Of a stretch of 64,000 nt of DNA, positions 1-64,000 are shown one piece after another. The stretch lies in NCBI GenBank assembly GCA_012813795.1, contig GCA_012813795.1_4087.1. The stretch is one strand, 5' to 3'. This DNA is from a phage. The notes beneath the pieces were generated by a model. That model had not been told where the DNA came from. It made no database searches and saw only the letters and a program-made list of their open reading frames with translations. Made by a program: the position numbers and the translations under genes. Position 1 is the first letter of the stretch. The number at the start of each line of letters is the position of its first letter.

Positions 1-34
1 AAAAAAAAAGAGTGACAAAGATATATTGTCACTC
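1..34 (-). terminator. rho-independent terminator downstream of 55..894
   Basis: 8-9 bp inverted repeat GAGTGACAA/TTGTCACTC (10-34) followed on the minus strand by U9 (plus A9 at 1-9). Confidence 0.6.
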
Positions 35-54
35 ATCATTATATCACCAGAAAC

Positions 55-894
55 TTATTTGTCCTGGGTATTTTCAGTAAATTTCTTCCACAGTAGTAAT
101 GTATTTTGACGAATTATTTCAATATGTCTTGAACTAAATTGTCTTTCATTATCGTCCCATAGTGCATCTGAATTCAAAAATGCAAGAAACACAAATGCAA
201 CATCTTCTCGTGGTACATTAAACACTGTATTGTTCGTACATACACGATCCATTGGTACAGGCATACCACCAGTACGATCACTGTACTGTAAGTCACGTGC
301 CACCAGATTTACATCTTTGACGAATTTATGATTGATATAAGGCTTCAGAACGTTAAGGAAGTCATTGTATCCATTATTGTGGTCAATTTCAAACATTACA
401 TGTTCAGTATTGTCCGCGTCTTCACAGTCGTTATTATTGCTATTTTTGAAATCAAAAAATCGCTCACTCATTCTACTGGAGTTTGAAGATGAACAATTGC
501 GTATACCACCAGAACGGCGTTTGAGATTTTCTAAATCTTCATCAGTACTGGAATAATAAGTAAGATCGTATGAATCATTACCAATAATAATACGCTTAGT
601 ATAATGGTTATAAACTATAAAGTCATAATCTTTAATACCAAGTAACATTAACTGGAATACTAATTCATCCGGTACATCAATGAGTGCATGTTCAAAGTCT
701 TCATATCTGGAACGGAATACAACATCATTAAATCCACGGTAGATAATAAAATTACCAAAGTCGTTATAATTTTCATGCATATGGACATTTTCATTTCTGA
801 TGTATTCAGACGAAGCTGGTGCAACACGGTCATCTTCTGATGCGTAATGATCAGTTTCTTTAACATTAAAGTTGATAATAAAATTTAATTTCAT
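55..894 (-). CDS. hypothetical protein, divergent FamA-like
   Basis: 279-aa minus ORF; variant motif DELVFQLMLLGI. Confidence 0.6.
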   Translation of the reverse strand: MKLNFIINFNVKETDHYASEDDRVAPASSEYIRNENVHMHENYNDFGNFIIYRGFNDVVFRSRYEDFEHALIDVPDELVFQLMLLGIKDYDFIVYNHYTKRIIIGNDSYDLTYYSSTDEDLENLKRRSGGIRNCSSSNSSRMSERFFDFKNSNNNDCEDADNTEHVMFEIDHNNGYNDFLNVLKPYINHKFVKDVNLVARDLQYSDRTGGMPVPMDRVCTNNTVFNVPREDVAFVFLAFLNSDALWDDNERQFSSRHIEIIRQNTLLLWKKFTENTQDK

Positions 895-907
895 AGTGCC
901 TCATAGA

Positions 908-933
908 CAAAAAGGCCGAGAATATTCCCGACC
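908..933 (-). terminator. rho-independent terminator (minus strand only)
   Basis: GGUCGGG/CUCGGCC stem is perfect only in the minus-strand RNA (two G-U pairs), followed by U5; lies downstream of 948..1256. Confidence 0.5.
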
Positions 934-947
934 TTTTTTATTATGTA

Positions 948-1256
948 TTAGTTTGAGGTTCCCCAGCAGTAGACTGGTTTCAAATTCTCAAGAGGATTAA
1001 CTTCAGGTTTCAGTACTGTAACGCGAACTTCATAAGTACTTCCATCTGCACGAGTCATTGTTTCATAATGAATACTTTCAATGAACGTTTCATATTCTTC
1101 TTGTGAACGAGCACGAACTGCTGAAGAGTATTTCTTCTTAGTATCCGATTTTAAGGTAACACTTACGAGTTCTGCTTCTTCGCCATTTTCAAGCTTGTTG
1201 AAATCAAACTCTGGTACACCTTCAAACATATCAAATTTCATTCCGTTGTCTTCCAT
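948..1256 (-). CDS. hypothetical protein
   Basis: 102-aa minus ORF in tiled array. Confidence 0.6.
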   Translation of the reverse strand: MEDNGMKFDMFEGVPEFDFNKLENGEEAELVSVTLKSDTKKKYSSAVRARSQEEYETFIESIHYETMTRADGSTYEVRVTVLKPEVNPLENLKPVYCWGTSN

Positions 1257-1310
1257 TTTAAATTCCTTTTTATATAATGTTTAATTAGTTTGTTTTAATA
1301 ATCGGAGATA

Positions 1311-1697
1311 TTACAGTACTTCGTATTGTAGTGTTCCGTGACGGAACTTCTCTAGCTGTGATAGTACTTCTTTACGTTCAACAATCTCTGGTACTTCTTC
1401 TTGAAGTTGATTACACACTTCAACAATGAAATCCCAATCTGAATCACAATTCTGACGAACAGCTTCAATTGTTTTCCAGTCAGTACTGATTTCACCTTCG
1501 TCATTGCGATAGTTAGGCCATGCACGACCGTAGTCACCTACTGTTTTATCATTCAAAACGCGAATTGCATTGAAAATCTGACCAGTACCAAAGAATTTAG
1601 TTTGTTTCATATCTTCTAAACAACATAGTTTTGGTTCACCTTGTACCTCGATGAGAAGTACACCACCAATTGCTTTTAGAATAGAACTTGTATTCAT
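1311..1697 (-). CDS. hypothetical protein
   Basis: 128-aa minus ORF. Confidence 0.6.
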   Translation of the reverse strand: MNTSSILKAIGGVLLIEVQGEPKLCCLEDMKQTKFFGTGQIFNAIRVLNDKTVGDYGRAWPNYRNDEGEISTDWKTIEAVRQNCDSDWDFIVEVCNQLQEEVPEIVERKEVLSQLEKFRHGTLQYEVL

Positions 1698-1763
1698 CTT
1701 TATCTCCGTTTATCAAAAAGATGCGAACATTATATCATTGAATTGTCATATGTCCAGATGATT

Positions 1764-2066
1764 TTAGACAATATTTTCAATCCAATTTTCAAAGTCTTGA
1801 ATTGCAAGGATGAACATATTCTCGTCTTGGAAGTCGAGGATGTGCTCGCTATATAGATAACTGATGTACTTACTGTCCTCTGTCTTTGTATTGTGCTTAC
1901 AGTTCATGATAAGCATTTCAACAGCACGCTCATATGAACATGGATTCAAATACAATTTAGTACCATCAGGGTGAACAACCTCTACTGCTCCTTCAGGAAT
2001 AAAACGTTTCCCAGTATTAGGAGTATATGGTTGTGTCAAAAATTTAATTTCAAATTTAGTATCCAT
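1764..2066 (-). CDS. hypothetical protein
   Basis: 100-aa minus ORF. Confidence 0.55.
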   Translation of the reverse strand: MDTKFEIKFLTQPYTPNTGKRFIPEGAVEVVHPDGTKLYLNPCSYERAVEMLIMNCKHNTKTEDSKYISYLYSEHILDFQDENMFILAIQDFENWIENIV

Positions 2067-2086
2067 ACTAAATCTATCTCCATGTA

Positions 2087-2923
2087 TTAACTTACTCTTT
2101 CAATATTTTCGAGAATAGTATTAACTATACTCATCTTACCACCTAACTGTTGGTAAGTTTTCAACTTATTAACTATGCCTTTACGTAAGATATCAAGAAT
2201 CTCGTACTGCTTAGGGTTCAGTACTAACTCTGCTTGAAATGCTGCCAGAGGATCAAAAATACCAAGCAATGATGCATCAGGTACATCCAGTTCTAATGTA
2301 AACGAATGTCGGTATCCAGCGGTTATAGTGGCGATTGTTTTATCGCCTGTACTAGTGATATCCAAATCACACATTACTGGGCGACCATCATCACTTGTAT
2401 ATCTAAAAAAAGCAACACTACGCATAATAATACCGTCTGATGACAAACGTTCTTGGAGTGTGATGTTGCTTTCTTCTGTACCTTGTGTTAGACGGAAAGT
2501 TGTTTCAAATGATCGTACATTATTTTCAACAGTATATTTTGCAAATCTATCAGTACTGTGAATAGAAACTATACCCTTGGCATTAACTCTACGATTGAAA
2601 ACTATATCATTAATCGTAGTATCTCGGTAACGAATTGTATCTTCTGACTTGTAATAATGGACTGATGGTGTGTTGAATATTTCAGACTTAAGATCTGAAT
2701 CATATTCGTATGATAGTGAAGTTTCATAAGTTTCATTATTACGAATATTAATATCTAGTGTCGAAGGACGGATATTGTTTTTTACAGAAACAGTATATCC
2801 TGTAATGTTATAAACATCATAAGATTCTCCATTTGCTGTTTTAACTGCACCAAATGTTTCAGGATTCTCAGATAGAATCTTGATATGATCAAGTACTGAA
2901 TACTCTTTGAAGTTTAAGAACAT
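2087..2923 (-). CDS. hypothetical protein
   Basis: 278-aa minus ORF. Confidence 0.6.
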   Translation of the reverse strand: MFLNFKEYSVLDHIKILSENPETFGAVKTANGESYDVYNITGYTVSVKNNIRPSTLDINIRNNETYETSLSYEYDSDLKSEIFNTPSVHYYKSEDTIRYRDTTINDIVFNRRVNAKGIVSIHSTDRFAKYTVENNVRSFETTFRLTQGTEESNITLQERLSSDGIIMRSVAFFRYTSDDGRPVMCDLDITSTGDKTIATITAGYRHSFTLELDVPDASLLGIFDPLAAFQAELVLNPKQYEILDILRKGIVNKLKTYQQLGGKMSIVNTILENIERVS

Positions 2924-2945
2924 TTACATTTCCTCGGACAAAAAA

Positions 2946-3083
2946 TTAGTCGAGATAAAATCTCGACTGGTGTTTAATTTTTCCATTTTTGACAGCTTTC
3001 TTGCGGTCCACGTGCACTTGAGCCTTATTAAACTCATTACAGTGCTTTGCAACAAAGTTGTTTACTTTAGATTTCTTAGCCAT
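2946..3083 (-). CDS. small highly basic protein (45 aa), not in ORF track
   Basis: Hand-translated MAKKSKVNNFVAKHCNEFNKAQVHVDRKKAVKNGKIKHQSRFYLD; GGAG SD 5 nt upstream of ATG; fills the gap between neighbours; hairpin GTCGAGAT..ATCTCGAC overlaps the 3' end. Confidence 0.45.
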   Translation of the reverse strand: MAKKSKVNNFVAKHCNEFNKAQVHVDRKKAVKNGKIKHQSRFYLD

Positions 3084-3085
3084 AA

Positions 3086-3559
3086 TTACTCCAGGTATGG
3101 ATCTTTCACTGTAAGGCTCTCGATATCACTTGCATATAGAACTACATTGACTTGCTTCTCAGATACTTTAAAGTCATGATAACTATCTTTGATTATGAAG
3201 TTGTCAAGTAGAAAACCCTTGGTAACGCACATCATAATTTTATCATCTTTAATAGTATATGTATTTTTCTTCTTATGCACTTCACTCTGTGGTGTGATAG
3301 AAGGATCATTACGAACAACACAATCAATATATTCTTCATTTGTATTCATTGGAATACCCATAATAAATGAGTTTTCAGTACTGATAGTTAGTATAAAAAT
3401 ATTAGTACGTGGACAATGGAAATGTTCATACATTGACTTGCTGCACAAGAAAAGGCATTGGATAATGTCTCTTACGTTAAACATTATATCATGCACTTTG
3501 AAAGCGTCCAACTCTAAAATGTCATCAATCTTTCCGTTTTCAACAGTTTTAATCTCCAT
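3086..3559 (-). CDS. hypothetical protein
   Basis: 157-aa minus ORF. Confidence 0.6.
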   Translation of the reverse strand: MEIKTVENGKIDDILELDAFKVHDIMFNVRDIIQCLFLCSKSMYEHFHCPRTNIFILTISTENSFIMGIPMNTNEEYIDCVVRNDPSITPQSEVHKKKNTYTIKDDKIMMCVTKGFLLDNFIIKDSYHDFKVSEKQVNVVLYASDIESLTVKDPYLE

Positions 3560-3599
3560 GATCTATCCTTGATCGTCATCGCACATCCATGTGCTGGTG

Positions 3600-4100
3600 T
3601 TACGACACAGCGTTTTCGTAATATTCTATTGCTTCCGAGATATTTTGAATTGCCTGTGCCTTTAATGATTTGTTATAGCGACCAGTAAATGAACCTAAAT
3701 TCTTAATGAGATCAAGAAATAATGGAAGTACTTCAGATGTATCAGTAAAATCACACTGATATAAAGTTCCCATCTGGAACAATTCACCGCCGTCTACGCA
3801 CAACGTGTTAAAGTCTTTTTGTACTCCCTTTTCTTCATTGAAAATGAAATACGAAGTCCCCATGTGGTGAAGATAAACACCATGTTCATCCTGAACGTGG
3901 CAGGGGGTAATACACATCGCCGTATTGTCAATATTATTTACTATCGTCAAACGGAGGCTATGTAATCCGAAAACTACAGTACTATTGAGTGTACTGCATT
4001 GTAAATGGTCATTGGTGATAGTAACTTTACTTGTCCTTTTGTCATCGAATGAACGTGTAATCAAAGAAATGCAAAGTTTCATATCAGTTGTTAGTTTCAT
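3600..4100 (-). CDS. FamA paralog
   Basis: 166 aa; motif GGELFQMGTLYQ. Confidence 0.65.
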   Translation of the reverse strand: MKLTTDMKLCISLITRSFDDKRTSKVTITNDHLQCSTLNSTVVFGLHSLRLTIVNNIDNTAMCITPCHVQDEHGVYLHHMGTSYFIFNEEKGVQKDFNTLCVDGGELFQMGTLYQCDFTDTSEVLPLFLDLIKNLGSFTGRYNKSLKAQAIQNISEAIEYYENAVS

Positions 4101-4542
4101 CCAAAATACCCTTAATATGTTTGATTAAATTGACTAGTACTGATTTATCAAATGGATTATTTAGACCAATACACTCGTACTGGAATAAGTCACCATCAAG
4201 AATAACATCTAAATCAATATCTAACTTCTTATTGTTGGTATCAAACATAGTAACATTATCAGAAGAAACTGTCAACACTTTTTGTGAATTTTTAATCTTA
4301 TTACTGATATAAACATCAATAAGTAATTTACTGTTCACTGTAACCGTTTCAAAGATGATTTGACTAGTACCGTAAATGTATTTTACTGAATTATGTATTC
4401 GTGAATATTTTAATTTGTATAAATTAATACCATTGTACTTACATTTGGTATCAATTTTTAATTTGCATGATAAGATAGCATTAACTAATTCATTTATATT
4501 AGTTAATCTTGTTTTGGCTATCGATAAAGTTGGTAAATTCAT
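4084..4542 (-). CDS. FamA paralog
   Basis: 152 aa; motif DGDLFQYECIGL; start uncertain (44-nt overlap with upstream gene). Confidence 0.6.
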   Translation of the reverse strand: MNLPTLSIAKTRLTNINELVNAILSCKLKIDTKCKYNGINLYKLKYSRIHNSVKYIYGTSQIIFETVTVNSKLLIDVYISNKIKNSQKVLTVSSDNVTMFDTNNKKLDIDLDVILDGDLFQYECIGLNNPFDKSVLVNLIKHIKGILDETNN

Positions 4543-4963
4543 TATGTAATACCTTTAGGCATTGTAATGTTTCTGACATGATATTTGAATCGAACTCAAT
4601 ACTATCAAATTTGATAAATGTACTTTGTGTGAAGAAGGTAGATTCCACATCGGTTGAATAAAATGATTCATCAAAGAGATTAGTACTGAACATACCAGTT
4701 TTCTTTTTAAAGAACATCATAAATTTTGAATTATAACGAATGACGGCTTCATCTTTATTAATGATTATACGAGAAATCTGTGTTCTCGTTTGGGTGAGAA
4801 TATTGATTTGGAAAACATTTTTCTTAACTTCAACAATATCAACCATATAACCATCCCCACTATAAAAGTTACTTCTAACTTGGATTGGCTTTGATGTGAT
4901 ATTGATAATAGCGTCTTGAATAAAAAAGTTTACCGTATCAATGTTTCCTAAAATGTCTAACAT
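4499..4963 (-). CDS. FamA paralog (divergent)
   Basis: 154 aa; motif STFFTQSTFIKF. Confidence 0.55.
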   Translation of the reverse strand: MLDILGNIDTVNFFIQDAIINITSKPIQVRSNFYSGDGYMVDIVEVKKNVFQINILTQTRTQISRIIINKDEAVIRYNSKFMMFFKKKTGMFSTNLFDESFYSTDVESTFFTQSTFIKFDSIEFDSNIMSETLQCLKVLHNEFTNFIDSQNKIN

Positions 4964-5481
4964 AAATTCTCCTTAATAGCTGTCATATTTACGAGAAATT
5001 CTTCAAGTACTTCCTCTGTAATACGCTCTGTATACCAGAATATCACAATATCTTTTGAAAGACGAACATTCATAAAAATATCTACTAACTCTCTGTAGTA
5101 CTCTAGAGTTTCTAGATCTTTTAGAATTAATGAGTACTGAAACATAGATTCTTCAGTTAACTTAAATTCTGGATATAGTAATTCGTTAAATTCAATTGAT
5201 TCAATCTGTACTTTTATTTCTTTGAAGTTATTGGTTATACAACCTGAATAATTATTTCGGTACAACGCGGCATAATCCAGGAATTGTGCTTTGTGATTAA
5301 AATCAAGAACAGTTTCACCTTTATATGACAATCGGTGGAACGCCGAGAACCTTGTAATTTCCCACGGTTGCTTAATATCTAGTTCTGTAATATCAATTTG
5401 ATTGTGCATAAGATCTGTGAAAATCTCACCAATCTTTAATAGTAACTTAGTACGTACCAGTACTGTCATTGGATCAGTCAT
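4957..5481 (-). CDS. FamA paralog
   Basis: 174 aa; motif EESMFQYSLIL. Confidence 0.65.
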   Translation of the reverse strand: MTDPMTVLVRTKLLLKIGEIFTDLMHNQIDITELDIKQPWEITRFSAFHRLSYKGETVLDFNHKAQFLDYAALYRNNYSGCITNNFKEIKVQIESIEFNELLYPEFKLTEESMFQYSLILKDLETLEYYRELVDIFMNVRLSKDIVIFWYTERITEEVLEEFLVNMTAIKENLC

Positions 5482-5900
5482 TATACACCTTCATATTCAT
5501 CAAGAAAATCTTCGATAATCATTTCAGCTTCATCCATATGCATAGCATCAACTTCAACAATACGAACTTTAGATGTATCCCAAATCATATAACTAGGAAC
5601 ATTGTCCGGCTCGTATTCATTTTTGTACTGAACTGCATCGTAACCTTCAGTATCACAATACTCAATAAGTGATCGCCATTCGTCATCACTACCCAAATCC
5701 TCACACAGAAGCACGTTATCAACGTCAACTTCTAATACATGCAAGTACACTGTGTCAGCATCAACAACGTTCAGTGGGCTTCTCAGCTTGCGTAATGCAG
5801 CCTCAAGAGCACTATGCTTCCCTCCCATATGCAAACCACCATACGGAATGTAGAAGTTGTCAATTTTAACAGTACTTGCATGGTATAGAATCATCATCAA
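5481..5900 (-). CDS. hypothetical protein
   Basis: 139-aa minus ORF; no FamA motif. Confidence 0.6.
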   Translation of the reverse strand: MMMILYHASTVKIDNFYIPYGGLHMGGKHSALEAALRKLRSPLNVVDADTVYLHVLEVDVDNVLLCEDLGSDDEWRSLIEYCDTEGYDAVQYKNEYEPDNVPSYMIWDTSKVRIVEVDAMHMDEAEMIIEDFLDEYEGV

Positions 5901-6496
5901 TCCTCAGTGAGAATACAGTTCAGGTACGAACACAGTTCATCGTAAAAGAGTTTGTCCAGCACTGTAAGATAACAGATACCGTTCTCTTTCATTGCAGCCT
6001 GTATTTTATCATAACCATTCACTGTGTCAAGGATTTCTTGATAAGATAATGCATCATCGTTAACAGTACTGCTCTGGAATGCCATTTCTTCTATGTTATC
6101 GATGGGTTCCTCATCGGAATTTAAGAAGCCTCCATTTTGATATATAATGTAATCTTCATTCCATGATTTAGTGAAACGGAGCAGGATGGGTTCATTAGCG
6201 AACATTTCGATATCGCCACTTTCAATGTCGTATGAACAATATAGATTACAGTCTTCATCTATGAATTCTGCCATAAAGATTGCAGTTCGAGAACCATCAT
6301 ATACATAAACTCCAGTTTTGTTCATCTCAACATCAACTGCCATTCCATTTTTGAATTGCATTCGAATCGTGATTTTAAGACTTTGGAGTATGTTATTTTC
6401 TGTATCTTTAACACTATACAATCCACGATATCGTAACCACAAATCTTTGATAGTACTTAAAGAAATGATTAAGTCTTCATTGGGATCTTTTTTCAT
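5897..6496 (-). CDS. FamA paralog
   Basis: 199 aa; motif EEMAFQSSTVND. Confidence 0.65.
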   Translation of the reverse strand: MKKDPNEDLIISLSTIKDLWLRYRGLYSVKDTENNILQSLKITIRMQFKNGMAVDVEMNKTGVYVYDGSRTAIFMAEFIDEDCNLYCSYDIESGDIEMFANEPILLRFTKSWNEDYIIYQNGGFLNSDEEPIDNIEEMAFQSSTVNDDALSYQEILDTVNGYDKIQAAMKENGICYLTVLDKLFYDELCSYLNCILTED

Positions 6497-7098
6497 TCTG
6501 GAATTACCATGTCCGTAATTAATGTGGGCTGTTCAATACATTCAGGGTTAATAACAATGAACATTTTACGTAAACTTTTCACTTTGTACCAATCATTCAG
6601 TACTGAAACCATCAGCCACAATTCTTCTGGTGTAGTGGTAACTTCACCGAGTACACTCATTTGAAACAAAGCACCCTTGCAATCTTCAAGTGAAGTCAGT
6701 TTTGTTTTGTATCCTGATTCAACATCCATGAATGTTTTTGTCTTAGCATCGTATACGATGTACACACCCTTACCATCATCTAAAGTTAAAAATACCGGAG
6801 AGCCAGTGCTAAATTTACATTCATTAAACTCAGGAAACAGGTCATTAACTTCTTCATCTGGAACTTCTGTCAATTCCAGTGCTGAATAGTCAGTATAGAT
6901 ATTAGTAATCTCAATACTATATTTGTTGTACCAAGTCGCAAATGGTGTAGATTTACCTTTTTTGAATAATTTAAAATCACTTTTTGAACCGTACTTTTGG
7001 AATAGTTCTTTTTTAGCTTTAACTAAATCAGGGGCAATAGCTAATAAATCACGTAGTGCTTTTTCGTATTGTAAGTATTCTTTTCTGATATTACTCAT
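6493..7098 (-). CDS. FamA paralog
   Basis: 201 aa; motif KGALFQMSVLGE. Confidence 0.65.
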   Translation of the reverse strand: MSNIRKEYLQYEKALRDLLAIAPDLVKAKKELFQKYGSKSDFKLFKKGKSTPFATWYNKYSIEITNIYTDYSALELTEVPDEEVNDLFPEFNECKFSTGSPVFLTLDDGKGVYIVYDAKTKTFMDVESGYKTKLTSLEDCKGALFQMSVLGEVTTTPEELWLMVSVLNDWYKVKSLRKMFIVINPECIEQPTLITDMVIPE

Positions 7099-7630
7099 TG
7101 TAACCCTCTAAAAAATAATCTAATGTATCAAGTACATCACTATCAAAAAAGCAATTATTAACTACAACGATACCAGTATTATGTTCTAAATCATAACATT
7201 TATCCAGTACATTGATGCATTCATTGTACTCAATGATATCATGAAGAGTACTGTGCTGAAAGTGTTCTTCTTCAGTGTACTCGCAGTAATTAATATCAAC
7301 ACTGAACGATTGGTCGTTTCTTTTGCACGGATATAATTTAGTAGACTTTCGTCCAGACCATGTAATTGAATAACAACCAATCGAATTCTGTGGGATTTGT
7401 GTACCAGCATGAAGCATAATGTACAGAGCTTGCGAACTGTATGATTCAACGTACAAACGGTTCTTATCTGCATTCATAACACAACCATCAATTGACATGC
7501 TTAGTGAATGTGACATTCTACTGGCTTTCCTGATACCACGGCAGAAATTCACATAACGCTGGCGTAAGCTGTTAACTTTCTCAGGCCATAGCTCAAATTC
7601 TTTAGTATTTGATAATGTTGCAATGTGCAT
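7091..7630 (-). CDS. FamA paralog
   Basis: 179 aa; motif EEEHFQHSTLHD. Confidence 0.65.
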   Translation of the reverse strand: MHIATLSNTKEFELWPEKVNSLRQRYVNFCRGIRKASRMSHSLSMSIDGCVMNADKNRLYVESYSSQALYIMLHAGTQIPQNSIGCYSITWSGRKSTKLYPCKRNDQSFSVDINYCEYTEEEHFQHSTLHDIIEYNECINVLDKCYDLEHNTGIVVVNNCFFDSDVLDTLDYFLEGYNE

Positions 7631-7632
7631 TA

Positions 7633-8235
7633 TTATTCCTTAATAACTGGTATAGCAGACCAAATTCGTTTCATTAGTTCATCTTCTAATACCACATCAG
7701 TACTGATCTTTTTGTAGTTCATTGATAATAGAAAATTACATTTCAGTTCTGATTTTAATTTTTCATAAAGATCAATGTTCATATGCATTTCTTCATATGA
7801 AGGTAAAGAATGAATTAATGTATTTTGAAAATACCATTCTTCGCTGAAATCTTTCACTTCAACACTTTTGATATTCTTAAATGAATCCTTATCAAAATAA
7901 TATGAAACATCAGAACCATTATAATGTGAAAATGTTTTGAATAATTTTATTTCATTTGTACTACGAAGAATTCTTTCATAGGACAGAATTTTACTATCTT
8001 CTAATTCACCATGAAGTATCAGTGAAATATCAAAATCATTTGCAAGTCCAGCACCAAGGCGTTTGAATGCTAGTGTAATTCGTTGTTCACATGCCGAGAT
8101 TTCAATCCTGTAAAAATCAGTTGCATACGTTAACATAGAGTATGGGAGATGCAACTTTTCATTATTAGAAATACTTTTAGCTAACGTAATGACAGGGTTA
8201 AGCATTTTATTAAGAATAGGCATGTCAATGATCAT
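7633..8235 (-). CDS. FamA paralog
   Basis: 200 aa; motif EEWYFQNTLIHS. Confidence 0.65.
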   Translation of the reverse strand: MIIDMPILNKMLNPVITLAKSISNNEKLHLPYSMLTYATDFYRIEISACEQRITLAFKRLGAGLANDFDISLILHGELEDSKILSYERILRSTNEIKLFKTFSHYNGSDVSYYFDKDSFKNIKSVEVKDFSEEWYFQNTLIHSLPSYEEMHMNIDLYEKLKSELKCNFLLSMNYKKISTDVVLEDELMKRIWSAIPVIKE

Positions 8236-8236
8236 A

Positions 8237-8740
8237 TCATAATTCTCTTAGTTTTTTCAATACATAGTGTAGTACTTCATCTTCATTTGCATACGATGTG
8301 TACATGAGAAATTTGCAACAAGTACTGTTAAGATAGCACATGTAGGTGAACATTGCACTATAATTATTCACAGTACTGTTCTGAAATTCAACTTCATCAA
8401 TTTCACCCAATGATACAGGTCGCATGTTGCAATCTACACCATCAATTTTTACAACAGTAGTTCCTGGATGAAAGACTGCGGATTGTGAACCTATGGTGCT
8501 TGTATCGAAACTTGGTGCATCATAGATAGGACTATTGCTATCAAAGAGCATGAAAATGTCATGGTCTAAACCTCTTTTCTGCTCAAATACAACTCGGATC
8601 ATACCATCTTTTTGTATTTTAAGAATAATATCTGGAGCCAGTTCGAATCGACCATATTGTTCATTGATATATTTTTCTTCAAGAATTTTATGTAATTCCA
8701 CAAAGTCTTTAGTACTAAAGTGTTCCATCATATCCCTCAA
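8237..8740 (-). CDS. FamA paralog
   Basis: 167 aa; motif EVEFQNSTVNN. Confidence 0.65.
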   Translation of the reverse strand: MRDMMEHFSTKDFVELHKILEEKYINEQYGRFELAPDIILKIQKDGMIRVVFEQKRGLDHDIFMLFDSNSPIYDAPSFDTSTIGSQSAVFHPGTTVVKIDGVDCNMRPVSLGEIDEVEFQNSTVNNYSAMFTYMCYLNSTCCKFLMYTSYANEDEVLHYVLKKLREL

Positions 8741-9173
8741 CTAATTTTGTAATTTCTGCTCTTCGTACATCAATGTCATGAGCAAATGATATGGATGTGA
8801 AACCACGTTCTGCTGCAATGGCTCGCAACTGTAGGAGAAGTAATAACGGATATATCACTTCATCAGAATACAAAGTACTTAATTGAAATATGGTTGCTTC
8901 ATCAATCTCAGTACTTAAATCTATACTTTTAATATCAATGATTAACTGTGTATTGAAATACCATACATTGTCATTGACATAATCTATAGTAGTATTATCC
9001 ATTACACTATAATCAATGTATCTTTCATTTGACCATAATGTCATCATATCATCGCCGTCTGATGGATAGCTTACATCAAACCATGAACCTGATTTTCGAG
9101 CTTTACCATTATCCAGTTCATTGAGGCAGTACTGGATTAACTTTTTCAGTAATTCGTAATCGTCTTTATTCAT
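8715..9173 (-). CDS. FamA paralog
   Basis: 152 aa; motif EATIFQLSTLYS. Confidence 0.65.
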   Translation of the reverse strand: MNKDDYELLKKLIQYCLNELDNGKARKSGSWFDVSYPSDGDDMMTLWSNERYIDYSVMDNTTIDYVNDNVWYFNTQLIIDIKSIDLSTEIDEATIFQLSTLYSDEVIYPLLLLLQLRAIAAERGFTSISFAHDIDVRRAEITKLVEGYDGTL

Positions 9174-9651
9174 TGCATTTCCAGAATATAGGATGTTTGT
9201 TAAGTGTTTGAAATATCATATCAAATGTAAATTTGTAATAAGAATAAACACCGAAATTAATTGATATAGAATTTAAATTAGTTTCATGCACCATAGCACT
9301 ATGTATCAGTACTGCATTTCTATGAAACTCATTATCAAGGCTCACTTCAGCCATAAAATCATCTAAAGTTCTGTCGCCGTTCTTTTTCTCGTATATGATT
9401 TCACCACTGGGTTCAATGAATACTGAACTTTCCCTTGATAGGATCATGTTTCGTTTCACAATAACATTTTGAGATTCTTGACAGTTGAGTTCACAAAATG
9501 TCCATGAGCCACAGAACACAGATATAATGTCGTTGTTTTTCACGAAGTTAAAGGGAATGCCATCAATCATTATCTGTACTTCGTGCACAAATTTATGAGA
9601 ATACTTCTCAAGAATTTTACAAAATTTAATAACGTCTGCTGGATTTAACAT
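9166..9651 (-). CDS. FamA-like (divergent)
   Basis: 161 aa; degenerate motif DNEFHRNAVLIHS. Confidence 0.55.
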   Translation of the reverse strand: MLNPADVIKFCKILEKYSHKFVHEVQIMIDGIPFNFVKNNDIISVFCGSWTFCELNCQESQNVIVKRNMILSRESSVFIEPSGEIIYEKKNGDRTLDDFMAEVSLDNEFHRNAVLIHSAMVHETNLNSISINFGVYSYYKFTFDMIFQTLNKHPIFWKCNE

Positions 9652-10205
9652 TGGATTGCCTTAATATGTTCAATCATTGCCTTGGAGTTAGTACTCATGT
9701 ACTCAAATATATCATCATTCATGAGTTCTGTCAAGTTCAATTCAACCGTACATCCATCTGGTAAGTTCTTCTGACAGAACGGAGCCAGTACTGCACCGTA
9801 CAGTACATACGGATCATCAATAATTAAACTCTTCTGGAAGCAATCACAATCCATATCTTCTTCATTATCGAAGTAAGTACTGATATCTATTGCAGTACTA
9901 TCTTTACACATCAACTCTACATCACCTTTTTTAATTACTACACGCTTTGTCTTGGTATTGCGTAATCGGGTGTATTCTTTTATGTGTCGTTGTTGTGTAT
10001 TGATTTCAATGATATCTTTGTGGTTGTGCGTTATTGTGAAGTGCATATCATTATTCAAATCACCACTCAGAAAAAAATTAAGATCTCTTAGTACAGTGTG
10101 ATTGACTTTAATGTATTCACCTTCACGAATTAAACTCAGTGCAGCTACACAATCTTCAATGAACTTCTCAAGAAACTTTCCTCTACTGTAAAGACTATAT
10201 TTCAT
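9645..10205 (-). CDS. FamA-like (divergent)
   Basis: 186 aa; degenerate motif DDIFEYMSTNS. Confidence 0.55.
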   Translation of the reverse strand: MKYSLYSRGKFLEKFIEDCVAALSLIREGEYIKVNHTVLRDLNFFLSGDLNNDMHFTITHNHKDIIEINTQQRHIKEYTRLRNTKTKRVVIKKGDVELMCKDSTAIDISTYFDNEEDMDCDCFQKSLIIDDPYVLYGAVLAPFCQKNLPDGCTVELNLTELMNDDIFEYMSTNSKAMIEHIKAIQC

Positions 10206-10780
10206 GAGAACTCCCCAGTATTGTTGATAAGACTGTCCAGACCTTCATGAATTCTTTTAAATTCACTACGTTTAAAACGATGAACAATTTGTTGCAATGG
10301 ACAGTATTTGTCTTTCTTATCCAGTTCATGATTGACGATTGTACTGAAAAGTAATAAATCCAATTCGTTAGTACTGTACATAGTACTTAACTGGAATAGT
10401 TCTTCTTCTATAGTACTACTGTTAAGATTAATCTTTGGAATTTTTTTACCTGAAATAACAATCCCTGCAAATTCACTTGTCCCTGGAACTTCAGCATTTC
10501 CTCCAATAATATAATCGTAGTTAATGTACCCATCGTTATTGGTTAAATCTTCTTTATTGTACTTAATTATCAGAAAGACACGTAGATCATTCATCGAAAC
10601 TACTGCATGATCATACATACCTTCCTGGTCTTTAGTAATCGCCAAACGCATATATGGGAGATTAAATGTCTTTCTTGTTTTACATAAATCACTATTAAGA
10701 ATAGCATTCACTTTCAAAACCATCTTAGTGTAATATTGATACTCTTCGGACATGTAATTATAAAGATTTGAGAAATGCAT
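10202..10780 (-). CDS. FamA paralog
   Basis: 192 aa; motif EEELFQLSTMYS. Confidence 0.65.
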   Translation of the reverse strand: MHFSNLYNYMSEEYQYYTKMVLKVNAILNSDLCKTRKTFNLPYMRLAITKDQEGMYDHAVVSMNDLRVFLIIKYNKEDLTNNDGYINYDYIIGGNAEVPGTSEFAGIVISGKKIPKINLNSSTIEEELFQLSTMYSTNELDLLLFSTIVNHELDKKDKYCPLQQIVHRFKRSEFKRIHEGLDSLINNTGEFS

Positions 10781-11330
10781 TTAATTCCTCCAGTAATTCT
10801 TCTTGTGTTTCAGTACTTTCATTGTATAAATTATTGAAAGCGGAACACTCCCCACTACCAAGTTGCATTGATAGTTGATATACAAAATCAGCTTTAGCTA
10901 TCATATCATAACCTGGGAGCAACGACAACTGGAAAAGATATGCTTCTCGCTCTTCTGGATTTTGTAGCTCAGGTGCAATATGAAGATATTCTTCATCATC
11001 ATAATAATCATCGTACAAATTTCTGACGATTAATTCGTTAGTTTCTTTGAGTTTATTCACAGTAAGACTACAATCAGAAACTGAACCCAGAAATTTACTC
11101 TCTCTGCCTGATGCCACATAAGAAGCATCAACTGACCATATATTTTTGGTTTTATGTTGAATGCAGTGTTGTATTTGGATATTAGCATAACGATACAAAG
11201 TACTGCAATCAAAAACTAATCGGTACATTGGATTGTTGAAGTAATGAAAAATATTCTCAGTTCTTTTTTGTTCATCTAACTTATGAGTAAGTTCTTCTAG
11301 TACTTTAAAAATATCAATTAGTGTTTTCAT
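10758..11330 (-). CDS. FamA paralog
   Basis: 190 aa; motif EAYLFQLSLLPG. Confidence 0.65.
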   Translation of the reverse strand: MKTLIDIFKVLEELTHKLDEQKRTENIFHYFNNPMYRLVFDCSTLYRYANIQIQHCIQHKTKNIWSVDASYVASGRESKFLGSVSDCSLTVNKLKETNELIVRNLYDDYYDDEEYLHIAPELQNPEEREAYLFQLSLLPGYDMIAKADFVYQLSMQLGSGECSAFNNLYNESTETQEELLEELNAFLKSL

Positions 11331-11868
11331 GTTCTTTTCTCGTTTGTGCGTAGTTTTTCAAGTCCTTGAGTAATACTACTAATTGATCATCAGTGAGTAA
11401 TGATGCTGTTGCACTATATGACATATAATAATTATTGAGATTGAAATCAAATTTATAGTTACGTGCTAAAGCTTCAATCGTAAGTGCATCAGTGATTAAT
11501 TTATCGTGAGTTACAGAACTCTGGAAATTTTGTTCTTCTAAATTCTCAGTACTGAACAACGCAATAGGATCATATGATGGTTCTTTGTAATCAACTGCCT
11601 CTTTCATTCGAGGATTACGTGAAATAAAAGCCCAAGTACTGTCATATGAAAAATCAACAACACAGTCTTCCTCATCACCTTCATGTGGATAAATGCACAG
11701 AAAAGTTTTATTTTCTTCTGTGAACATCTGCTGCGTTGCAATACCCTCTCCTGTGTATTCAATTTCATAATCGAAACCGATTCTTAATTTACGTCCCTGT
11801 GAATTACACGTTTCAAGAAGTTTTCCCAGTTCGTTGTAAATTTGTAAGATTAATAGGTAATTGTTCAT
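11314..11868 (-). CDS. FamA paralog
   Basis: Track ORF 11314..11925 trimmed to internal ATG at 11868 (MNNYLLIL...), preceded by GAGGA SD; the discarded N-terminus translates the terminator hairpin; motif EEQNFQSSVTHD. Confidence 0.6.
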   Translation of the reverse strand: MNNYLLILQIYNELGKLLETCNSQGRKLRIGFDYEIEYTGEGIATQQMFTEENKTFLCIYPHEGDEEDCVVDFSYDSTWAFISRNPRMKEAVDYKEPSYDPIALFSTENLEEQNFQSSVTHDKLITDALTIEALARNYKFDFNLNNYYMSYSATASLLTDDQLVVLLKDLKNYAQTRKEHENTN

Positions 11869-11904
11869 ATGATATCCTCGGTTAAATAATATTAAAATAA
11901 TAGC

Positions 11905-11934
11905 AAAGAAAAAAGCCAGAGTCAATACCCTGGC
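11905..11934 (-). terminator. rho-independent terminator of the chemoreceptor cassette
   Basis: GCCAGAG..CCCTGGC hairpin followed on the minus strand by UUUUUUCUUU, directly after the stop of 11942..13354. Confidence 0.6.
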
Positions 11935-11941
11935 TTTAAAA

Positions 11942-13354
11942 TTATTTCACGTTAAAAATCGAAGTGGCTTTTTGTAAAGCATGTACTTCAGACTGTTGAT
12001 TGTCTACCATCATCATTGTGTCCTTTACATGCTCCGCATTTTGCTGTACTGAACGGTCCATCATATTAACACTCTCAGTAACCTGAAGGATTGCAATACT
12101 TTGTTGTTCAGCCATTATAGCTAAATCATCAATGAACTGCAAGAGTGAATCAACATTTTTTACAATAGAATCAATATCACTTGCAGTTTCGTTGATTTGT
12201 TCTATTACTTGGTTGTTGTTTTTTACGGAGTTATCAACGATTTCTTTAATTTCTTTACTACATGCATCACATTTCATTGCTAAGTTACGAACTTCCTGTG
12301 CAACAACAGAGAATCCACGTCCATGTTCACCCGCTTTAGCAGCTTCAATACTGGCATTTAAAGAAAGAATATTAGTCTGGAAAGCAATAGTTTCTATATT
12401 TTTGAGTATAGCAACTATAGCATTAGAATCTTCTTTAATTCTATCCATCTGCTCTTTGCAATTATTGATACTTTCAATTGCATTAGTACTGGATTCTTTT
12501 GTAGTTTTAACCATACTTTTTGCAGTATTGGAGTTATCAGATGTATTTGCAGATGTAGCACTTAATTCTTCCATAGCAGCAGCGATTTGAGTAAGTGCCT
12601 GTCCTTGTGTTTCAGTTCTGAAAGCTAAATCATTACTTTTACTTTCGAGATGATAGGAGTTGCTTTTCATTGACTGAACTGTAATTTGTACTTGTTCAAT
12701 TGCCTCACGCATAGCTGATATTGTTTTACTAAAAGTCTGTGCAAATTCGGAGTTGAAATGATTATTTTGTATTTCTAAAGTAATATTGCCGTCTTCAGAA
12801 TTCACTGATCTTGCAATTCGTTGAATTTCATCTGCTTCATTTGCATCTTTCTCCATAATGTACGCAACGTACATCAGAACTATTGCCTGAACTACTACAT
12901 ATATTGCGTGCTCTATAATGTGCCATAACGAAATATGGTGAAAAGAAAACACAAATAATATTGGAATTCCAGCACCCTGTAACAATCCAAATAATAAATG
13001 ATGTATAGCAATCAGTACTGAACCTGCTAATACACAACGCCAGTCACGCCATACAATCAATAAACTTAAAAAGATAAAAACTGTAAAGTGCCATTCCACC
13101 ATCCCTACACCAAGATGTATTAGTAACGCACTCCAGCACATCACATTTATACTTAACAACGTTCGAGTGAATGCATTACTTTCAACAAATAGTAAAGGAG
13201 TTAGCATTACTAATAATAAAACTGCACCGATTAGTGCAATAATAAAACTACCATGAACAACACCGGAAACTAAAGTAGCAGCAAATAAAGCCCCTATACA
13301 ACATAGTACTAAATTATCGGCTTTTTTGCGTATATTTTCTAAATTACTTTTCAA
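11942..13354 (-). CDS. methyl-accepting chemotaxis protein (MCP)-like polytopic membrane protein
   Basis: 470 aa; N-terminal half has several hydrophobic helices; C-terminal half carries the MCP signalling-domain signature [37 protein letters not shown] (canonical chemoreceptor hairpin-tip motif); no periplasmic sensor or HAMP domain evident. Confidence 0.8.
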
Positions 13355-13899
13355 CGTACTTCTCCATAATTTAAATTATCATCAATGTATTTTTTTAATA
13401 ACAAATGTATTTTCTCTAGTTCCTCTTGGCTTTTGGTAAGTAACTTGTCCATAATTGTAATTTCATAATGATCTTCTAATAACCTAAGTAATTTATAACC
13501 CATTTCTAGCTTATTATAAGTTAATTGATCATATGACATAGCAGCCATGAACATTTGTTCTTTGAAAGTGTTTGAATCAATTTTAGCTACAGCTAACTTC
13601 TCGTCATCTTCATAAGAATGTTTTACCAGTATCTTAGTGTAGCGTGATACATTATATAGACGAATTTCACTATCTCCGCGTAGAATTTCCATCTTGTATT
13701 CTTGTCTACGTTGTGTTGCATTAATGATCTTTACGACATAACCTAAACCACTAATGAACAATGTAATATTAGAATATACTGATGGAGATTCTTTTGGGTT
13801 GATATTTAATTCACCTAACTCAAAATTAACAGTATTATTATCAGGACTGTTTTTAAAAATATAAATCATGCATTCAATAATATTTACAATGCTATCCAT
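13351..13899 (-). CDS. hypothetical protein, first gene of the MCP cassette
   Basis: 182-aa minus ORF overlapping the MCP-like gene by 4 nt (coupled); own promoter upstream. Confidence 0.6.
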
Positions 13900-13930
13900 A
13901 AAATACGCTCTCTTTTAAATAGGTTACAAT

Positions 13931-13959
13931 ATTCTAACATTCTACATTACTAATGTCAA
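13931..13959 (-). promoter_or_regulatory. sigma70-like promoter of the MCP cassette
   Basis: Minus strand reads TTGACA-N17-TAGAAT. Confidence 0.55.
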
Positions 13960-13970
13960 CCTATAAACGA

Positions 13971-13994
13971 AAAAAGACCCATCAGGGTCTTTTA
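13971..13994. terminator. bidirectional rho-independent terminator
   Basis: GACCC-atca-GGGTC hairpin flanked by A5 and T4; contains the stop codon of 13982..14533. Confidence 0.55.
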
Positions 13995-14533
13995 AATGCT
14001 CGTAAGTCTCTCAGAATGTTTGGTAGAGTGCCTTGTTCCATTACGGAATTCAGTACATTAAGATCCATTGTAAGATAGAAACCATCAGGGATGTAATCAC
14101 GAACTAACTTATCCAACTCAATGATATCCATTGTTAACTGATCATATAGAGTACTGTACTGGAAAAGCACCCCATCGTCAACATTTAAATCTATTAAGTT
14201 ATCACCGTGATTGCATTGGCAAAAGTTATTAGCAAGATTTTTATGTTTAATGCTGCTTATGTACACATATGGATAACGTGTGAGTACACGATTCTGTGCC
14301 TCCGAGCATCCATCTTGTATTTCTTCTTCTGATAACTCAGGGTGCAAAAGAAACAATGAACTATCACTAATGTACAAAGTACCGATGCAACCGATTTTAT
14401 TATTACTGTGTCGAATATAACATGAACCAAGATTTGATATAGGTTTTATATCTTGTAGTACAATAGGAAAAAAGTTAATAATAACTTTAGATAGATCTTT
14501 TAGTACTGGGTTTATTGTTAATGGTAGACTCAT
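13982..14533 (-). CDS. FamA paralog
   Basis: 183 aa; motif DGVLFQYSTLYD. Confidence 0.65.
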   Translation of the reverse strand: MSLPLTINPVLKDLSKVIINFFPIVLQDIKPISNLGSCYIRHSNNKIGCIGTLYISDSSLFLLHPELSEEEIQDGCSEAQNRVLTRYPYVYISSIKHKNLANNFCQCNHGDNLIDLNVDDGVLFQYSTLYDQLTMDIIELDKLVRDYIPDGFYLTMDLNVLNSVMEQGTLPNILRDLRAFKRP

Positions 14534-15162
14534 TTCATTATCCTTGAACCGCCTATATAGGTATCGTTAAAATAATTATCATTTTCAAACGCCATGTTAT
14601 TCAAATCAGCAAGGTCATCGAAGTAACCGCCTTCAATACATATTTCTTTGAATACATCACTGTACTTGAATAAATTTACTAAACTAAAGGTAATGTCTGC
14701 TCTTTGAACTTTAGTACCTTTAAGGTGCTCATGTAGATATGGGAAAACAATAGTATATAATAAATCATTCGGTTCATATAATAAACTATATTGAAAGAAT
14801 GATTCTTCTGAATAATCCATATCATTGAGGTTCAATCTAAGTACCTCATTACGATCCAGTACTAATGTTTTATCTGACAAATCGAAGTTCAAGCAGTGCG
14901 TATAAAATGGTCCTAAGTTCCCAACTCTATTTTTATCTGAACCACTAGGACTGAAATCAAGCCATACTTCATTCAACTCACTATCATCTGATTCTATGTA
15001 CTCAAGAACATTGTTATGAAAACGCATGTCATAACATTCAAGGAACTTATCATCCTTCAGACGTGGTAATATGTCCGTTAATGCTCGTGCATACGCAATG
15101 CAGTGCTTATACTCTAGGCGATGAAACACGTACTTTGAAATTGGTTTTCTTTTTGAACTCAT
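14530..15162 (-). CDS. FamA paralog
   Basis: 210 aa; motif EESFFQYSLLYE. Confidence 0.65.
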   Translation of the reverse strand: MSSKRKPISKYVFHRLEYKHCIAYARALTDILPRLKDDKFLECYDMRFHNNVLEYIESDDSELNEVWLDFSPSGSDKNRVGNLGPFYTHCLNFDLSDKTLVLDRNEVLRLNLNDMDYSEESFFQYSLLYEPNDLLYTIVFPYLHEHLKGTKVQRADITFSLVNLFKYSDVFKEICIEGGYFDDLADLNNMAFENDNYFNDTYIGGSRIMK

Positions 15163-15166
15163 TCAA

Positions 15167-15781
15167 TTAATCCCCAATTGAACATATGTTTTCTTCAGTA
15201 ATACTTTTTAATTTAAGTAATAACCCATCCCAGTCCTGTTCTTTGAATATTTCAGGTTCTAATTTGATATACTTTGTCAATGGTAATTTAGGGGATAGAT
15301 TTTTACAAAATTTAATAGCATCAATAACACAGGCGTTGTGAATTAATGAGTACTGAAACAATGTTTCGTCGAGTACATCATCATCTGGAATATCCAGAAA
15401 TTCAGGTTCATGTGTTGTGACATAGTAATCTTCTTCTTCATCCATATCAATGTAGACTTTATTAAGATAATTAAGTCCAGATGAACTAATAAAAATACCA
15501 TCGCTTCTTGAGATACAAATATAAGAACTGGGCATATATATATCTAAATCTCTTGCACTGTTGTGGTCGGTCAATTCTGTTCTTACGCAGATGATAGCTT
15601 TACAATTTTCATCCATTAAATCAAACCATTTGTCACCACGGTCAAATTTGTATGTAGAATTTTGTTCAGTACTGGTATGAAATGAAATAACACGATTTGT
15701 TAGACGCCATGCAAATTCATGAATACGAATTAGTTCTAAACTTATCTGACTAATTTTATCTATTGTTTCGTTTGTCAGCAT
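15167..15781 (-). CDS. FamA paralog
   Basis: 204 aa; motif DETLFQYSLIHN. Confidence 0.65.
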   Translation of the reverse strand: MLTNETIDKISQISLELIRIHEFAWRLTNRVISFHTSTEQNSTYKFDRGDKWFDLMDENCKAIICVRTELTDHNSARDLDIYMPSSYICISRSDGIFISSSGLNYLNKVYIDMDEEEDYYVTTHEPEFLDIPDDDVLDETLFQYSLIHNACVIDAIKFCKNLSPKLPLTKYIKLEPEIFKEQDWDGLLLKLKSITEENICSIGD

Positions 15782-16262
15782 TTTTTAAAATCCTTACCTG
15801 TTTAATAAAGTGCTTCATTGAAGCAAATTCAAAACTAATTCTCTGAAACTCACTATATTTTTTAAAGTACGATAGAATAAACATAGCTTTAAGTTCAGAG
15901 TCATTGTAAATTAATGAATTTTGGAAATAATTTTCATCCGTTAAATCAGTAATGTACGGAAGTATATGATTAATAAATTGTGCTTTTCCTCTTTGGTGTG
16001 AAATATATTTTATATCAGAACCATCTGAACGAAATAGAATATAGTCTGTTTTACCTTTCTCAAACATAGAATGAGCCAGACGATCTTCAGCTTTAGTATG
16101 AAAATATATACAATGAGCACCATGACGTATATTAAAAGACGATTCAGTACTGTGATGGATAGCGAAATATCTATGCAAATTAACTTCATTAACGTACAAA
16201 TAAGTTATTGTATCAAGACAATCCTTTGCGAACTTTATTAGTTCTGATAGTTTCCTCGACAT
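15756..16262 (-). CDS. FamA paralog
   Basis: 168 aa; motif DENYFQNSLIYN. Confidence 0.65.
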   Translation of the reverse strand: MSRKLSELIKFAKDCLDTITYLYVNEVNLHRYFAIHHSTESSFNIRHGAHCIYFHTKAEDRLAHSMFEKGKTDYILFRSDGSDIKYISHQRGKAQFINHILPYITDLTDENYFQNSLIYNDSELKAMFILSYFKKYSEFQRISFEFASMKHFIKQVRILKNADKRNNR

Positions 16263-16271
16263 ATAGCACCT

Positions 16272-16742
16272 TTATAAATGTTCCAAAAAAGTATTAAAGA
16301 AATCCAAATCAATATAAAAGGAATTAAGTCCCTCGCTTCTTAAGTATGTCACAATCACAGATAGTAAAAGTATATTACTTGTATATAATAATGAGTTTTG
16401 AAAGTACATCTCTTCATTACATATTTCAATATGTGAAGGTAATACTTTAAAATCACTGTCATGAACACAAATTTTATCAAGGTATGAATGGTACTGAATA
16501 TAATGGTAATCAAAGCTCATGAATGATTCATCATCACACACTGATTCCCCTATGTTTAAAACTTCAGTACCAGCGTAATACCATGCATTATGAGTATTTG
16601 ATTTTTCAAACACTTTGTCAAATTTACCATTATTACCAGCATGATAAATCTTCATCAAAATCTTTGCAAAATCAATACACGCCGCATATGAATCGTATCG
16701 GATGACATGACCATCCAGTACTAACTCGTCGGATTCTATCAT
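16272..16742 (-). CDS. FamA paralog
   Basis: 156 aa; motif EEMYFQNSLLYT. Confidence 0.65.
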   Translation of the reverse strand: MIESDELVLDGHVIRYDSYAACIDFAKILMKIYHAGNNGKFDKVFEKSNTHNAWYYAGTEVLNIGESVCDDESFMSFDYHYIQYHSYLDKICVHDSDFKVLPSHIEICNEEMYFQNSLLYTSNILLLSVIVTYLRSEGLNSFYIDLDFFNTFLEHL

Positions 16743-17221
16743 AGAGAAAGTTCCTCTGCAAGTAATTCCTCAATAAGTTCAAGATGTACTAAATCCAGAT
16801 AGAAAGCACTGGCATTTACACTATTGAGATATGAATACAACATTATAGCACGAACTGTTTCTTCTGTATAGATCAAAGATAACTGAAAGTGCGTCTCTTC
16901 AGTAGGCTTATAAGAACCTATATTATCAAGTACAATTGTCTCTTCCTCCCATTGGAAGTAACATACAAGTGTATTCCCTGGGGTAAAGGTCATGTACAAA
17001 TCCATTAGATTGTATTCTGAATCATCATAAATCGTAGCGTAGATGGCCTCTCTTTTGGATTTGAATGTAGGTAGTTTTATGACAAATGAACTTTTATCAC
17101 AGCTTTTAATCTTATCGACATATGAACGCTTTTGGAACTCAGTACTTTCCATTATAAGATGAATTTTGTAAATCTTTTTTGCAAAATCAATATCTTCCTG
17201 GAATGTCATTAATCTCTCCAT
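16739..17221 (-). CDS. FamA paralog
   Basis: 160 aa; motif EETHFQLSLIYT. Confidence 0.65.
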   Translation of the reverse strand: MERLMTFQEDIDFAKKIYKIHLIMESTEFQKRSYVDKIKSCDKSSFVIKLPTFKSKREAIYATIYDDSEYNLMDLYMTFTPGNTLVCYFQWEEETIVLDNIGSYKPTEETHFQLSLIYTEETVRAIMLYSYLNSVNASAFYLDLVHLELIEELLAEELSL

Positions 17222-17640
17222 TTTTTTCCTGGGAAATGCTTATCGTAGAACTCATCATCACTAAGCATATAATCAGGAATTTCTCTTTCGATCTTTAAAA
17301 ACTCTACATTAGTTGAAAAATATTCAGGGTTAGACTTAGGCACAAAGTCCATTAAACCCTCCTGAATCTTCTTGAGAAGGTCAATATCACCACGGTAAGG
17401 ACATACTAAGCTGTACTGAAATAGCTCGTCAGGTAGCATTACAGCGAGATTCTCAATGTCATATTGTGAGTTATCTTTGTGAGAATAGATATAGAATTTA
17501 TTCTCCGGTACTGGTTGTGTTACTTTAGAATAATACAATTCGTTATTATCATCCAGCATTACACTATGAGTGCAACCATACGTTTGAAATCTTGTATTAA
17601 GTAAAGCCTTTGATTTAACTTTTATAATTTCAAAATACAT
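17209..17640 (-). CDS. FamA paralog
   Basis: 143 aa; motif DELFQYSLVCP. Confidence 0.65.
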   Translation of the reverse strand: MYFEIIKVKSKALLNTRFQTYGCTHSVMLDDNNELYYSKVTQPVPENKFYIYSHKDNSQYDIENLAVMLPDELFQYSLVCPYRGDIDLLKKIQEGLMDFVPKSNPEYFSTNVEFLKIEREIPDYMLSDDEFYDKHFPGKKWRD

Positions 17641-17978
17641 TAATCCACCTCAAGTGTATATTTGTGCATCATAAATGATTTAACCAGAAATAAATCTTTG
17701 TGTTTTAGTTTCTGAAGAGACTCCAACAAAATATTCTGTACATCTAATAATTCGTATACATCATATTCAAATGCAGTGCTCATTTGAAATAGTTCTTCTT
17801 CACTTAAATTGTAAAGAAGTTCCAAATTCGTATCTTTGTGTTTAGTAGAAATAAAAGATACAATGGATTCATCCTCTTCTACAGAGAAGATAACCCAATG
17901 TCCAGCCTTGCATTCTTTTTGGACAATGAAAATTTCATCACCATCGTGCATGTACTCAATATCAACTACTTTTCCCAT
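17640..17978 (-). CDS. FamA paralog (short)
   Basis: 112 aa; motif EEELFQMSTAFE. Confidence 0.65.
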   Translation of the reverse strand: MGKVVDIEYMHDGDEIFIVQKECKAGHWVIFSVEEDESIVSFISTKHKDTNLELLYNLSEEELFQMSTAFEYDVYELLDVQNILLESLQKLKHKDLFLVKSFMMHKYTLEVD

Positions 17979-18465
17979 TTAGATATCCCTTGCATACTTC
18001 AAAATCATTCAAATCAAAATAGAAGTCAGTTTCAATTTCATGCTTATATCGGAGAAAACTGTAGAGTGTTATGACATTCAATACCAACATATTCATAGTA
18101 GTACTTAACTGAAAGTAATCTTCTTCAGAAATTAGTTTTACATCTTCTTCATTGATACTACTCTTTTTATTACGACCCTTTTCATCACGTAAATCTACTA
18201 CAACTTCACCTTCTTTTGAGTAAGATAGGTAATTCATGCCTACACTATATTCACTATCATCAAATGATTCACAGAAGATTTCCATCATTTCGCCTGATTT
18301 CTGTGTATATGTTAAACAACTTTTCCTATCCCTGTTAAGACTCTTTTTTCGAGAATACATTGAACCAAATGCTGTAGTATTGTTCTTGAATTCATCATAG
18401 ATTTCGTAGATATCTTTTGCGTACTGTTCAATCTCATCGTAATTAAGCTTACTAATATCAGGCAT
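17962..18465 (-). CDS. FamA paralog
   Basis: 167 aa; motif EEDYFQLSTTMN. Confidence 0.65.
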   Translation of the reverse strand: MPDISKLNYDEIEQYAKDIYEIYDEFKNNTTAFGSMYSRKKSLNRDRKSCLTYTQKSGEMMEIFCESFDDSEYSVGMNYLSYSKEGEVVVDLRDEKGRNKKSSINEEDVKLISEEDYFQLSTTMNMLVLNVITLYSFLRYKHEIETDFYFDLNDFEVCKGYLNGKSS

Positions 18466-18962
18466 TACAATTCTCCTACACGATTAATATGATCCAACAT
18501 GATATCATAATCACAAAGGTCAAAGTAAAATTGGGCATCAGGTGGTAATTTTTTATGCAATTCAGATATTGCAGTTAATGCAAAAACCACATCTTCTGAA
18601 TAGATTGTGCAGTACTGAAAGTATTCACACTCATCATTGATATCAATGAGATCTATATCTTCGTACTCCAAAAATTCTTTATAAAAACGAAGTGTACCTT
18701 TCGCTTTCGCATTGAATCCAAAGAATGACGAACCAAGAATTCTTACATTATTATATGCTTCAACTTTGCTGTATAACATATGCATACGAAATGACAGGAC
18801 ACTGGATACCTGTACTGTATCGGTAAACATTTCACCACTTTTGGGGTACACATATGTAACGTCAAAATTAGTTTCAACATCTCTTAAAAAGTTATGAATG
18901 CGAATTAAATTGTCTGCAAAAGTTATAGCATTACTGTATGAGAGTTCAGGATTGAATTGCAT
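18465..18962 (-). CDS. FamA paralog
   Basis: 165 aa; motif ECEYFQYCTIYS. Confidence 0.65.
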   Translation of the reverse strand: MQFNPELSYSNAITFADNLIRIHNFLRDVETNFDVTYVYPKSGEMFTDTVQVSSVLSFRMHMLYSKVEAYNNVRILGSSFFGFNAKAKGTLRFYKEFLEYEDIDLIDINDECEYFQYCTIYSEDVVFALTAISELHKKLPPDAQFYFDLCDYDIMLDHINRVGEL

Positions 18963-19018
18963 GATATGATCCTTTTCGTATTAGATGAAAAAGATTATAT
19001 CATGCACAGAAGGAGGTG

Positions 19019-19555
19019 TCAAGAGGGATTACGAACAAAATTCCAAATTAGATCGTAAAAAGTAAGGTCAACATAAAAAGGAGGGAAGTTATTCTGTTTA
19101 AGCCAAGAGAACATGAATTGTACACCAACTATGTACGGGTCGTCAACAGTACTCATCTGAAAGAACAGTTCTTCGGTAAGTTCTTCTTCGATAAATGGAA
19201 GAACAATGTCAGTATCTACGTAAAAGAACTTTATTCTGTCATAGTAAGGTGAATAACTTAAAAAGCCACCGCTGTATTTTGGATCATATTCAGGGTCATT
19301 AAATTTGTTGATATTGAACATATCAACACTGTACCCGTCATCATCCAGACCTCTTGAACGAATACTGAAGTAATCATAACTTGAATCAATAAATCTGTCA
19401 GATTTTACCCAAATAGAAGTCTCTCTGTTATTACAAATGAACTCATGGATTTGCATAAGATCTTGAGCAGTACTGCGAGCGTGTTCAAAAGTGTCAACCT
19501 TTAAATGGTGAGTACCGTCCCAATCATCTTTCTCTATTCTGTCATAATCTAACAT
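19019..19555 (-). CDS. FamA paralog
   Basis: 178 aa; motif EELFFQMSTVDD. Confidence 0.65.
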   Translation of the reverse strand: MLDYDRIEKDDWDGTHHLKVDTFEHARSTAQDLMQIHEFICNNRETSIWVKSDRFIDSSYDYFSIRSRGLDDDGYSVDMFNINKFNDPEYDPKYSGGFLSYSPYYDRIKFFYVDTDIVLPFIEEELTEELFFQMSTVDDPYIVGVQFMFSWLKQNNFPPFYVDLTFYDLIWNFVRNPS

Positions 19556-19557
19556 AA

Positions 19558-19896
19558 TTAAACCTCTTTGTATTGGACAATAAATTCCAGTTTTCTTTGT
19601 AGTTCACATGGATAGTTATTCATTATATCTTTCATTAGTTGCTGATACTTAATTAACTTTTCAATATCTACAATTCTATTGTACTCCCATACTAATGATT
19701 CCTGAAATAACTCTTCTTCACTATAATCACTGTAATCAAAAATATGAAATACATCTCGTGCTAAATTATTAGTGATTATCTTGAACATATTCTTTTCATA
19801 TGTAAGATAATAAAAATGTTCTTTCTTGTGGTTATAACCTAACTCAATCATTACATAGTACTGATGTTTGGCTATAGTAACTTTTACTAAATCCAT
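19558..19896 (-). CDS. FamA paralog (short)
   Basis: 112 aa; motif EEELFQESLVWE. Confidence 0.65.
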   Translation of the reverse strand: MDLVKVTIAKHQYYVMIELGYNHKKEHFYYLTYEKNMFKIITNNLARDVFHIFDYSDYSEEELFQESLVWEYNRIVDIEKLIKYQQLMKDIMNNYPCELQRKLEFIVQYKEV

Positions 19897-20309
19897 CAGT
19901 ACTCAACCTCTACATGGATAGATTCAGGAAACTTAGTCATATGATCTTCTGGATAGTTCTGCATTGCTTTGATCATTTCTGCCTGTGTAGCACGGACGTA
20001 TTCAATTGGTGCTCCTGGTAAATCCCAGACTGTACTTTCCTGAAAGAATTCCTCTTCTAACAGTACTGTAAGATTTACAAAATCATTACGATAATTTTTT
20101 GAATCATCATATGTGAAGATTTTAAAAGACCCATTTTCATATAGTACAAGAACAAAATGGGAGAATTTTTGTAATGCACCACCCATTTCCACGACCGCAT
20201 GATTCAGTGTACAAATGACCTCTTTTTTCCTCATACCGAATTGGATTCTAATTTCTTTTTTCATAAAATCTCCTTCAGATGAGTACAAAATTTGTACAGT
20301 ATATTGCAA
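19896..20309 (-). CDS. FamA paralog
   Basis: 137 aa; motif EEEFFQESTVWD. Confidence 0.65.
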   Translation of the reverse strand: MQYTVQILYSSEGDFMKKEIRIQFGMRKKEVICTLNHAVVEMGGALQKFSHFVLVLYENGSFKIFTYDDSKNYRNDFVNLTVLLEEEFFQESTVWDLPGAPIEYVRATQAEMIKAMQNYPEDHMTKFPESIHVEVEY

Positions 20310-20911
20310 TCCGCAATGTACAATAACTCAAGAATTTTGGAATTCTGAAATTCCTTGCACAGAACATTAGAACTGTATGTAGCTGCTGAATCCACATCCA
20401 TAATCAAATCCTGTTGGAATGCAACATCAGTACTTGGATTGAGATCCACATCTTGTACTGCACCTTTATTATAAAATGAAGTACCTGTGCCTAAATTCTT
20501 ACCCAATCCAATAATGAAAGAAGTACTGGAATTTAATGTAAGTTGATACAGATTGCTTCTTACATCGTAGAAGAAACGATTTAAATCACGATCAATCTTG
20601 AAATCATCATTGCATTTAATCAAATCACGCTTTGACATATATGGTTTAATATACATAAAGTTCACACCATTATATGAAAGCTCAAAGTCTTTTTGTGTTT
20701 TATTAAATGATTTAACTAAATCACGAAATGTAGAAGGTGATTGACTCAGTACTGTATCGTAATAATATTCAGCAGTACTGATAAGTAGCTTAGCTTTCTC
20801 GTGAATATCAAATGTGGAAGTTTTGTTTAAATTGATCAATTCTTCTCTCCATTTCATCAATACAAGTATCAATGTCTTCATAATTTGCATATACAAATAC
20901 AGGAGCATCAT
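20261..20911 (-). CDS. FamA-like (divergent)
   Basis: 216 aa; motif DVAFQQDLIMD; overlaps upstream gene by ~100 nt, so true start is probably an internal Met (e.g. MKWREEL, ~20857). Confidence 0.5.
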   Translation of the reverse strand: MMLLYLYMQIMKTLILVLMKWREELINLNKTSTFDIHEKAKLLISTAEYYYDTVLSQSPSTFRDLVKSFNKTQKDFELSYNGVNFMYIKPYMSKRDLIKCNDDFKIDRDLNRFFYDVRSNLYQLTLNSSTSFIIGLGKNLGTGTSFYNKGAVQDVDLNPSTDVAFQQDLIMDVDSAATYSSNVLCKEFQNSKILELLYIADCNILYKFCTHLKEIL

Positions 20912-21356
20912 CCCTTAAACGAAGGATATTCCACAAAGAAATACCAAACACTTCAATATCATTGTACACTGTACTTAACTGAAAAACACTTTCTTCATTA
21001 ATTTCAAGGTGTGGTAAATCTATGTGTTTGTCAACATCGCTTAATGATGTAACATCAACTGCACTCGCACCTGCATTAAAAGTATTCAGTACTGTCGAAT
21101 CTTTTCTGTACACTAATCCATACAATTCCCCATTGTTATGGGTGCACATAGATAATTTTCCATTTGTTTCAGGAACAGAACCGAACTTAATAATTGTTCG
21201 GCCTGACGATCTGAAAGACATATACGTTATGGAATCGTTTTGTGAAACAATTAGCTCACTCCTAGAAAGTATACGCTCATCTTGCAGTACTACTTCCGTC
21301 AATTTGGTTAGTGTACTTAACTTATTTGCAAAAGAAATTATCTCATCATAGGTCAT
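20808..21356 (-). CDS. FamA paralog
   Basis: 182 aa; motif EESVFQLSTVYN. Confidence 0.65.
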   Translation of the reverse strand: MTYDEIISFANKLSTLTKLTEVVLQDERILSRSELIVSQNDSITYMSFRSSGRTIIKFGSVPETNGKLSMCTHNNGELYGLVYRKDSTVLNTFNAGASAVDVTSLSDVDKHIDLPHLEINEESVFQLSTVYNDIEVFGISLWNILRLRDDAPVFVYANYEDIDTCIDEMERRIDQFKQNFHI

Positions 21357-21582
21357 AGTGTTCGCTCATTTCATTCATATATTCATAGCACGATAGGTAT
21401 ATAATTTTTTTAATCATAAAAGACATATCAGATTTGTCACTGTCCTCTGCAATACGAAAAATATAACGCATATTAGCAAAGATATAAAGAGGTATATCCG
21501 ATTCTTCAGTACCAGAAAATATATCTATAATAAACCCATAACTAAAATCCGATGCTGGTGCTTGTTCAAAAGTATTGTCCAT
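21346..21582 (-). CDS. hypothetical protein
   Basis: 78-aa minus ORF. Confidence 0.5.
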   Translation of the reverse strand: MDNTFEQAPASDFSYGFIIDIFSGTEESDIPLYIFANMRYIFRIAEDSDKSDMSFMIKKIIYLSCYEYMNEMSEHYDL

Positions 21583-21772
21583 TTTTCATCCTTATAATAC
21601 CCAAAAGATACTTAATATACGTCTCAACTGAAGCCTCCTGGTATTGTGTCCCTATGTACATCAGTAACTGTAATTCCGACACGTCATTTTGATTGGATGA
21701 CCTGATTGCAGTGAACATTTGAGCACTGTATTGGTTAAGAATATCTTGCATGTCTCTGTGTCTTATACCCAC
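21566..21772 (-). CDS. FamB paralog
   Basis: 68 aa; motif LLMYIGTQYQEASV. Confidence 0.6.
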   Translation of the reverse strand: MGIRHRDMQDILNQYSAQMFTAIRSSNQNDVSELQLLMYIGTQYQEASVETYIKYLLGIIRMKNGQYF

Positions 21773-21990
21773 GTGGACTCCCCCTTTCCTTGAACTTTAT
21801 TCTGAATTAATTTCTGAAGGTTAAAAATGTAATCTTTCATCACAACCTCTTGATAATTAGTTCCAAGAAAATGATTCAACTTGTAATCATGATATGGACG
21901 CCTCTTCTTCAAAAGGGGATGAAATGTATTCCATTTTGTGTAAATGTCAGAACACATTCTGTAGTACTGGTGTTTTGGAATATACTTCAT
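21763..21990 (-). CDS. FamB paralog
   Basis: 75 aa; motif HFLGTNYQEVVM. Confidence 0.6.
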   Translation of the reverse strand: MKYIPKHQYYRMCSDIYTKWNTFHPLLKKRRPYHDYKLNHFLGTNYQEVVMKDYIFNLQKLIQNKVQGKGESTWV

Positions 21991-22556
21991 AGTATACCAT
22001 CAACGAATACATCTTCGAATTCAAATGTTGAAGTATCAATGTATAAATTACTTCTGAAGTTCATTTGCATCTCCATATATAGACGCAAGATCATGTACAT
22101 GTCATCTGTACATGACAATTGAAACATCTGCTCTTCAAATGTGTTGTAATTGTATTTTGGGATTTCAATAGTACTACTCTTTACTGTATCCCACCAGTTC
22201 TGAATACCAAAATATAATTCAGTACTTTTTCCTGTATAAAACAAATTCATGATTTGATTTTTTTCATTCAAGTACAAACGGTTCGTGCCGCATACGGCAA
22301 TACCAATACCAATAAGTGTAAGTGCAGGAAGACCGTCACGTAATACACGACAACGATGAAATGTACCACCCTTATAGACTGCCTGTAGGTAGTATCCTTC
22401 TTTAATAATGTCTCGTGATGGAATCAAACCAGTACTACAATCCTTAAGCAAAGGAACTATAATGTTGATTTTACGAGATAATTCCTGCATTTCCTCTGCA
22501 TTGTAAGCATCAATAATCATTTCATGTGCACCTTTTGAATTAATATTACTGTGCAT
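21987..22556 (-). CDS. FamA paralog
   Basis: 189 aa; motif EEQMFQLSCTDD. Confidence 0.65.
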   Translation of the reverse strand: MHSNINSKGAHEMIIDAYNAEEMQELSRKINIIVPLLKDCSTGLIPSRDIIKEGYYLQAVYKGGTFHRCRVLRDGLPALTLIGIGIAVCGTNRLYLNEKNQIMNLFYTGKSTELYFGIQNWWDTVKSSTIEIPKYNYNTFEEQMFQLSCTDDMYMILRLYMEMQMNFRSNLYIDTSTFEFEDVFVDGIL

Positions 22557-22592
22557 TGTAACACAGTACAGGCTCTTGTCAATAGCATGAAC

Positions 22593-23039
22593 TCATTTTT
22601 TAGAACTAATCTTACGTAAGTACTCAAAGTAATCTAAATCAATGTATACCTGATCGTGCTTCAAGTTCATAGTACTAATAAGATAAAACAAACGTAATAC
22701 ATGTAGTTCTTCATGATTCAGTACTGTACTCAATTGAAAGTATCCTTCGTCAGTACCTACACTTTGTATTGTCTCTCTGGTATACACTGTACGGTCATCA
22801 CTACTGTCACGTACCACAATCAACTCGTCTGCCAGTGCATTATAGGAGATGTAATTTGAATAAGAATTGAAAAATGATTGCTCATCAGAGCACCCACCAC
22901 AGAAAGTAAAATATACACACCCACCTTTCTCGTATTCAAGTTCACTACCCAATACTTTAGGATTATCATTGAAGTACTTGATTATTTGTACAATATCCTG
23001 AACCAACTTATCATTTACTTCATAATAATAAAAAAACAT
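22593..23039 (-). CDS. FamA paralog
   Basis: 148 aa; motif DEGYFQLSTVLN. Confidence 0.65.
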   Translation of the reverse strand: MFFYYYEVNDKLVQDIVQIIKYFNDNPKVLGSELEYEKGGCVYFTFCGGCSDEQSFFNSYSNYISYNALADELIVVRDSSDDRTVYTRETIQSVGTDEGYFQLSTVLNHEELHVLRLFYLISTMNLKHDQVYIDLDYFEYLRKISSKK

Positions 23040-23044
23040 TACAA

Positions 23045-23500
23045 TTACCTCTTATATTTCTGTGTCTCTATGTATTCATAATCCATATAGAAACATGTTG
23101 AATCTATACTTTTAAAGTACCACATAATGACCAGAGTATCGAGTTCATGTTCAGTATATACAGTACTTTGCTGAAAGTAATACTCTTCACTATCCCACGG
23201 ACCATCCAGTACTGAAAACGGAATTGTCAAATCTTTAGCATAATAATCAGGGTTGTATACGGTTATATCTGACCCTGGGTAGTAATTGATAAAGTAGTAC
23301 AAAGGGTTATAACCACAATTATCATGATCATAATCATCACATTGCAGTACTAATGTATCAGAACCATCAAAATCCTCAATATTCTTCGTGCAATATTCAG
23401 TCTCTGACATTTTGAAGATACCTGGAATTTCTCCACCTTTGACCTTAATCATGTACTCATGAATCTTCTTTGCTTCTTTCAATGCACTTTGTAACGACAT
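23045..23500 (-). CDS. FamA paralog, MSL-subfamily
   Basis: 151 aa; N-terminus MSLQSALKEAKKIHEYM; motif EEYYFQQSTVYT. Confidence 0.65.
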   Translation of the reverse strand: MSLQSALKEAKKIHEYMIKVKGGEIPGIFKMSETEYCTKNIEDFDGSDTLVLQCDDYDHDNCGYNPLYYFINYYPGSDITVYNPDYYAKDLTIPFSVLDGPWDSEEYYFQQSTVYTEHELDTLVIMWYFKSIDSTCFYMDYEYIETQKYKR

Positions 23501-23943
23501 TACAAATCCCCTGTACTTAAATATTCACATGCTCCCCAGTCAAGAAAGAATGGTTCAAAATTCAATTCCTTAAAGTACCACAACACAACCAAGGAATCAA
23601 GCATTTCTTGGTTAAAAATGAGACTCTGTTGGAAGTAATACTCTTCAGTACCCCACGGGCCATCAAGTACCCCGAAGTCAACAGGTGAATTTGATGTGTC
23701 AAAAGTAATCTTAGTACCTGGAATATATACCATAAAACTAGTATATTGACTACATGAAGAGTACTGTATAGTATTGTCTTTATCATGACCCATAAGTAAA
23801 ATATCAGCAGAGTATGTCTTTATACCTGATAGATAATACTCATTACCAAAAGCACTTACTTTATCACCATAGAACCCACTTTTTATGTTATCGTGGAAGT
23901 GATGTATTTTGTGTGCCAGTTCAAGTGCACTTACTAAACTCAT
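23500..23943 (-). CDS. FamA paralog, MSL-subfamily
   Basis: 147 aa; MSLVSALELAHKIHHF; motif EEYYFQQSLIFN. Confidence 0.65.
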   Translation of the reverse strand: MSLVSALELAHKIHHFHDNIKSGFYGDKVSAFGNEYYLSGIKTYSADILLMGHDKDNTIQYSSCSQYTSFMVYIPGTKITFDTSNSPVDFGVLDGPWGTEEYYFQQSLIFNQEMLDSLVVLWYFKELNFEPFFLDWGACEYLSTGDL

Positions 23944-24410
23944 ATATCCTCTTTTATAACTCGTAATAGATCCAAGTCCATATAGAAGTTAGGACAATCA
24001 GTGTTGTTAAAGTACCACAGAATGACAAGCTTGTCAAGCACATCTTCCTCGTAGATAGTATTCTGCTGGAAGTAGAACTCTTCACTTCCCCAGTCATTAT
24101 CCAGTACTGAATACGGAAGATATACCTCTGGTGCACCTGTTTGAATAAATGAATCTTGGATTAAAATATCAGCATCACGACAGAAGTACATGTAATTATC
24201 TTCCAAATTAACATCACATCCAATGAGTGTTGTTTCAGAATCATCTAAGTTTTCTTCATACATATGAATATATTCACTACTGTCATCGTATATCATTCGA
24301 CAATATGATTTACCTTCCTTGAATAGATATCCATTGAGACAATTTGATACAATTTCTTTGCTGCATAAATCAATTAACTTCGCAATCTCTAATGCTCTTT
24401 CTAAACTCAT
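23940..24410 (-). CDS. FamA paralog, MSL-subfamily
   Basis: 156 aa; MSLERALEIAK; motif EEFYFQQNTIYE. Confidence 0.65.
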   Translation of the reverse strand: MSLERALEIAKLIDLCSKEIVSNCLNGYLFKEGKSYCRMIYDDSSEYIHMYEENLDDSETTLIGCDVNLEDNYMYFCRDADILIQDSFIQTGAPEVYLPYSVLDNDWGSEEFYFQQNTIYEEDVLDKLVILWYFNNTDCPNFYMDLDLLRVIKEDI

Positions 24411-24411
24411 T

Positions 24412-24894
24412 TCAACCCCTGTGAAGTTTATTAATACCGTTATCTACAGTTTTCTTTACGTATCTGTAATCGAAATAGAAGTTCGCAGAACCAATACTTT
24501 TAAAGTACCACATAATTACAATACAATCAAGTTCTTCTTCATTGTATACAGTACTTTGTTGGAAGTAATACTCTTCACTATCCCACGGACCTTCCAGTAC
24601 TGCACACGGAATTATAATGTCATCGGTATCGTGGACAGTACTGTAGATGGTAATATCTCCATCATTAACATAGACCATGTACTCATTATGCATATCAATG
24701 AAACATTCATAATCATTAGGGTCGGTATCTAGTACGCACGTTTCTGTATCTGGGAAGTCATTATCAATGAGGTTATCAGAGACATAATATTGAGTACTTG
24801 TGTCTTTGGAAATACCGTAAACTGAACCTTCTTTTGCCATATTCATGTACTCATGAATCTTCTTTGCTTCTTGTAATGCTCTTTCTAAACTCAT
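24412..24894 (-). CDS. FamA paralog, MSL-subfamily
   Basis: 160 aa; MSLERALQEAKKIHEYM; motif EEYYFQQSTVYN; C-terminal ...LHRG encoded by a repeated junction sequence. Confidence 0.65.
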   Translation of the reverse strand: MSLERALQEAKKIHEYMNMAKEGSVYGISKDTSTQYYVSDNLIDNDFPDTETCVLDTDPNDYECFIDMHNEYMVYVNDGDITIYSTVHDTDDIIIPCAVLEGPWDSEEYYFQQSTVYNEEELDCIVIMWYFKSIGSANFYFDYRYVKKTVDNGINKLHRG

Positions 24895-24895
24895 T

Positions 24896-25078
24896 TCAAC
24901 CCCTGTGAAGTGTCTTAATATATTCTCGGTACGCCCAGAGAATATTAGCTATATACAATTCACTACTATCTCGTGCACCGAAGCTGTCATTTGTAATACA
25001 GTTTTTATGACTAATGTCTTTAACAAAACGACGAATAACTGCGTTTATAAATGATTCCATTTGTTCTTTTTTAAGCAT
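24896..25078 (-). CDS. hypothetical protein, possible duplication remnant
   Basis: 60 aa; shares only the C-terminal LHRG-stop junction with 24412..24894. Confidence 0.4.
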   Translation of the reverse strand: MLKKEQMESFINAVIRRFVKDISHKNCITNDSFGARDSSELYIANILWAYREYIKTLHRG

Positions 25079-25404
25079 CAGTACTCCAGATTAATAGAAT
25101 AAATGCAAGAACGAACTATTTGGTCCTTGTTATCTCTGTAGTACTTTTGTAATGCAAGGTACATAAAGAAATCGATTTCTTTATCCCATACTAATGATTC
25201 CTGAAATATAAAACTTTCATAGTTCTCCATGTATTCGCATTCGATGTAATTAGGAAGCTTATCTGTTTTGGATATGTACTCAATATTACATTCATTGAAA
25301 TCACGAATAATCAATATAGGTGTTTTATTCAATGTAGTAAAAAAGCACGTATAAGTAAAACCACTTCCCATTGTACTTGAAGAAACATATATTTTAGTAT
25401 TCAT
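25078..25404 (-). CDS. FamA paralog (short)
   Basis: 108 aa; motif ESFIFQESLVWD. Confidence 0.6.
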   Translation of the reverse strand: MNTKIYVSSSTMGSGFTYTCFFTTLNKTPILIIRDFNECNIEYISKTDKLPNYIECEYMENYESFIFQESLVWDKEIDFFMYLALQKYYRDNKDQIVRSCIYSINLEY

Positions 25405-25748
25405 TAGAATCTACTCTTAATAAGTTTATTACAGTGCTCATTGTATTCTTCCTCGGAAATAACTTGAGTACTGCTATTGTTGAAATGATTTCTGTAATGA
25501 CCAGTATTCAAACAGAATGATGCGTTGTTACGAGTTATAATGTATTTCACAATTTCTCCGCACCAGACTTCTCCAGTGAAAGTCTTTATTTTAATTTTAG
25601 TACCATTATGTTTTTTCTGTAGTACTACTTTTATTTCTTCGAACATTTCATTAAAGAAAGAAAGACTTGTCCATCCGTGCATTAAATCTTCAATTTCATA
25701 TAATGTATTCTGGAGAAGATCTATTTCACGGTATTCATTGTATGTCAT
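25404..25748 (-). CDS. hypothetical protein
   Basis: 114-aa minus ORF; no FamA motif. Confidence 0.55.
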   Translation of the reverse strand: MTYNEYREIDLLQNTLYEIEDLMHGWTSLSFFNEMFEEIKVVLQKKHNGTKIKIKTFTGEVWCGEIVKYIITRNNASFCLNTGHYRNHFNNSSTQVISEEEYNEHCNKLIKSRF

Positions 25749-25759
25749 AGTTAAGACCC

Positions 25760-26116
25760 CTATAGATTGAAATAGTACTGAACCGTCTTGTGCTTATCTA
25801 GAGTTAATTCCATCATGCACTTCGCAGAGTATTCTTTCATGATATTCTGAATACCAATAACTTCATCTAGTGTACAAATATATTTCTTATCGAACACTAA
25901 TGATTCCTGAAATAGAGTAGCCTCATCCATTTCTGTATAGTCCAGCATAGGTTCATTAACACCACCACCAACTCGACCGTAATCAACAAAAGAAAATCCA
26001 TCTAATGTGTACTTAATATATCGGTCCAACGAATGATTGGTATCCCCCTTAACGAGATTACAATAGAACTCAACCTTTTTGTAGAAAAAACTGTGAATAG
26101 CAAAATCATTGCTCAT
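25760..26116 (-). CDS. FamA paralog (short)
   Basis: 118 aa; motif EATLFQESLVFD. Confidence 0.6.
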   Translation of the reverse strand: MSNDFAIHSFFYKKVEFYCNLVKGDTNHSLDRYIKYTLDGFSFVDYGRVGGGVNEPMLDYTEMDEATLFQESLVFDKKYICTLDEVIGIQNIMKEYSAKCMMELTLDKHKTVQYYFNL

Positions 26117-26316
26117 AATAACCTCTACTATAATTAATAAGGTAAACTACAATATAAGGAGCACGTTCGGCGGCGGGGTATTTTTTGTTTAAGGAAACAT
26201 GAACTGTACTCTGAAAAACACAATATAAAATTTTATATTAAACATATACCTTAACATGTTTTTCAGCGAAAATTTTTTTGACCCCCAAAAACAAGCCTAT
26301 ATTTATCATTTTAAAA

Positions 26317-26883
26317 TTACCCCTTTTCCGCGTCCTTATCAAACACGTACTGTATGTACTGAAGCATTGCAACGAGATCAATATCACGGTCAAATCTCAA
26401 CGTTAACTTCTCCGTTAACTCCCCGAAGGTATCATAATAATGCTTAACAAAATAACGATATCGTATTGAATTATAATCGTGCAATGTACTGTACTGAAAC
26501 ACTACATCAGGACTATATGGCATCAAATCTATAAGCTCACTTACTTTTAATTTCTCATTTTCGCCATTATTTTTAACTGTTATATATTCATTTGAACTGA
26601 ACCATGCACATGATACATCTGAACAAATTGATGTTGTACTGTAAAATCTATCTGTACTCACAAATAATACACTATGTGATTTGTTGGATTTTCTTTCGTA
26701 AATCGATAAATCCGACATAAGCGTAATGATTGGTTCGTGACGAAATTTATCATGCTGGTACGTTTCCTGAAACGCATTCGGATTTTTGTAAATCCTATCT
26801 ACAATTAAATACAACCCCTTGATGTATTCTAAATCATCTTCTATCGCTTTGCATGTACTTTCTATGTCCTGAAGGTCCAGCAT
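26317..26883 (-). CDS. FamA paralog
   Basis: 188 aa; motif PDVVFQYSTLHD. Confidence 0.65.
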   Translation of the reverse strand: MLDLQDIESTCKAIEDDLEYIKGLYLIVDRIYKNPNAFQETYQHDKFRHEPIITLMSDLSIYERKSNKSHSVLFVSTDRFYSTTSICSDVSCAWFSSNEYITVKNNGENEKLKVSELIDLMPYSPDVVFQYSTLHDYNSIRYRYFVKHYYDTFGELTEKLTLRFDRDIDLVAMLQYIQYVFDKDAEKG

Positions 26884-27419
26884 TACTCCCCCTTAATCTC
26901 TTTGAGATCTTTTACTAACCTATCGTACCACGTTAAAGCTAAAAAGAAATTCGTTTTCACATTAGCACGTAATACATTATATACTTGCTGCACCTGTAAA
27001 ACATAAGGATCTTGTACTAAGGACTCCTGAAAATATTCTTCAGGACTCAGGATGTTAGGATTCAAGGTTGCAATATCAACGTGCTTTGTTAAACCAAAAA
27101 AGGTTTCTTCCTCTCTCTTGCTCATATCCAAATAACGAATCCAATTCACTGGAGCGAACTCTTCAGATGCTGATGTAGCCGATGTAATAGCATTGAACAA
27201 AAGACAATACTCTAACTGCATCTTCTCACCTACAGCGTGCATTACCGTATCTCTCCTGTAATACACAATAGAGGGATACTTTTCAATATCGCTCTTAGGC
27301 TCAAGCCATCCTTCCTTGTGCTTAGGATAGATGTGGTCAAAATCCCCAGCCTCAAACGCCTGTACGATTTTTACTAAATTGTCAGCGAACTCGTACTCAA
27401 AATGTTTGTGCTGGATCAT
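26883..27419 (-). CDS. FamA paralog
   Basis: 178 aa; motif PEEYFQESLVQD. Confidence 0.65.
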   Translation of the reverse strand: MIQHKHFEYEFADNLVKIVQAFEAGDFDHIYPKHKEGWLEPKSDIEKYPSIVYYRRDTVMHAVGEKMQLEYCLLFNAITSATSASEEFAPVNWIRYLDMSKREEETFFGLTKHVDIATLNPNILSPEEYFQESLVQDPYVLQVQQVYNVLRANVKTNFFLALTWYDRLVKDLKEIKGE

Positions 27420-27471
27420 CTAAATCACTCCCGTCTTTGTTGTATTGTGTGTTATTGCATGTTATTGCGTA

Positions 27472-28110
27472 TTATAACACAATCTCTTTTAACTTCAAAA
27501 TGAAATCTTCATATACTTTTATCTGAAAATGCGGACTCTGTGCACTGAAACTAAACCCATGTTCAATCAATTTCTTGTACTCATTCGCATATTTGCACAA
27601 CTTCAGGATTTCGGTAGGGTCCACCATATCCTTCTGTACTAAGGACATTTGAAAAAGCACTTCCTCTACACCCTCGTACTCTTGCCCTGCAATGTAACAT
27701 ATGTCATCTTCTAACGATAATGATATGAACGTCTTTGTACTTATTGCATTACCATCTTTTGAAACACCATAATCTGCAACTGAATCCACAAAGGAATCCG
27801 GCTTAGATGAACCTGCTATGTCGCAAATGTACTTGTCAATGTATGTGATGTTATTGTTGTTATCGAATATACCAAATGCTAATGACGTGTCAAATACTTC
27901 CCTGAAACCAATTCTGTCACTACCGATAACTAAAACTAATTTACCACAGGATGCACTGTATCTGGATGCGGAATCAAATGGAATCTCCAATTTTGAATTC
28001 TCAGGGAAAATAGCATTGAACTTCTTTAGCATTTCAAACATATAAGGAACATGAGGCTCCATGAACTTCATCACCTCATACGGTGAAGCATTTCTGGGAA
28101 AATTATTCAT
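27472..28110 (-). CDS. FamA paralog
   Basis: 212 aa; motif EEVLFQMSLVQK. Confidence 0.65.
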   Translation of the reverse strand: MNNFPRNASPYEVMKFMEPHVPYMFEMLKKFNAIFPENSKLEIPFDSASRYSASCGKLVLVIGSDRIGFREVFDTSLAFGIFDNNNNITYIDKYICDIAGSSKPDSFVDSVADYGVSKDGNAISTKTFISLSLEDDICYIAGQEYEGVEEVLFQMSLVQKDMVDPTEILKLCKYANEYKKLIEHGFSFSAQSPHFQIKVYEDFILKLKEIVL

Positions 28111-28627
28111 AGGTTTTTACCCTTAAATTTTCGAAATCCCATACATCGCTGATTGTACCCTCGTGTCTGTAATCATAATATTGTACTAAAACATTATACA
28201 ATAACTTCAACGATACAAATTCATGATTCCACGGAGCTTTATTCTCATGAACACATTTAGAGATATAAGGTATCATATATAAAGCAACCATCTCTAATGG
28301 TTCATGTACACATTGCTTTTGAAAATATTCTTCTTCTTGCATACAATGCTCAGGAATAATTAGATCATCATGTTTACCGAAGACATATGAACCTACTGTG
28401 TATTTTTTCACATCGCAAGCGAACCATATTGTACTATCCGAAACAAATGGAATGATACCATTATTGTTTGCAATGTACATCATATGGTAAGAGCTATTTG
28501 GCTTGTTAAATACCTCTATACTTTTAATATTACTACAAATCGCGTATTCAATACAATCAATAATCTTATCTTTAAATGCACCAATTTCATTGAATGTCAT
28601 TGCTTTCTGTATTGTTGAACTGCTCAT
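28103..28627 (-). CDS. FamA-like
   Basis: 174 aa; motif EEEYFQKQCVHE. Confidence 0.6.
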   Translation of the reverse strand: MSSSTIQKAMTFNEIGAFKDKIIDCIEYAICSNIKSIEVFNKPNSSYHMMYIANNNGIIPFVSDSTIWFACDVKKYTVGSYVFGKHDDLIIPEHCMQEEEYFQKQCVHEPLEMVALYMIPYISKCVHENKAPWNHEFVSLKLLYNVLVQYYDYRHEGTISDVWDFENLRVKTYE

Positions 28628-29148
28628 ATGTTCTCCTTAAAAAAATCCAAATACTCTTCATTGAAAGCATAGGTATCATCTTTTTTGTTATGCACAATGT
28701 AATCATAAAGAGCAATGAATGCAGGGATTATGATCTTACATGATTTATTATTGTATTTGTGCTGCTCCAAATCAACGGTGTTCAATTTAGCAATAAGCAT
28801 AGCAGCAAAGATATCTTCATGGTGGTGTACTGTGCTGTACTGAAAATATTCATCCTCTCCAATATCGGGTTGATTTAATTGTATATCCAAATAATCATGC
28901 TCATTGGACCTTGTTATATTATATCTTTGTAATGCGACTGAATGCATGAACCACAATCTATCTTCTTTGAAATATGGAAAAATCGTTTGTTCTGTGCTAA
29001 CAAAAATTTCCTCATTTTTATCATATTTCACAAGAGGTGCATACATTTTATTTTTTGATGCACTAATAATTAAATTAAAAATATAATGAACCTTATACAC
29101 TGCACTTGATGCATCTTCGTATGTACTTGGGATCATGAAACTCGCCAT
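28624..29148 (-). CDS. FamA paralog
   Basis: 174 aa; motif EDEYFQYSTVHH. Confidence 0.65.
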   Translation of the reverse strand: MASFMIPSTYEDASSAVYKVHYIFNLIISASKNKMYAPLVKYDKNEEIFVSTEQTIFPYFKEDRLWFMHSVALQRYNITRSNEHDYLDIQLNQPDIGEDEYFQYSTVHHHEDIFAAMLIAKLNTVDLEQHKYNNKSCKIIIPAFIALYDYIVHNKKDDTYAFNEEYLDFFKENI

Positions 29149-29228
29149 AAATGTCTCCTTTAAAATGAATACACATGATAACAGCTTTGGTCTTCTATGT
29201 CAATACCAAAACAAAAAAAGCCCATATC

Positions 29229-29726
29229 TTACGATACAGGCTCGGTTGGGTAAAAGGACTCATATACATTTTTCATTTGCTGGAAATAAAAATATACATG
29301 ATTCTTAAGCACACCATTCTCATAAAGCATCTTATATATTGCGTAGAAAAAGATATCAATTTCTTCATACAATGTACTGTACTGGAACCACAATTCCGGT
29401 GTCAAGGGTTCTGTACTGTATTTGATTTCCAACAAAGCATCATCCATTGGTTTATCACGTCCTGGATACGTATACCAAAGGTCATCTCTTTCCAGACGAA
29501 GATCATTTTCATCAGGATATACATTGTCAGGAGCAAAATTTAAAAAACTAAAAAGCACTTTACCTGAATTTGATTCTTCTAACTGATTGTTGATGTAATC
29601 ATATTTGTGATTTATTGAAGCATATCCTTTTCCTTCATATGCTTTCATTATATTGTATACACCTTCAATGTACTTAACGTACTGTACAGCACTCTCTAAA
29701 CTAAATTCCACTTTACATTTTTGCAT
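29229..29726 (-). CDS. FamA paralog
   Basis: 165 aa; motif PELWFQYSTLYE. Confidence 0.65.
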   Translation of the reverse strand: MQKCKVEFSLESAVQYVKYIEGVYNIMKAYEGKGYASINHKYDYINNQLEESNSGKVLFSFLNFAPDNVYPDENDLRLERDDLWYTYPGRDKPMDDALLEIKYSTEPLTPELWFQYSTLYEEIDIFFYAIYKMLYENGVLKNHVYFYFQQMKNVYESFYPTEPVS

Positions 29727-30058
29727 AATAAAATAATCTCAACTAAAGCAAGAACTGTATTGAATTCAAAACACCCTGTGATTCCTTGAATGCTCATGTA
29801 CTTTGCTATTACATATTTCTGTACTAAATTATCATTCTTCTTGAATTCATCAAACGCATCATTACAACGTGTCATGTATTCTGTACTCAAAAATATCTTA
29901 TGCATCTCTAATGCACTCTGATAATATGCGTACAACTCACGAATATCTATACTACGCAAATCACTTTGTTCGTACTTATGATACGGAATAGCTTCAATTT
30001 CAATATTATAAAACCATTCTGTTAACTTATTAATATCAAATGTATTATTCAGCTTCAT
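29696..30058 (-). CDS. hypothetical protein
   Basis: 120-aa minus ORF; no FamA motif. Confidence 0.55.
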   Translation of the reverse strand: MKLNNTFDINKLTEWFYNIEIEAIPYHKYEQSDLRSIDIRELYAYYQSALEMHKIFLSTEYMTRCNDAFDEFKKNDNLVQKYVIAKYMSIQGITGCFEFNTVLALVEIILLCKNVKWNLV

Positions 30059-30623
30059 AACTCAATATCTCCATTAAGCACTCATAAACACCATCAATCG
30101 CATAAGCACAAAAATTGAAATTAATTTTGTGATTCTTGTGTAATGGACTATTGTGTACTGTACTCAACATAACACTATAAAACAAAGAACGTTCATGGGT
30201 AAATAATGATTCCTGAAAAAATGCTTCCTCTGATTTAATTTTATTATATTCAATCGGTTGATCATTAGAATAAAATGAATCTTGATTTGAATTGTACCAT
30301 GTGCAATCCAAATCATTCTTTGATATAACTGGTGTTGGATTAAACTGTAAAAGACTAATAACACTACGGGCATTCGGTGTATCAGGTGTATTGAATCGTT
30401 TGTCAAAATGACGTGTGCACGCAATATGTGAATCAAAATCAGATGGTTTAAACCCTATGCACGCGTTAATGATTCTTGTATATGGTTTTTTATTATGTGC
30501 TGCTTTCTGTACATTATATAAGGCTGCAACAATACAAGCTAACTTTTGTCCCATAAGGATTGCATTAGCATAGGTGTACTGAATATCCTTACTTTCATTA
30601 TACTCATTGTACTTCGAGGTCAT
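30045..30623 (-). CDS. FamA paralog
   Basis: 192 aa; motif EEAFFQESLFTH. Confidence 0.65.
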   Translation of the reverse strand: MTSKYNEYNESKDIQYTYANAILMGQKLACIVAALYNVQKAAHNKKPYTRIINACIGFKPSDFDSHIACTRHFDKRFNTPDTPNARSVISLLQFNPTPVISKNDLDCTWYNSNQDSFYSNDQPIEYNKIKSEEAFFQESLFTHERSLFYSVMLSTVHNSPLHKNHKINFNFCAYAIDGVYECLMEILSYEAE

Positions 30624-30912
30624 AATATTTCCTTTCCCATTCGGTTACATGTGCATTAAAATTCATAACAGCTTTCTGTATCTTTTTTAATAATAACACA
30701 TCATATCCACCTGTGTCAATCACTAATTGCTGTTGAAACAATTCTTCGTCGGATAATGTATTGAAATCTACAAAATAATCTGTGACTTCGTTATCATTTA
30801 AATGTGCCATGTACCAACCTGAACTACATGAATAAATCAAATTCCAACCGTCTTCATCGCCTTCTAATTCAACATAAATCATATCTTTGGTATAGAGCAT
30901 TCTATACTTCAT
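30604..30912 (-). CDS. FamA-like (short)
   Basis: 102 aa; motif DEELFQQQLVID. Confidence 0.6.
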   Translation of the reverse strand: MKYRMLYTKDMIYVELEGDEDGWNLIYSCSSGWYMAHLNDNEVTDYFVDFNTLSDEELFQQQLVIDTGGYDVLLLKKIQKAVMNFNAHVTEWERKYYDLEVQ

Positions 30913-31417
30913 AACTATATCCTTGCATCAAAATATCATAAACTGCTTGAATGTCAGGAACTTTTATATAAAATTTAAAACCCTTAATTAAAGGATTCGC
31001 GTACAATGAACTGAATAACTTTAGATAATGCATTTGACGAGGACTATATAATAACGATTTCTGAAATAATTCAGCACTACAATCTGTACTAATATCAATT
31101 AAATCAATTCGTTCTTCTACTTCATCATCTTGTTTCAAATCATAAAAGAAATAATCGTTTGTGTTTACCCACAAATACCCTTCTTTATTTTCGTATACAA
31201 CAGGAGATGTTTGTACTGGATTGGCTTGGGTAAATGCTGCAATACAAACGTTAACATTCCCTGCATTATTTGCATTGTGAAACATAAACGATAATTTACC
31301 ATGCCTATCTTCTATGCGTAATTCACGTATATCAATGTACTTATGTATAGGATGATTATTTTTGAGCATAAGCATTATTGTACTAATCTTGTGCGTTAAT
31401 AATTCAATTTCATTCAT
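30902..31417 (-). CDS. FamA paralog
   Basis: 171 aa; motif SAELFQKSLLYS. Confidence 0.65.
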   Translation of the reverse strand: MNEIELLTHKISTIMLMLKNNHPIHKYIDIRELRIEDRHGKLSFMFHNANNAGNVNVCIAAFTQANPVQTSPVVYENKEGYLWVNTNDYFFYDLKQDDEVEERIDLIDISTDCSAELFQKSLLYSPRQMHYLKLFSSLYANPLIKGFKFYIKVPDIQAVYDILMQGYSYEV

Positions 31418-31423
31418 ATATTA

Positions 31424-31789
31424 TTACCTATAGCATTTGAGCACTGTAACCAATCCCTCTGCATTCTTGAAATGCATTAAAGACAATGAACTATCAACGT
31501 ACTGCAATGATATAATTACATCCTGATTGGTGTGTTTGAATAAAAATTCCTGTACTGAATTCGTACCATAATACATGTACTTCGTTGCTTCAATCTGCAA
31601 ATAAGGTACTTCTGTATTGTGTAAAAAGATATTGATTATTTCATTATTCTGCAATCTGCAATCAAATTTGTATGTTTCATATAACGGTACATCCGATGAT
31701 GCCTGTGCTGTATGTGCGGTGTTTATAAATGATAAAAACACAAATGTTAAAATGAATATGATTTTATTGAACATGTTTTGTTTCCTCAA
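31424..31789 (-). CDS. secreted (signal-peptide) protein
   Basis: 121 aa; N-terminal hydrophobic stretch FILTFVFLSFINTAHTAQA|SS with AxA-type signal-peptidase site. Confidence 0.6.
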   Translation of the reverse strand: MRKQNMFNKIIFILTFVFLSFINTAHTAQASSDVPLYETYKFDCRLQNNEIINIFLHNTEVPYLQIEATKYMYYGTNSVQEFLFKHTNQDVIISLQYVDSSLSLMHFKNAEGLVTVLKCYR

Positions 31790-31983
31790 TAATGTTTGTA
31801 CTTGTGTAAAATTCTATCCTGTACTGAAAGATGCTCAAATACAATTAAACTCAAATAATAATTGTAATCATTGATACCACCCCTCAAATGCATATTGTAA
31901 TACAGCTTAATACTATCTAATAATGAATCCTGTAATGCATGTAATGCATTTAATGTCTTTGCATCTATCATCATCTTTCCCAT
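31786..31983 (-). CDS. hypothetical small protein
   Basis: 65-aa minus ORF. Confidence 0.5.
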   Translation of the reverse strand: MGKMMIDAKTLNALHALQDSLLDSIKLYYNMHLRGGINDYNYYLSLIVFEHLSVQDRILHKYKHY

Positions 31984-32372
31984 TTAATAGGGTATTCCGT
32001 TTCATTTACTACATACGACATAATCCATCCGTAATGGATAGGATGATATTTGTCTGAATCAGGAATAAAATATAAAGCTGTACTGGGATTATAACTGAAG
32101 AAATCCCTCTCGTCAAATGTTAATCTGGCTAACTTAATTTTCCTTGGAATTGCATGAGGACGAACTGTATTCTTTACACAGAATATACCATCCTTGTATT
32201 TTGGTACTATAACATCCAATGCACTCTGGATTAACTCCTGAAAGACTAAATTGATTTGTGCAAATGAATCCTTCTTGTTATGCATTTCGTGCCATAAATC
32301 TCGTCTTGCATTTAACATCATTATTACTGGTCTAAGATCCTGTACTACTGTTAGATTCTGCATTGTATTCAT
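31971..32372 (-). CDS. hypothetical protein
   Basis: 133-aa minus ORF. Confidence 0.55.
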   Translation of the reverse strand: MNTMQNLTVVQDLRPVIMMLNARRDLWHEMHNKKDSFAQINLVFQELIQSALDVIVPKYKDGIFCVKNTVRPHAIPRKIKLARLTFDERDFFSYNPSTALYFIPDSDKYHPIHYGWIMSYVVNETEYPIKWER

Positions 32373-32589
32373 TTATCTCATTCTGTAACTTAACAACCAA
32401 AATTTGCGTATGAATTTTTCGTTCAAGGTGCTTGATAAATTTCTGTACCATTTCTTCTTGTACTGATGTACCAAGATAAAATAACATATTAAATTCCGAT
32501 AATCGCAAAGCAAAATCTTCATCGCCCCCTTGTAAACAAAAATCCCTGTACTTTGATGCGTACAAATGATGGTTTACATTTTTGTACAT
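32332..32589 (-). CDS. FamB paralog
   Basis: 85 aa; motif MLFYLGTSVQEEMV. Confidence 0.6.
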   Translation of the reverse strand: MYKNVNHHLYASKYRDFCLQGGDEDFALRLSEFNMLFYLGTSVQEEMVQKFIKHLERKIHTQILVVKLQNEINEYNAESNSSTGS

Positions 32590-32792
32590 TTAGACTCCTT
32601 TGGTGTGCATACTATCTCTGTTCGTAAAGCCCTTATGTATGCATCAACAAATTGTGGCTGTGCTCTCGTTCCTAGATAAAATAATAAATCGAACTCTGCC
32701 ATTTTAACATTAAAAGGATCTGAATCTACATTTCGAATAAAATGTCTGTACTTCAATTCATATCCGTTAGGCATCTTCTTGTATACTATCAT
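32574..32792 (-). CDS. FamB paralog
   Basis: 72 aa; motif LLFYLGTRAQPQFV. Confidence 0.6.
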   Translation of the reverse strand: MIVYKKMPNGYELKYRHFIRNVDSDPFNVKMAEFDLLFYLGTRAQPQFVDAYIRALRTEIVCTPKESKCTKM

Positions 32793-33102
32793 ATTCTATA
32801 CAATCACCTCTTTTAATCGAATCCCAAACTTCCTTCATCTTCTTCTGTAATGCAATCATAATATCTATATCAAACATATAAGGGTCATGAATTAGACTGT
32901 ACTGAAATAATTCATCTTCCTGCATAAGAGAAAGATCCTGAAGCAACTCGTACTTACCTAAACTCCTGGGACTCAAATAAGCAAAATATTCTTTACCGTC
33001 CTCAAAAACATAATGTACTTCATGATTCATGTACTTCTTGTAATTCTCATGCGTATAAGCAAATATACAACCGGAATTAATTCTATGAATGTTGAATTTC
33101 AT
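32767..33102 (-). CDS. FamA paralog (short)
   Basis: 111 aa; motif EDELFQYSLIHD. Confidence 0.65.
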   Translation of the reverse strand: MKFNIHRINSGCIFAYTHENYKKYMNHEVHYVFEDGKEYFAYLSPRSLGKYELLQDLSLMQEDELFQYSLIHDPYMFDIDIMIALQKKMKEVWDSIKRGDCIEYDSIQEDA

Positions 33103-33109
33103 ATATCCC

Positions 33110-33445
33110 CTATATTACAATTCTATGCACATCTTGAATGAAATGCTTTGGAAGATTACTATACGATATCATCTGCCTTTGTACTTCCTTCATTTCATTG
33201 AACGTAAATCCAAAAGAATCATCGTGTACTAAACTGTACTGAAACTCTTCTTCTTCAGAGATATCAACTAGATTCGGTACTGCAATCTTGTTTCCTGTGG
33301 ATTTTACACCGTCTACCCAATAGAAACAATTATCAACTTTATTGTACTCAAATACCTTAACCCCAGAACCGCTCTGGAAATTGGACAACGCAATGAAACA
33401 GATTTTATCTCTGACAATACAATTGAATTTACGTGTCATCTCCAT
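33110..33445 (-). CDS. FamA paralog (short)
   Basis: 111 aa; motif EEEFQYSLVHD. Confidence 0.65.
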   Translation of the reverse strand: MEMTRKFNCIVRDKICFIALSNFQSGSGVKVFEYNKVDNCFYWVDGVKSTGNKIAVPNLVDISEEEEFQYSLVHDDSFGFTFNEMKEVQRQMISYSNLPKHFIQDVHRIVI

Positions 33446-33681
33446 CTCTCTCCGTCATCGCAAGAGTACTGGTACGTTGTCGTTAGGGTAGGAACCATGT
33501 TTGTAATCGGCATGTTATTCACAATAACCGTTACGGGCATCATAACCGTCTCTTTTCTACTCTGTCCTGTCTTTGTGCAATTCATCTTGTGCATTTCATC
33601 TGAATCCAGATACGCTAATACAAACGGTGCAATCCCAAGAACAATACACAAGACGATAAGGAAATTTAAAAATTTTAACAT
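33436..33681 (-). CDS. small membrane-anchored protein
   Basis: 81 aa; N-terminal hydrophobic segment FLNFLIVLCIVLGIAPFVLAYL. Confidence 0.55.
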   Translation of the reverse strand: MLKFLNFLIVLCIVLGIAPFVLAYLDSDEMHKMNCTKTGQSRKETVMMPVTVIVNNMPITNMVPTLTTTYQYSCDDGERWR

Positions 33682-33719
33682 AATCTGTACCCTATGATTA
33701 ACGTTAGTGTACTATAGCA

Positions 33720-33950
33720 CTACATTAGAGTACTGTCAACTGCTTTGTTCTCTATTATGCTCATTAAACCCCAAATTAGATAACGAACACTATCAGCTTG
33801 ATAGTTAGTACCTACTGTGCATTTTAAAATTAACTCATCTTTCAGTACTGCACGTTCTTCTTGGGGTATAGGAAGAGAATTTATTTGTTGTATTTGTGGT
33901 TGTAAAGTATTAATAAGCTTACAGTACTCTTCGAATGATAATCTTTTCAT
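33720..33950 (-). CDS. FamB paralog
   Basis: 76 aa; motif CTVGTNYQADSV. Confidence 0.6.
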   Translation of the reverse strand: MKRLSFEEYCKLINTLQPQIQQINSLPIPQEERAVLKDELILKCTVGTNYQADSVRYLIWGLMSIIENKAVDSTLM

Positions 33951-33962
33951 GGTTCAGTACTC

Positions 33963-34304
33963 TTAATACTCAATAATGTGTTCTTCATAAGCATCACGAG
34001 GCTCCTGTTTAGTTTCTTTCATTAGTACTATCATTTTATGTACTAAGGGCATAGGAAACTCTAAATCCCATACTAATGATTCCTGAAAGTATTCCTCTTC
34101 TGATAAAGTACTTAAATCTTCAATGTCAATGTGTTCGTACATATTATTTTCGTAATTAGCAAAAGATATATATAAACCTCCTGTGGAACTGTAAGTAACT
34201 GTGAATGGCGTACCCTTGTAGTCCATTACATCTTTACATAGACTACTTTTGATGTATATATTTTCATACGATATGTATACCTTGAGTTGAATATTAGTTT
34301 TCAT
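33963..34304 (-). CDS. FamA paralog (short)
   Basis: 113 aa; motif EEEYFQESLVWD. Confidence 0.65.
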   Translation of the reverse strand: MKTNIQLKVYISYENIYIKSSLCKDVMDYKGTPFTVTYSSTGGLYISFANYENNMYEHIDIEDLSTLSEEEYFQESLVWDLEFPMPLVHKMIVLMKETKQEPRDAYEEHIIEY

Positions 34305-34306
34305 TT

Positions 34307-34528
34307 TTAAACACCTATTCCATTAGCAATAGCATCACGTAAAGCTGTCAAATACTTCTGTACTGCTTGCTCTTGATGATTTGTATCTAAAAGTATATAC
34401 ATCCATAATTCACTGTAATGTACATCTTGTGTATAAGGGTCATTGTAACTTTTTGATAATATAGCATCAAATTCAGATGCATGAACCCTTGTGAACTTAA
34501 GAATATCTTTTTGTGTTATGATTCTCAT
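34307..34528 (-). CDS. FamB paralog
   Basis: 73 aa; motif ILLDTNHQEQAV. Confidence 0.6.
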   Translation of the reverse strand: MRIITQKDILKFTRVHASEFDAILSKSYNDPYTQDVHYSELWMYILLDTNHQEQAVQKYLTALRDAIANGIGV

Positions 34529-34740
34529 ATCTTTTCCTGTACTATCTTTATAAGAATCTCAATATATGAATTAACAGTTATTTCTTGATGCTGTGTTCCT
34601 AAGAGTAGCAGTACTATCATCTCTGAACGCAAAAGATTTTTTTCAAGTTCCCCTATATCAGTTCTTGTATCAAGTACAATAAATTCTTTCTTATTTTTTC
34701 TGAATAGTGCCAAGTACTCTTGGTTTGATATTTCCTTCAT
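34525..34740 (-). CDS. FamB paralog
   Basis: 71 aa; motif LLLGTQHQEITV. Confidence 0.6.
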   Translation of the reverse strand: MKEISNQEYLALFRKNKKEFIVLDTRTDIGELEKNLLRSEMIVLLLLGTQHQEITVNSYIEILIKIVQEKI

Positions 34741-34967
34741 AGTTTATCCCTGATGCCATTTAAAAGTGCTCTAATATGCTCCTGTACGAATTGGTACTGA
34801 CTGTCTGTTCCTAGAGTGAGTAACAATCTTAAATCTGAACTTTTGATATGATATTCTAAATCATTATTTGATTCTTGCATCAGTTTCTTAAAGGATGAGA
34901 AGTTTGCTGCCATTAGTTCAATGTATTCTGCTGTTCCTAGGGGTTTGTGTATGTGCTGTCTGTGCAT
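34737..34967 (-). CDS. FamB paralog
   Basis: 76 aa; motif LTLGTDSQYQFV. Confidence 0.6.
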   Translation of the reverse strand: MHRQHIHKPLGTAEYIELMAANFSSFKKLMQESNNDLEYHIKSSDLRLLLTLGTDSQYQFVQEHIRALLNGIRDKL

Positions 34968-35179
34968 TTTAATTGTATTACCCTTTTGAGTGTATTAATG
35001 TAATTATAAACATTGGCTTCTTGATAGTTAGTTCCTAGAGTAGCTTGAACGTAGATTTCATTTAACTTAATAATTTTATCCGTATCTGGTAGTTTTGATG
35101 TGTTAATGGCAAATAACTTCAAAAACAGTCCATTTATGATTGTTCGGTATTCTTCTCCGGTAATGATTCGCATTTGCAT
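34937..35179 (-). CDS. FamB paralog
   Basis: 80 aa; motif ATLGTNYQEANV; start may be Met3. Confidence 0.6.
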   Translation of the reverse strand: MQMRIITGEEYRTIINGLFLKLFAINTSKLPDTDKIIKLNEIYVQATLGTNYQEANVYNYINTLKRVIQLKCTDSTYTNP

Positions 35180-35379
35180 TGGATAGACCTTTGGAGTGTA
35201 TTAAGATAATCCACGATGATGTGTTCTTGATAGTTAGTTCCTATAGTAGCTAGAACATAGATTTCACTTATTAGAATATTTTTTTCATCCTGTGATAATT
35301 CTTCTGACCAGCTACGATGCAACTTTGGAATTAAACTACTTAATAGTTGGTTGTATTCAGTAGGTGAAATGATTTTCAT
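35134..35379 (-). CDS. FamB paralog
   Basis: 81 aa; motif ATIGTNYQEHII. Confidence 0.6.
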   Translation of the reverse strand: MKIISPTEYNQLLSSLIPKLHRSWSEELSQDEKNILISEIYVLATIGTNYQEHIIVDYLNTLQRSIQCKCESLPEKNTEQS

Positions 35380-35591
35380 TTACATCTTCTCAGTACTGAT
35401 TCTTTAAGTTCATCGATGTAGTCCTCAACAAATTGTTCTTGTAGGTTTGTTCCGAGATGTAACAGTACTCTTAAATCTGCTCTCAGTACTTCTTTGTCAT
35501 CTTCATCTATATCAGACAGTGATATGTTTAAGAATTTACTTGAATTCTCTATAAGTAATATTACTTCATCACCTTCGCTTAAAATTTTCAT
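35376..35591 (-). CDS. FamB paralog
   Basis: 71 aa; motif LHLGTNLQEQFV. Confidence 0.6.
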   Translation of the reverse strand: MKILSEGDEVILLIENSSKFLNISLSDIDEDDKEVLRADLRVLLHLGTNLQEQFVEDYIDELKESVLRRCK

Positions 35592-35797
35592 AATCTTTGT
35601 GTTTTCCTCGACAGTAGATACAGGTAACGTTCAGTGCATTGTTCTTGATAGTTTGTTCCTAATAAATGAACTAATTGTTGTTCAGCTATAGAAAGCTGTT
35701 TATCTTCATAACAAGCGTATCGTTGTTTCCTATGGTATTCTTTATTGATAACATCAAGGATGATAACACCGTATTCGTCATCGGTCAAGTGTTTCAT
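35588..35797 (-). CDS. FamB paralog
   Basis: 69 aa; motif HLLGTNYQEQCT. Confidence 0.6.
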   Translation of the reverse strand: MKHLTDDEYGVIILDVINKEYHRKQRYACYEDKQLSIAEQQLVHLLGTNYQEQCTERYLYLLSRKTQRL

Positions 35798-36035
35798 GTG
35801 CTTTTCTTTTTCTTATATGTTTAGTTAAAAGGTATATTAGTTTTCTTACGTACTCGTCTTGATAGTTAGTCCCTAATAGTGCAAGAAGTTTTGCTTCAAC
35901 TAAAGCTAATTGTCGTTCTTCAAATGTGTGTTCCAGAATGTACTTGGGGTTTGATTTTTTAGAAATTGCACTATTAGTCTTCATTATAATCTTATGATAT
36001 TCATTGACCGTCAAGATTTTTATATTCTTGATCAT
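35778..36035 (-). CDS. FamB paralog
   Basis: Track ORF 35778..36146 trimmed to internal Met (MIKNIKILTVNEY) to remove overlap with the next paralog; motif ALLGTNYQDEYV. Confidence 0.5.
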   Translation of the reverse strand: MIKNIKILTVNEYHKIIMKTNSAISKKSNPKYILEHTFEERQLALVEAKLLALLGTNYQDEYVRKLIYLLTKHIRKRKAHETLDR

Positions 36036-36255
36036 ATATCTTTTCCTTAATAGTAATTTTAAGATATCTAAGAATCGATCGAACATAATAATCCTGTCTA
36101 TCGGTTCCAAGAAAGTACAGGAGTTGTTGATATAATACTTCTGCACTCCTTGCAGCAGGGGTTTGGTTTGGGTCTTTTGGAAGTTGATTTGTATGTTTTC
36201 TGGATTTAATTATTCTTTCTTTTATTTCATCGTCTGTTAAGTATATCATTTGCAT
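36001..36255 (-). CDS. FamB paralog
   Basis: Track ORF 36001..36291 trimmed to internal Met (MQMIYLTDDEI); motif YFLGTDRQDYYV. Confidence 0.5.
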   Translation of the reverse strand: MQMIYLTDDEIKERIIKSRKHTNQLPKDPNQTPAARSAEVLYQQLLYFLGTDRQDYYVRSILRYLKITIKEKIYDQEYKNLDGQ

Positions 36256-36482
36256 TTTATGTTCCTCACATGAATTGTTTGGATTAAACATTCAATCCAA
36301 GATGTAACATATCTTGTTTGATATTGTGTGCCTAAGAGACTCTGCATTTTAAACTCTGCTTCAAGTTCATATCTCTTTTCTATCGTAAAGCTTAAATGAC
36401 CATATTCTGCATCGTATCTTCTCAGTGATTCCCCAATTCTAGTAAATCTTTCTGCTAAGTTGATGTTATTCACAGTATTCAT
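36246..36482 (-). CDS. FamB paralog
   Basis: 78 aa; motif SLLGTQYQTRYV. Confidence 0.6.
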   Translation of the reverse strand: MNTVNNINLAERFTRIGESLRRYDAEYGHLSFTIEKRYELEAEFKMQSLLGTQYQTRYVTSWIECLIQTIHVRNIKCK

Positions 36483-36742
36483 CGATCAGTACACCTCAGT
36501 GGTTGGGTCATTTGATAAAAGTACAGCTTACCTCTGATTTCCATTAACAACTCGGCGATGACGCGATTTACTTCTGTCTCTTGATAGTTTGTTCCTAAGA
36601 AGACACCCATCTTTAACTCACGATGCATAATCATCTTCTTACTGTGTTGAATTTCTTGGCTGTAATAGATTGCATTACGTTTAGGTGAGATTTTTGCTAG
36701 TCGCTCGTTATATTCATCTTGACTTAAATTGATCATTTGCAT
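36479..36742 (-). CDS. FamB paralog
   Basis: 87 aa; motif VFLGTNYQETEV. Confidence 0.6.
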   Translation of the reverse strand: MQMINLSQDEYNERLAKISPKRNAIYYSQEIQHSKKMIMHRELKMGVFLGTNYQETEVNRVIAELLMEIRGKLYFYQMTQPLRCTDR

Positions 36743-36957
36743 TTACTTTGGACCTCATTTTGAAGTGCATTAATGACCTTCAGTACAGCACTCGCTTGAT
36801 AGTTTGTTCCTAAGACTGAAAGCATCTTGATCTCATTTACTACAATCCACTTATTTGATTGTTCAATAATGTAACTTTCATAAATGGCCTTGCGTAATGA
36901 ATAAGTTTTTGCAAGACGTACATAATATTCATCTTTACTTAAATTAATCATTTGCAT
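36733..36957 (-). CDS. FamB paralog
   Basis: 74 aa; motif SVLGTNYQASAV. Confidence 0.6.
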   Translation of the reverse strand: MQMINLSKDEYYVRLAKTYSLRKAIYESYIIEQSNKWIVVNEIKMLSVLGTNYQASAVLKVINALQNEVQSKCK

Positions 36958-37166
36958 TTACTTTTAACCTCTTTCTGGAGTGCATCAATCCATAGGTCTA
37001 TATACGTTTGTTGATAGTTTGTGCCTAAGAGTGCCTCTACATAGAGTTCAGCTACCTTTGCGTGCTTTAGGTCAACAGGGATGCTCTTATCGCTTGATAA
37101 CATTCTCCTTCTGCTGGTGCATGTTTTCAGAAGCCTGATGTATTCAACACCTTGTAATTTTCTCAT
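36948..37166 (-). CDS. FamB paralog
   Basis: 72 aa; motif ALLGTNYQQTYI. Confidence 0.6.
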   Translation of the reverse strand: MRKLQGVEYIRLLKTCTSRRRMLSSDKSIPVDLKHAKVAELYVEALLGTNYQQTYIDLWIDALQKEVKSKCK

Positions 37167-37378
37167 TCTCTGGATATCACCTTGTTACGTAGACTTGCTA
37201 ACCATGCGTCAGTATAGATGTTTTGATAGTTTGTCCCAATGAAGATAGATAGCTTCATTTCAGTTATTATAACACATTTGTCCACTTGTGCAATAGATTT
37301 GTTTAAAGAAATACTAGAAACTTTTGCTTGTATAGTTCGCAACAGCCTGTAATATTCATACCCACTAAGGATTTTCAT
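37163..37378 (-). CDS. FamB paralog
   Basis: 71 aa; motif IFIGTNYQNIYT. Confidence 0.6.
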   Translation of the reverse strand: MKILSGYEYYRLLRTIQAKVSSISLNKSIAQVDKCVIITEMKLSIFIGTNYQNIYTDAWLASLRNKVISRE

Positions 37379-37625
37379 TCTCTCGTCTCCAGACTTCCGT
37401 TCTTATATGTTGTTGATATGCTTCCAGATAGTTCTCTATTGCCTTAGCGATTGTTTGTGTATCGTCTCCCGTCATCAGTACAAGCATCTCTGCTTCACAG
37501 TGAATAAGTCTGCTGATATCATTAGTGAGTTTATCAGATACTGTATCATAGTGTTTGTGGATTAGTTTCTGAAATAGTTTAACGTACATGATGTGATTTA
37601 TTCTGGATCGCATTGTCTTTTCCAT
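37365..37625 (-). CDS. FamB-like (divergent)
   Basis: 86 aa; degenerate motif LVLMTGDDTQTIA. Confidence 0.5.
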   Translation of the reverse strand: MEKTMRSRINHIMYVKLFQKLIHKHYDTVSDKLTNDISRLIHCEAEMLVLMTGDDTQTIAKAIENYLEAYQQHIRTEVWRRENENP

Positions 37626-37849
37626 TCTCTTTTGGTCTGGCGGGTTTTATATGCTACAAGGTTTCTTAGTGCATTGATATAACGATCAGTGAAGATATCT
37701 TGTTTATTAGTTCCAACGAATTTAAGAAGAAACACGTCACCATTAACTACATCATTCTCAGGGGAAGGATAAAGTTCATTGTTCTTGCGAAGGGTGTTTA
37801 GTAAAGAGAATAGGGCAGATTGATACTCAGTGCTTGATAATACTTTCAT
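37598..37849 (-). CDS. FamB paralog
   Basis: 83 aa; motif KFVGTNKQDIFT. Confidence 0.6.
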   Translation of the reverse strand: MKVLSSTEYQSALFSLLNTLRKNNELYPSPENDVVNGDVFLLKFVGTNKQDIFTDRYINALRNLVAYKTRQTKREWKRQCDPE

Positions 37850-38073
37850 TAGTTCATTCCCTTTCTTTCTATATGTTTCATAAGAACATTAAGATACTCA
37901 CCCACAAACCTATTCTGATACTGCGTCCCCATGAATTCAAACAGCCATACTTCAGCAACCATTTCTTCAATTTCATTCCAAGATAAGTACATCATAGTGA
38001 AGTAAATGTGGTTCTCTTTTTGAGATGCACACCTTGAGCGAGCCTCGTATTCAAAGTTATTAATGCAGTTCAT
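37849..38073 (-). CDS. FamB paralog
   Basis: 74 aa; motif EFMGTQYQNRFV. Confidence 0.6.
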   Translation of the reverse strand: MNCINNFEYEARSRCASQKENHIYFTMMYLSWNEIEEMVAEVWLFEFMGTQYQNRFVGEYLNVLMKHIERKGMN

Positions 38074-38282
38074 AGTTTACTCCTGATGTATTTCTCAAGA
38101 GCTATTAGATACTCTTGGACATAAGATTTCTGGTGGTCAGTTCCTAAGAAGACACCCATAAGTAATTCTTTTTCCATAACTTTTGATAAGTGTACATCAT
38201 CACGGTCTGCATATATCAGCAAGATTTCAATCTGCTTAGAATTGTAACGTTTCCTATATTGCTCTGGTGTTAATATAATCAT
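38070..38282 (-). CDS. FamB paralog
   Basis: 70 aa; motif VFLGTDHQKSYV. Confidence 0.6.
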   Translation of the reverse strand: MIILTPEQYRKRYNSKQIEILLIYADRDDVHLSKVMEKELLMGVFLGTDHQKSYVQEYLIALEKYIRSKL

Positions 38283-38497
38283 AGTTTACTCTTTATATCT
38301 TCAATTAAAAATCCAATCCAATCATTGACATACTCTTCCTGAAAGTTTGTGTCCAGTACAGCCATCATGCGATATTCTGCTCTTTTGGCGTCGATTACAG
38401 TTTTAGGGAGGTCACCATGTATATCTATCATGTCATCAAGGTATTTCAATATACGACCAAATGCTTGTGTCTGTGTTATGATTTTCAATGTTTGCAC
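38279..38497 (-). CDS. FamB paralog
   Basis: 72 aa; motif AVLDTNFQEEYV. Confidence 0.6.
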   Translation of the reverse strand: MQTLKIITQTQAFGRILKYLDDMIDIHGDLPKTVIDAKRAEYRMMAVLDTNFQEEYVNDWIGFLIEDIKSKL

Positions 38498-38685
38498 CTC
38501 GCTCGTATGTCAGCTTTCAAAGATTCCAAATAGTGAGTTATCCACACTTCCTGATAGTTGGTTCCCATCGCAATCAACAGGTACAACTCAACTCTTTCTA
38601 AGTGCACATTGCTTTGGTAAATCCTTGCCGTGTTTTTACGTAGTATATGATGATATTCATCTTGGGTTAATGTACGCATTTTCAT
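38485..38685 (-). CDS. FamB paralog
   Basis: 66 aa; motif IAMGTNYQEVWI. Confidence 0.6.
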   Translation of the reverse strand: MKMRTLTQDEYHHILRKNTARIYQSNVHLERVELYLLIAMGTNYQEVWITHYLESLKADIRARCKH

Positions 38686-38879
38686 AGTTTACCATTTATC
38701 TCTAAACATAACTCTTTTACATATAGTTTAACATATTCATTTTGTAAGTTAGTTCCTAAGAATAGTTCCATAACTAATTCACGTTTATAGGCATTACCAC
38801 GTTTATGAGACTTATACATTATCATAGCCATGTTATTGATAAGTCTTTCGTGATGCTCTTCTTGGGTTAAAATACGCAT
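38682..38879 (-). CDS. FamB paralog (first of array)
   Basis: 65 aa; motif LFLGTNLQNEYV. Confidence 0.6.
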   Translation of the reverse strand: MRILTQEEHHERLINNMAMIMYKSHKRGNAYKRELVMELFLGTNLQNEYVKLYVKELCLEINGKL

Positions 38880-38913
38880 AGGGTAAATTCCATAGGTTCA
38901 TATATGAAAAAAC

Positions 38914-38942
38914 ATCATACCCCATACGAGGCATGATGTCAA
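38914..38942 (-). promoter_or_regulatory. sigma70-like promoter heading the FamB array
   Basis: Minus strand reads TTGACA-N17-TATGAT; overlaps palindrome CATCAT..ATGATG. Confidence 0.5.
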
Positions 38943-38949
38943 GTAGAAC

Positions 38950-39372
38950 TTATTTTTTCAAATAATTACATATATCGTTAATACTCATATTTTCTTGTTT
39001 AGTATATGGCCTGGTGTTTTCATATAAATCCCCAGATACACCGTTGTCATGTGGAACAGATAAATTACCCACATCAAACGAACTAATTACTGTATTTGAT
39101 ACATCAAGAAGGTTGAATTTATATTGGTTACTGGGTGTATCTAAAACAAATTGACCTTTATAATCTGAATATTCAATGTTAAATATTTCAGAATCATCAC
39201 TTATGAAATAAACACTTGAACGCATAACATCTTCATTCTTATTAACACAATTAATCAACATAGAATTCGATAGTATATGATAACTGAATGACATTTTTAG
39301 TAAGTTTTTTGGAAATTGAACATTTGCATCCATTTGTATATTAGAATTATAATCAACTTTAAATTTAATCAT
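38950..39372 (-). CDS. hypothetical protein
   Basis: 140-aa minus ORF. Confidence 0.6.
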   Translation of the reverse strand: MIKFKVDYNSNIQMDANVQFPKNLLKMSFSYHILSNSMLINCVNKNEDVMRSSVYFISDDSEIFNIEYSDYKGQFVLDTPSNQYKFNLLDVSNTVISSFDVGNLSVPHDNGVSGDLYENTRPYTKQENMSINDICNYLKK

Positions 39373-39482
39373 TGGTTTCTCCTTATGTTATTTGTTATGA
39401 TTATAGCATACGAAACATTTTTGTCCCACCCATGAACCCCTTCACACGAGCTAAGCAATTACCCGCCCCTAGTTGCCCTAAG

Positions 39483-39503
39483 TTATAATAACAGGTCGTT
39501 ATT
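39483..39503. repeat. perfect 8-bp-stem palindrome
   Basis: ATAATAAC-aggtc-GTTATTAT in the non-coding interval 39373-39607. Confidence 0.6.
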
Positions 39504-39537
39504 ATCACTGGGGTTATAAGGTATTGGTTCATTTTTT

Positions 39538-39584
39538 AATTGAGTCAATTATTTTTTGACTCAATTATTTTCTGACTAATAGTT
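39538..39584. repeat. tandem direct repeats (candidate operator/regulatory site)
   Basis: TTGAGTCAATTATTTT / TTGACTCAATTATTTT / cTGACTAATAGTTTT; each unit has a TGA(G/C)TCA half-palindrome. Confidence 0.6.
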
Positions 39585-39607
39585 TTAGTACTGAATCATT
39601 TAATTCA

Positions 39608-39817
39608 TTAATCATTACTTACTGCAATGATAATCTGCGTATCCGCGTAGTCCTGCCAGACTTCACCGCCAGCCTTTGCCCTGGTTAGTCGTGCTGTCAT
39701 CTGCTTAATAGTCTTAGGCTTTAGTGGAACCTGTTGCAGTACTGTACGCATAGCATCATCGACGTTATAGTGTACGCCTGCAATAGTACCTAGAACGCTG
39801 TATACTGTATAGTTCAT
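39608..39817 (-). CDS. hypothetical protein
   Basis: 69-aa minus ORF. Confidence 0.55.
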   Translation of the reverse strand: MNYTVYSVLGTIAGVHYNVDDAMRTVLQQVPLKPKTIKQMTARLTRAKAGGEVWQDYADTQIIIAVSND

Positions 39818-39885
39818 GTGTATGTACTCCTGATATAGTTAAGGCCGCTAGAGAGCGGCCTATGATGTTTGGTGATGTGTAACGC

Positions 39886-40287
39886 TTACAACCCTAAGAT
39901 AGTACGGGCTTCGTTACGCTCCTTAGTCTGCTGCATGATGTAAGCGAGCAAGTCCTTACTAATGTATCCCGTGCCCATAGCTTCACGGATGGATACATCA
40001 TAAGCACCGAACCCCGTGCGAACGATACGCACATCATTCAGGTTAGTGTTATAGATACCGCCGAGGTCAACGGCTTCAAATACTGCATCAACAGTATATT
40101 CATTGTTACCATCATTGAAGTTTTCCAGTTCAATAGTATTGTTAGTTGCCCAACGTTTACAGCTTCCAATGATGCGGCAATATTCAGGGTGCATGTGACC
40201 ATTGTTTACAGCATACTCCATGCCAGCTTTACCAAAAGTCCGAGCCAGTACTAAAACGTCAGCGTAGGAAGTGATTGAGAAAGTCAT
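39886..40287 (-). CDS. hypothetical protein
   Basis: Track ORF 39886..40350 trimmed to ATG at 40287 (MTFSITSYADV...) preceded by AAGGAG SD; the extension translates the promoter/hairpin module. Confidence 0.65.
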   Translation of the reverse strand: MTFSITSYADVLVLARTFGKAGMEYAVNNGHMHPEYCRIIGSCKRWATNNTIELENFNDGNNEYTVDAVFEAVDLGGIYNTNLNDVRIVRTGFGAYDVSIREAMGTGYISKDLLAYIMQQTKERNEARTILGL

Positions 40288-40341
40288 GGTAGTACTCCTT
40301 AAGTTAGGAGGGAGAACCATTTCCCCCTCTCTATGTAAAAC

Positions 40342-40369
40342 ATTATACACTTTACTAAGTACTATGCAA
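40342..40369 (-). promoter_or_regulatory. sigma70-like early promoter (module copy)
   Basis: Minus strand TTGCAT-N16-TATAAT, then GGGGG..CCCC 5'-UTR hairpin, then SD. Confidence 0.55.
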
Positions 40370-40376
40370 GTACTTT

Positions 40377-40709
40377 TTACATTTTAATACCTGGATTCAG
40401 GTAGCGGTGAGATCCATATTCTGGATCGGTTTCGGTCCAGTACTGTAAATCGATAGTACCTTTAGCGTTAATCTTGTCTACCAGCTTATTCATCTTAGCG
40501 TATACTACGTCCGCATCGATGCGTTTAAAGCCAGTAGCTTTAGTGTAGTAGTAGTGATTTGCTTCGCTATCATTGAGGATATACCGAGCACCGTTTGCAG
40601 TTTGTGCGATAATGATTGAGTATTCTACTTCCCGATCCAGCCCGTCAATGAATACAGATGAAACATTGGTACGGATGAAAGCGTTTACGATAGCGATTGA
40701 AGTACTCAT
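40377..40709 (-). CDS. hypothetical protein
   Basis: Track ORF trimmed to ATG at 40709 (MSTSIAIVNAF...) with AGGAG SD. Confidence 0.6.
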   Translation of the reverse strand: MSTSIAIVNAFIRTNVSSVFIDGLDREVEYSIIIAQTANGARYILNDSEANHYYYTKATGFKRIDADVVYAKMNKLVDKINAKGTIDLQYWTETDPEYGSHRYLNPGIKM

Positions 40710-40860
40710 TTGTGAATCTCCTAACTTTGTGGGCCGTCGCACCATTGCCGCCCTACGAGATACATTATTGCAGTACTGCTATACTTTGTCAATAGTTTTT
40801 TATTAATAGTTTTCCACTCCACCAGCAGATAGTTACTCACCGTTATTAACTATATATTTT

Positions 40861-40950
40861 AGATACACCTATGCACCCTGTGGGCTAGTTTTTGTCTATG
40901 CGTATATAATAGCAAAGGGACTGACCGGAGTCAATCCCTTTTTTTATTCT
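40861..40950. repeat. conserved inter-gene boundary element, copy 1
   Basis: ~90-bp unit: GATACAC..GCACCC-N3-GGGC box, TATATAAT, then GGGACTGAC-cgga-GTCAATCCC hairpin and T-run; near-identical copies at 43931, 47245, 49700. Confidence 0.6.
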
Positions 40951-40956
40951 TTTTTG

Positions 40957-41157
40957 TTAGATGATCTTCCAATCTTCCACGATCATTGTAAGATACCGAA
41001 CCATCGATTCGAGTGATTCGAATTCACGATAATCTGTCGCCCCACCAGCGGTACAAGTACAACCGATTAAGCCATTTTGCAATTCCTTAATCTGTACATC
41101 GATAAGGTTAGCTTTAGCTTCTTTCAGTACTTCAACCAGTGCGATAGCGATAGACAT
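40957..41157 (-). CDS. hypothetical protein
   Basis: 66-aa minus ORF with promoter module upstream. Confidence 0.6.
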   Translation of the reverse strand: MSIAIALVEVLKEAKANLIDVQIKELQNGLIGCTCTAGGATDYREFESLESMVRYLTMIVEDWKII

Positions 41158-41246
41158 AATGTTTTACTCCAAACTATTGGCGGGAGAACTATTCCCCCGC
41201 TCTATGTAAAACATTATACACTATAGGATAGTACTGTCAAATAGTT

Positions 41247-41504
41247 TTATGAGATATCCTCGATATAGTCGGCCCATTTCATTTTTTCAGTACTGTCAAT
41301 GGCTACCGGATTATTTGGATCAAACCATTCACCATTACCGCAATACATCCCCACGGCAACGGTTTTATATCCATCCTGGGCCGTATTCCAGGCAAGGCCA
41401 CGATAGATACGGCCTTTAACTGGTTGCAGTACTGGTAACGTTTTATGGTCTTCTACGTAGGCCATAGCTTGAGGATTTACCCGATATTGTGTGAATTGTT
41501 CCAT
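41247..41504 (-). CDS. hypothetical protein (paralog of 41585..41851)
   Basis: 85 aa; shares V.P..G..Y....W.....Y....G.W.DP..P pattern with neighbour. Confidence 0.6.
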   Translation of the reverse strand: MEQFTQYRVNPQAMAYVEDHKTLPVLQPVKGRIYRGLAWNTAQDGYKTVAVGMYCGNGEWFDPNNPVAIDSTEKMKWADYIEDIS

Positions 41505-41584
41505 GATGTTTCCCCTTTTAATATTGGGGGAGTATTCCCCCTATGCAAAACATTATACACTATCAGTTAGTACTGTCAATACTA

Positions 41585-41851
41585 TCAATTAAATTTAGGA
41601 TGTATTTCAATGTAGTCACAATAAGGAAAATATTCAATATAACGCGTAGTGATTGGATGTAACGGATCGGACCATACACCGCTACCCTCATAGCGTGCTA
41701 GTGGGCCTTTTAAGTACTTTTGTTGTTTCCTTGACCAGTATATGGATTGATAGACTACACCAACGGCAGGGACAACGAGCGGGAGCATAGAGTGATCTAA
41801 TACAACGGATTGATAATTTTTATTATAGCGATATGTTGTTTTCTTTTTCAT
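41585..41851 (-). CDS. hypothetical protein (paralog of 41247..41504)
   Basis: 88-aa minus ORF. Confidence 0.6.
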   Translation of the reverse strand: MKKKTTYRYNKNYQSVVLDHSMLPLVVPAVGVVYQSIYWSRKQQKYLKGPLARYEGSGVWSDPLHPITTRYIEYFPYCDYIEIHPKFN

Positions 41852-41903
41852 TGTTAACCTATTATAGAAATTATTAAGGGGATATTATCATCCCCTTTTA
41901 TTG

Positions 41904-42128
41904 TTATACTAGATTATTTAATCCTCTTATGGTTGATGCTTTTTCTTCTTTCTCCCATTGACGGTAATACTTCCATGCTTCGTGATAGGTGGCGATCAGT
42001 TCATCTTTTTGATCCTGATTACATGCCAGTACTGAATCACGGAAAGCGGTGTTATAGATAGAATCGAATGATTTCTTTTCTGCCGCCAGGTTAGATACTT
42101 CCCGAATCAGTTCATCATGATTAGCCAT
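41904..42128 (-). CDS. hypothetical protein
   Basis: Track ORF trimmed to ATG at 42128 (MANHDELIREV...). Confidence 0.6.
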   Translation of the reverse strand: MANHDELIREVSNLAAEKKSFDSIYNTAFRDSVLACNQDQKDELIATYHEAWKYYRQWEKEEKASTIRGLNNLV

Positions 42129-42196
42129 CGTAGTACTCCTTATTAGTGGGGGAGGATATCTCCCCCTATGCAAAACATTATACTTTGTTTTACTTA

Positions 42197-42460
42197 CTAT
42201 GCAAGTACTTTTTTCATATAAACATTAAATTCTACACCGCCGTAACCTTCTACGATGATATGTTTTGCGTTATCACGCTTGCACATAGTGAAACCGTTGT
42301 TGATATGTTCTGCATTTTCCAGGGATACATCACCGATAGCGGCACATACGGCACTTATAACAGTATTCCGCAAAGTACTGGTATCGTTAGCGGTCATAGT
42401 AGTTTGCAGTACTACGTTGTCGTATACGTGTGCATTGATAGTGATTTCAATAGCGTTCAT
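42197..42460 (-). CDS. hypothetical protein
   Basis: Track ORF trimmed to ATG at 42460 (MNAIEITINAH...); discarded MFYIERGKWFPL is translated promoter/hairpin. Confidence 0.6.
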   Translation of the reverse strand: MNAIEITINAHVYDNVVLQTTMTANDTSTLRNTVISAVCAAIGDVSLENAEHINNGFTMCKRDNAKHIIVEGYGGVEFNVYMKKVLA

Positions 42461-42547
42461 GGTGTATCTCCTGGACTTGAGGGGAAACCATTTCCCCCTC
42501 TCGATATAAAACATTATACGTTGATCTAACTACAATGCAAGTACTTT

Positions 42548-42739
42548 TTAAATTTTATTTCCGATATAGTCCGGCCTATTCTTTTCGGTCATACGCTTTG
42601 CTAATGTTTGCATATGGCTTATCGCGTTTAAGGTGTCTTCCTCCAGGGATGAATCAACATAATCAGGATCATTCTTCACCTTACAATGATTATGATAGCG
42701 TAGTACTGCCAGTACTTTTTTAACTTCTTCAACTGTCAT
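42548..42739 (-). CDS. hypothetical protein
   Basis: 63 aa; ATGA start/stop overlap with the upstream gene (translational coupling). Confidence 0.55.
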   Translation of the reverse strand: MTVEEVKKVLAVLRYHNHCKVKNDPDYVDSSLEEDTLNAISHMQTLAKRMTEKNRPDYIGNKI

Positions 42740-43008
42740 AATAAGTATTCCACTTCGTTAGCTTTCAGGTTAGTATCAATCATCAGTGGATTTTTGTAGT
42801 TCACAAAACGATTAGTTTTCTCGATAGCGAATCCCATATAATCCAGCTTACTAACAGTACATTCATTCTTAAAAACTTCTTTCGCTGCATCGATGGCTGA
42901 TTGCATGGATAACCGACCATCTAAATTAATGTTTCCAAATGATCCACCAGCAGAAGTAGGATTACCGTTCATATCTTTAATGATCATAGTAGCGGAGTAG
43001 CTAGACAT
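42736..43008 (-). CDS. hypothetical protein
   Basis: 90-aa minus ORF with promoter module upstream. Confidence 0.6.
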   Translation of the reverse strand: MSSYSATMIIKDMNGNPTSAGGSFGNINLDGRLSMQSAIDAAKEVFKNECTVSKLDYMGFAIEKTNRFVNYKNPLMIDTNLKANEVEYLL

Positions 43009-43061
43009 AATTTTGTTTCCTTTTAGTATCGGGGAGAACTATTCTCCCCTTGATGTAAACT

Positions 43062-43089
43062 ATTATACAGTACTGATATACTTTGTCAA
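43062..43089 (-). promoter_or_regulatory. sigma70-like early promoter (module copy)
   Basis: Minus strand TTGACA-N16-TATAAT; 5'-UTR hairpin GGGGAGAA..TTCTCCCC; module duplicated ~exactly at 43504-43586. Confidence 0.6.
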
Positions 43090-43095
43090 ATACTT

Positions 43096-43503
43096 TTATT
43101 CGCCCATATAGATTAGATTATCATCGCCTACATAGGGATCGCAAACGTTGATTTCTTCGCAGTACTTAGTGAATACATCGTCATAGTGACCGATATCACG
43201 ATCCCAAAAGCCAGTGCCGTGACCTTCGCGAGTAAGAAAGAGATCATGACCTGCATGATTATAAGTATAATCAGGATTATGGTGTTTTTGTACTGTTTCC
43301 ATATCTTCACCATGTACAGCAAGGAAACGTGAACATGCAATCACTGCCGCTTGATGGGCTTGCTCTGATAATTCATAATCTTCCAGGTAATCGCCGTTCT
43401 CATTGTATACAGTACTGAATTGCATAGCTTCAATGTAACCAGCGACCATTGCAGCATGATTTTTATCGTTGGTGATGTTCCGAGCTTGATTAGTAGTAGT
43501 CAT
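43096..43503 (-). CDS. hypothetical protein
   Basis: 135-aa minus ORF. Confidence 0.6.
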   Translation of the reverse strand: MTTTNQARNITNDKNHAAMVAGYIEAMQFSTVYNENGDYLEDYELSEQAHQAAVIACSRFLAVHGEDMETVQKHHNPDYTYNHAGHDLFLTREGHGTGFWDRDIGHYDDVFTKYCEEINVCDPYVGDDNLIYMGE

Positions 43504-43555
43504 GTTTTTATTCCTTTTAGTATCGGGGAGAACTATTCTCCCCTTGATGTAAACT

Positions 43556-43583
43556 ATTATACAGTACTGATATACTTTGTCAA
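43556..43583 (-). promoter_or_regulatory. sigma70-like early promoter (module copy)
   Basis: Minus strand TTGACA-N16-TATAAT; duplicate of the 43062 module. Confidence 0.6.
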
Positions 43584-43586
43584 TAC

Positions 43587-43808
43587 TTAATTACGTTTAA
43601 AATGATATGTGCCTTTATCATCCTGAACGCCCCATACTGATTTACCATCAACACCAGTGAAGCCGGATTGTAATTCAATATGGAAACCATTATTATCAAC
43701 TACAAAAACTTTTTTATTTTCATCCCGATAACATTGATATTCTGAATCAACATTAAAGGCCGCATCATTCAGAAGATTGGAAGCGTAAATGCAAGTCATT
43801 GTAGTCAT
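43587..43808 (-). CDS. hypothetical protein
   Basis: Track ORF trimmed to ATG at 43808 (MTTMTCIYASN...) with AAGGA SD. Confidence 0.6.
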   Translation of the reverse strand: MTTMTCIYASNLLNDAAFNVDSEYQCYRDENKKVFVVDNNGFHIELQSGFTGVDGKSVWGVQDDKGTYHFKRN

Positions 43809-43930
43809 GATTTTATTCCTTATTGCCAGGGAGAACCGTTTCCCCCTCTCGATATAAAACATTATACTTGATTCTAAGTACAATGCAAGTACTTTTTAAA
43901 AATAGTTTTCAGTACTCAATCATTATACAA

Positions 43931-44020
43931 TAGATACACTCCCGCACCCTATGGGTCAGTGAGCTATCTCTCAATGAATATATAATAGCAAAGGGACTGA
44001 CCGGAGTCAATCCCTTTTTT
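43931..44020. repeat. conserved inter-gene boundary element, copy 2
   Basis: Same unit as 40861..40950, directly 3' of the kinase-like gene. Confidence 0.6.
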
Positions 44021-44028
44021 AATCTTTT

Positions 44029-44613
44029 TTATCGTGTTATAGTTACGGCTTTTACGTCGCGTTGTTTATAGTACTGATTCCAAATATTGCGGGTTAAACC
44101 GTAATCAAGTACTTTAATCAGGCCATTGCGATCCTCGCCTATGTTCTGCTTTCTGATATCTCTTATCGTTAGTGTTGATAAGGTATCATCAACGTGTTGT
44201 AGTGCATCAGCGAAATGGTGTTGGCGTTCAATAGTGTTACGTTTAACATTGTACTTTAATTCATTGCAAGCGTTAACGTGCTTTACACTGCCTTTGCTTG
44301 CAGTACTCAAACGATCCATAACAATAAACATATTATCAGGATCGCTTAAATGCATATGCACTTTCGCAAAGAACTGTTTCAACCGAGGACGGTCATAATC
44401 TAAAAAATTCCATACCTTACATTCTGTTTCATTTTGTTCTACGCCAGCATCACAATTCGCGACCTTAATCACTAACCGATCATTTAAAGCGAATACGATA
44501 CGGGATGATCCGGCCCCGATGATTTCAAGTCCAGCCAACCGACAAACTGTAAGGATCTCTTTGTTAGTTTCCATTTCTGCCAGTGCCCGGATGAATTTAG
44601 TATAGTTACGCAT
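44029..44613 (-). CDS. protein kinase-like protein (T7 gp0.7-type Ser/Thr kinase fold suspected)
   Basis: 194 aa; glycine-rich loop IGAGSSRIVF, conserved lysine context LVIKVA, catalytic-loop-like DIRKQNIG, DFG-like VLDYG; AAGGAG SD. Confidence 0.55.
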   Translation of the reverse strand: MRNYTKFIRALAEMETNKEILTVCRLAGLEIIGAGSSRIVFALNDRLVIKVANCDAGVEQNETECKVWNFLDYDRPRLKQFFAKVHMHLSDPDNMFIVMDRLSTASKGSVKHVNACNELKYNVKRNTIERQHHFADALQHVDDTLSTLTIRDIRKQNIGEDRNGLIKVLDYGLTRNIWNQYYKQRDVKAVTITR

Positions 44614-44664
44614 TGCATTTACTCCTTAAGATAGCAGGGAGGTATTCCCTGCCTTGATGTGACT

Positions 44665-44693
44665 ATTATATGTTAGTACTAATTAGATTGCAA
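44665..44693 (-). promoter_or_regulatory. sigma70-like promoter of the kinase-like gene
   Basis: Minus strand TTGCAA-N17-TATAAT. Confidence 0.55.
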
Positions 44694-44910
44694 CAGTTTT
44701 ATTTGCAATTACTGAATGAATTGCGGTTTTACCTGATTTAGTACTGAATACATTAGCACGACCATTTTCAATAGTGATGCGGTATTCACCTTTACTATCA
44801 ATGAGGTTGATAAATTCAGGAGTACTAAACCGAGTTACTTTAAAAGTCAGTACATTGAGCAGGTCCACCAGCGTAGTAGTTTCTTTGATGCGTTCTAAGA
44901 TATTAATCAT
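44683..44910 (-). CDS. hypothetical protein
   Basis: 75-aa minus ORF. Confidence 0.55.
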   Translation of the reverse strand: MINILERIKETTTLVDLLNVLTFKVTRFSTPEFINLIDSKGEYRITIENGRANVFSTKSGKTAIHSVIANKTVAI

Positions 44911-44975
44911 TTTGTTTCTCCAGTTATTCCGTGTTGGTATAGATACATAGTACTAAAACATTTGAGTACTGTCAA

Positions 44976-45194
44976 TTAGATAATTGCATATTTCTTTAAA
45001 GATAATGCGTCTTGTGTTGGCTGATACTCCACGCCGTTACCGTTATCTACTTTAACTAATAAACCTTTGTCAATTAGTTTTTTAATAGTCCGTTGGCCTT
45101 GTTGAAAATTGGTAAAGTGTGAATCATTACGAAAGGTGTAACCATGTTGGATAGCTACATCAATAGTTTTCTTTTCGACTTTAGATAAATTCAT
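44976..45194 (-). CDS. hypothetical protein, possible small DNA-binding protein
   Basis: 72 aa; basic, ...RTIKKLIDKGLLVKV... reminiscent of a winged-helix recognition helix (weak). Confidence 0.45.
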   Translation of the reverse strand: MNLSKVEKKTIDVAIQHGYTFRNDSHFTNFQQGQRTIKKLIDKGLLVKVDNGNGVEYQPTQDALSLKKYAII

Positions 45195-45248
45195 TTTGTT
45201 ACTCCCCGTGTTGGTATGTACATATAGTACTAAAACATTTGAGTACTG

Positions 45249-45503
45249 TCAACGTGATATTAGTTTTATTTTCTTATTATATTGTTGGTGTTCATAGAGG
45301 TTCATCTTTCCGGTATTCTCGATTACTATCCTGTTGTTAGTGTCCACATCGATTACACGCAGTTTTCCGTTGCTTAACTTCCTCGGTAATAGATTACCAT
45401 TAATAAACTCATTAGCGAGCGTGACGGCCTTTGTGATGATTCTCTGAGGGGCTTTATAGTGTACCCGCAAGATATTATCTTTAGATAGTTGTACCTTAAT
45501 CAT
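45249..45503 (-). CDS. hypothetical protein
   Basis: 84-aa minus ORF. Confidence 0.55.
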   Translation of the reverse strand: MIKVQLSKDNILRVHYKAPQRIITKAVTLANEFINGNLLPRKLSNGKLRVIDVDTNNRIVIENTGKMNLYEHQQYNKKIKLISR

Positions 45504-45516
45504 TTTAGTTTATCCT

Positions 45517-45543
45517 ATAAAAAAGGCGGGAACTGATCCCGCC
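45517..45543 (-). terminator. rho-independent terminator
   Basis: GGCGGGA-actga-TCCCGCC hairpin followed on the minus strand by UUUUUUAU; downstream of 45566..45970. Confidence 0.65.
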
Positions 45544-45565
45544 GTGTTGTTAGTACTGCAAGTTA

Positions 45566-45970
45566 TTAGATAACCTGGCGGCGTTTACTGAATACTGTTA
45601 CACGATTACCCTTACGATCATGTCGGATCTCTTTCTGGTTGCGAACCAGTTCACTTGGACGCTTGAGGTTTGCCAGGTGATCCGCGTGAGTCCAAGCGGT
45701 ATGGTTTGCCTGTACTTTGATATCAGAACCAGCGATAAACTCATCTTGTGCGTCAAGTATTGCCGCCAGCATATCCGCTCGTTTTAGTTCTGCTGCTGTC
45801 AGTACTGGTTCAGGTGAATTCACAATATCAGAGATTTCTTTGAACTGTACGGCCCAGCGTTGGCCTTTCGGTGCTGTCGTTCCCATGTCTTTAAATGCTG
45901 CTCCTTCCTCGCGTGCAACAATACGGGCAGCTTCACGGGTAGCGTAGAATTTAGTAATCATGGTATACAT
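45566..45970 (-). CDS. hypothetical protein (paralog of 56881..57147)
   Basis: 134 aa; shares FxTREqAR..A...GA.FKDMG and IKHDRKGNRVTV with 56881..57147. Confidence 0.6.
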   Translation of the reverse strand: MYTMITKFYATREAARIVAREEGAAFKDMGTTAPKGQRWAVQFKEISDIVNSPEPVLTAAELKRADMLAAILDAQDEFIAGSDIKVQANHTAWTHADHLANLKRPSELVRNQKEIRHDRKGNRVTVFSKRRQVI

Positions 45971-46056
45971 CCTATTAGTTAAGTTAGTACTACAAGTTAG
46001 AGTCTATTATAAAGTACTATCTGGGCAATGTCAAATAGTACTTTAAATGGATTCTA

Positions 46057-46380
46057 TTACATGTCTTTCTTACGTTTTACATCGTTGTAGCGAACTGTTA
46101 TTTCTTTGTTGATCTCTTTTTCTATTTGATGAATAACTTTTTCTTTCGGGTTGAAACCTATAACGGTTTCTTTAATGATCTCCAAGCCTGTGTATTCGCC
46201 TTGTGTGCCGTAACCGTAAGTAAAGGTTTCATGTCCTAAATCCTCCCAGCGATCACCAATCAAAGCAGACACGTAGCAAGAGTGGTAAGTATTGCCGTGT
46301 GAATCAGTCCACCGATTAACATTAATGTCAAAGGAAGTAATAATTTTCAGTTCTACTTTCTGGGTGAGGATCATAGCCAT
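46057..46380 (-). CDS. hypothetical protein (paralog of 51661..51984)
   Basis: Track ORF trimmed to internal Met (MAMILTQKVEL); shares RWTDSxGNTYHSC.VS...FTYGY...NVKRKKD with 51661..51984. Confidence 0.6.
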   Translation of the reverse strand: MAMILTQKVELKIITSFDINVNRWTDSHGNTYHSCYVSALIGDRWEDLGHETFTYGYGTQGEYTGLEIIKETVIGFNPKEKVIHQIEKEINKEITVRYNDVKRKKDM

Positions 46381-46468
46381 TTTTATTTCTCTCTCTTTGT
46401 TAGGAGGGGAACCGTTTCCCCTCACTTGATGTAAACTATTATACAGTACTAAGATACTTTGTCAATAC

Positions 46469-46651
46469 TTATTTTTTGGAAAGTTTACGCATTAATTCTA
46501 CGCTTTCTTGTGAACGTTTTGCTACCTGGCAATCTGCATGGGCAGTAAACATTTTTGTATAGTCTGACGCTTTGCCACCGAACCGAGCGGCACGTTCACG
46601 GGCACTTGGAACTAATACGATTTCTTTCTTACAGATAGTGCACTTAGCCAT
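46469..46651 (-). CDS. small Cys/His-containing protein
   Basis: Track ORF trimmed to MAKCTICKKEIV...; CxxC...HxxC spacing suggests possible Zn binding; the upstream ~90-bp promoter module is identical to that of 46057..46380. Confidence 0.5.
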   Translation of the reverse strand: MAKCTICKKEIVLVPSARERAARFGGKASDYTKMFTAHADCQVAKRSQESVELMRKLSKK

Positions 46652-46739
46652 TTTTATTTCTCTCTCTTTGTTAGGAGGGGAACCGTTTCCCCTCACTTGA
46701 TGTAAACTATTATACAGTACTAAGATACTTTGTCAATAC

Positions 46740-47015
46740 TTAAGTATTGTAAATGTCGTGAATAGTGATAAAGTTTTTACGACCGTAAACCTGTAAATCA
46801 GTATCAATGTAGTGCTTATCAAGTACATCCTCGACGCTTAACGCGGTGTCGTGAATATCTTCGTAGAATTGAGGATCTACAATCTTGCTTAAGTCATCCG
46901 GCGTTAACTTATCGTTAAGCCATTGAACCGCCTGGATATCTGCATCACGTTTCCAGTCTTGCAGGTTAGTAGTAAGTACTTGTTCGATTTCGTTAGCTGT
47001 CAGTAGAATCCGCAT
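46740..47015 (-). CDS. hypothetical protein
   Basis: 91-aa minus ORF. Confidence 0.6.
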   Translation of the reverse strand: MRILLTANEIEQVLTTNLQDWKRDADIQAVQWLNDKLTPDDLSKIVDPQFYEDIHDTALSVEDVLDKHYIDTDLQVYGRKNFITIHDIYNT

Positions 47016-47244
47016 TTTATGTTTCCTTCTCAGTGGTTGATGTAAGTATTATACTCGTTTACTTTCTATTGTCAAACTATTTTATCAGGGGAGTTTTTCG
47101 TGTGCCTTACTCCTGGGCTACTTAACGGGGTTACTTGTTTCATTCCCCGTCCTGATGTAAAACATTATACTTGATTCTAAGTACAATGCAAGTACTTTTT
47201 TATAATAGTTTTCAGTACTAGATAATACGTCCACCAGCATATAA

Positions 47245-47335
47245 TAGATACATTTATGCACCCTGTGGGCTGATTTGTTTCTATGCGTATATAATAGCAA
47301 AGGGACTGACCGGAGTCAATCCCTTTTTCAATTAT
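47245..47335. repeat. conserved inter-gene boundary element, copy 3
   Basis: Same unit as 40861..40950. Confidence 0.6.
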
Positions 47336-47337
47336 TT

Positions 47338-47487
47338 TTAAACTTCTTTTGGGTTGCGATATGTGATAGCGTTAGGGTACATTTTCTTTAAGTTATTCCA
47401 TGCCTGGTTAAGACTATAACCGCTGGATCTTACTAGTTGGTGCATACCTTGCCCCAAAAATGTAACTTCGAATAAGTATTCTTTCAT
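47338..47487 (-). CDS. small protein (49 aa), not in ORF track
   Basis: Hand-translated MKEYLFEVTFLGQGMHQLVRSSGYSLNQAWNNLKKMYPNAITYRNPKEV; GAGGTG SD; ATGA overlap with the upstream gene. Confidence 0.45.
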   Translation of the reverse strand: MKEYLFEVTFLGQGMHQLVRSSGYSLNQAWNNLKKMYPNAITYRNPKEV

Positions 47488-47657
47488 GCTTGCACCTCGC
47501 GATCTGCTTTGCCTTTACGCCAGGCCGTTGCTAATTGTTCGCGTTGCCATACATCCAGCGATACGTAAAGTTTTGCGGTATCACCTTTCGGATATTCGCC
47601 AGTAGTACCCATCCGATAAAACAGATCTTTCAGTACTGTCAATTCTACCTGGATCAT
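47484..47657 (-). CDS. small protein (57 aa), not in ORF track
   Basis: Hand-translated MIQVELTVLKDLFYRMGTTGEYPKGDTAKLYVSLDVWQREQLATAWRKGKADREVQA; AAGGA SD; promoter module upstream. Confidence 0.45.
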   Translation of the reverse strand: MIQVELTVLKDLFYRMGTTGEYPKGDTAKLYVSLDVWQREQLATAWRKGKADREVQA

Positions 47658-47744
47658 GTTACTTTCCTTTTTGTTAGGAGGGGAACTATTCCCCTCTCTA
47701 TGTAAAACATTATACTTGATTCTAAGTACTACACAAGTACTTTT

Positions 47745-47957
47745 TTAATCTTTCAGCCAATGATCTTGGATGAATTTTTCACCGAAGCCTTGCTGCATGG
47801 ATTGTAACAGGCGTTCACGGTGAGCGGCGGCAAATTGCTCAGTACTATGCGTTACACCTGGTTGATATCTGGATTCACCATTGGGGGCGATGTATTGTAC
47901 ATCCCACGGTTTAGCGTTAGTATCAGACCATTTACGAACGATTAGTTGACCTTGCAT
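47745..47957 (-). CDS. hypothetical protein
   Basis: Track ORF trimmed to internal Met (MQGQLIVRKWSD). Confidence 0.55.
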   Translation of the reverse strand: MQGQLIVRKWSDTNAKPWDVQYIAPNGESRYQPGVTHSTEQFAAAHRERLLQSMQQGFGEKFIQDHWLKD

Positions 47958-48043
47958 TTTTCTTTCCTCAGTACTGGGGAGAATCATTTCTCCCCTTCAT
48001 GTAACTTATTATACAGTACTATAATCTATTGTCCAGTACTTTT

Positions 48044-48232
48044 TTAAAGTTTATGAATTAATTCTTTATCTAAACGATAGCGTACATTATTAATTGTAAC
48101 AGCATTGTTTTTAATGCTACGCTGTACAGGTCCACCAGCAATAACAAACGTTGCCTTATTACCCCGAACAATGATAGCACTTCCTGGATTGCCGTATTCA
48201 TCTTGTACTAAAATACTTGATAATTGTTCCAT
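48044..48232 (-). CDS. hypothetical protein
   Basis: 62-aa minus ORF with promoter module (TTGACA-N16-TATAAT) upstream. Confidence 0.55.
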   Translation of the reverse strand: MEQLSSILVQDEYGNPGSAIIVRGNKATFVIAGGPVQRSIKNNAVTINNVRYRLDKELIHKL

Positions 48233-48393
48233 TTTGTTTTCCTCAGTACTGGGAAGGGTTATCCTCCCCTTGATATAAAATATTATACACTATCTATCAG
48301 TACTGTCAATACTTTTTAGTACTTATTTAAACGCTCTCAAACGCATTCTAACGAGCTAATCTATTTTGTAGTACTATCGGATAGGTATATACT

Positions 48394-48422
48394 AAAAAGC
48401 CCACCAGCGTTAACCAGTGGGC
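48394..48422 (-). terminator. rho-independent terminator
   Basis: GCCCAC..GTGGGC hairpin followed on the minus strand by UUUUUAGU. Confidence 0.55.
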
Positions 48423-48428
48423 TATAAT

Positions 48429-48572
48429 CTTACATCTTGCGGATAATCTTAACAGTATCTTTCACCGATTTACCGTCTTGCTGGCATTGTTCGATCATTG
48501 CGTATTGTTCTGTGGTCAGATCTTCGCCAGTTTTTTCCAGTACTGCTTCGATGAATGAATCCAGTGCGATCA
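48429..48572 (-). CDS. small protein (47 aa), not in ORF track
   Basis: Hand-translated MIALDSFIEAVLEKTGEDLTTEQYAMIEQCQQDGKSVKDTVKIIRKM; promoter TTGACT-N16-TATAAT upstream, terminator downstream. Confidence 0.45.
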
Positions 48573-48663
48573 TTTTCTTTCTCTCTTAGGTTAAGTTAAC
48601 TACTGTTTATAAAACTTATTATACAGTACTATCGTATAGAGTCAATAGTACTGGTAATATATT

Positions 48664-48843
48664 TTAGCGGTAGTCGTCGTATGCTTTATTCAACTGGCGA
48701 ATGTAACTTTCAAAGGCTTCGTCTACCGTTTCATACTCCAGAACATAATCACCATAGGAAACTACATACATACCTTTTTGATCTTCAAACGTCATGATGA
48801 TAGAATCCAGACCAACGATTTCAGTTTTTGCGATGATAGCCAT
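48664..48843 (-). CDS. hypothetical protein
   Basis: Track ORF trimmed to MAIIAKTEIVG...; extension translates a promoter module repeated four times in the window. Confidence 0.55.
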   Translation of the reverse strand: MAIIAKTEIVGLDSIIMTFEDQKGMYVVSYGDYVLEYETVDEAFESYIRQLNKAYDDYR

Positions 48844-48925
48844 TTTTAATTCCTTAGTAGTGTAGTTGATAAAATCTATTATGCCAGTACTATCAATCTT
48901 TGTCAATAGTACTGTGATAATATTT

Positions 48926-49138
48926 TTAGTTAATGATAGTCAGTGTAAAATTGTAATCCCCTGCCTGGTATAGTATTTTGTCGCCGAACGTACCAACACG
49001 TTTCATATTGCAATAGATACCCATAACATTTTTTACATCTTTGATATTCCGAACGCCTGTGATATCCTTGTTGAAATTTTCATGATCAGAAAATAAAACT
49101 TGTTTTGCATTTTTCAGTACAGTGCAGATATTAGCCAT
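48926..49138 (-). CDS. hypothetical protein
   Basis: Track ORF trimmed to internal Met (MANICTVLKNAKQ). Confidence 0.55.
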   Translation of the reverse strand: MANICTVLKNAKQVLFSDHENFNKDITGVRNIKDVKNVMGIYCNMKRVGTFGDKILYQAGDYNFTLTIIN

Positions 49139-49217
49139 TTTGTTTTCCTTAGTTGTCTTGATAAAATCTATTATGCCAGTACTATCAATCATTGTCAATA
49201 GTACTGTGATAATAATT

Positions 49218-49577
49218 TTAATCCTGTAAACCGTTCGGGAAGAAATCGAGGCGATCATCGTCGTTCTCGCGTTCGGCGTAAGCACTTTCTAACGCCTCGC
49301 CAGTGTGATCATCAGTTAGATAATCATCCTCATAGTTCACATCCACACCAGTGATGAAAAACTGGCTATCGTCTGGATCATTGAAATTAATTTTCTGAAT
49401 GTTTACAATAACTGTATTGATTCCCAGGACACCGCCATCAGCCGTTACAAAGTACTGATAGTTTTCACATCCACCACTATTGAAACCGTAATTGATTTCG
49501 GCCCGACCATCATTTAAACGCAGTGCCTGGGCGATGATTTCGTTTTCAAAGTTAGATTGAGCAATTGAGATAGTCAT
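49218..49577 (-). CDS. hypothetical protein
   Basis: Track ORF trimmed to MTISIAQSNF... Confidence 0.6.
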   Translation of the reverse strand: MTISIAQSNFENEIIAQALRLNDGRAEINYGFNSGGCENYQYFVTADGGVLGINTVIVNIQKINFNDPDDSQFFITGVDVNYEDDYLTDDHTGEALESAYAERENDDDRLDFFPNGLQD

Positions 49578-49699
49578 GATTCGTTTCCTTATTACCAGGG
49601 GAAACCGTTTCCCCTCTCGATGTAAAACATTATACGCCAATTGAGATAGTTTGCAAGTACTTTTTAAAAATAGTTTTCAGTACTCAATACTTATATAAT

Positions 49700-49800
49700 A
49701 GATACACTTATGCACCCGGTGGGCTAGTGAGCTATCTCTCAATGAATATATAATAGCAAAATGGCTGACCGAAGTCAACCACTTTTTTCATTTATTTTTT
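49700..49800. repeat. conserved inter-gene boundary element, copy 4
   Basis: Same unit; the hairpin here shows compensatory substitutions (TGGCTGAC..GTCAACCA) relative to copies 1-3, consistent with selection for the structure. Confidence 0.6.
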
Positions 49801-49926
49801 AGCTTTTAGAATCGCCGCCTTTCGCGTCATGCCTTGCTTGATGTACTCCTTTACTTTCGCTTTACGTGCTTTCGCTTTATCTGCTTTCGTTTTAGGAGTA
49901 CTGTAAATTAAACCGTTAGGATTCAT
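49792..49926 (-). CDS. small Lys-rich basic protein (44 aa), not in ORF track
   Basis: Hand-translated MNPNGLIYSTPKTKADKAKARKAKVKEYIKQGMTRKAAILKAKK; TAAATG junction with the upstream small gene. Confidence 0.4.
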   Translation of the reverse strand: MNPNGLIYSTPKTKADKAKARKAKVKEYIKQGMTRKAAILKAKK

Positions 49927-50016
49927 TTAAATCACCATAAAGAATAGATATGTTACTAACAATACCGCGATCAATGCACCGCCCAGGGCCGAACTGTAAT
50001 AAGCTAATGATTTCAT
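49927..50016 (-). CDS. small hydrophobic peptide (29 aa), not in ORF track
   Basis: Hand-translated MKSLAYYSSALGGALIAVLLVTYLFFMVI, a single predicted TM helix; ATGA overlap with the upstream gene. Confidence 0.35.
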   Translation of the reverse strand: MKSLAYYSSALGGALIAVLLVTYLFFMVI

Positions 50017-50165
50017 TTTTTAGCCTGAAAATAATGTTTAATTTGAGCGGCGGTCAGTGCACAATTACGCAGGAAGTTTTCTGTATAACTGCGGCGAGTA
50101 CTGAAAGAAAATTGACCTTTGCCGTTGCCGATAGTAACATCAAACCGAGCATTATATTGTTTCAT
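50013..50165 (-). CDS. small protein (50 aa), not in ORF track
   Basis: Hand-translated MKQYNARFDVTIGNGKGQFSFSTRRSYTENFLRNCALTAAQIKHYFQAKK; AAGGAGA SD; promoter module upstream. Confidence 0.45.
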   Translation of the reverse strand: MKQYNARFDVTIGNGKGQFSFSTRRSYTENFLRNCALTAAQIKHYFQAKK

Positions 50166-50247
50166 TTTGATTCTCCTTGTATCAGGGGAGAACCATTTCC
50201 CCCCTCTATGTAAAACATTATACAGTACTAAAAACTAATTGCAAGTA

Positions 50248-50394
50248 TTATTTTTTAGATTTACGCAAACTTTCTACCATCTCAGGAGTAAGGCCCGGCG
50301 GGTAGGAAACCACTTCATCAACGAAACGTAAAGGGAATACCCCAGCGAAAGGTGAACATGCTTTCTTGGTATTACTCTTTTTTGATGCTTTCAT
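50248..50394 (-). CDS. small protein (48 aa), not in ORF track
   Basis: Hand-translated codon by codon: MKASKKSNTKKACSPFAGVFPLRFVDEVVSYPPGLTPEMVESLRKSKK; AAGGA SD. Confidence 0.45.
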   Translation of the reverse strand: MKASKKSNTKKACSPFAGVFPLRFVDEVVSYPPGLTPEMVESLRKSKK

Positions 50395-50476
50395 TTCATA
50401 TTCCTTAATTAGTGGGGAGAACCATTTCTCCCCTCTATGTAAAACATTATACAGTACTGAAAACTAATTGCAAGTA

Positions 50477-50719
50477 TTATTTTAAACTTTGTGCGACTAA
50501 TTTCGCACGGTCAATCATATACTGCCATTTTTGGATCTCTTCTGGTAGAAAACGATATTCACCAATAACAATAGTGATACACTTTTCAGCCTGGTCAATG
50601 TATGTAGTATCAATCTCGACTTGAACGGGTACACGTTCGCCGTATTCAGTTCCTGGGATAATACAATCATTATCATAAGTAACAGTAGTTGCAGTGTCTT
50701 TGATTAAAATGGTTTCCAT
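50477..50719 (-). CDS. hypothetical protein
   Basis: Track ORF trimmed to METILIKDTA... Confidence 0.6.
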   Translation of the reverse strand: METILIKDTATTVTYDNDCIIPGTEYGERVPVQVEIDTTYIDQAEKCITIVIGEYRFLPEEIQKWQYMIDRAKLVAQSLK

Positions 50720-50771
50720 TATACTTTCCTCGTTAGGTGTAAGGGGAAAAAGTTTCCCCTCTATGTAAAAC

Positions 50772-50799
50772 ATTATACAGTACTGAAAACTAATTGCAA
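50772..50799 (-). promoter_or_regulatory. sigma70-like early promoter (module copy)
   Basis: Minus strand TTGCAA-N16-TATAAT, then GGGGAAAC..TTTCCCC hairpin, then GAGGAA SD. Confidence 0.6.
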
Positions 50800-50999
50800 G
50801 TATTATTTTCTAAAAAATGATTGTATGCTGCATCAACCACTCTTTCGATAACATACGCCATCGGCACGTATCCAACTACATGACTACAATAGAAAGGACT
50901 ACGATTAGAATCATCGTATGCAAATACTTTTTCAGGATCTGCATCAATCACATACATATTAACTTTGAGTATGTCAATCTTATCCTGTACAGTAAGCAT
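50790..50999 (-). CDS. hypothetical protein
   Basis: 69-aa minus ORF. Confidence 0.55.
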   Translation of the reverse strand: MLTVQDKIDILKVNMYVIDADPEKVFAYDDSNRSPFYCSHVVGYVPMAYVIERVVDAAYNHFLENNTCN

Positions 51000-51004
51000 A
51001 TTAA

Positions 51005-51259
51005 TTAACCTTTTAAGTACTGGCTCAAATAGTCTTTTTGTTCTTCGGTGATTGGCGGCATCTTCCCTAGTACTGGATTGATGATATAATCCCCTGTAAC
51101 GTCATGATCCGCGTTCTCAGTACTAGCAACCGGACGAATACGGGCCATCGCCTGGGCTTGTTCTACGCTGTATTGTTCGTATAGTCTGCATTCTTCCGGT
51201 GTAGGCATTACATCGCTACGCTGCATAGGTTTAATGATGCTTTCTTGATTAACGTTCAT
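51005..51259 (-). CDS. hypothetical protein
   Basis: 84-aa minus ORF. Confidence 0.55.
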   Translation of the reverse strand: MNVNQESIIKPMQRSDVMPTPEECRLYEQYSVEQAQAMARIRPVASTENADHDVTGDYIINPVLGKMPPITEEQKDYLSQYLKG

Positions 51260-51310
51260 GGTATTATCCTCAATATTAGCGGCCTAAATCGACCGCTAAC
51301 GATGTTTTGA

Positions 51311-51580
51311 TTAATAGGTGTATGGTTGACGCTCAAACAATGATTGCACGTTGTACGCCCCGCTAATGGGCTTCGCTGGCAAATCAATTTTATATTGCTC
51401 ACGCTTAAAGATGATAAAACGACAATTGTTCTTAATATCAAAATTGATTGAACGTTCCAGGAGTTTTCCATCGTGCACAAATACAAGATAACCGCTTGCT
51501 ACTTGTTTTGTAGTACTGGTTGCAACCATCGACCGACGAACATGCGTACCTGCATCGATTAAAGTACTGATATTTTTCAT
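51311..51580 (-). CDS. hypothetical protein
   Basis: 89 aa; preferred over overlapping 51256..51486 because of AAGAGGA SD. Confidence 0.55.
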   Translation of the reverse strand: MKNISTLIDAGTHVRRSMVATSTTKQVASGYLVFVHDGKLLERSINFDIKNNCRFIIFKREQYKIDLPAKPISGAYNVQSLFERQPYTY

Positions 51581-51660
51581 TTTACTATCCTCTTAATTTG
51601 ATTTAATTTCTTTCCCCTATGCAGACACTATATCAAAGTATCTGCATAAAGTAAAGCTAA

Positions 51661-51984
51661 TTAAAGATCTTTTTTGCGTTTAACATTCTGTACAGTACAA
51701 TGCAACGGGATAGACAAATCATTACACAAACGATAGAGGGAGGTTTCAACAGTATCAAGCCCGTCTACTGATTCCTTTAAGAGATCTAACGCCGTTTGTT
51801 GATATGCATCTTCATAGCCATAAGTAAATGATTCAACCGCCAGATCATTCACACCGTTATCCAGTTCAACGCTTACATGACAAGAATGATAAGTATTGCC
51901 ATATGAATCAGTCCAACGTTTACCGTCAACATTGATTGCACGGATTGCAGCCAGGGAAACGGTGTTAATGATAGTTTTAGCCAT
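51661..51984 (-). CDS. hypothetical protein (paralog of 46057..46380)
   Basis: 107 aa. Confidence 0.6.
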   Translation of the reverse strand: MAKTIINTVSLAAIRAINVDGKRWTDSYGNTYHSCHVSVELDNGVNDLAVESFTYGYEDAYQQTALDLLKESVDGLDTVETSLYRLCNDLSIPLHCTVQNVKRKKDL

Positions 51985-52075
51985 TTTAGTATTCCTTAAA
52001 TTAATATGCGTTGTCTTGATAAAATCTATTATGCCAGTACTATCAAACTATGTCAATAGTACTGTGATAATATTT

Positions 52076-52288
52076 TTACTTACTTTCTTTAGCTGCTTTA
52101 TGTGCTTCCACTGCCATAACCACATCAGCACGAACAAAGTTAGCAACCGTATCAGTGTAATATTTGATTGCATCGTCAACTTCTGCGAACGTCCGATACA
52201 TACCACACCAAGATACTTTATAACCTGCTTTCACTTGTTCCAGCTTAACCAGTGATTTGTTTACTTTGATTTTAGTAATGATAGCCAT
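52076..52288 (-). CDS. hypothetical protein
   Basis: 70-aa minus ORF. Confidence 0.55.
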   Translation of the reverse strand: MAIITKIKVNKSLVKLEQVKAGYKVSWCGMYRTFAEVDDAIKYYTDTVANFVRADVVMAVEAHKAAKESK

Positions 52289-52370
52289 TTTTTGTTTCCT
52301 CTTAGTTGTCTTGATAAAATCTATTATGCCAGTACTATCAAACTATGTCAATAGTACTGTGATAATATTT

Positions 52371-52514
52371 TTACTTACTTTTTGCTTTCTTTGATGCTTC
52401 AACCTGGTCAGCCCACTCTTTACCCCATACTTGAGCATTATAGTGATACTGACAAAGAGCAACGCCCCGCTTTAAACCAGTAATAGATTTTTTACCACAT
52501 TGACAAGTTTTCAT
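52371..52514 (-). CDS. small Cys-containing protein (47 aa), not in ORF track
   Basis: Hand-translated MKTCQCGKKSITGLKRGVALCQYHYNAQVWGKEWADQVEASKKAKSK; GAGGAA SD; promoter module upstream. Confidence 0.45.
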   Translation of the reverse strand: MKTCQCGKKSITGLKRGVALCQYHYNAQVWGKEWADQVEASKKAKSK

Positions 52515-52600
52515 TTTTCGTTTCCTCTTAGTGGGGAGAATCATTTCTCCCCTTGATGTAATGTATTATACTTTATCCGATTTACTTTGCAAGTACTTTT

Positions 52601-52828
52601 TTAATTTAATTCATCTAGGCAAAGGATACGATCTACACCTAAATCAGTTAAGCTAATAGACGGCACTTGATAGGTTTCAATGTATGCTACATCGGCCCAC
52701 TGACCGAACTCACCTGCCGCCCAGTTATACATTGCAAAATGTAATTCCGCACCTTTCTTATTAGTAATTACAGCAACAGTAGAAGAATTGCCAGTAGTAC
52801 CAGTTACGCGAGTGATTACGATAGCCAT
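52601..52828 (-). CDS. hypothetical protein
   Basis: 75-aa minus ORF. Confidence 0.55.
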   Translation of the reverse strand: MAIVITRVTGTTGNSSTVAVITNKKGAELHFAMYNWAAGEFGQWADVAYIETYQVPSISLTDLGVDRILCLDELN

Positions 52829-52898
52829 TGTTTTGATTCCTATTCAGTAGTTGATGTATGTATTATGTCAGTACTTAAAACTATTGTCAAACTATTTT

Positions 52899-53051
52899 TT
52901 AAAGTTTATCAATGATTGATGCCGTTTCATTGATAGTCTTGCCGTGTTTTGCACACGCGATAACTGCTTTAAATTCCTTTGATGACCAATCTTTTTTCCT
53001 GCATACTGACATTACTTGTAAAGTGAAACAATCCAGTTCATAAGTATTCAT
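52899..53051 (-). CDS. small protein (50 aa), not in ORF track
   Basis: Hand-translated MNTYELDCFTLQVMSVCRKKDWSSKEFKAVIACAKHGKTINETASIIDKL; GAGGA SD; promoter TTGCAC-N16-TATAAT. Confidence 0.45.
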   Translation of the reverse strand: MNTYELDCFTLQVMSVCRKKDWSSKEFKAVIACAKHGKTINETASIIDKL

Positions 53052-53220
53052 CTTTATATCCTCAGTTAGTTAAGGTGTCTCGCCTTGATGTAATTAATTA
53101 TACGCTAATCTCTTAATCGTGCAAGTACTTTTTATTAGTTTTTATAAAATACTTTTAACGCTCTCAATCGCATTCTAACGGCCTTAACGCCACCAGCTAG
53201 GGCGATGTATCACATAAACG

Positions 53221-53254
53221 AAAAAAGCCCGTAGAATTGATTCTACGAGCTTTT
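53221..53254. terminator. bidirectional rho-independent terminator
   Basis: GCCCGTAGA..TCTACGAGC hairpin flanked by A6 and T4; 3' of the lipoprotein gene. Confidence 0.55.
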
Positions 53255-53270
53255 AAGCTGGTTGATTGTA

Positions 53271-53678
53271 TTACTTACAGTTATAGACTATGATCCCGAC
53301 CGTCCCGTGTCCAATGACTTCAACGTTATACACTAACTTGCCATTTACACGCTCGCGAGCATAAAAAACGCGTTCATTCTCGGCATCGCGATACGCTGAT
53401 AAAAATTTACGGTTTGGATACGCTTTCAGTACTGGCGACTCAGTGAAAAAGTCACCGATAACTACACTAAAATGATCCCCGTGTTCTGTTAATGGTATAC
53501 TACGCGGATCAGTAAATTGCGGACGGTTATCAATAACAAAATATGGATTCACTGTACAAATCTTATCGCCCATCTCTGAATAAGTTGGCTTAGGATCATT
53601 AGCCTGGATGGATGATTTAGGGGCCGTACATCCCACCGCCAACAGTACACAACTAATAACCGCAATTTTTTTAAACAT
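53271..53678 (-). CDS. lipoprotein (candidate superinfection-exclusion or receptor-blocking factor)
   Basis: 135 aa; signal peptide MFKKIAVISCVLLAVG|C with lipobox LLAVGC. Confidence 0.65.
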   Translation of the reverse strand: MFKKIAVISCVLLAVGCTAPKSSIQANDPKPTYSEMGDKICTVNPYFVIDNRPQFTDPRSIPLTEHGDHFSVVIGDFFTESPVLKAYPNRKFLSAYRDAENERVFYARERVNGKLVYNVEVIGHGTVGIIVYNCK

Positions 53679-53742
53679 AATGTTTACTCCTATAAAATTG
53701 TATTTAAAAGAAAATCCCCTAGCAATCAGGGGATTCGTTTGA

Positions 53743-54225
53743 TTATGCTACATCTTTACGGTGAGCTTCGATCCATTCCTCGCGAGTCATACCGCTGGCG
53801 TTAATCGCGTCCAGTACTACGGCAATGCAGTTACCGCGTACTGGTACAGTGTATTCCTCGCCATTATCCAGTACTACCGTGACACGTTCTTGAATCCATT
53901 TTTTAGCTTTTACTTCTGGCTTGTCTTCCCCGTATTTCGCTGCCAGGGCTTTACGGGCCATTTCGGTAACTACTTCCAGATCAAGCCCAGCGACGGCGGC
54001 GTTAATATCTTCAATCGTTTTCTGCAATTCTGCTTCGCGTGCTGCCTTCTCTGCTTCAATTGCCGCCGCTTTATTAGCTTGCAGTTCTTTCGCTTCGCTG
54101 TACGCAATGTTAAAATTGTTGCGTACTGCTTTCATGGTATCGCTATCCAGTTCAGCCAGGATCTCTGCCGCTACATTAGTTTCATTTGCTACCAGTGCTT
54201 TGATGAATGATTTTACGTTAGCCAT
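53743..54225 (-). CDS. hypothetical Ala/Glu-rich coiled-coil protein
   Basis: Track ORF begins at a TTG; ATG at 54225 (MANVKSFIKAL...) has GAGGAA SD; central AAAIEAEKAAREAELQK heptad-like region. Confidence 0.6.
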   Translation of the reverse strand: MANVKSFIKALVANETNVAAEILAELDSDTMKAVRNNFNIAYSEAKELQANKAAAIEAEKAAREAELQKTIEDINAAVAGLDLEVVTEMARKALAAKYGEDKPEVKAKKWIQERVTVVLDNGEEYTVPVRGNCIAVVLDAINASGMTREEWIEAHRKDVA

Positions 54226-54424
54226 TATGTAATTCCTCAATTAAAGTTTAGTTTACGTTAGATAGTGTATCAAAGTTTTCTCGACGTGTCCAGTTTTTCG
54301 TTCGACTTACTGGCGGTCTACTTAGTGCTCCCCGTCTTGATGTAATACATTCTACGCCTTTTTGTGGTAATGTCAACTACTTTTTTAAAACTATTTTCAA
54401 AGTATTCCAGTACTACGATACTAC

Positions 54425-54451
54425 AAAAACAAAAAAGCCCACCAGGTGGGC
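54425..54451 (-). terminator. rho-independent terminator
   Basis: GCCCACC-a-GGTGGGC hairpin followed on the minus strand by UUUUUUGUUUUUG; 3' of 54459..54689. Confidence 0.65.
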
Positions 54452-54458
54452 TATGTAC

Positions 54459-54689
54459 TTAATCAGTAAGTAAAATATTAAACACTTTGCCATTTAACGT
54501 TATTGGTGTACTGCTACCAGGCTTGAGATCAGTTAGTACACCTGCAATAGCTTTTTCATTGGCGACCTTTCCAGTGTCCAATAGTACTACAGTACTGATA
54601 AGATTAACGCTCGTTTCAATATCATAATGCACGGCGTTAAGGAGTTGTGTAGTACTTCCAGCGTTAAGTAAAACTATTCGCTTAGTCAT
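54459..54689 (-). CDS. hypothetical protein
   Basis: 76-aa minus ORF. Confidence 0.55.
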   Translation of the reverse strand: MTKRIVLLNAGSTTQLLNAVHYDIETSVNLISTVVLLDTGKVANEKAIAGVLTDLKPGSSTPITLNGKVFNILLTD

Positions 54690-54767
54690 GGTATTACCCC
54701 TTATACCAGGGGAACCGTTCCCCCTATGTAAAACATTATACGCGTTTAAAAACTATTGTATAGTACT

Positions 54768-55004
54768 TTATGATTTTTTATAAAACATTTCAGCAGTGAT
54801 ATTTTTACCCGTTGGTTGTACTTTATCCAGAATTTTTTGATGTCCAGGGCGACCAAATGAATAAGATCCGTAAACCGTAAACCAGTAGTTACCCTCAGTG
54901 TTTACATGTACAGCACAATAGGGAACGCCCCGCGATTCATCACTAGTAAAGTGTGCTACCGTTCCCGTTACATTCGAAGACGTTGATTTGATTTGTTCGA
55001 CCAT
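54768..55004 (-). CDS. hypothetical protein (paralog of 56154..56387)
   Basis: 78 aa; shares GVPYCAVHVNT.G.YW.TVYG.YSF.RP.H.KIL with 56154..56387. Confidence 0.6.
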   Translation of the reverse strand: MVEQIKSTSSNVTGTVAHFTSDESRGVPYCAVHVNTEGNYWFTVYGSYSFGRPGHQKILDKVQPTGKNITAEMFYKKS

Positions 55005-55112
55005 TTTCTTATTCCTTAGTTACCAGGGGAACCGCTCCCCCTATGCAAAACATTATACGCGTTTAAAAACTAATAGCAAGTATTTTAATAAAAAGTATTT
55101 GGAAAATAATTG

Positions 55113-55255
55113 TTGACAAGTGCATCCAGTACTGGCATAATTACTACATCAAGACGAAACAGTCACTAACCCACCGGGTGCCGAGATCCGTCTATTAAAT
55201 GATTCAGTACTGAAAAAGTAACGGGGAGTTATTATCTCCCCGCGTTGTTATTTTG
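55113..55255 (+). ncRNA. candidate plus-strand small RNA (box-containing)
   Basis: Only plus-strand unit with promoter-like TTGACA-N17-CATAAT (55113-55141); no ORF; contains conserved CCCACCGGGTGC box; ends at GGGGAG..CTCCCC hairpin (55223-55241). Confidence 0.35.
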
Positions 55256-55469
55256 TAAGGTATAAACAGAAGTCACCTTTATTTGCTACGCCGCCAGTGT
55301 AACGCGATGAATAGTTAGTAACGTCCTGGACTTCTGCTATTACCAGTGTATCATCATTCAATTCGTCGCAGAAGCAAACGGCTGGATCTTTTACGCCGAT
55401 ATTGTCGGCATGTTCCCGCATAGATTTAACCAGTGCTTCAAGTTGGGAAAGGGTAGTAATGTTAGCCAT
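55248..55469 (-). CDS. hypothetical protein
   Basis: Track ORF trimmed to MANITTLSQLE... Confidence 0.55.
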   Translation of the reverse strand: MANITTLSQLEALVKSMREHADNIGVKDPAVCFCDELNDDTLVIAEVQDVTNYSSRYTGGVANKGDFCLYLTK

Positions 55470-55555
55470 TGTATTTTCCTCATTACCAGGGAGAACCATT
55501 TCTCCCCTTGATGTAAACTATTATACAGTACTAAAAACTAATTGCAAGTACTTTT

Positions 55556-55759
55556 TTAATTTAATTGCTTTAACACATAATCATAAACACCACGCACATC
55601 ATTGATCATCGCCTCACGGTTAGCAGGTAACGCAGAAGGATCGCCACTATCCCAGGCATTGATAAAACTCCCCAAATCATGATAGATTTTATTTTGTAAG
55701 CCGATCAACTGTAATTCTTTTTCTTCAAGCTCTTTGATACGGTCGATTAAATCACTCAT
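55556..55759 (-). CDS. hypothetical protein
   Basis: 67 aa; SD GAGGATTATCTA shared with the upstream gene. Confidence 0.55.
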   Translation of the reverse strand: MSDLIDRIKELEEKELQLIGLQNKIYHDLGSFINAWDSGDPSALPANREAMINDVRGVYDYVLKQLN

Positions 55760-55776
55760 TAGATAATCCTCAGTAC

Positions 55777-56064
55777 TTAATTGTAAGATCCGCAGCGGTT
55801 GCAGTAGTTCCCGTCTTCCTCGTCATCGTCAACGAATTGACCGACGAAATGATCTACTTTCTCTTTGAGGCTTTTATAATCCTCTTCTACTTCCTTTAAA
55901 CGTTTCTGGTAGTATTCCAGGGCTTGCACATACGCCGCCTCAGCAGTTTTCTCCCGCATAGCTAAATTCATGCCGCGTGTTTCATCATAAAGCCAATAAC
56001 CATCGGTGCACTGGCTGATAGAAAATGATTTGGTTAACACTTTATAGTCAATTACTTTGCTCAT
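55777..56064 (-). CDS. hypothetical protein with C-terminal Cys pair
   Basis: 95 aa; acidic stretch then ...YCNRCGSYN. Confidence 0.55.
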   Translation of the reverse strand: MSKVIDYKVLTKSFSISQCTDGYWLYDETRGMNLAMREKTAEAAYVQALEYYQKRLKEVEEDYKSLKEKVDHFVGQFVDDDEEDGNYCNRCGSYN

Positions 56065-56153
56065 TAGATAATCCTCTGTAAATGCAGGGGAACCATTTCC
56101 CCCGCCTCGATATAAAGTATTATACTCGTTTAAACTTAGTATGCAAGTACTTT

Positions 56154-56387
56154 TTAGTGCTTAGTAAAATATTTTTCTGCGGTGATATCCTTTCCGGTAG
56201 GCTTCACTACTTCCAGGATCTTACTATGTGCCGGACGAGCAAACGAATACCCCCCGTATACAGTTAACCAATAGTCACCGTCAGTGTTTACGTGTACAGC
56301 ACAATAGGGTACACCTTTATCAGTATCAGCGATGGAATGTACTTTCGTTCCGGTCCGGCTTGTAGTCGTTTGAATTTGTTCGATCAT
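56154..56387 (-). CDS. hypothetical protein (paralog of 54768..55004)
   Basis: 77-aa minus ORF. Confidence 0.6.
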   Translation of the reverse strand: MIEQIQTTTSRTGTKVHSIADTDKGVPYCAVHVNTDGDYWLTVYGGYSFARPAHSKILEVVKPTGKDITAEKYFTKH

Positions 56388-56444
56388 GATGCTTACTCCT
56401 GGTTATAGGCGGGAACCACTCCCGCCATTGATTCAGTACTGAAA

Positions 56445-56675
56445 TTACATTCCAACCATTGCCGCACGAATTGCAGTAGTGCTATACTTAAAGCCGTCCG
56501 GCGTTGACTGACCGCGTAAAGTATCCATCATTAGCCGGGCGGCGGCATCGCGGTTATTTGTCTCATTGATGCAATCCAGGGCGTGACGATACAACCAGCT
56601 ATCATTGTTAATCCAAAGGCTTACATTCCAATGAGTTTTGTTTTTGTGACCTAAGAACATTTTTGATTTAGCCAT
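56445..56675 (-). CDS. hypothetical protein (paralog of 57230..57469)
   Basis: 76 aa; shares GHKNKT.WNVSLWINND..LYR and PDGFKYSTTAIRAAMVGM with 57230..57469. Confidence 0.6.
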   Translation of the reverse strand: MAKSKMFLGHKNKTHWNVSLWINNDSWLYRHALDCINETNNRDAAARLMMDTLRGQSTPDGFKYSTTAIRAAMVGM

Positions 56676-56880
56676 TTTGAAAATCCTCGTTTGATTTGAG
56701 CGGGGAACTATTCCCCGTCCTGATGTAAAACATTATACGCCTTTAAACATAGTTTGCAAGTACTTTTTAAAAATAGTTTTAATCACTTTCCTATAGATAC
56801 ACTCCCGCACCCTATGGGCTATCGCCTTGTATCCGGCTTGTAAGTATTATCTCACTAAGCCGGATAATGGTCAAGTACTT

Positions 56881-57147
56881 TTATTCAAGTACTGCAATCT
56901 TTTTAGTACGGTACACAGTAACACGGTTGCCCTTGCGGTCGTGCTTTATTTCTACCACTCGACGCGATACACTATCAGGACTTTTTAACGCCGATAACCA
57001 GTACTGTAACGATCTGGCGGTGCTACGCTTTACAATGACCCAACGTTCACCCCTGGCTGATTGTACGCCCATATCTTTAAACGTTGCACCGTCAACCTTT
57101 GCCGCTTGCCGAGCTTGTTCACGCGTTTCAAAGTATATAATATTCAT
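56881..57147 (-). CDS. hypothetical protein (paralog of 45566..45970)
   Basis: Track ORF trimmed to MNIIYFETREQARQ... Confidence 0.6.
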   Translation of the reverse strand: MNIIYFETREQARQAAKVDGATFKDMGVQSARGERWVIVKRSTARSLQYWLSALKSPDSVSRRVVEIKHDRKGNRVTVYRTKKIAVLE

Positions 57148-57229
57148 GCTGATACCCCATCGTTGATGTATGAATAAAATCCTATTATAAAGTACTATCA
57201 CCGTGCAATAGTACTTTAAATCTATTCTC

Positions 57230-57469
57230 TTACATTCCAACCATCGCGGCACGGATCGCCGTAGTGCTATACTTGAATCCGTCTGGAGTTTTATCTTGTC
57301 CAGTTTGCTCTAAAAATAGCATCATATGACGGGCCGCATCATTACGATTAGTATTAGCGTCGATAAATTCTTTCGCCAGACGATACAATGACTCATCGTT
57401 ATTAATCCAAAGGCTTACATTCCACTGAGTTTTGTTTTTGTGACCGTTGAAAGTTTTAGTAGTAGCCAT
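57230..57469 (-). CDS. hypothetical protein (paralog of 56445..56675)
   Basis: 79-aa minus ORF. Confidence 0.6.
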   Translation of the reverse strand: MATTKTFNGHKNKTQWNVSLWINNDESLYRLAKEFIDANTNRNDAARHMMLFLEQTGQDKTPDGFKYSTTAIRAAMVGM

Positions 57470-57554
57470 AATTAAAAATCCTCTTAATTATAGTGGGGAA
57501 CTATTCCCCACCTGATAGAAAGTATTATACGCCTTTAAACTTAGTTTGCAAGTA

Positions 57555-57788
57555 CTATTTTTTCAGTACTGGTAAACCTTTGATCTCACCTGGCTGTACT
57601 TCCTCAAAGGTCGCCGCCATCATACGGCTATCATCTTCCTTGCACTCTTCCATTGCATCACAAAAATGATTAATAACGTCCGGTGCAACGTCAACCACAT
57701 CAAACAAGCCAACCTCAGTGCAACGGCTTAAAGCGTTTAACAGGTCAGTCAGTGCAACGGATTGAGAAACAGTTAAGATAGTACTCAT
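57555..57788 (-). CDS. hypothetical protein
   Basis: 77-aa minus ORF. Confidence 0.55.
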   Translation of the reverse strand: MSTILTVSQSVALTDLLNALSRCTEVGLFDVVDVAPDVINHFCDAMEECKEDDSRMMAATFEEVQPGEIKGLPVLKK

Positions 57789-57882
57789 AAAATTAATCTC
57801 TTAATTATAGTGGGGAACTATTCCCCACCTGATAGAAAGTATTATACGCCTTTAAACTTAGTATGCAAGTACTTTTTAAAAC

Positions 57883-58245
57883 TTATTCGTAAATCTTGCC
57901 ACTGTCAGCCCATACCAGGAAACGCGGCATATTATCCCATGCATCTTGTTTCAAGTTTAAGCCGTGCAATACTTCTGTACTTTCCATCCCTGGTACTGGT
58001 TTACTATACACCGCAAACATTTCGCCCATGTACTGATACGCCATCGTTAAATCACTGGCGATCATCTTATGGATCATCGCATCAAGCATCACAGTAGCGG
58101 CGTATTGTTCACGCTTAAGCGGCAACATTGCAATCAATTCCCGATAAGCTGAAATATGAATCTTTACAGTCTCAGCCGGAAGATCTTTCATCTCTTCGCG
58201 AAAGTTAACCAGGTTAGCAATGATTTTAGTGATTTGAGTCGCCAT
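57883..58245 (-). CDS. hypothetical protein
   Basis: 120-aa minus ORF; last gene before the non-coding hub. Confidence 0.6.
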   Translation of the reverse strand: MATQITKIIANLVNFREEMKDLPAETVKIHISAYRELIAMLPLKREQYAATVMLDAMIHKMIASDLTMAYQYMGEMFAVYSKPVPGMESTEVLHGLNLKQDAWDNMPRFLVWADSGKIYE

Positions 58246-58564
58246 CGTTTTAATTCCTATTAAAGTGAGTTAGGAGCGTTTCCCCCGTCTCGATGTAAAA
58301 CATTATACGCCGTTAAACATAGTATGCAAATACTTTCTGCAAATACTTTTAAAATAGTTTTCTTTCTATATAGGAGTACTATCATTCAGTACTGAATCAA
58401 TCCAGGGAGTACAATTATTCAGTACTATACCCTCAAAACGTCCTCAGTCGCTTTCTAACGCATTAATACACCTAAGCTATACATTTGCACCACTCCCAAC
58501 AATCCAGGGCTTTACGGGCCGTTTAAACGCGTTAAATTATTTTCAATTATTTTGTTTTTAGCTA

Positions 58565-58592
58565 TTGACTCAGTACAGAAAAAGCGTATAAT
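58565..58592 (+). promoter_or_regulatory. plus-strand sigma70-like promoter in the non-coding hub
   Basis: TTGACT-N16-TATAAT; downstream non-coding sequence carries the conserved CCCCAGGGGGTGC box. Confidence 0.45.
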
Positions 58593-58779
58593 TACTACAT
58601 AGACGCGAGAAAGCGGATACCCCAGGGGGTGCGGAACTACGCCCAAAATTCAGTAAATTTAAAAAGGATACACTCCCGCACCCTAGCAGGTCAAAGCACT
58701 TTCTCAGTACTGAATCATAGTACCATAGTACGCCCCATGATAGCAAGCAAATTAATTAAAACTTTTTGCATCCAGGGTA

Positions 58780-58807
58780 TTGCTTTATTTTTCCAGTACT
58801 GTATAAT
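58780..58807 (+). promoter_or_regulatory. plus-strand sigma70-like promoter in the non-coding hub
   Basis: TTGCTT-N16-TATAAT; downstream non-coding sequence carries the CCCAACGGGTGC box. Confidence 0.4.
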
Positions 58808-58904
58808 AGTTCCATCAAGTCGAGAAAGACTCAAGCCCAACGGGTGCATAGTTACGCCCAAAATTCAGTACTAGATTATTTTTTAAAAATATTCATCCAG
58901 GCGG

Positions 58905-58933
58905 TTGACATTGCCCCCAGTTTATTAGATAAT
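58905..58933 (+). promoter_or_regulatory. plus-strand sigma70-like promoter in the non-coding hub
   Basis: TTGACA-N17-GATAAT, followed by GGGGAAACCATCCCC hairpin. Confidence 0.45.
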
Positions 58934-59030
58934 GATTCCAGATTCAGAAAAATCTAACTCCAGATACTGCGGGGAAACCATCCCCACGCGGTAGGGGAAC
59001 TAATGGAAAAAACAGTATAAAATTTTGATT

Positions 59031-59170
59031 TAGCCGTCTATACATCCAGACGTTTAGCCGTCCAAACGTCTAGCGGTACAGCCATCTAGCAGTACAGCCA
59101 TCTAGCCACCTAGAGGGATAGCCATCTTTACTTCCAGACTTCTGGAGGGCTAGACATCTCTACGTCCAAA
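59031..59170. repeat. iteron-like cluster (candidate origin, packaging or partition site)
   Basis: Reiterated ~11-bp units TAGCCGTCTA / TAGCCGTCCA / CAGCCATCTAGC x2 / TAGCCACCTAG / TAGCCATCTT / GGCTAGACATCTC plus palindrome CCAGACTTCTGG. Confidence 0.55.
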
Positions 59171-60000
59171 ATCCACACAGGGTTACTACGCCCAAAATCC
59201 GTCAGTACTATACCATAGATCTATCTTTGAGAAGGGAGTATTCAGTACTGCCATCATAGTCCTCACTATGTTACCCTAGGAGGATGAAGACTATCATGTA
59301 GTACTGAATACTTTTAAGGGGAATATCATCACATTGCGTGATGCATTATATATTAGATTAATATCAGTACTGCTACCATTCTGTTAATAACAGTACTGTT
59401 TATATTACGAAAAAAAGAGGTTGTCAAAGATGAACCACTACATAGGAGGATTCAATCTCTTCTGTACTGTCTCACGACAGGGGGAATAAGGCTCTGAATT
59501 GTTTGCGGCAATCCATCACTCTATGTAGAACATTATACAGTACTGAATCATAATGTCAATAACTTTCTTACATTTGCAGTACTAAAATCGTATCTTCTGT
59601 ATCTCTTCAAAACTCATTATATCCCAATAATCCTATATGTCCCAACGTGAATTCCAACTTTCGAAGATCCAACTTTTATTTCATAGGTACTCCAAAATTT
59701 TTACGATCCAGATTTACGATGGAGTACTAACCAACTTTTTGCTGGAGCCTCAAGGGGTATTCGGAATTTTCCCCAATGGGTAATCGGGATTTTTGACGAA
59801 GGGTAAATTGAACTTTTTTGAATAGGTGATTGGGAGTTTTCAGTACTGGTCATTCCGTGATTACTTTTGATTACATTTGACATGTTATGCAAAGTTGCAG
59901 TACGGTAAAAATATGTAAATTTTGGGCGACTTCATTTGCCTACTTAGTGGGATATCAGTACTGAATCATATAGGGGTAATCCTTCAGTACTGAATACTTT

Positions 60001-60120
60001 CCTGTACTCTAGTACACTCTATTACACTCTAGTACTCAATACTAATCACTACTAACCACTACAATGATTATAAATGATTACTTAAATGTTTATATATGAT
60101 TACTTATGACTACCTATGAT
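60001..60120. repeat. short direct-repeat cluster
   Basis: TACACTCT x2, TAATCACTAC/TAACCACTAC, ATGATTAC x4. Confidence 0.5.
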
Positions 60121-60163
60121 TACGGGGTTTAGCCTGGGGAGAATCCTAGTGATCGCATTTGTC

Positions 60164-60228
60164 CAGGCTGAATTTTAACAATTCAGACGTCGAGCAGGCT
60201 GAATTTTAACATATGCAACATATGTTAA
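60164..60228. repeat. 17-bp direct repeat plus 10-bp inverted repeat
   Basis: CAGGCTGAATTTTAACA x2 (60164-60180, 60194-60210) and TTAACATATG-caa-CATATGTTAA (60206-60228). Confidence 0.6.
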
Positions 60229-60270
60229 AGCCTGTATAATGCTTACACTACGGAGCTTCCCCTAGCTATA

Positions 60271-60513
60271 TTACTTCCTATATATAAGCATTAAGATATA
60301 GTAGTACTGATTGTACTGATTGTACTGATTGTACTGATTGTACTGATTGTACTGATTGTACTGTACATTCTCTTTAACAGGACAAGGGTCTATTGCTATA
60401 TTAGTACATCTATACAATTCATATCTATTAAAGGGTAGTTCTATGAGAGATTTAATCCATACTTGTTCATTCTCTTTGAGTTTACTTATATAGAAGTCTT
60501 TATGATTATCCAT
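60271..60513 (-). CDS. FamC paralog with internal (YNQ)n repeat
   Basis: 80 aa; MDNHKDFYISKL...; C-terminal YNQYNQYNQYNQYNQYNQYYYILMLIYRK encoded by the 9-bp tandem repeat. Confidence 0.6.
   Translation of the reverse strand: MDNHKDFYISKLKENEQVWIKSLIELPFNRYELYRCTNIAIDPCPVKENVQYNQYNQYNQYNQYNQYNQYYYILMLIYRK
60301..60363. repeat. 9-bp tandem repeat (x7) inside a coding region
   Basis: TGTACTGAT x7 on the plus strand, i.e. (CAG TAC AAT)n = (QYN)n on the coding strand. Confidence 0.8.
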
Positions 60514-60706
60514 AGATATATATTAACAACATTAGGTTAGAGTATAGTGCTTTAGTGTCATCTTGTTCTAGAGCTTCAATTGAGTTCGTTGTAGCTTTCC
60601 TAAAGCACATTTTTGCGTATGCACTTTTTGGATTAACGGGGGCGGTGGCTTCGCACCAGATTCTTTCGGTGGTTGATAGTTTACTCATATAGTATTCTTT
60701 ATACAT
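60506..60706 (-). CDS. FamC paralog
   Basis: 66 aa; MYKEYYMSKL...LMLLIYIYG. Confidence 0.6.
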   Translation of the reverse strand: MYKEYYMSKLSTTERIWCEATAPVNPKSAYAKMCFRKATTNSIEALEQDDTKALYSNLMLLIYIYG

Positions 60707-60707
60707 A

Positions 60708-60896
60708 TTAGTACCTGAATATAAGTAGTATAATGTTATAGTACTGATTAGTACTGCTAAGATTCTCTATAGAGCGAATAACAGTTAGGGAGTAGTTATA
60801 CTTGGAGTATGCATTATCCAGTGGGACTTTATATTGAGCACTAAGTGATAGTTCTGTAGGGAGAGTACTTAAGTAGAATTCTTTATGGTTTTGCAT
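60708..60896 (-). CDS. FamC paralog
   Basis: 62 aa; MQNHKEFYLSTL...ILLIFRY. Confidence 0.6.
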   Translation of the reverse strand: MQNHKEFYLSTLPTELSLSAQYKVPLDNAYSKYNYSLTVIRSIENLSSTNQYYNIILLIFRY

Positions 60897-60897
60897 A

Positions 60898-61086
60898 TTA
60901 GTACCTGAATGTTAGCATTGTTATGTAGTACAGCATATATGGATTGTCATCGTATATTAGGGTGTACTTAGTACATTGTTGGAACATTATTTTTGCATGA
61001 TCTTTTATGCCAATAGGTTTTGTTGGCACATGGTGTTGGAGATGCATTGGGAGATGATCTTTATAAAATTCTTTATAGTTGTTCAT
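60898..61086 (-). CDS. FamC paralog
   Basis: 62 aa; MNNYKEFYKDHL...ITMLTFRY. Confidence 0.6.
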   Translation of the reverse strand: MNNYKEFYKDHLPMHLQHHVPTKPIGIKDHAKIMFQQCTKYTLIYDDNPYMLYYITMLTFRY

Positions 61087-61087
61087 A

Positions 61088-61273
61088 TTAGTACTTATAT
61101 ATTAGTAAAAGGATGTGATACAGTACTCGATTATAGTCGTCAATATCTATCGAGGATTTAGTGCACTTAACGAAGTAGTCTTTTTCGTAGTCTTTTTCTA
61201 TACCCAATGGTTCTGTTGGTACAAGGTATTGTAGATGCATTGGGAGTTTATCTATGTAGTATTCTTTATACAT
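61088..61273 (-). CDS. FamC paralog
   Basis: 61 aa; MYKEYYIDKL...LLLIYKY. Confidence 0.6.
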   Translation of the reverse strand: MYKEYYIDKLPMHLQYLVPTEPLGIEKDYEKDYFVKCTKSSIDIDDYNRVLYHILLLIYKY

Positions 61274-61288
61274 ATTAGTCCTTAGTCC

Positions 61289-61489
61289 TTAGTACTGGAA
61301 CGCGAGATACAGGGTGTGGTACAGTTGTACTTGAGAATTGTTTTCATTAACTTCTTCATTAAGTACTTGTTCAGTACAATTGCGGAAGTAATCAGCTTCA
61401 TATATACAGTTAATGTCGCGAGGTTCATCATCTAATAGATTGCCTTGTAGAAACTTTGGTAGTTCTTTAATATAGAATTCTTTATACAT
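61289..61489 (-). CDS. FamC paralog
   Basis: 66 aa; MYKEFYIKEL...LYLAFQY. Confidence 0.6.
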   Translation of the reverse strand: MYKEFYIKELPKFLQGNLLDDEPRDINCIYEADYFRNCTEQVLNEEVNENNSQVQLYHTLYLAFQY

Positions 61490-61497
61490 ATTAGTCC

Positions 61498-61692
61498 TTA
61501 GTACACGAACGTGAGGTACAGGGTGTGGTATAGTGCTCGATGATAGCTATCATAATCTTGTATACATGCTTTAGTGCACATAATGAATCTTGCTTTATTA
61601 ATCTCTGTGTTTAAGTTTCTAGGATGTTCTAGGTGATCGATTATGTACTGTGGGAAAAATTTTAGGTATAGTTCTTTGTGTTCATTTTTCAT
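61498..61692 (-). CDS. FamC paralog
   Basis: 64 aa; MKNEHKELYLKF...LYLTFVY. Confidence 0.6.
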   Translation of the reverse strand: MKNEHKELYLKFFPQYIIDHLEHPRNLNTEINKARFIMCTKACIQDYDSYHRALYHTLYLTFVY

Positions 61693-61693
61693 A

Positions 61694-61876
61694 TTAGTAC
61701 CTGTATATAAGTGTTAGTACATTGTACAGGTTATAGATATCATCTTCATTTATTGCAGATTCTGTTTGATATCGGTAGAATATAGTTTGGCTCTTATCTT
61801 TGAAATCTACAGGTTCGCGGGGAATAAGCTTTTGTAGATCAATACTAAGAAAACTTATGTAGTATTCTTTATACAT
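61694..61876 (-). CDS. FamC paralog
   Basis: Track ORF 61694..61939 trimmed to MYKEYYISFL...; ends ...LTLIYRY. Confidence 0.55.
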   Translation of the reverse strand: MYKEYYISFLSIDLQKLIPREPVDFKDKSQTIFYRYQTESAINEDDIYNLYNVLTLIYRY

Positions 61877-62540
61877 AGTTTGTAATATACGTAATGAGGT
61901 GATGAATTTTCTTATTAGTACTGATAAGTTCATGTACATGTTTTGTTAGATTGTACGCGTTTTTGTACAGTACAGGGTTATCGATTACAGTACTGTACAT
62001 GAATAGTTCTTCTTCTGATAATTCTTTGCCTTGTAGTTCTTTGAGGAATTCTACAATTGATTTAGTTTCTTCTGTACGTTGTGCTTGCCAGAAGTGCATA
62101 TTCTCGTGTATTTCTTCTGCACCCATACTGTATATGCCACCCATTTGGAATTGTGCTGTATTGACATCGTGGGAGGTGTTACAATTCCCGAAGAAGTATG
62201 TATTCCCGAAGTATAGCATTAAAGTGCACGGGGTATTATCCAACTGCATATGGATGATGAAGGATGCGTTCTTTAGTACCTTCATGCTCGTATTAGTACT
62301 CAATACTTTTAAATCAGTATTATAGATATTCATATAATGAACAGCTATATTATTTTTCTTCATGTACAATTCAAGGTTCTTTGATACGTTAACTCCATTT
62401 GTACTGGTTTTTTTACTTTTCTTTAGGTTCTTTAGTACATTAGGATGATAAGTATATGCATTAGTGGTAGATTCAGCCTGGATTGATTGCAGGTACTTAA
62501 AGTGCTGTAGGTATCGTTTGCTTTGTGGATTAAGTTTCAT
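61869..62540 (-). CDS. FamA-like protein embedded in the FamC array
   Basis: 223 aa; variant motif EEELFMYSTVID. Confidence 0.6.
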   Translation of the reverse strand: MKLNPQSKRYLQHFKYLQSIQAESTTNAYTYHPNVLKNLKKSKKTSTNGVNVSKNLELYMKKNNIAVHYMNIYNTDLKVLSTNTSMKVLKNASFIIHMQLDNTPCTLMLYFGNTYFFGNCNTSHDVNTAQFQMGGIYSMGAEEIHENMHFWQAQRTEETKSIVEFLKELQGKELSEEELFMYSTVIDNPVLYKNAYNLTKHVHELISTNKKIHHLITYITNYV

Positions 62541-62551
62541 TTGGTTTCCTT

Positions 62552-62590
62552 AAATTGCTTATACTGCTTATACTGTTTATACTGTTACAA
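62552..62590. repeat. 9-bp tandem repeat (x3-4), intergenic
   Basis: TGCTTATAC TGCTTATAC TGTTTATAC TGTT just upstream of the 61869..62540 start. Confidence 0.6.
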
Positions 62591-62756
62591 GCGAGATTAT
62601 TTCTCTGTATGGGTTATTTTTTGTCAGGACGTGATGAATGCAGCTATTGAGATTAATAGTTTTAGTACTTTTTGTTCCCAGGTTGTAGTACTTCACGAAG
62701 GTGTCGTACATGAAACGATCCTTAGTACTGAGATTATCGGTGTAGTACTCTAGCAT
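62577..62756 (-). CDS. small Tyr-rich protein (59 aa), not in ORF track
   Basis: Hand-translated codon by codon: MLEYYTDNLSTKDRFMYDTFVKYYNLGTKSTKTINLNSCIHHVLTKNNPYREIISLVTV; AAGGAAT SD. Confidence 0.5.
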   Translation of the reverse strand: MLEYYTDNLSTKDRFMYDTFVKYYNLGTKSTKTINLNSCIHHVLTKNNPYREIISLVTV

Positions 62757-62766
62757 AGTTTATTCC

Positions 62767-62946
62767 TTATATAGAGATAAGTTTCAGTACTTCATTATAT
62801 GTGAACATTTCGTCCTGTGCCAATTTAGTACAATTCAGGAGTAATTTTCTTTGTTTTCTTTGCGAACTACAATGATAGCTCATTGAGAAGTAATTGAAGC
62901 CGTATCTATCTTCTGGGTAAATTACGCTTAGGTAGTATTCTAGCAT
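62767..62946 (-). CDS. small Tyr-rich protein (59 aa), not in ORF track; paralog of 62577..62756
   Basis: Hand-translated MLEYYLSVIYPEDRYGFNYFSMSYHC...; same MLEYY N-terminus; frame checked only at start and stop. Confidence 0.4.
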   Translation of the reverse strand: MLEYYLSVIYPEDRYGFNYFSMSYHCSSQRKQRKLLLNCTKLAQDEMFTYNEVLKLISI

Positions 62947-62954
62947 TGTATTCT

Positions 62955-63140
62955 CTACATTTCAATAAGTTTAAGTACTGCTCTGTACGTGTACTTAGTT
63001 GTTAGTGTTTCTTTTATAGCAGTACAGAAGTAATGTTGTTTGTCTCTAATACTGCCGCGTTTGTAGTACCATACATGGGAGTTGTGGCTGTACTTGTCTC
63101 TGTCGGATAGTTTTTGGTAATAGTAGCTTTTATGATTCAT
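62955..63140 (-). CDS. FamC paralog
   Basis: 61 aa; MNHKSYYYQKL...AVLKLIEM. Confidence 0.6.
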   Translation of the reverse strand: MNHKSYYYQKLSDRDKYSHNSHVWYYKRGSIRDKQHYFCTAIKETLTTKYTYRAVLKLIEM

Positions 63141-63349
63141 TGTAATGTAATTAGCCTTACTATATTAAAGTACTCGGTCCCTGTTGCACCTTGTAGAATA
63201 TTACGCACGACATGTTTGTGGTGCTGGATGATTGCTGAAGGTGCGGTTCTTTTAAGTTTTTTAAAAGTACTGAATTCTTGTTTAAGGATGAACTGTATAT
63301 CTTTAGGGAGAATATCTATGTAGTACTGATGAATGTTCATAGTTTTCAT
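63137..63349 (-). CDS. FamC paralog
   Basis: 70 aa; MKTMNIHQYYIDIL...IVRLITLQ. Confidence 0.6.
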   Translation of the reverse strand: MKTMNIHQYYIDILPKDIQFILKQEFSTFKKLKRTAPSAIIQHHKHVVRNILQGATGTEYFNIVRLITLQ

Positions 63350-63359
63350 ATAGCACCTT

Positions 63360-63551
63360 TTAGAACTTAAAGATGAGGTACATGATAGATAGGTACTTAG
63401 TTTCAGTAAACTGTTGTTCTATTGCATAACGTGTCTCCAACCTGAAATCGTAATTATAAAAGGGACTATTCTTTCTCATAGGTTCTTGAGGGAATGAGTC
63501 CCTGTATTGTTCGTGTAGTTTACTACAGTAGAAATCTTTATGATTATTCAT
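63360..63551 (-). CDS. FamC paralog
   Basis: 63 aa; MNNHKDFYCSKL...IMYLIFKF. Confidence 0.6.
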   Translation of the reverse strand: MNNHKDFYCSKLHEQYRDSFPQEPMRKNSPFYNYDFRLETRYAIEQQFTETKYLSIMYLIFKF

Positions 63552-63753
63552 AGAAGTATATTAGTCCGATTAAACTTGAGTACTGCATATTTTTGTTATT
63601 GCATTCAATAGCTTCTAGAGTACTACGTATACAATTATTAAAGCAATTCCTGGTGTTGGGTGTGTCTATACTTACAGGTGGTACACTCCTTAGAAACATT
63701 TGTTCTTCGTTGCTGAGGTATTTGGTGTAGAATTCTTTATGTTCAGTTTTCAT
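63544..63753 (-). CDS. FamC paralog
   Basis: 69 aa; MKTEHKEFYTKYL...LIGLIYFYE. Confidence 0.6.
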   Translation of the reverse strand: MKTEHKEFYTKYLSNEEQMFLRSVPPVSIDTPNTRNCFNNCIRSTLEAIECNNKNMQYSSLIGLIYFYE

Positions 63754-63754
63754 A

Positions 63755-63955
63755 TTAGTACTCCAATAGTAGTGTTAAGATGAAATAGTACTGCATACTT
63801 TCGTTACCTTCTATTGCATTCCAGATGAGGTTATTCCTGTTTGAGTTCAGGAGTCCTGGTATGCGTTTAGCATTTTTCAGTACTGTTTTTTGGTTCTTCA
63901 TTGCATCTTGTAGGCCAGGGTGCAATGCATTGATGTAGTACGGGTTAATGTTCAT
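63755..63955 (-). CDS. FamC paralog
   Basis: 66 aa; MNINPYYINAL...FILTLLLEY. Confidence 0.6.
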   Translation of the reverse strand: MNINPYYINALHPGLQDAMKNQKTVLKNAKRIPGLLNSNRNNLIWNAIEGNESMQYYFILTLLLEY

Positions 63956-64000
63956 ATAGCCACTAGTACTAAGATATTTAAAAATTGTTTACGGGTATCC

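What the first reader, a model, noticed from the sequence alone, without database searches (positions are those of the whole stretch)
1..64000. Apparent over-representation of the palindrome AGTACT / CAGTACTG
By eye AGTACT occurs several-fold more often than base composition predicts (6 in the first 3 kb where about 1 is expected), in coding regions (partly from FQYS = TTT CAG TAC TC and VL = GTA CTG codons) and also in promoter spacers directly before the -10 (..CAGTACTG TATAAT). Enrichment of a restriction-site-like palindrome is unusual for a phage and may mark a regulator-binding site, a DNA-modification target, or a recombination motif.
Basis: seen in the sequence. Interest (0 to 1): 0.55.

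Follow-up and report, generated by a model that had tools for sequence, protein, structure and literature searches.

The report
Hyper-abundant AGTACT palindrome in jumbo phages
The six-base palindrome AGTACT occurs about 13 times more often than chance in this giant E. coli phage and in all its sampled relatives, is kept by selection and sits inside early promoters, so it is very probably the target of an unidentified phage protein.

Summary
AGTACT occurs 258 times against about 19 expected. It is the most over-represented of all 4096 hexamers in the window.

The window is an Asteriusvirus jumbo coliphage, 96-98% identical to phage A4. In A4 the excess is genome-wide: 922 sites against about 100 expected.

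Main results:
- **Not a codon or paralogue effect.** With proteins and codon usage held fixed, coding sequence carries 179 sites against 59 expected, in all three frames. Only 16 lie in the FamA FQ motif. Intergenic DNA carries 77 against 3.7.
- **Symmetric site.** The flanks extend it to CAGTACTG, and one-base variants are barely enriched.
- **Conserved.** Sites persist well above background in three genome comparisons.
- **In promoters.** 26 of 38 early sigma-70-like promoters carry it at fixed offsets. Phage GAP32 uses the same architecture.
- **Follows the phage clade.** It is the top hexamer in 121Q, RaK2, GAP32, CBB, Serratia phage BF and Xanthomonas phage XbC2. It is not enriched in PA5oct, T4 or E. 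coli.

I found no report of it. The best reading is the recognition site of a clade-specific symmetric DNA-recognising protein, either a binder or a methyltransferase. The closest analogue is cyanobacterial HIP1.

In passing, a 7.5-kb block of about 15 genes contains no ACT at all on its coding strand.

The parts
1..64000 (.). All 258 AGTACT sites, 66 of them CAGTACTG. All genes in the window lie on the minus strand.
   Evidence: Observed 258 against 19 expected, z about 55, rank 1 of 4096 hexamers.
39581..64000 (-). Early-type region of short ORFs, each with a sigma-70-like promoter and a terminator. It has the highest motif density: 156 sites (6.4 per kb), 72 of them intergenic.
   Evidence: Here 26 of 38 promoter-like sites carry AGTACT. 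Calling the region 'early' rests on the analogy with phages CBB and GAP32 in PMC5259590.
1..25800 (-). Densely packed genes of about 110-210 aa, including the FamA paralogues. It holds 90 sites, 86 of them coding, in all three codon phases (46/15/25).
25940..33464 (-). ACT-free block. The coding strand has no ACT (no AGT on the plus strand) over 7,526 nt and about 15 genes, so AGTACT cannot occur. AGTACA (49), AGTACG (7) and AGTACC (3) take its place.
   Evidence: The same block is present in A4, 121Q and G17. AGTACA sites are conserved 15 of 18 against 121Q.
35491..39586 (-). A 4.1-kb island of about 18 tandem genes of roughly 70 aa with no AGTACT and with GTAC at background level (14 in 4.1 kb). 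ACT itself is normal here.
   Evidence: The homologous stretch of 121Q and G17 also has 0 sites.
46000..46045 (-). Model early promoter: AGTACT-AT-TTGACA-N10-AGTACT-T-TATAAT. The two hexamers bracket the -35 and -10 elements and start 24 bp apart.
   Evidence: offsets -31 and -7. GAP32 has the same design, AAA-AGTACT-TTGACA-N10-AGTACT-T-TATAAT.
52325..52362 (-). Promoter family ATCAC-AGTACT-A-TTGACA-N9-AGTACT-GG-CATAAT. There are five copies, near 52033, 52328, 49175, 48883 and 48623.
   Evidence: offsets -30/-29 and -8/-7.
50440..50480 (-). Promoter family AATACTTGCAA-N9-AGTACT-G-TATAAT, with copies near 50777, 50451 and 50222.
   Evidence: offset -7.
33700..33745 (-). Promoter TTGACAGTACT-N-TATAGT, with the hexamer overlapping the 3' end of the -35 element. 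It lies upstream of the operon that runs into the ACT-free block.
   Evidence: offset -18.
58300..60050 (.). Largely non-coding stretch with about 20 sites. Many sit in the longer palindrome (ATG)ATTCAGTACTGAAT(CAT). Promoter-like sites occur on both strands.
   Evidence: inverted repeats I3, I7, I15, I20, I24; direct-repeat families D2, D5, D8.

Best explanation
(C)AGTACT(G) is the recognition site of a symmetric, probably dimeric, double-stranded-DNA-recognising protein. The protein is encoded by the RaK2-like jumbo-phage clade itself, not by the host.

Proposed action: at early promoters the sites lie inside the RNA-polymerase footprint, abutting the -35 element and filling positions about -20 to -14 of the spacer. 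Occupancy would then control early transcription, most simply by shutting it off after the early phase. The hundreds of dispersed sites give phage DNA about 40 times the site density of host DNA (2.6 per kb against 0.06 per kb). The protein, and anything it recruits or excludes, would therefore be concentrated on the phage chromosome.

Shown here:
- the excess
- its independence from protein coding
- its symmetry
- purifying selection on individual sites
- the stereotyped promoter positions
- a distribution that follows the phage phylogeny

Inferred, not shown:
- that a protein reads the site
- that this protein is phage-encoded
- that it represses transcription
For: **Scale.**
- The window has 258 sites against 19 expected.
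- Phage A4 has 922 against about 100, with sites in every 5-kb bin and every gene class.

**DNA level.**
- With amino-acid sequence and per-gene codon usage fixed, A4 coding sequence still has 382/135/265 sites by phase against 116/40/69 expected, z 20-34.
- The window alone has 179 against 58.8.
- Genes on either strand are equally enriched, 2.46 and 2.07 per kb.

**Symmetry and specificity.**
- Only positions -1 (C 46%) and +1 (G 49%) carry extra information, and they mirror each other.
- One-base variants reach only 0.5-2.4 times expectation, against 9.2 times for AGTACT.

**Selection.**
- Window against A4: sites kept 94.9%, all hexamers 85.8%.
- A4 against 121Q: 69% against 38%.
- Inside the ACT-free block the nearest permitted variant, AGTACA, is kept 15 of 18 against 44% for all hexamers.

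**Promoters.**
- 28 of 57 sigma-70-like sites carry the hexamer, 26 of the 38 in the early region.
- It sits at three stereotyped offsets: -7/-8, -27 to -31 and -17/-18.
- GAP32, a different genus on a different host, uses the same -29/-7 design.

**Phage factor, not host factor.**
- AGTACT is the top hexamer in 121Q, RaK2, GAP32, CBB, Serratia phage BF and Xanthomonas phage XbC2, at 8-21 times expectation.
- There is no excess in T4 (same host, same G+C), PA5oct, E. coli K-12 or Staphylococcus phage P954.
Against: - No binding protein was identified. Pfam scans of the 83 ORFs of the early half of the window (37166-63955) found no obvious DNA-binding domain.
- Information is concentrated in 6-8 contiguous central base pairs. 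That pattern is more typical of restriction enzymes or methyltransferases (or small ribbon-helix-helix proteins) than of helix-turn-helix operators, so a methyltransferase target is nearly as good a reading.
- A promoter regulator does not need about 780 sites inside genes. Their Poisson-like spacing in late genes (CV 0.96) gives no hint of architecture.
- Ten of the 12 early promoters without an exact AGTACT look equally strong, including the TTGACTCCGGTCAG family.
- Promoter modules are partly duplicated, so the 26 promoter cases are not independent.
Confidence: 0.4

Rival explanations
1. HIP1-like case. AGTACT, or its core GTAC, is the target of a phage orphan DNA methyltransferase. The sites are kept because methylated sites serve replication, repair, packaging or self-marking. 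The nesting GTAC within AGTACT within CAGTACTG would parallel GATC within CGATCG within GCGATCGC.
For: - The phage encodes two DNA methyltransferases with no partner nuclease identified here: a 173-aa PF05869 Dam-type enzyme just outside the window, and a C5 enzyme. Homologues are annotated in 121Q, GAP32 and XbC2.
- The contiguous 6-8 bp palindrome is what methyltransferases read.
- GTAC itself is 2.2 times enriched genome-wide.
- In cyanobacteria every highly iterated palindrome goes with a cognate methyltransferase (PMC4390886).
- HIP1 sites are likewise conserved by selection (PMC5861425).
Against: - The specificity of neither enzyme is known.
- The Sharanji paper calls its C5 enzyme a 'modification methylase HaeIII', and RaK2 is reported to carry CpG methylation (PMC3622015). 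Neither fits AGTACT.
- Staphylococcus phage P954, which carries the closest non-clade Dam-type homologue (47% identity), has no AGTACT excess.
- The substitutions at sites do not show the C-to-T bias expected of m5C.
- Methylation alone does not explain the fixed promoter positions.
Confidence: 0.25
2. RNA-level signal. AGUACU acts in transcripts as a processing, decay or binding site, or pairs with other copies because it is self-complementary.
For: - Density is raised 0-40 nt after stop codons and upstream of starts.
- In the ACT-free block the coding-strand pentamer AGTAC is kept and conserved, although the palindrome cannot be completed.
- The block shows that an RNA-level constraint involving ACU probably exists in this phage.
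Against: - An RNA motif has no reason to be a palindrome with mirrored flanks. The prior chance is about 1 in 1000 for an 8-mer.
- Outside the block, AGTACA (1.9 times) and its complement TGTACT (1.6 times) are equally weak, so there is no strand-specific pentamer signal.
- Many sites lie upstream of transcription starts, at the -35 element.
- No Rfam family matches the window.
Confidence: 0.08
3. Replication signal. The hexamer is a bidirectional priming or initiation site for the phage primase-helicase. It would be enriched because a six-base site is otherwise too rare for lagging-strand synthesis.
For: - The enrichment is uniform, genome-wide, Poisson-like and independent of gene class or orientation.
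- A palindrome serves both strands at once.
- Known phage primases read GT-containing sites, GTC for T7 and GTT for T4 (from my own knowledge), and GTAC contains GTA on both strands.
Against: - Known primase sites are 3-5 bases and asymmetric.
- This reading does not explain the fixed promoter positions.
- It does not explain the three-fold higher density in the early region.
- It does not explain the conserved 4-kb island without sites.
- There is no direct evidence.
Confidence: 0.07
4. Neutral molecular drive. A sequence-biased repair or gene-conversion process keeps creating AGTACT, and the site has no function. Elhai proposed such a model for HIP1.
For: - Sites occur in all contexts and frames.
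- Gains (16) and losses (12) between the window and A4 roughly balance.
- Intergenic density exceeds coding density, as expected where constraint is weaker.
Against: - Individual sites are conserved far above background at three divergence levels. The same argument was used against drive for HIP1 (PMC5861425).
- A 4-kb island has stayed free of sites in A4, 121Q and G17.
- Offsets in promoters are stereotyped and shared between genera.
- No Vsr-like enzyme is annotated.
Confidence: 0.06
5. Host-factor site, for example a decoy for the nucleoid-occlusion protein SlmA, whose site GTGAGTACTCAC has AGTACT at its centre.
For: - The SlmA site has the same central hexamer (PMC3020112).
- Most hosts of the clade are Enterobacterales.
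Against: - SlmA needs G1, T2 and a purine at position 3. The phage sites have C at that position (46%), G is the rarest base there (9%), and there is no information further out.
- A4 has no full SlmA-type site, and half-sites number 5 and 11 against about 33 expected each.
- T4 on the same host has no excess.
- A clade member isolated on Xanthomonas has the excess.
Confidence: 0.03
6. Artefact of base composition, codon usage, paralogous protein motifs or duplicated modules.
For: - ST (AGT ACT), xVL and QY contexts are common.
- Promoter modules are duplicated.
- An order-4 Markov model 'predicts' 226 sites.
Against: - Synonymous shuffles give z of about 20 or more.
- Only 16 of 179 coding sites are in the FamA motif.
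- There are 214 independent flank contexts.
- Intergenic sites number 77 against 3.7 expected.
- Control genomes of the same G+C show nothing.
Confidence: 0.01

Closest known systems
HIP1 (Highly Iterated Palindrome 1, GCGATCGC) of cyanobacteria
   Same: - Both are 8-bp palindromes with a stronger 6-bp core.
- Both are over-represented ten-fold or more.
- Both occur in genes in all frames and between genes.
- In both, individual sites are conserved between related genomes beyond background.
- In both, the function is unknown and orphan-type methyltransferases sit in the same genome (PMC5861425, PMC4390886).
   Different: - This case is in a virus, not a cell.
- The motif is AT-rich and unrelated in sequence.
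- No cognate methyltransferase is demonstrated.
- The site has stereotyped positions inside promoters.
- Spacing is Poisson-like and I did not test periodicity.
- It coexists with an extreme purge of other palindromes.
Operators scattered through phage genomes: cluster A mycobacteriophage 'stoperators' and SPO1 TF1 sites at early promoters (from my own knowledge)
   Same: - A phage-encoded protein has many sites spread over its own genome.
- The sites include early promoters, and binding there shuts down transcription.
   Different: - Stoperators are 13-bp, asymmetric, oriented with transcription and number only about 20-35 per genome.
- TF1 selectivity depends on hydroxymethyluracil.
- Here there are about 900 symmetric 6-8 bp sites, mostly inside genes.
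SlmA-binding sequence GTGAGTACTCAC of E. coli
   Same: The central hexamer AGTACT is identical, and both are palindromes read by a dimer (PMC3020112).
   Different: The outer positions that SlmA requires (G1, T2, purine at position 3) are absent or disfavoured in the phage sites. The distribution follows the phage clade, not the host.
DNA uptake sequences (DUS/USS) and Chi (from my own knowledge)
   Same: Both are short words hyper-abundant throughout a genome, including coding regions, that act as a 'self' or pathway tag read by a dedicated protein.
   Different: They are asymmetric and cellular, and they are tied to competence or to RecBCD. No link to either exists here.
Restriction-site avoidance in phages
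   Same: The same genome shows it in extreme form: GCGC occurs 0 times against 214 expected, and 22 of 64 palindromic hexamers are absent.
   Different: AGTACT goes the opposite way, at 9 times enrichment. It is the only strongly enriched palindrome.

Membership tests
Highly iterated palindrome (HIP-like) | A short palindrome over-represented by an order of magnitude or more, genome-wide | tested here: met
   The window is 13.5 times enriched and A4 9.2 times. AGTACT ranks 1st of 4096 hexamers in the window and in 121Q, RaK2, GAP32 and CBB, and heads the enriched-hexamer list in BF and XbC2.
Highly iterated palindrome (HIP-like) | Present within ORFs in all frames and between ORFs, beyond what protein sequence and codon usage give | tested here: met
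   Synonymous shuffles give z 20-34 per phase in A4. The window has 179 coding sites against 58.8 and 77 intergenic against 3.7.
Highly iterated palindrome (HIP-like) | Sites conserved between related genomes above background | tested here: met
   94.9% against 85.8%; 69% against 38%; 83% against 44% for AGTACA in the block.
Highly iterated palindrome (HIP-like) | A cognate methyltransferase for the inner sequence is encoded in the genome | not testable with these tools
   Methyltransferases are present (PF05869 Dam-type; an intein-split C5 enzyme) but their specificity is unknown. The closest outside homologue is not linked to the motif.
Highly iterated palindrome (HIP-like) | One-base deviations biased to the first and last nucleotides | tested here: inconclusive
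   Outer-position variants of the hexamer reach 1.6-2.4 times expectation and inner ones 0.5-2.0 times. For the octamer, positions -1 and +1 are only partly fixed.
SlmA-binding sequence | A 12-bp site with G1, T2, purine 3, A4 and G5 and their mirror | tested here: not met
   The -1 position is C in 46% of sites and G in 9%, with no information at -2 or -3. A4 has no full site, and half-sites number 5 and 11 against about 33 expected each. The requirement comes from PMC3020112.
Repressor operator at promoters | The site overlaps core promoter elements at fixed positions | tested here: met
   Offsets are -7/-8 (17 sites), -27 to -31 (13) and -17/-18 (4). The same design occurs in GAP32.
Repressor operator at promoters | A cognate DNA-binding protein exists and binding changes transcription | not testable with these tools
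   No DNA-binding domain was detected among the 83 ORFs of the early half of the window (37166-63955). This needs biochemistry.
Extended -10 promoter element (TGn) | TG at -15/-14, one base upstream of the -10 hexamer | tested here: inconclusive
   At offset -8 (6 promoters, AGTACTGG-CATAAT type) the TG falls at -15/-14. At offset -7 (11 promoters, AGTACTG-TATAAT) it falls one base too close. Neither explains the AGTAC part or the -35-proximal copies.
Nuclease-immune transcripts (the ACA-less mRNA and MazF logic), for the ACT-free block | Strand-specific absence of a short word in all frames and in intergenic spacers of a gene block, maintained in diverged relatives | tested here: met
   ACT occurs 0 times in 7,526 nt against about 150 expected, while AGT, ACA, ACG and ACC are normal. 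The same holds in A4, 121Q and G17 at about 80% protein identity. No other gene set in A4 shares the property.
Nuclease-immune transcripts (the ACA-less mRNA and MazF logic), for the ACT-free block | A cognate ACU-specific ribonuclease exists | not testable with these tools
   The only lead is an 84-aa RelE/ParE-like early protein at 45252-45503 (Pfam E = 2e-10). Fold matches to YafQ, YoeB and RelE are weak (E about 0.1). Its own gene contains 5 ACT.

The most novel reading that the evidence does not exclude
AGTACT is a virus-encoded 'self' tag, a viral counterpart of HIP1 or of DNA uptake sequences. A protein specific to the RaK2-like clade would read the 40-fold difference in site density between phage and host DNA. 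It would use that difference to direct transcription timing, protection, replication or packaging to the phage chromosome.

The same take-over programme would include an ACU-cutting ribonuclease, to which one 15-gene block has become completely immune by losing every ACU.
Probability: 0.2. Interest if true: 0.9.

Novelty: new variant of a known kind. Interest (0 to 1): 0.78.

Why it matters
- **Scale.** About 900 copies of one hexamer, kept by selection in every sampled member of a whole clade of 350-kb phages, imply an abundant and unrecognised sequence-specific protein-DNA system. Over 80% of the genes of these phages have no known function.
- **Tractability.** The phage is an experimentally accessible model for the long-standing puzzle of highly iterated palindromes. 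HIP1 has had no accepted function for about 30 years. A phage offers a small genome, one infection cycle and easy mutagenesis.
- **Practical use.** The motif is a simple marker for recognising relatives of these phages in metagenomes. It also predicts how their DNA behaves with ScaI and RsaI.
- **ACT-free block.** If the block reflects immunity to an ACU-specific ribonuclease, it would be a natural multi-gene example of the 'cleavage-site-free mRNA' strategy so far known mainly from engineering. It would point to a new phage-host RNA conflict.

Tried and rejected
- **Paralogue or codon artefact.** Rejected by the synonymous shuffles, the FamA count and flank clustering.
- **SlmA decoy.** Rejected on flank requirements and on phylogenetic distribution.
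- **General host-imposed bias.** Rejected, because T4 and E. coli show no excess.
- **Link to the Dam-type methyltransferase by comparison.** The nearest outside homologue, in Staphylococcus phage P954, shows no excess. This is uninformative rather than negative.
- **Known RNA families.** None matches the window.
- **Function of the ACT-free block proteins.** Pfam finds nothing and PHROGs assigns only 'unknown function' families.
- **Other ACT-free genes in A4.** None lies outside the block beyond chance.
- **Trinucleotide-free blocks elsewhere.** None in GAP32 1-80 kb, or in the sampled parts of RaK2, CBB, PA5oct, T4 or E. coli.
- **DNA-binding proteins among the 83 ORFs of the early half of the window (37166-63955).** No clear helix-turn-helix or ribbon-helix-helix family was found. 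The scan did turn up the RelE/ParE-like toxin.
- **Structure of that toxin.** The model is confident (pLDDT 87), but fold matches to YafQ, YoeB, RelE and HigB are only suggestive, with E about 0.1 and TM about 0.5.
- **Literature.** Eight searches and nine papers opened found no mention of AGTACT enrichment, or of an ACU-free block, in these phages. The GAP32 genome paper is not in the searchable library.

Full report
**What the window is.** The window is 96-98% identical to the first 65 kb of Escherichia phage A4 (ON286972.1, Asteriusvirus, 355.5 kb), read in reverse complement. It is about 80% identical to 121Q, PBECO4 and G17 over the shared parts. All genes are on the minus strand. Three parts can be distinguished:
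- 1-25.8 kb holds tightly packed genes of 110-210 aa.
- 25.8-39.6 kb holds further small genes.
- 39.6-64 kb holds very short ORFs, each with a near-consensus sigma-70-type promoter and a terminator.

The third part has the architecture described as the early region in the related phages CBB and GAP32 (PMC5259590).

- AGTACT occurs 258 times. Dinucleotide-preserving shuffles give 19.0 +/- 4.3, with a maximum of 32.
- It is the most over-represented of all 4096 hexamers, z about 55.
- CAGTACTG occurs 66 times against 0.8 expected.
- The first 3 kb contain 9 sites, not 6.
- An order-4 Markov model 'expects' 226, but only because AGTAC and GTACT are themselves enriched as parts of the motif. That is not a meaningful null.

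**Is it a by-product of coding?** No.
- I shuffled synonymous codons within each gene, so that proteins and per-gene codon usage stayed fixed.
  - The window's coding sequence then carries 179 sites (80/36/63 by phase) against 58.8 +/- 5.8. The maximum of 200 shuffles was 78.
  - Across the whole A4 genome the counts are 382/135/265 against 116/40/69, z 20-34 in each phase.
- Intergenic DNA carries 77 sites in 8.5 kb against 3.7 expected.
- Duplicated modules do not explain the count. The 258 sites fall into 214 unrelated flank contexts.

**Anatomy of the motif.**
- Around the hexamer, only position -1 (C 46%, background 16%) and position +1 (G 49%, background 19%) carry information. They mirror each other, in coding and non-coding DNA alike. 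The unit is therefore the 8-bp palindrome CAGTACTG with a hard 6-bp core.
- One-base variants are enriched only 0.5-2.4 times, against 9.2 times for the hexamer.
- Genes on either strand are equally enriched.
- Every gene-length class is enriched, at 1.7-3.0 sites per kb, and late and structural regions carry sites in every 5-kb bin.
- Spacing in the late half of the genome is Poisson-like, with CV 0.96.
- Density is raised just after stop codons and 30-70 nt before starts.
- In the non-coding stretch 58.3-60.0 kb the palindrome often extends to ATTCAGTACTGAAT and beyond.

A palindrome with mirrored flanks, equal on both gene orientations, points to recognition of double-stranded DNA by a symmetric protein.

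**Selection.** Individual sites are conserved well above the local background at three divergence levels.

| Comparison | Overall identity | Motif sites kept | All hexamers kept |
|---|---|---|---|
| Window vs A4 | 96% | AGTACT, 223 of 235 (94.9%) | 85.8% |
| A4 vs 121Q | 80% | AGTACT, 51 of 74 (69%) | 38% |
| Window vs 121Q, inside the ACT-free block | 81% | AGTACA, 15 of 18 (83%) | 44% |

Gains and losses roughly balance, at 16 and 12.

**Distribution among genomes.** The A4 genome holds 922 sites against about 100 expected, with sites in every 5-kb bin. The density peaks in the early region.

| Genome (stretch sampled) | AGTACT observed | Expected |
|---|---|---|
| 121Q (45 kb) | 148 | 12 |
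| RaK2 (Klebsiella) | 83 | 6.9 |
| GAP32 (Cronobacter) | 181 | 8.7 |
| CBB (Pectobacterium, late genes) | 65 | 7.8 |
| Serratia phage BF | 174 | 9.6 |
| Xanthomonas phage XbC2 | 147 | 9.1 |
| PA5oct (Pseudomonas, distant relative) | 2 | 7.5 |
| T4 (same host and G+C) | 7 | 9.7 |
| E. coli K-12 | 3 | 4.8 |
| Staphylococcus phage P954 | 8 | 9.9 |

AGTACT is the top hexamer in each of the first six genomes. The four in the lower rows show no excess. The signal therefore follows the RaK2-like phage clade rather than the host, which argues for a phage-encoded cause. Phage DNA carries about 2.6 sites per kb against about 0.06 per kb in the host sample.

**Promoters.** A simple search finds 57 sigma-70-like sites on the coding strand, and 28 of them carry AGTACT. 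In the early region the figure is 26 of 38. The hexamer sits at three stereotyped positions:
- It starts 7-8 bases before the -10 hexamer (17 sites).
- It abuts or overlaps the upstream edge of the -35 element (13 sites).
- It overlaps the 3' end of the -35 element, as TTGACAGTACT (4 sites).

Several promoter families carry two copies whose starts lie 20-24 bp apart. In GAP32, the promoters annotated by its authors read AAA-AGTACT-TTGACA-N10-AGTACT-T-TATAAT, with the same offsets.

All these positions lie inside the RNA-polymerase footprint. The TG of the motif coincides with an extended -10 element only in the offset -8 class, so the promoter itself does not explain the hexamer. The promoter families are partly duplicated, so these cases are not fully independent.

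**Two exceptions inside the window.**

1. The island at 35491-39586 is a run of about 18 genes of roughly 70 aa.
   - It has no AGTACT, and GTAC is at background.
   - The homologous stretch of 121Q and G17 also has none.
   - An old island at background level argues against a uniform mutational drive.
2. The block at 25940-33464 lacks AGTACT for a stronger reason: the coding strand contains no ACT at all.
   - ACT occurs 0 times in 7,526 nt, with about 20 per kb on either side. I estimate log10 P at about -63.
   - AGT, ACA, ACG and ACC are normal.
   - The absence covers all three frames and the intergenic spacers.
   - The same block exists in A4 (6,981 nt), 121Q (7,511 nt) and G17 (7,649 nt), although the proteins are only about 80% identical and only half of the block aligns at the DNA level.
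   - No other gene set in A4 has the property.
   - Inside the block the motif survives as its nearest permitted neighbours: AGTACA at 14.8 times expectation, AGTACG at 6.4 times and AGTCCT at 9.6 times.
   - The FamA motif FQYS is recoded from TTT CAG TAC TCN to TTT CAG TAC AGT.

So pressure to carry the motif acts in the block as well, but a stronger strand-specific ban on ACT overrides it. A strand-specific, frame-independent ban confined to one gene block, in which a single occurrence is evidently not tolerated, is most simply read as transcripts that must survive an ACU-specific endoribonuclease. The logic resembles ACA-less mRNAs and MazF (from my own knowledge). The nuclease is unknown.

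**A candidate ribonuclease.** An 84-aa early protein at 45252-45503 has a ParE/RelE-like toxin domain.
- Its Pfam match to PF24732 has E = 2e-10.
- It is annotated 'YafQ-like ribonuclease toxin' in Klebsiella phages.
- It is conserved in Asterius-, Alcyoneus-, Mimas- and Eneladusvirus phages.
- Its predicted fold matches YafQ, YoeB and RelE only weakly.
- Its own gene contains ACT.

It is a lead and nothing more.

**Context: palindrome purge.** The same genome is stripped of other palindromes:
- GCGC occurs 0 times against 214 expected.
- 22 of the 64 palindromic hexamers are absent from all 355 kb, where 507 occurrences would be expected in total.
- Five more palindromic hexamers are nearly absent.
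- GGTCTC/GAGACC is also absent.

AGTACT is the only strongly enriched palindrome. The next highest is GATATC, at 1.7 times.

**Mechanism.** The best-supported reading, at confidence about 0.4, is that CAGTACTG is the site of a clade-specific symmetric DNA-binding protein.
- At early promoters it would compete with or lock RNA polymerase, giving early shut-off or timing.
- The dispersed sites would concentrate it on phage DNA.

The close rival, at about 0.25, is a HIP1-like situation in which the site is the target of a phage orphan methyltransferase. The contiguous 6-8 bp core suits that reading, but neither methyltransferase has a known specificity.
- The Dam-type PF05869 enzyme is widespread.
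- The C5 enzyme is called HaeIII-like in Sharanji, and RaK2 is reported to carry CpG methylation.

The remaining rivals are weaker:
- An RNA-level signal is disfavoured by the symmetry and by sites upstream of transcription starts.
- A priming site has no direct support.
- Neutral repair drive is disfavoured by site conservation, the old site-free island and the fixed promoter offsets.
- A host-factor site such as SlmA fails on flanks and on distribution.

**Comparison with what is known.** The nearest analogue is cyanobacterial HIP1, GCGATCGC. It shows the same kind of hyper-abundance in all frames, the same conservation by selection and the same co-occurrence with orphan-type methyltransferases, and its function is unresolved (PMC5861425, PMC4390886). 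This case differs from HIP1 in several ways:
- It is viral.
- It is AT-rich.
- It is embedded in promoters.
- It is accompanied by a purge of the other palindromes.

I found no mention of it in the papers on RaK2, CBB, PA5oct or Sharanji. Full-text searches for AGTACT together with these phages' names also returned nothing relevant. The GAP32 genome paper could not be searched. I therefore class it as a new variant of a known kind. The ACT-free block may be further from anything described.

Noticed in passing
window 25940-33464 (minus strand); A4 31575-38554; L014 5105-12614 (121Q); L015 4978-12625 (G17): A 7.5-kb block of about 15 genes of unknown function has no ACT on its coding strand, where about 150 are expected. 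The absence covers all frames and the spacers. It is conserved in four Asteriusvirus genomes despite about 20% protein divergence. It probably marks transcripts immune to an ACU-specific ribonuclease.
   Followed up: partly
window 35491-39586: A 4.1-kb island of about 18 tandem genes of roughly 70 aa has no AGTACT and only background GTAC, in a genome that otherwise has 2.6 sites per kb. The homologous stretch of 121Q and G17 is the same. Other hexamers are locally enriched instead (CTTAGG, TATCAA, AACTAT).
   Followed up: partly
whole window and whole A4 genome (L002-L009): The genome shows an extreme purge of restriction-type palindromes. GCGC occurs 0 times against 214 expected. Of the 64 palindromic hexamers, 22 are absent from 355 kb (for example CCATGG, TGGCCA, GCATGC, CTGCAG, CAGCTG, GGTACC, GGATCC), five more are nearly absent, and GGTCTC/GAGACC is absent too. 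This may explain part of the 'restriction resistance' reported for RaK2 DNA.
   Followed up: partly
window 45252-45503 (minus strand): An 84-aa early protein carries a ParE/RelE-like toxin domain (PF24732, E = 2e-10). No antitoxin family was detected in the neighbouring ORFs. It is 90-98% conserved within Asteriusvirus and detectable in RaK2, K64-1, GAP32, CBB, BF, and Yersinia, Erwinia and Xanthomonas jumbo phages. The AlphaFold model (pLDDT 87) resembles YafQ, YoeB and RelE only weakly.
   Followed up: partly
window 60304-60375: A tandem array of seven 9-bp units (GTACTGATT on the plus strand, AATCAGTAC on the coding strand) carries the half-motif CAGTAC. It lies inside or at the end of ORF 60271-60513.
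   Followed up: no
window 58586-58655 and 58801-58870 (plus strand): Two copies, 71% identical, of a 70-nt unit each begin at a plus-strand TATAAT and end at AAAATTCAGTA. They are the only plus-strand promoter-like units in a minus-strand region and may be small antisense or non-coding RNAs. No Rfam family matches.
   Followed up: no
A4 ON286972.1 292647-294545 (L007:42647-44545), outside the window: The phage C5 cytosine DNA methyltransferase (632 aa) is interrupted by an intein carrying a LAGLIDADG homing-endonuclease domain.
   Followed up: no
window 40911, 43987, 47296, 49755 (positions of the -10 hexamer, minus strand): One family of early promoters lacks AGTACT. Its -35 element and spacer form a hairpin, AAAAAGGGA-TTGACTCCGGTCAGTCCCTTTGC-TATTAT, so it is a combined terminator and promoter module. 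GAP32 has the same design.
   Followed up: no

What the first reader, a model, noticed from the sequence alone, without database searches (positions are those of the whole stretch)
3600..34304. Array of ~50 diverged paralogs united only by a TEV-site-like peptide motif (FamA)
About 52 consecutive minus-strand genes of 100-280 aa have almost no similarity except one mid-protein motif, acidic-x-x-[YF]-F-Q-x-S-[TL]-[VLI]-x-[DNE] (e.g. DENYFQNSLIYN, EEMYFQNSLLYT, EEYYFQQSTVYT). The residue after Q varies (M, N, L, E, Q, Y, H, S), so conservation is at the protein level. The motif resembles the potyviral NIa/TEV recognition site ENLYFQ/S with one residue inserted before Ser. Outliers lie at 55..894 and 61869..62540. 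A linear motif held constant in hypervariable scaffolds suggests a shared interaction or processing site, for example a protease or chaperone docking site, or an anti-defence decoy family. I do not recognise this family.
Basis: partly seen in the sequence, partly recalled or inferred. Interest (0 to 1): 0.9.

Follow-up and report, generated by a model that had tools for sequence, protein, structure and literature searches.

The report
Jumbo-phage early gene family, FQxS motif
A giant E. coli virus carries about 46 very different copies of one small gene in a row, all keeping the same short "EE--FQ-S" stretch; this is a real, undescribed family with no known fold. It is probably switched on first during infection, and its resemblance to a protease cutting site is most likely a coincidence.

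Summary
The window comes from an Asteriusvirus-type jumbo coliphage (98% identical to phage A4).

- **Family size.** An unbiased HMM finds 46 minus-strand paralogs of 102-223 aa: 45 in 3600..34304 plus 61869..62540. Three more are borderline. ORF 55..894 is not supported.
- **Divergence.** Median pairwise identity is 15.6%, yet all share [ST]-E-E-x-x-F-Q-x-S-[TL]-[VIL]-[YHW]-[DN].
- **Motif conservation.** F is kept in 138/138 and Q in 137/138 members from four phages of Escherichia, Klebsiella and Erwinia. Synonymous codons vary, so selection acts on the protein.
- **TEV-site reading not supported.** Ser sits one residue out of register. AlphaFold2 places the motif in a short helix in the most confident part of a globular domain. 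No NIa/3C-like protease was found.
- **No known relatives.** The fold matches nothing in the PDB, and no Pfam or NCBIfam family matches.
- **Genomic setting.** The array lies just inside the terminal repeat and carries near-consensus sigma-70 promoters on the coding strand. Its homologues are absent from a relative's virion proteome.
- **Evolution.** Selection is purifying (pN/pS 0.22). The array is collinear between relatives, but positional orthologs are 22-94% identical.

Best reading: an early, non-structural multigene family of small acidic proteins. The motif is the keystone of the fold, and possibly also a shared functional site. The likely role is host takeover or anti-defence; that step is inferred, not shown.

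The parts
3600..34304 (-). FamA array as a whole: 45 HMM-supported members, 3 borderline members and about 15 unrelated ORFs, all on the minus strand
3600..4100 (-). FamA gene, 166 aa; motif DGGELFQMGTLYQ (motif DNA 3756-3794)
   Evidence: family HMM 45.9 bits
4084..4542 (-). borderline FamA member, 152 aa; degenerate motif LDGDLFQYECIG
   Evidence: HMM E 0.005, aligned through the motif
4499..4963 (-). borderline FamA member, 154 aa; degenerate motif VESTFFTQSTFI
   Evidence: HMM E 0.03
4957..5481 (-). FamA gene, 174 aa; motif TEESMFQYSLILK
   Evidence: HMM 54.1 bits
5897..6496 (-). FamA gene, 199 aa; motif IEEMAFQSSTVND
   Evidence: HMM 40.6 bits
6493..7098 (-). borderline FamA member, 201 aa; motif CKGALFQMSVLGE
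   Evidence: HMM E 0.05-0.13, exact FQxS present
7091..7630 (-). FamA gene, 179 aa; motif TEEEHFQHSTLHD
   Evidence: HMM 64.6 bits
7633..8235 (-). FamA gene, 200 aa; motif SEEWYFQNTLIHS
   Evidence: HMM 58.2 bits
8237..8740 (-). FamA gene, 167 aa; motif IDEVEFQNSTVNN
   Evidence: HMM 41.4 bits; weakest in leave-one-out, E 0.003
8715..9173 (-). FamA gene, 152 aa; motif DEATIFQLSTLYS
   Evidence: HMM 72.1 bits
9645..10205 (-). FamA gene, 186 aa; motif MDCDCFQKSLIID
   Evidence: HMM 62.6 bits
10202..10780 (-). FamA gene, 192 aa; motif IEEELFQLSTMYS
   Evidence: HMM 55.3 bits
10758..11330 (-). FamA gene, 190 aa; motif REAYLFQLSLLPG
   Evidence: HMM 64.1 bits
11314..11925 (-). FamA gene, 203 aa; motif LEEQNFQSSVTHD
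   Evidence: HMM 63.6 bits
13982..14533 (-). FamA gene, 183 aa; motif DDGVLFQYSTLYD
   Evidence: HMM 55.7 bits
14530..15162 (-). FamA gene, 210 aa; motif SEESFFQYSLLYE
   Evidence: HMM 47.2 bits
15167..15781 (-). FamA gene, 204 aa; motif LDETLFQYSLIHN
   Evidence: HMM 69.1 bits
15756..16262 (-). FamA gene, 168 aa; motif TDENYFQNSLIYN
   Evidence: HMM 64.6 bits
16272..16742 (-). FamA gene, 156 aa; motif NEEMYFQNSLLYT
   Evidence: HMM 77.1 bits
16739..17221 (-). FamA gene, 160 aa; motif TEETHFQLSLIYT
   Evidence: HMM 77.5 bits
17209..17640 (-). FamA gene, 143 aa; motif LPDELFQYSLVCP
   Evidence: HMM 37.9 bits
17640..17978 (-). FamA gene, short form, 112 aa; motif SEEELFQMSTAFE
   Evidence: HMM 47.0 bits
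17962..18465 (-). FamA gene, 167 aa; motif SEEDYFQLSTTMN
   Evidence: HMM 85.8 bits; only phage A4 has a close ortholog
18465..18962 (-). FamA gene, 165 aa; motif DECEYFQYCTIYS
   Evidence: HMM 76.3 bits
19019..19555 (-). FamA gene, 178 aa; motif TEELFFQMSTVDD
   Evidence: HMM 69.2 bits
19558..19896 (-). FamA gene, short form, 112 aa; motif SEEELFQESLVWE
   Evidence: HMM 53.8 bits
19896..20309 (-). FamA gene, 137 aa; motif LEEEFFQESTVWD
   Evidence: HMM 44.3 bits; 94% identical to a phAPEC6 member at a non-collinear position
20808..21356 (-). FamA gene, 182 aa; motif NEESVFQLSTVYN
   Evidence: HMM 60.5 bits
21987..22556 (-). FamA gene, 189 aa; motif FEEQMFQLSCTDD
   Evidence: HMM 62.8 bits
22593..23039 (-). 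FamA gene, 148 aa; motif TDEGYFQLSTVLN
   Evidence: HMM 64.7 bits
23045..23500 (-). FamA gene, 151 aa; motif SEEYYFQQSTVYT; the member modelled with AlphaFold2
   Evidence: HMM 93.0 bits; pLDDT 83, pTM 0.79, motif in helix 105-111
23500..23943 (-). FamA gene, 147 aa; motif TEEYYFQQSLIFN
   Evidence: HMM 89.4 bits
23940..24410 (-). FamA gene, 156 aa; motif SEEFYFQQNTIYE
   Evidence: HMM 86.1 bits
24412..24894 (-). FamA gene, 160 aa; motif SEEYYFQQSTVYN
   Evidence: HMM 90.9 bits
25078..25404 (-). FamA gene, short form, 108 aa; motif YESFIFQESLVWD
   Evidence: HMM 34.2 bits
25760..26116 (-). FamA gene, short form, 118 aa; motif DEATLFQESLVFD
   Evidence: HMM 50.9 bits
26317..26883 (-). FamA gene, 188 aa; motif SPDVVFQYSTLHD
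   Evidence: HMM 63.2 bits
26883..27419 (-). FamA gene, 178 aa; motif SPEEYFQESLVQD (labelled 'DNA ligase' in phage A4, probably wrongly)
   Evidence: HMM 87.1 bits; no Pfam match; A4_348
27472..28110 (-). FamA gene, 212 aa; motif VEEVLFQMSLVQK
   Evidence: HMM 56.1 bits
28103..28627 (-). FamA gene, 174 aa; motif QEEEYFQKQCVHE
   Evidence: HMM 55.6 bits
28624..29148 (-). FamA gene, 174 aa; motif GEDEYFQYSTVHH
   Evidence: HMM 50.2 bits
29229..29726 (-). FamA gene, 165 aa; motif TPELWFQYSTLYE
   Evidence: HMM 48.4 bits
30045..30623 (-). FamA gene, 192 aa; motif SEEAFFQESLFTH
   Evidence: HMM 55.8 bits
30604..30912 (-). FamA gene, short form, 102 aa; motif SDEELFQQQLVID
   Evidence: HMM 34.7 bits
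30902..31417 (-). FamA gene, 171 aa; motif CSAELFQKSLLYS
   Evidence: HMM 64.7 bits
32767..33102 (-). FamA gene, short form, 111 aa; motif QEDELFQYSLIHD
   Evidence: HMM 35.8 bits
33110..33445 (-). FamA gene, short form, 111 aa; motif SEEEEFQYSLVHD
   Evidence: HMM 47.3 bits
33963..34304 (-). FamA gene, short form, 113 aa; motif SEEEYFQESLVWD; second AlphaFold2 model
   Evidence: HMM 54.4 bits; pLDDT 67, motif in helix 69-78
61869..62540 (-). FamA outlier, 223 aa; motif SEEELFMYSTVID (Q replaced by M). It lies beyond the terminal-repeat block
   Evidence: found by the seed HMM that did not contain it; leave-one-out E 2.8e-4
33711..33739 (-). sigma-70-like promoter, 11/12 with TG, 30 nt upstream of an ORF start
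32088..32116 (-). sigma-70-like promoter, 11/12
30690..30719 (-). sigma-70-like promoter, 11/12 with TG, 67 nt upstream of the start of 30045..30623
29175..29203 (-). sigma-70-like promoter, 11/12 with TG, intergenic, 27 nt upstream of the start of 28624..29148
27866..27893 (-). sigma-70-like promoter, 11/12 with TG (inside a gene)
22555..22582 (-). sigma-70-like promoter, 11/12 with TG, in the gap upstream of 21987..22556
18994..19022 (-). perfect sigma-70 consensus promoter TTGACA-17-TATAAT with TG, intergenic, 32 nt upstream of the start of 18465..18962
13931..13959 (-). sigma-70-like promoter, 11/12 with TG, intergenic
9706..9734 (-). sigma-70-like promoter, 11/12 with TG
6003..6030 (-). 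sigma-70-like promoter, 11/12 with TG

Best explanation
FamA is one ancient multigene family of small, acidic, cytoplasmic, non-virion proteins found in RaK2-like jumbo phages. Each genome carries 30-46 copies in a same-strand array just inside the terminal repeat. The copies share one alpha/beta domain that has no detectable relative among solved structures.

The conserved string [ST]-E-E-x-x-F-Q-x-S-[TL]-[VIL]-[YHW]-[DN] is not a free linear peptide. It is a short helix plus the turn leading into the next helix, at the centre of the domain. The pattern reads as an N-cap Ser/Thr, two acidic residues in the first helical turn, an invariant Phe-Gln, a Ser at the helix end, two hydrophobic residues, and a capping Asp/Asn for the following helix. 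It therefore acts as the keystone of the fold, and possibly also as a shared functional patch, while the rest of the surface is free to diverge.

The genes are probably transcribed early by host sigma-70 RNA polymerase from the end of the genome that is likely to enter the cell first.

I infer that the copies form a library of binding proteins, each directed at a different host target: defence effectors or host-takeover targets.

**Shown:** family membership, the motif statistics, protein-level selection, the predicted helical context, the lack of known homologues, the promoter enrichment, absence from a relative's virion proteome, purifying selection, and collinear but highly diverged arrays.

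**Inferred:** early timing, the first-entry position, and the binder, anti-defence or takeover function.
For: - **Family and motif:**
- **Protein-level selection:** both Ser codon families are used.
- **Structure:** the AlphaFold2 model has pLDDT 83 and pTM 0.79, with the motif in helix 105-111 at pLDDT 96-97. A second, weaker model of a short member also places the motif in a helix. Independent BFVD models of 121Q and RaK2 homologues superpose on it (TM 0.6-0.8).
- **Stand-alone only:** in 1.84 billion representative proteins, the 148 real hits are all 65-212 aa. The one 4098-aa hit is spurious, so there are no domain fusions.
- **Early expression:** 32 near-consensus sigma-70 promoters lie on the coding strand, against 3 on the other strand and 2.4 expected. 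Ten of them are in the array. The CBB and PA5oct papers assign the homologous terminal regions to early transcription.
- **Position:** the array follows the terminal repeat in Klebsiella phage Muenster and in ELP-22.
- **Not structural:** no gp400-459 appears in the phAPEC6 virion proteome table.
- **Charge:** median pI 4.8 and median net charge -10.
- **The genes are functional:** pN/pS is 0.22 against phage A4, compared with 0.19 for neighbouring genes.
- **Arms-race-like pattern:** the array is collinear with that of phAPEC6, but positional orthologs are 22-94% identical while interspersed non-family genes are 80-92% identical. A 14-kb block has no DNA match in other Asteriusviruses, whereas the flank is 88-92% identical.
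Against: - No member has any tested function, and none resembles a known anti-defence protein.
- Strict invariance of polar Gln and Ser over genus-level divergence is more than fold stability usually demands. It suggests a shared biochemical activity or a shared partner, which a pure 'library of different binders' does not explain.
- Copy number and gene order are stable between phages (46 against 42, collinear). An accessory anti-defence arsenal would be expected to show more gain and loss.
- I had no model coordinates, so whether F, Q and S are buried or exposed was not measured.
- Early timing rests on promoter consensus and on papers about related phages, not on expression data for this phage.
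Confidence: 0.5

Rival explanations
1. Common-partner docking (adaptor family). The invariant EE-F-Q-S face of the motif helix is an exposed docking surface. It ties every paralog to one conserved partner, either a host hub such as RNA polymerase, a chaperone or an AAA+ protease, or a phage enzyme. The variable remainder of each protein selects a different client. This is the logic of poxvirus ankyrin/PRANC proteins.
For: - F is kept in 138/138 members, Q in 137/138 and S in 120/138 across three host genera, although the rest of the protein is near-random.
- The motif sits at a fixed distance of about 40-75 aa from the C-terminus, while the N-terminal part varies from 59 to 180 aa.
- On a helical wheel, E(-4), the hydrophobic residue at -1, F and S(+3) fall on one face, and E(-3), Q and T/L(+4) on the adjoining face. 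This is my inference from the secondary structure.
- The invariant Gln prefers the codon CAG (32/45 against 40% elsewhere in the same genes, p=2e-4). That would fit selection for accurate translation at a critical residue.
Against: - No partner is known.
- The pattern of capping residues and hydrophobic residues is also what a purely structural helix-turn-helix corner would show.
- Forty-six proteins competing for one partner need a rationale.
- There are no fusions or neighbouring conserved genes that point to a partner.
Confidence: 0.2
2. Processing site. The motif is cleaved after Gln by a Gln-specific (3C/NIa/TEV-like) protease, or is otherwise modified at Gln.
For: - E at P6, F at P2 and Q at P1 match ENLYFQ. 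About 14 of 46 window members read [ED]-x-x-Y-F-Q.
- The unrelated neighbouring small-protein family also has an invariant aromatic-Gln, L-G-T-N-Y-Q. This could be coincidence.
Against: - Ser is at P2', not P1'. P1' is bulky (Y, L, E, Q). Tyr at P3 is present in only 39/138 members.
- The motif is helical and lies in the best-predicted core of the domain in two models.
- The TEV protease has no tblastn match in 50,697 phage records.
- The only proteases named in the papers I read on relatives are a prohead core scaffold/protease (phAPEC6) and a ClpP-like subunit and M23 peptidase domain (CBB).
- Purifying selection acts on both halves of the proteins.
Confidence: 0.03
3. Self-assembly family. 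The conserved motif is the interface through which the paralogs associate with each other. They would form mixed oligomers or a larger intracellular assembly during infection.
For: - Copy number and gene order are stable across phages.
- All copies are co-transcribed in one direction, often with overlapping stop and start codons.
- One conserved surface in otherwise divergent subunits is typical of hetero-oligomer families.
Against: There is no evidence of oligomerisation. The proteins are absent from the virion. The idea could not be tested with the tools available.
Confidence: 0.07
4. Small enzyme family. E, E, Q and S form a catalytic or ligand-binding site. The paralogs would act on, or sequester, different small molecules or nucleotides.
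For: Identity-level invariance of polar residues. The proteins are acidic and Tyr-rich.
Against: - No similarity to any enzyme family or fold.
- The Ser is replaced by G, T, C, N or Q in about 13% of members.
- The minimal members are only about 100 aa.
- Forty-six enzymatic paralogs in one operon would be without precedent.
Confidence: 0.05

Closest known systems
Potyviral NIa/TEV protease recognition site ENLYFQ|S/G
   Same: The string E-x-x-[Y]-F-Q is present in roughly a third of members. An acidic residue at P6 and Gln at P1 are almost universal.
   Different: Ser is shifted to P2'. P3 is Leu as often as Tyr. The motif is predicted to be helical inside a folded domain. No cognate protease was detected. 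The host is a bacterium.
Terminal multigene families of large eukaryotic DNA viruses (ASFV MGF360/505/110, poxvirus ankyrin/PRANC proteins); from my own knowledge
   Same: Tandem arrays of dozens of diverged paralogs lie next to the terminal repeats. They are probably expressed early, are non-structural, and are highly variable between close strains. A conserved module sits within an otherwise variable protein.
   Different: There is no sequence or fold relationship. This is a bacterial virus. A host-range or immune-evasion function is not shown here. Copy number and gene order are unusually stable.
Early host-takeover regions of large phages (CBB ORFs 390-546, genes in the PA5oct terminal repeat; SPO1 and T5 from my own knowledge)
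   Same: Clusters of small genes of unknown function at or next to terminal repeats, driven by strong host-type promoters.
   Different: Those regions are described as collections of mostly unrelated small genes. The CBB paper reports only 22 paralogous ORFs in the whole genome. Here a single family supplies about 46 genes and 22.9 kb.
T4-type internal proteins with a capsid-targeting sequence; from my own knowledge
   Same: Hypervariable proteins that share only one short conserved sequence, which in T4 is a protease site.
   Different: The T4 signal is N-terminal, is cleaved by the prohead protease after Glu, and the proteins are packaged. The FamA motif is internal and helical, and phAPEC6 homologues are absent from the virion proteome.
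Polyimmunity arrays of polymorphic-toxin immunity proteins (SUKH and Imm families); from my own knowledge
   Same: Tandem arrays of small, very diverged alpha/beta paralogs. Their conserved residues hold the fold, while their surfaces bind different targets.
   Different: There is no Pfam match to SUKH or Imm families. No toxin genes are adjacent. The setting is the early region of a lytic phage.
PHROG families of unknown function (phrog_12674, 9317, 13866, 34017, 15629 and about 28 others)
   Same: Window members match these profiles strongly, down to E 5e-139.
   Different: PHROGs splits what is one superfamily into at least 33 separate families, none of them annotated.

Membership tests
TEV/NIa-type cleavage site | Consensus E-x-x-Y-x-Q followed directly by Ser/Gly at P1' | tested here: not met
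   Across 138 members P1' is Y37, L29, E17, Q14 and others. Ser (120/138) is at P2'. Tyr at P3 occurs in only 39/138.
TEV/NIa-type cleavage site | Site lies in an exposed, extended or disordered segment | tested here: not met
   AlphaFold2 places the motif in helix 105-111 at pLDDT 96-97. It is in helix 69-78 of a second model. These are predictions only.
TEV/NIa-type cleavage site | A cognate Gln-specific 3C/NIa-like protease is available | tested here: inconclusive
   tblastn with the TEV protease against 50,697 phage records gave no match at E<=1. The papers on CBB and phAPEC6 name only a prohead core scaffold/protease, a ClpP-like subunit and an M23 peptidase domain. The full genome of this phage was not scanned with profiles.
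TEV/NIa-type cleavage site | Cleavage products observed | not testable with these tools
   Needs mass spectrometry of infected cells.
Any curated protein family (Pfam-A, NCBIfam, PADLOC) | Profile match above threshold | tested here: not met
   All 46 members were scanned. Only isolated single-member hits at E about 1e-3 appeared.
PHROGs unknown-function families | Profile match | tested here: met
   33 PHROGs were matched, all of 'unknown function'.
T4-type internal proteins | N-terminal targeting sequence and packaging into the virion | tested here: not met
   The motif is 59-180 residues from the N-terminus. No gp400-459 is listed in the phAPEC6 virion proteome table.
Terminal multigene families of large DNA viruses (analogy only) | Tandem paralog array adjacent to the terminal repeat | tested here: met
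   In Muenster the array follows a 20,030-bp terminal repeat. In ELP-22 the block homologous to window 39.6-59.8 kb is present at both ends of the record, and FamA starts at 27.5 kb.
Terminal multigene families of large DNA viruses (analogy only) | Early expression | tested here: inconclusive
   Near-consensus sigma-70 promoters: 32 on the coding strand, 3 on the other, 2.4 expected. Literature on CBB and PA5oct agrees. There are no expression data for this phage.
Terminal multigene families of large DNA viruses (analogy only) | Role in host range or immune evasion | not testable with these tools
   Needs genetics.
Polyimmunity (SUKH/Imm) arrays | SUKH/Imm domain, and linkage to toxin genes | tested here: not met
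   No such Pfam hits. No toxin-like neighbours were seen in the window.

The most novel reading that the evidence does not exclude
RaK2-like jumbo phages carry a bacterial-virus counterpart of the terminal multigene families of poxviruses and ASFV. It would consist of about 45 early proteins of a previously unseen fold. Their single invariant helix (EE-x-x-FQ-x-S) would plug every copy into one conserved host or phage hub, while the diverged remainder of each copy captures a different host defence or housekeeping protein. The result would be a modular adaptor library for host takeover.
Probability: 0.15. Interest if true: 0.85.

Novelty: new variant of a known kind. Interest (0 to 1): 0.6.

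Why it matters
About 23 kb of the window, roughly 6% of a 355-kb genome, is spent on one family that nobody seems to have described as such. The databases split it into more than 30 'unknown' groups.

The family is conserved as an array across Escherichia, Salmonella, Klebsiella and Erwinia jumbo phages. It has no fold relative among solved structures. It sits where phages and plasmids tend to keep their first-strike genes.

If the copies are binders of host defence or takeover targets, the array is a ready-made catalogue of some 45 candidate inhibitors per phage. The invariant motif also gives a simple handle for finding more.

On the practical side, several members contain a near-TEV site. 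That matters to anyone expressing them with TEV-cleavable tags.

Tried and rejected
- **tblastn with the HMM consensus** found nothing, probably because of low-complexity masking.
- **A repeat of the search for homologous proteins** at a looser E-value returned the same 25 close relatives and added nothing.
- **P0076.** The one long hit in the exhaustive search (4098 aa, 8 stretches) is a secreted repeat protein matching only 'GIIEEVSFMNGTLQ'. I rejected it as spurious.
- **Single-member Pfam hits** to DUF4467 (cystatin-like) and DUF3213 at E about 1e-3 were treated as noise.
- **A nucleotide-level element.** I considered whether the motif reflects a DNA or RNA signal. This is rejected because Ser uses both codon families and F and Q use both synonymous codons. 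A CAG preference at the Gln remains unexplained.
- **Pseudogene decay.** I considered whether the divergence reflects decay. This is rejected because pN/pS is 0.22, the same as for neighbouring genes.
- **ORF 55..894** as a family member: not supported by the HMM.
- **Relation between FamA and the neighbouring small-protein family:** none by hhalign.
- **Complete E. coli RefSeq genomes** contain no copy of the array.

Full report
**What the window is.** Megablast of 14000-20000 gives 98.5% identity over its full length to Escherichia phage A4, a 355,528-bp Asteriusvirus. Other Asteriusviruses (121Q, PBECO4, phAPEC6, G17 and others) match only 112 bases of that stretch. G+C is 31-36% across the array, and almost all ORFs are on the minus strand.

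**Checking the observation.**
- A six-frame scan finds exact FQxS 41 times in the 63 minus-strand ORFs of 3600..34304. Shuffles give 1.3 +/- 1.1.
- The family emerges without specifying the motif. All-against-all phmmer links 23 ORFs, and an HMM iterated from these converges on 46 members. These are 45 in the stated range plus 61869..62540.
- In a leave-one-out test all 46 score E<0.01, with a median of 29 bits.
- Three further ORFs (4084..4542, 4499..4963, 6493..7098) are borderline and carry degenerate motifs. ORF 55..894 is not recovered.
- The unbiased alignment gives [ST]-E-E-x-x-F-Q-x-S-[TL]-[VIL]-[YHW]-[DN], with F in 46/46, Q in 45/46 and S in 40/46.
- Median pairwise identity is 15.6%, and only 45 of 1035 pairs are detectable.
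- Without the motif columns, only 12/46 N-terminal and 9/46 C-terminal halves still score E<0.01.
- Weak fold-wide signals do exist: three Y/F positions, an N-terminal amphipathic helix and a C-terminal F-Y-x-D-L.
- Phe, Gln and Ser use alternative codons, including both Ser codon families, so selection is on the protein.
- Members are 102-223 aa. The motif Phe lies 41-88 residues from the C-terminus (43-70 in most members) and 59-180 from the N-terminus.

**Breadth of the family.**
- The window-trained HMM finds 42 members in phAPEC6, 30-31 in Klebsiella phage Muenster, an Alcyoneusvirus, 20 or more in Erwinia phage Hallingskeid, and 34 on a 24-kb metagenome contig.
- Over 138 members from the four phages, F is 138/138, Q 137/138, S 120/138 and E/D at -4 is 125/138.
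- An exhaustive HMMER pass over 1.84 billion representative proteins gives only 149 hits at E<=1e-3. All are 65-212 aa stand-alone proteins, apart from one spurious repeat protein. Nearly all carry the motif at the same distance from the C-terminus.
- The family is therefore rare, restricted to this phage clade, never fused to another domain, and always found in arrays.

**Structure.**
- AlphaFold2 on member 23045..23500, using the 46 paralogs as the alignment, gives pLDDT 83 and pTM 0.79. The model has an N-terminal helix, six short strands and then four helices with one short strand.
- The motif E105-E-Y-Y-F-Q-Q111 is a helix with pLDDT 96-97. S104 sits before it, and S112-T-V-Y-T116 leads into helix 117-131.
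- A short member (33963..34304) gives a weaker model (pLDDT 67). It has five strands followed by three helices, the first of which is the motif helix, and it lacks the N-terminal helix.
- Read against these models, the conserved residues look like an N-cap, acidic first-turn residues, a core aromatic, a residue at the helix end, two hydrophobics, and the N-cap of the next helix. This reading is my inference. I had no coordinates, so burial was not measured.
- The only structural neighbours are uncharacterised proteins of 121Q, SP27, RaK2, Serratia phage BF and GAP32 in BFVD.
- Pfam, NCBIfam and PADLOC give nothing. PHROGs splits the family into 33 'unknown function' groups.

**Genomic setting and expression.**
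- Near-consensus sigma-70 promoters (at least 11 of 12 matches) number 32 on the coding strand and 3 on the other, with 2.4 expected per strand. Ten lie within the array, mostly about 30 nt upstream of gene starts. One of them is a perfect TTGACA-17-TATAAT.
- Window 39.6-59.8 kb corresponds to a block present at both ends of the 373-kb linear record of phage ELP-22. FamA there begins 27.5 kb from the left end.
- In Muenster the array follows an annotated 20,030-bp terminal repeat.
- GC skew changes sign near 60 kb in the window.
- Papers on the related phages CBB and PA5oct assign the equivalent terminal regions to early, host-polymerase transcription.
- None of phAPEC6 gp400-459, which covers nearly all of the homologous array (gp404c-gp466c), is in that phage's virion proteome table.
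- The proteins are acidic, with median pI 4.8 and median net charge -10.

**Evolution.**
- Against phage A4, pN/pS is 0.22 for FamA and 0.19 for neighbouring genes. The genes are therefore maintained by purifying selection.
- Against phAPEC6 the arrays are collinear, yet positional counterparts range from 22% to 94% identity. Interspersed non-family genes are 80-92% identical.
- A 14-kb block (about 5.9-19.9 kb) has no megablast match in any other Asteriusvirus except A4. It matches Salmonella phages SD-15_S21 and SD-2_S15 in patches. The adjoining terminal-repeat region is 88-92% identical to many phages.
- The pattern fits old, very divergent haplotypes of the array that are exchanged by recombination, rather than recent runaway change.
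- Rough collinearity with Muenster suggests that the array predates the split of the genera.

**The TEV-site idea.**
- With Q as P1, the family has E at P6, F at P2, and Y or L at P3, so the resemblance is real as a string.
- However, Ser is at P2', P1' is usually bulky, and Tyr at P3 is present in only 28% of members.
- The motif is predicted to be helical in the folded core.
- The TEV protease, with its sequence recalled from memory, has no tblastn match in 50,697 phage records.
- The proteases named in the papers I read on relatives are a prohead core scaffold/protease, a ClpP-like subunit and an M23 peptidase domain.
- I rate cleavage at about 3%.

**What it most likely is.** FamA is an early, non-structural multigene family with a new fold, whose motif is the keystone of the domain. 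The function is inferred, not shown. The setting resembles other first-strike regions of phages and plasmids: the leading end of the genome, strong host promoters, an acidic charge, and hypervariability between relatives alongside purifying selection within lineages. The closest analogy is the terminal multigene families of large eukaryotic DNA viruses.

The main rival is that the invariant E-E-F-Q-S face is a docking site for a common partner. The absolute invariance of polar Gln, together with the Ser and acidic positions kept in about 90% of members, makes this a serious alternative. I could not separate the two readings without coordinates or experiments.

**Novelty.** I found no paper describing this family. 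The CBB paper counts only 22 paralogous ORFs in its genome. A comparative review of jumbo phages mentions a 35-copy zinc-ribbon expansion in phage G but not this family. I rate it a new variant of a known kind: a viral, lineage-specific multigene family in an early terminal region.

Noticed in passing
window 11942..13354 (-): A 470-aa protein with N-terminal membrane helices and a genuine methyl-accepting chemotaxis protein signalling domain (PF00015, E 1.6e-35) sits inside the array. It is present in phage A4 (A4_379) but has no counterpart in the phAPEC6 array. It is a phage-borne chemoreceptor homologue.
   Followed up: partly
window 32332..38282 (-), plus 21763..21990 and 33720..33950: A second tandem family of about 20 proteins of 70-87 aa has its own near-invariant motif L-G-T-N-Y-Q. 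It is unrelated to FamA by hhalign and also occurs in Klebsiella phage Muenster. Both families keep an aromatic-Gln pair.
   Followed up: partly
window 39600..59800: 21 near-perfect sigma-70 promoters (many exactly TTGACA-16-TATAAT) lie on the minus strand, almost one per small gene. The block is present at both ends of the linear ELP-22 record, so it is probably the terminal repeat. GC skew flips near 60 kb, which suggests the physical genome end is at about 59.8 kb.
   Followed up: partly
motif Gln codons of the 46 FamA genes (e.g. 23171..23173): The invariant Gln is encoded by CAG in 32/45 genes, against 40% CAG for other Gln codons in the same genes (Fisher p=2e-4). The Phe codon shows no such bias. 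This is unexplained.
   Followed up: partly
window about 2924..3085, compared with phage A4 61413..62214: Phage A4 has roughly 640 bp more here, containing a putative HNH endonuclease (A4_397) and a small ORF that the window lacks. This looks like a presence/absence polymorphism of a homing endonuclease. Window 948..1256 corresponds to another annotated HNH endonuclease (A4_402).
   Followed up: no
window 26883..27419 (-): This FamA member is annotated 'DNA ligase' in phage A4 (A4_348). It has the family motif and no Pfam match, so the label looks like an annotation error.
   Followed up: partly
database hits P0007, P0009, P0010, P0013, P0015, P0018, P0019, P0021: Close homologues are filed in NCBI as Escherichia coli proteins on contigs of 347-358 kb. 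Whole jumbo-phage genomes are therefore deposited inside E. coli assemblies. None is in the complete RefSeq E. coli set.
   Followed up: partly
window 3086..3559 and 20261..20911 (-): These two non-FamA ORFs are paralogs of each other (phmmer E<1e-3). They form another small family interleaved with the array.
   Followed up: no
L006 (metagenome contig), L004 (Hallingskeid), window 32767..34304: The arrays show a polarity. Short forms of about 110-125 aa, which lack the N-terminal helix, cluster at the promoter-proximal end. Long forms of about 170-200 aa lie further downstream.
   Followed up: no
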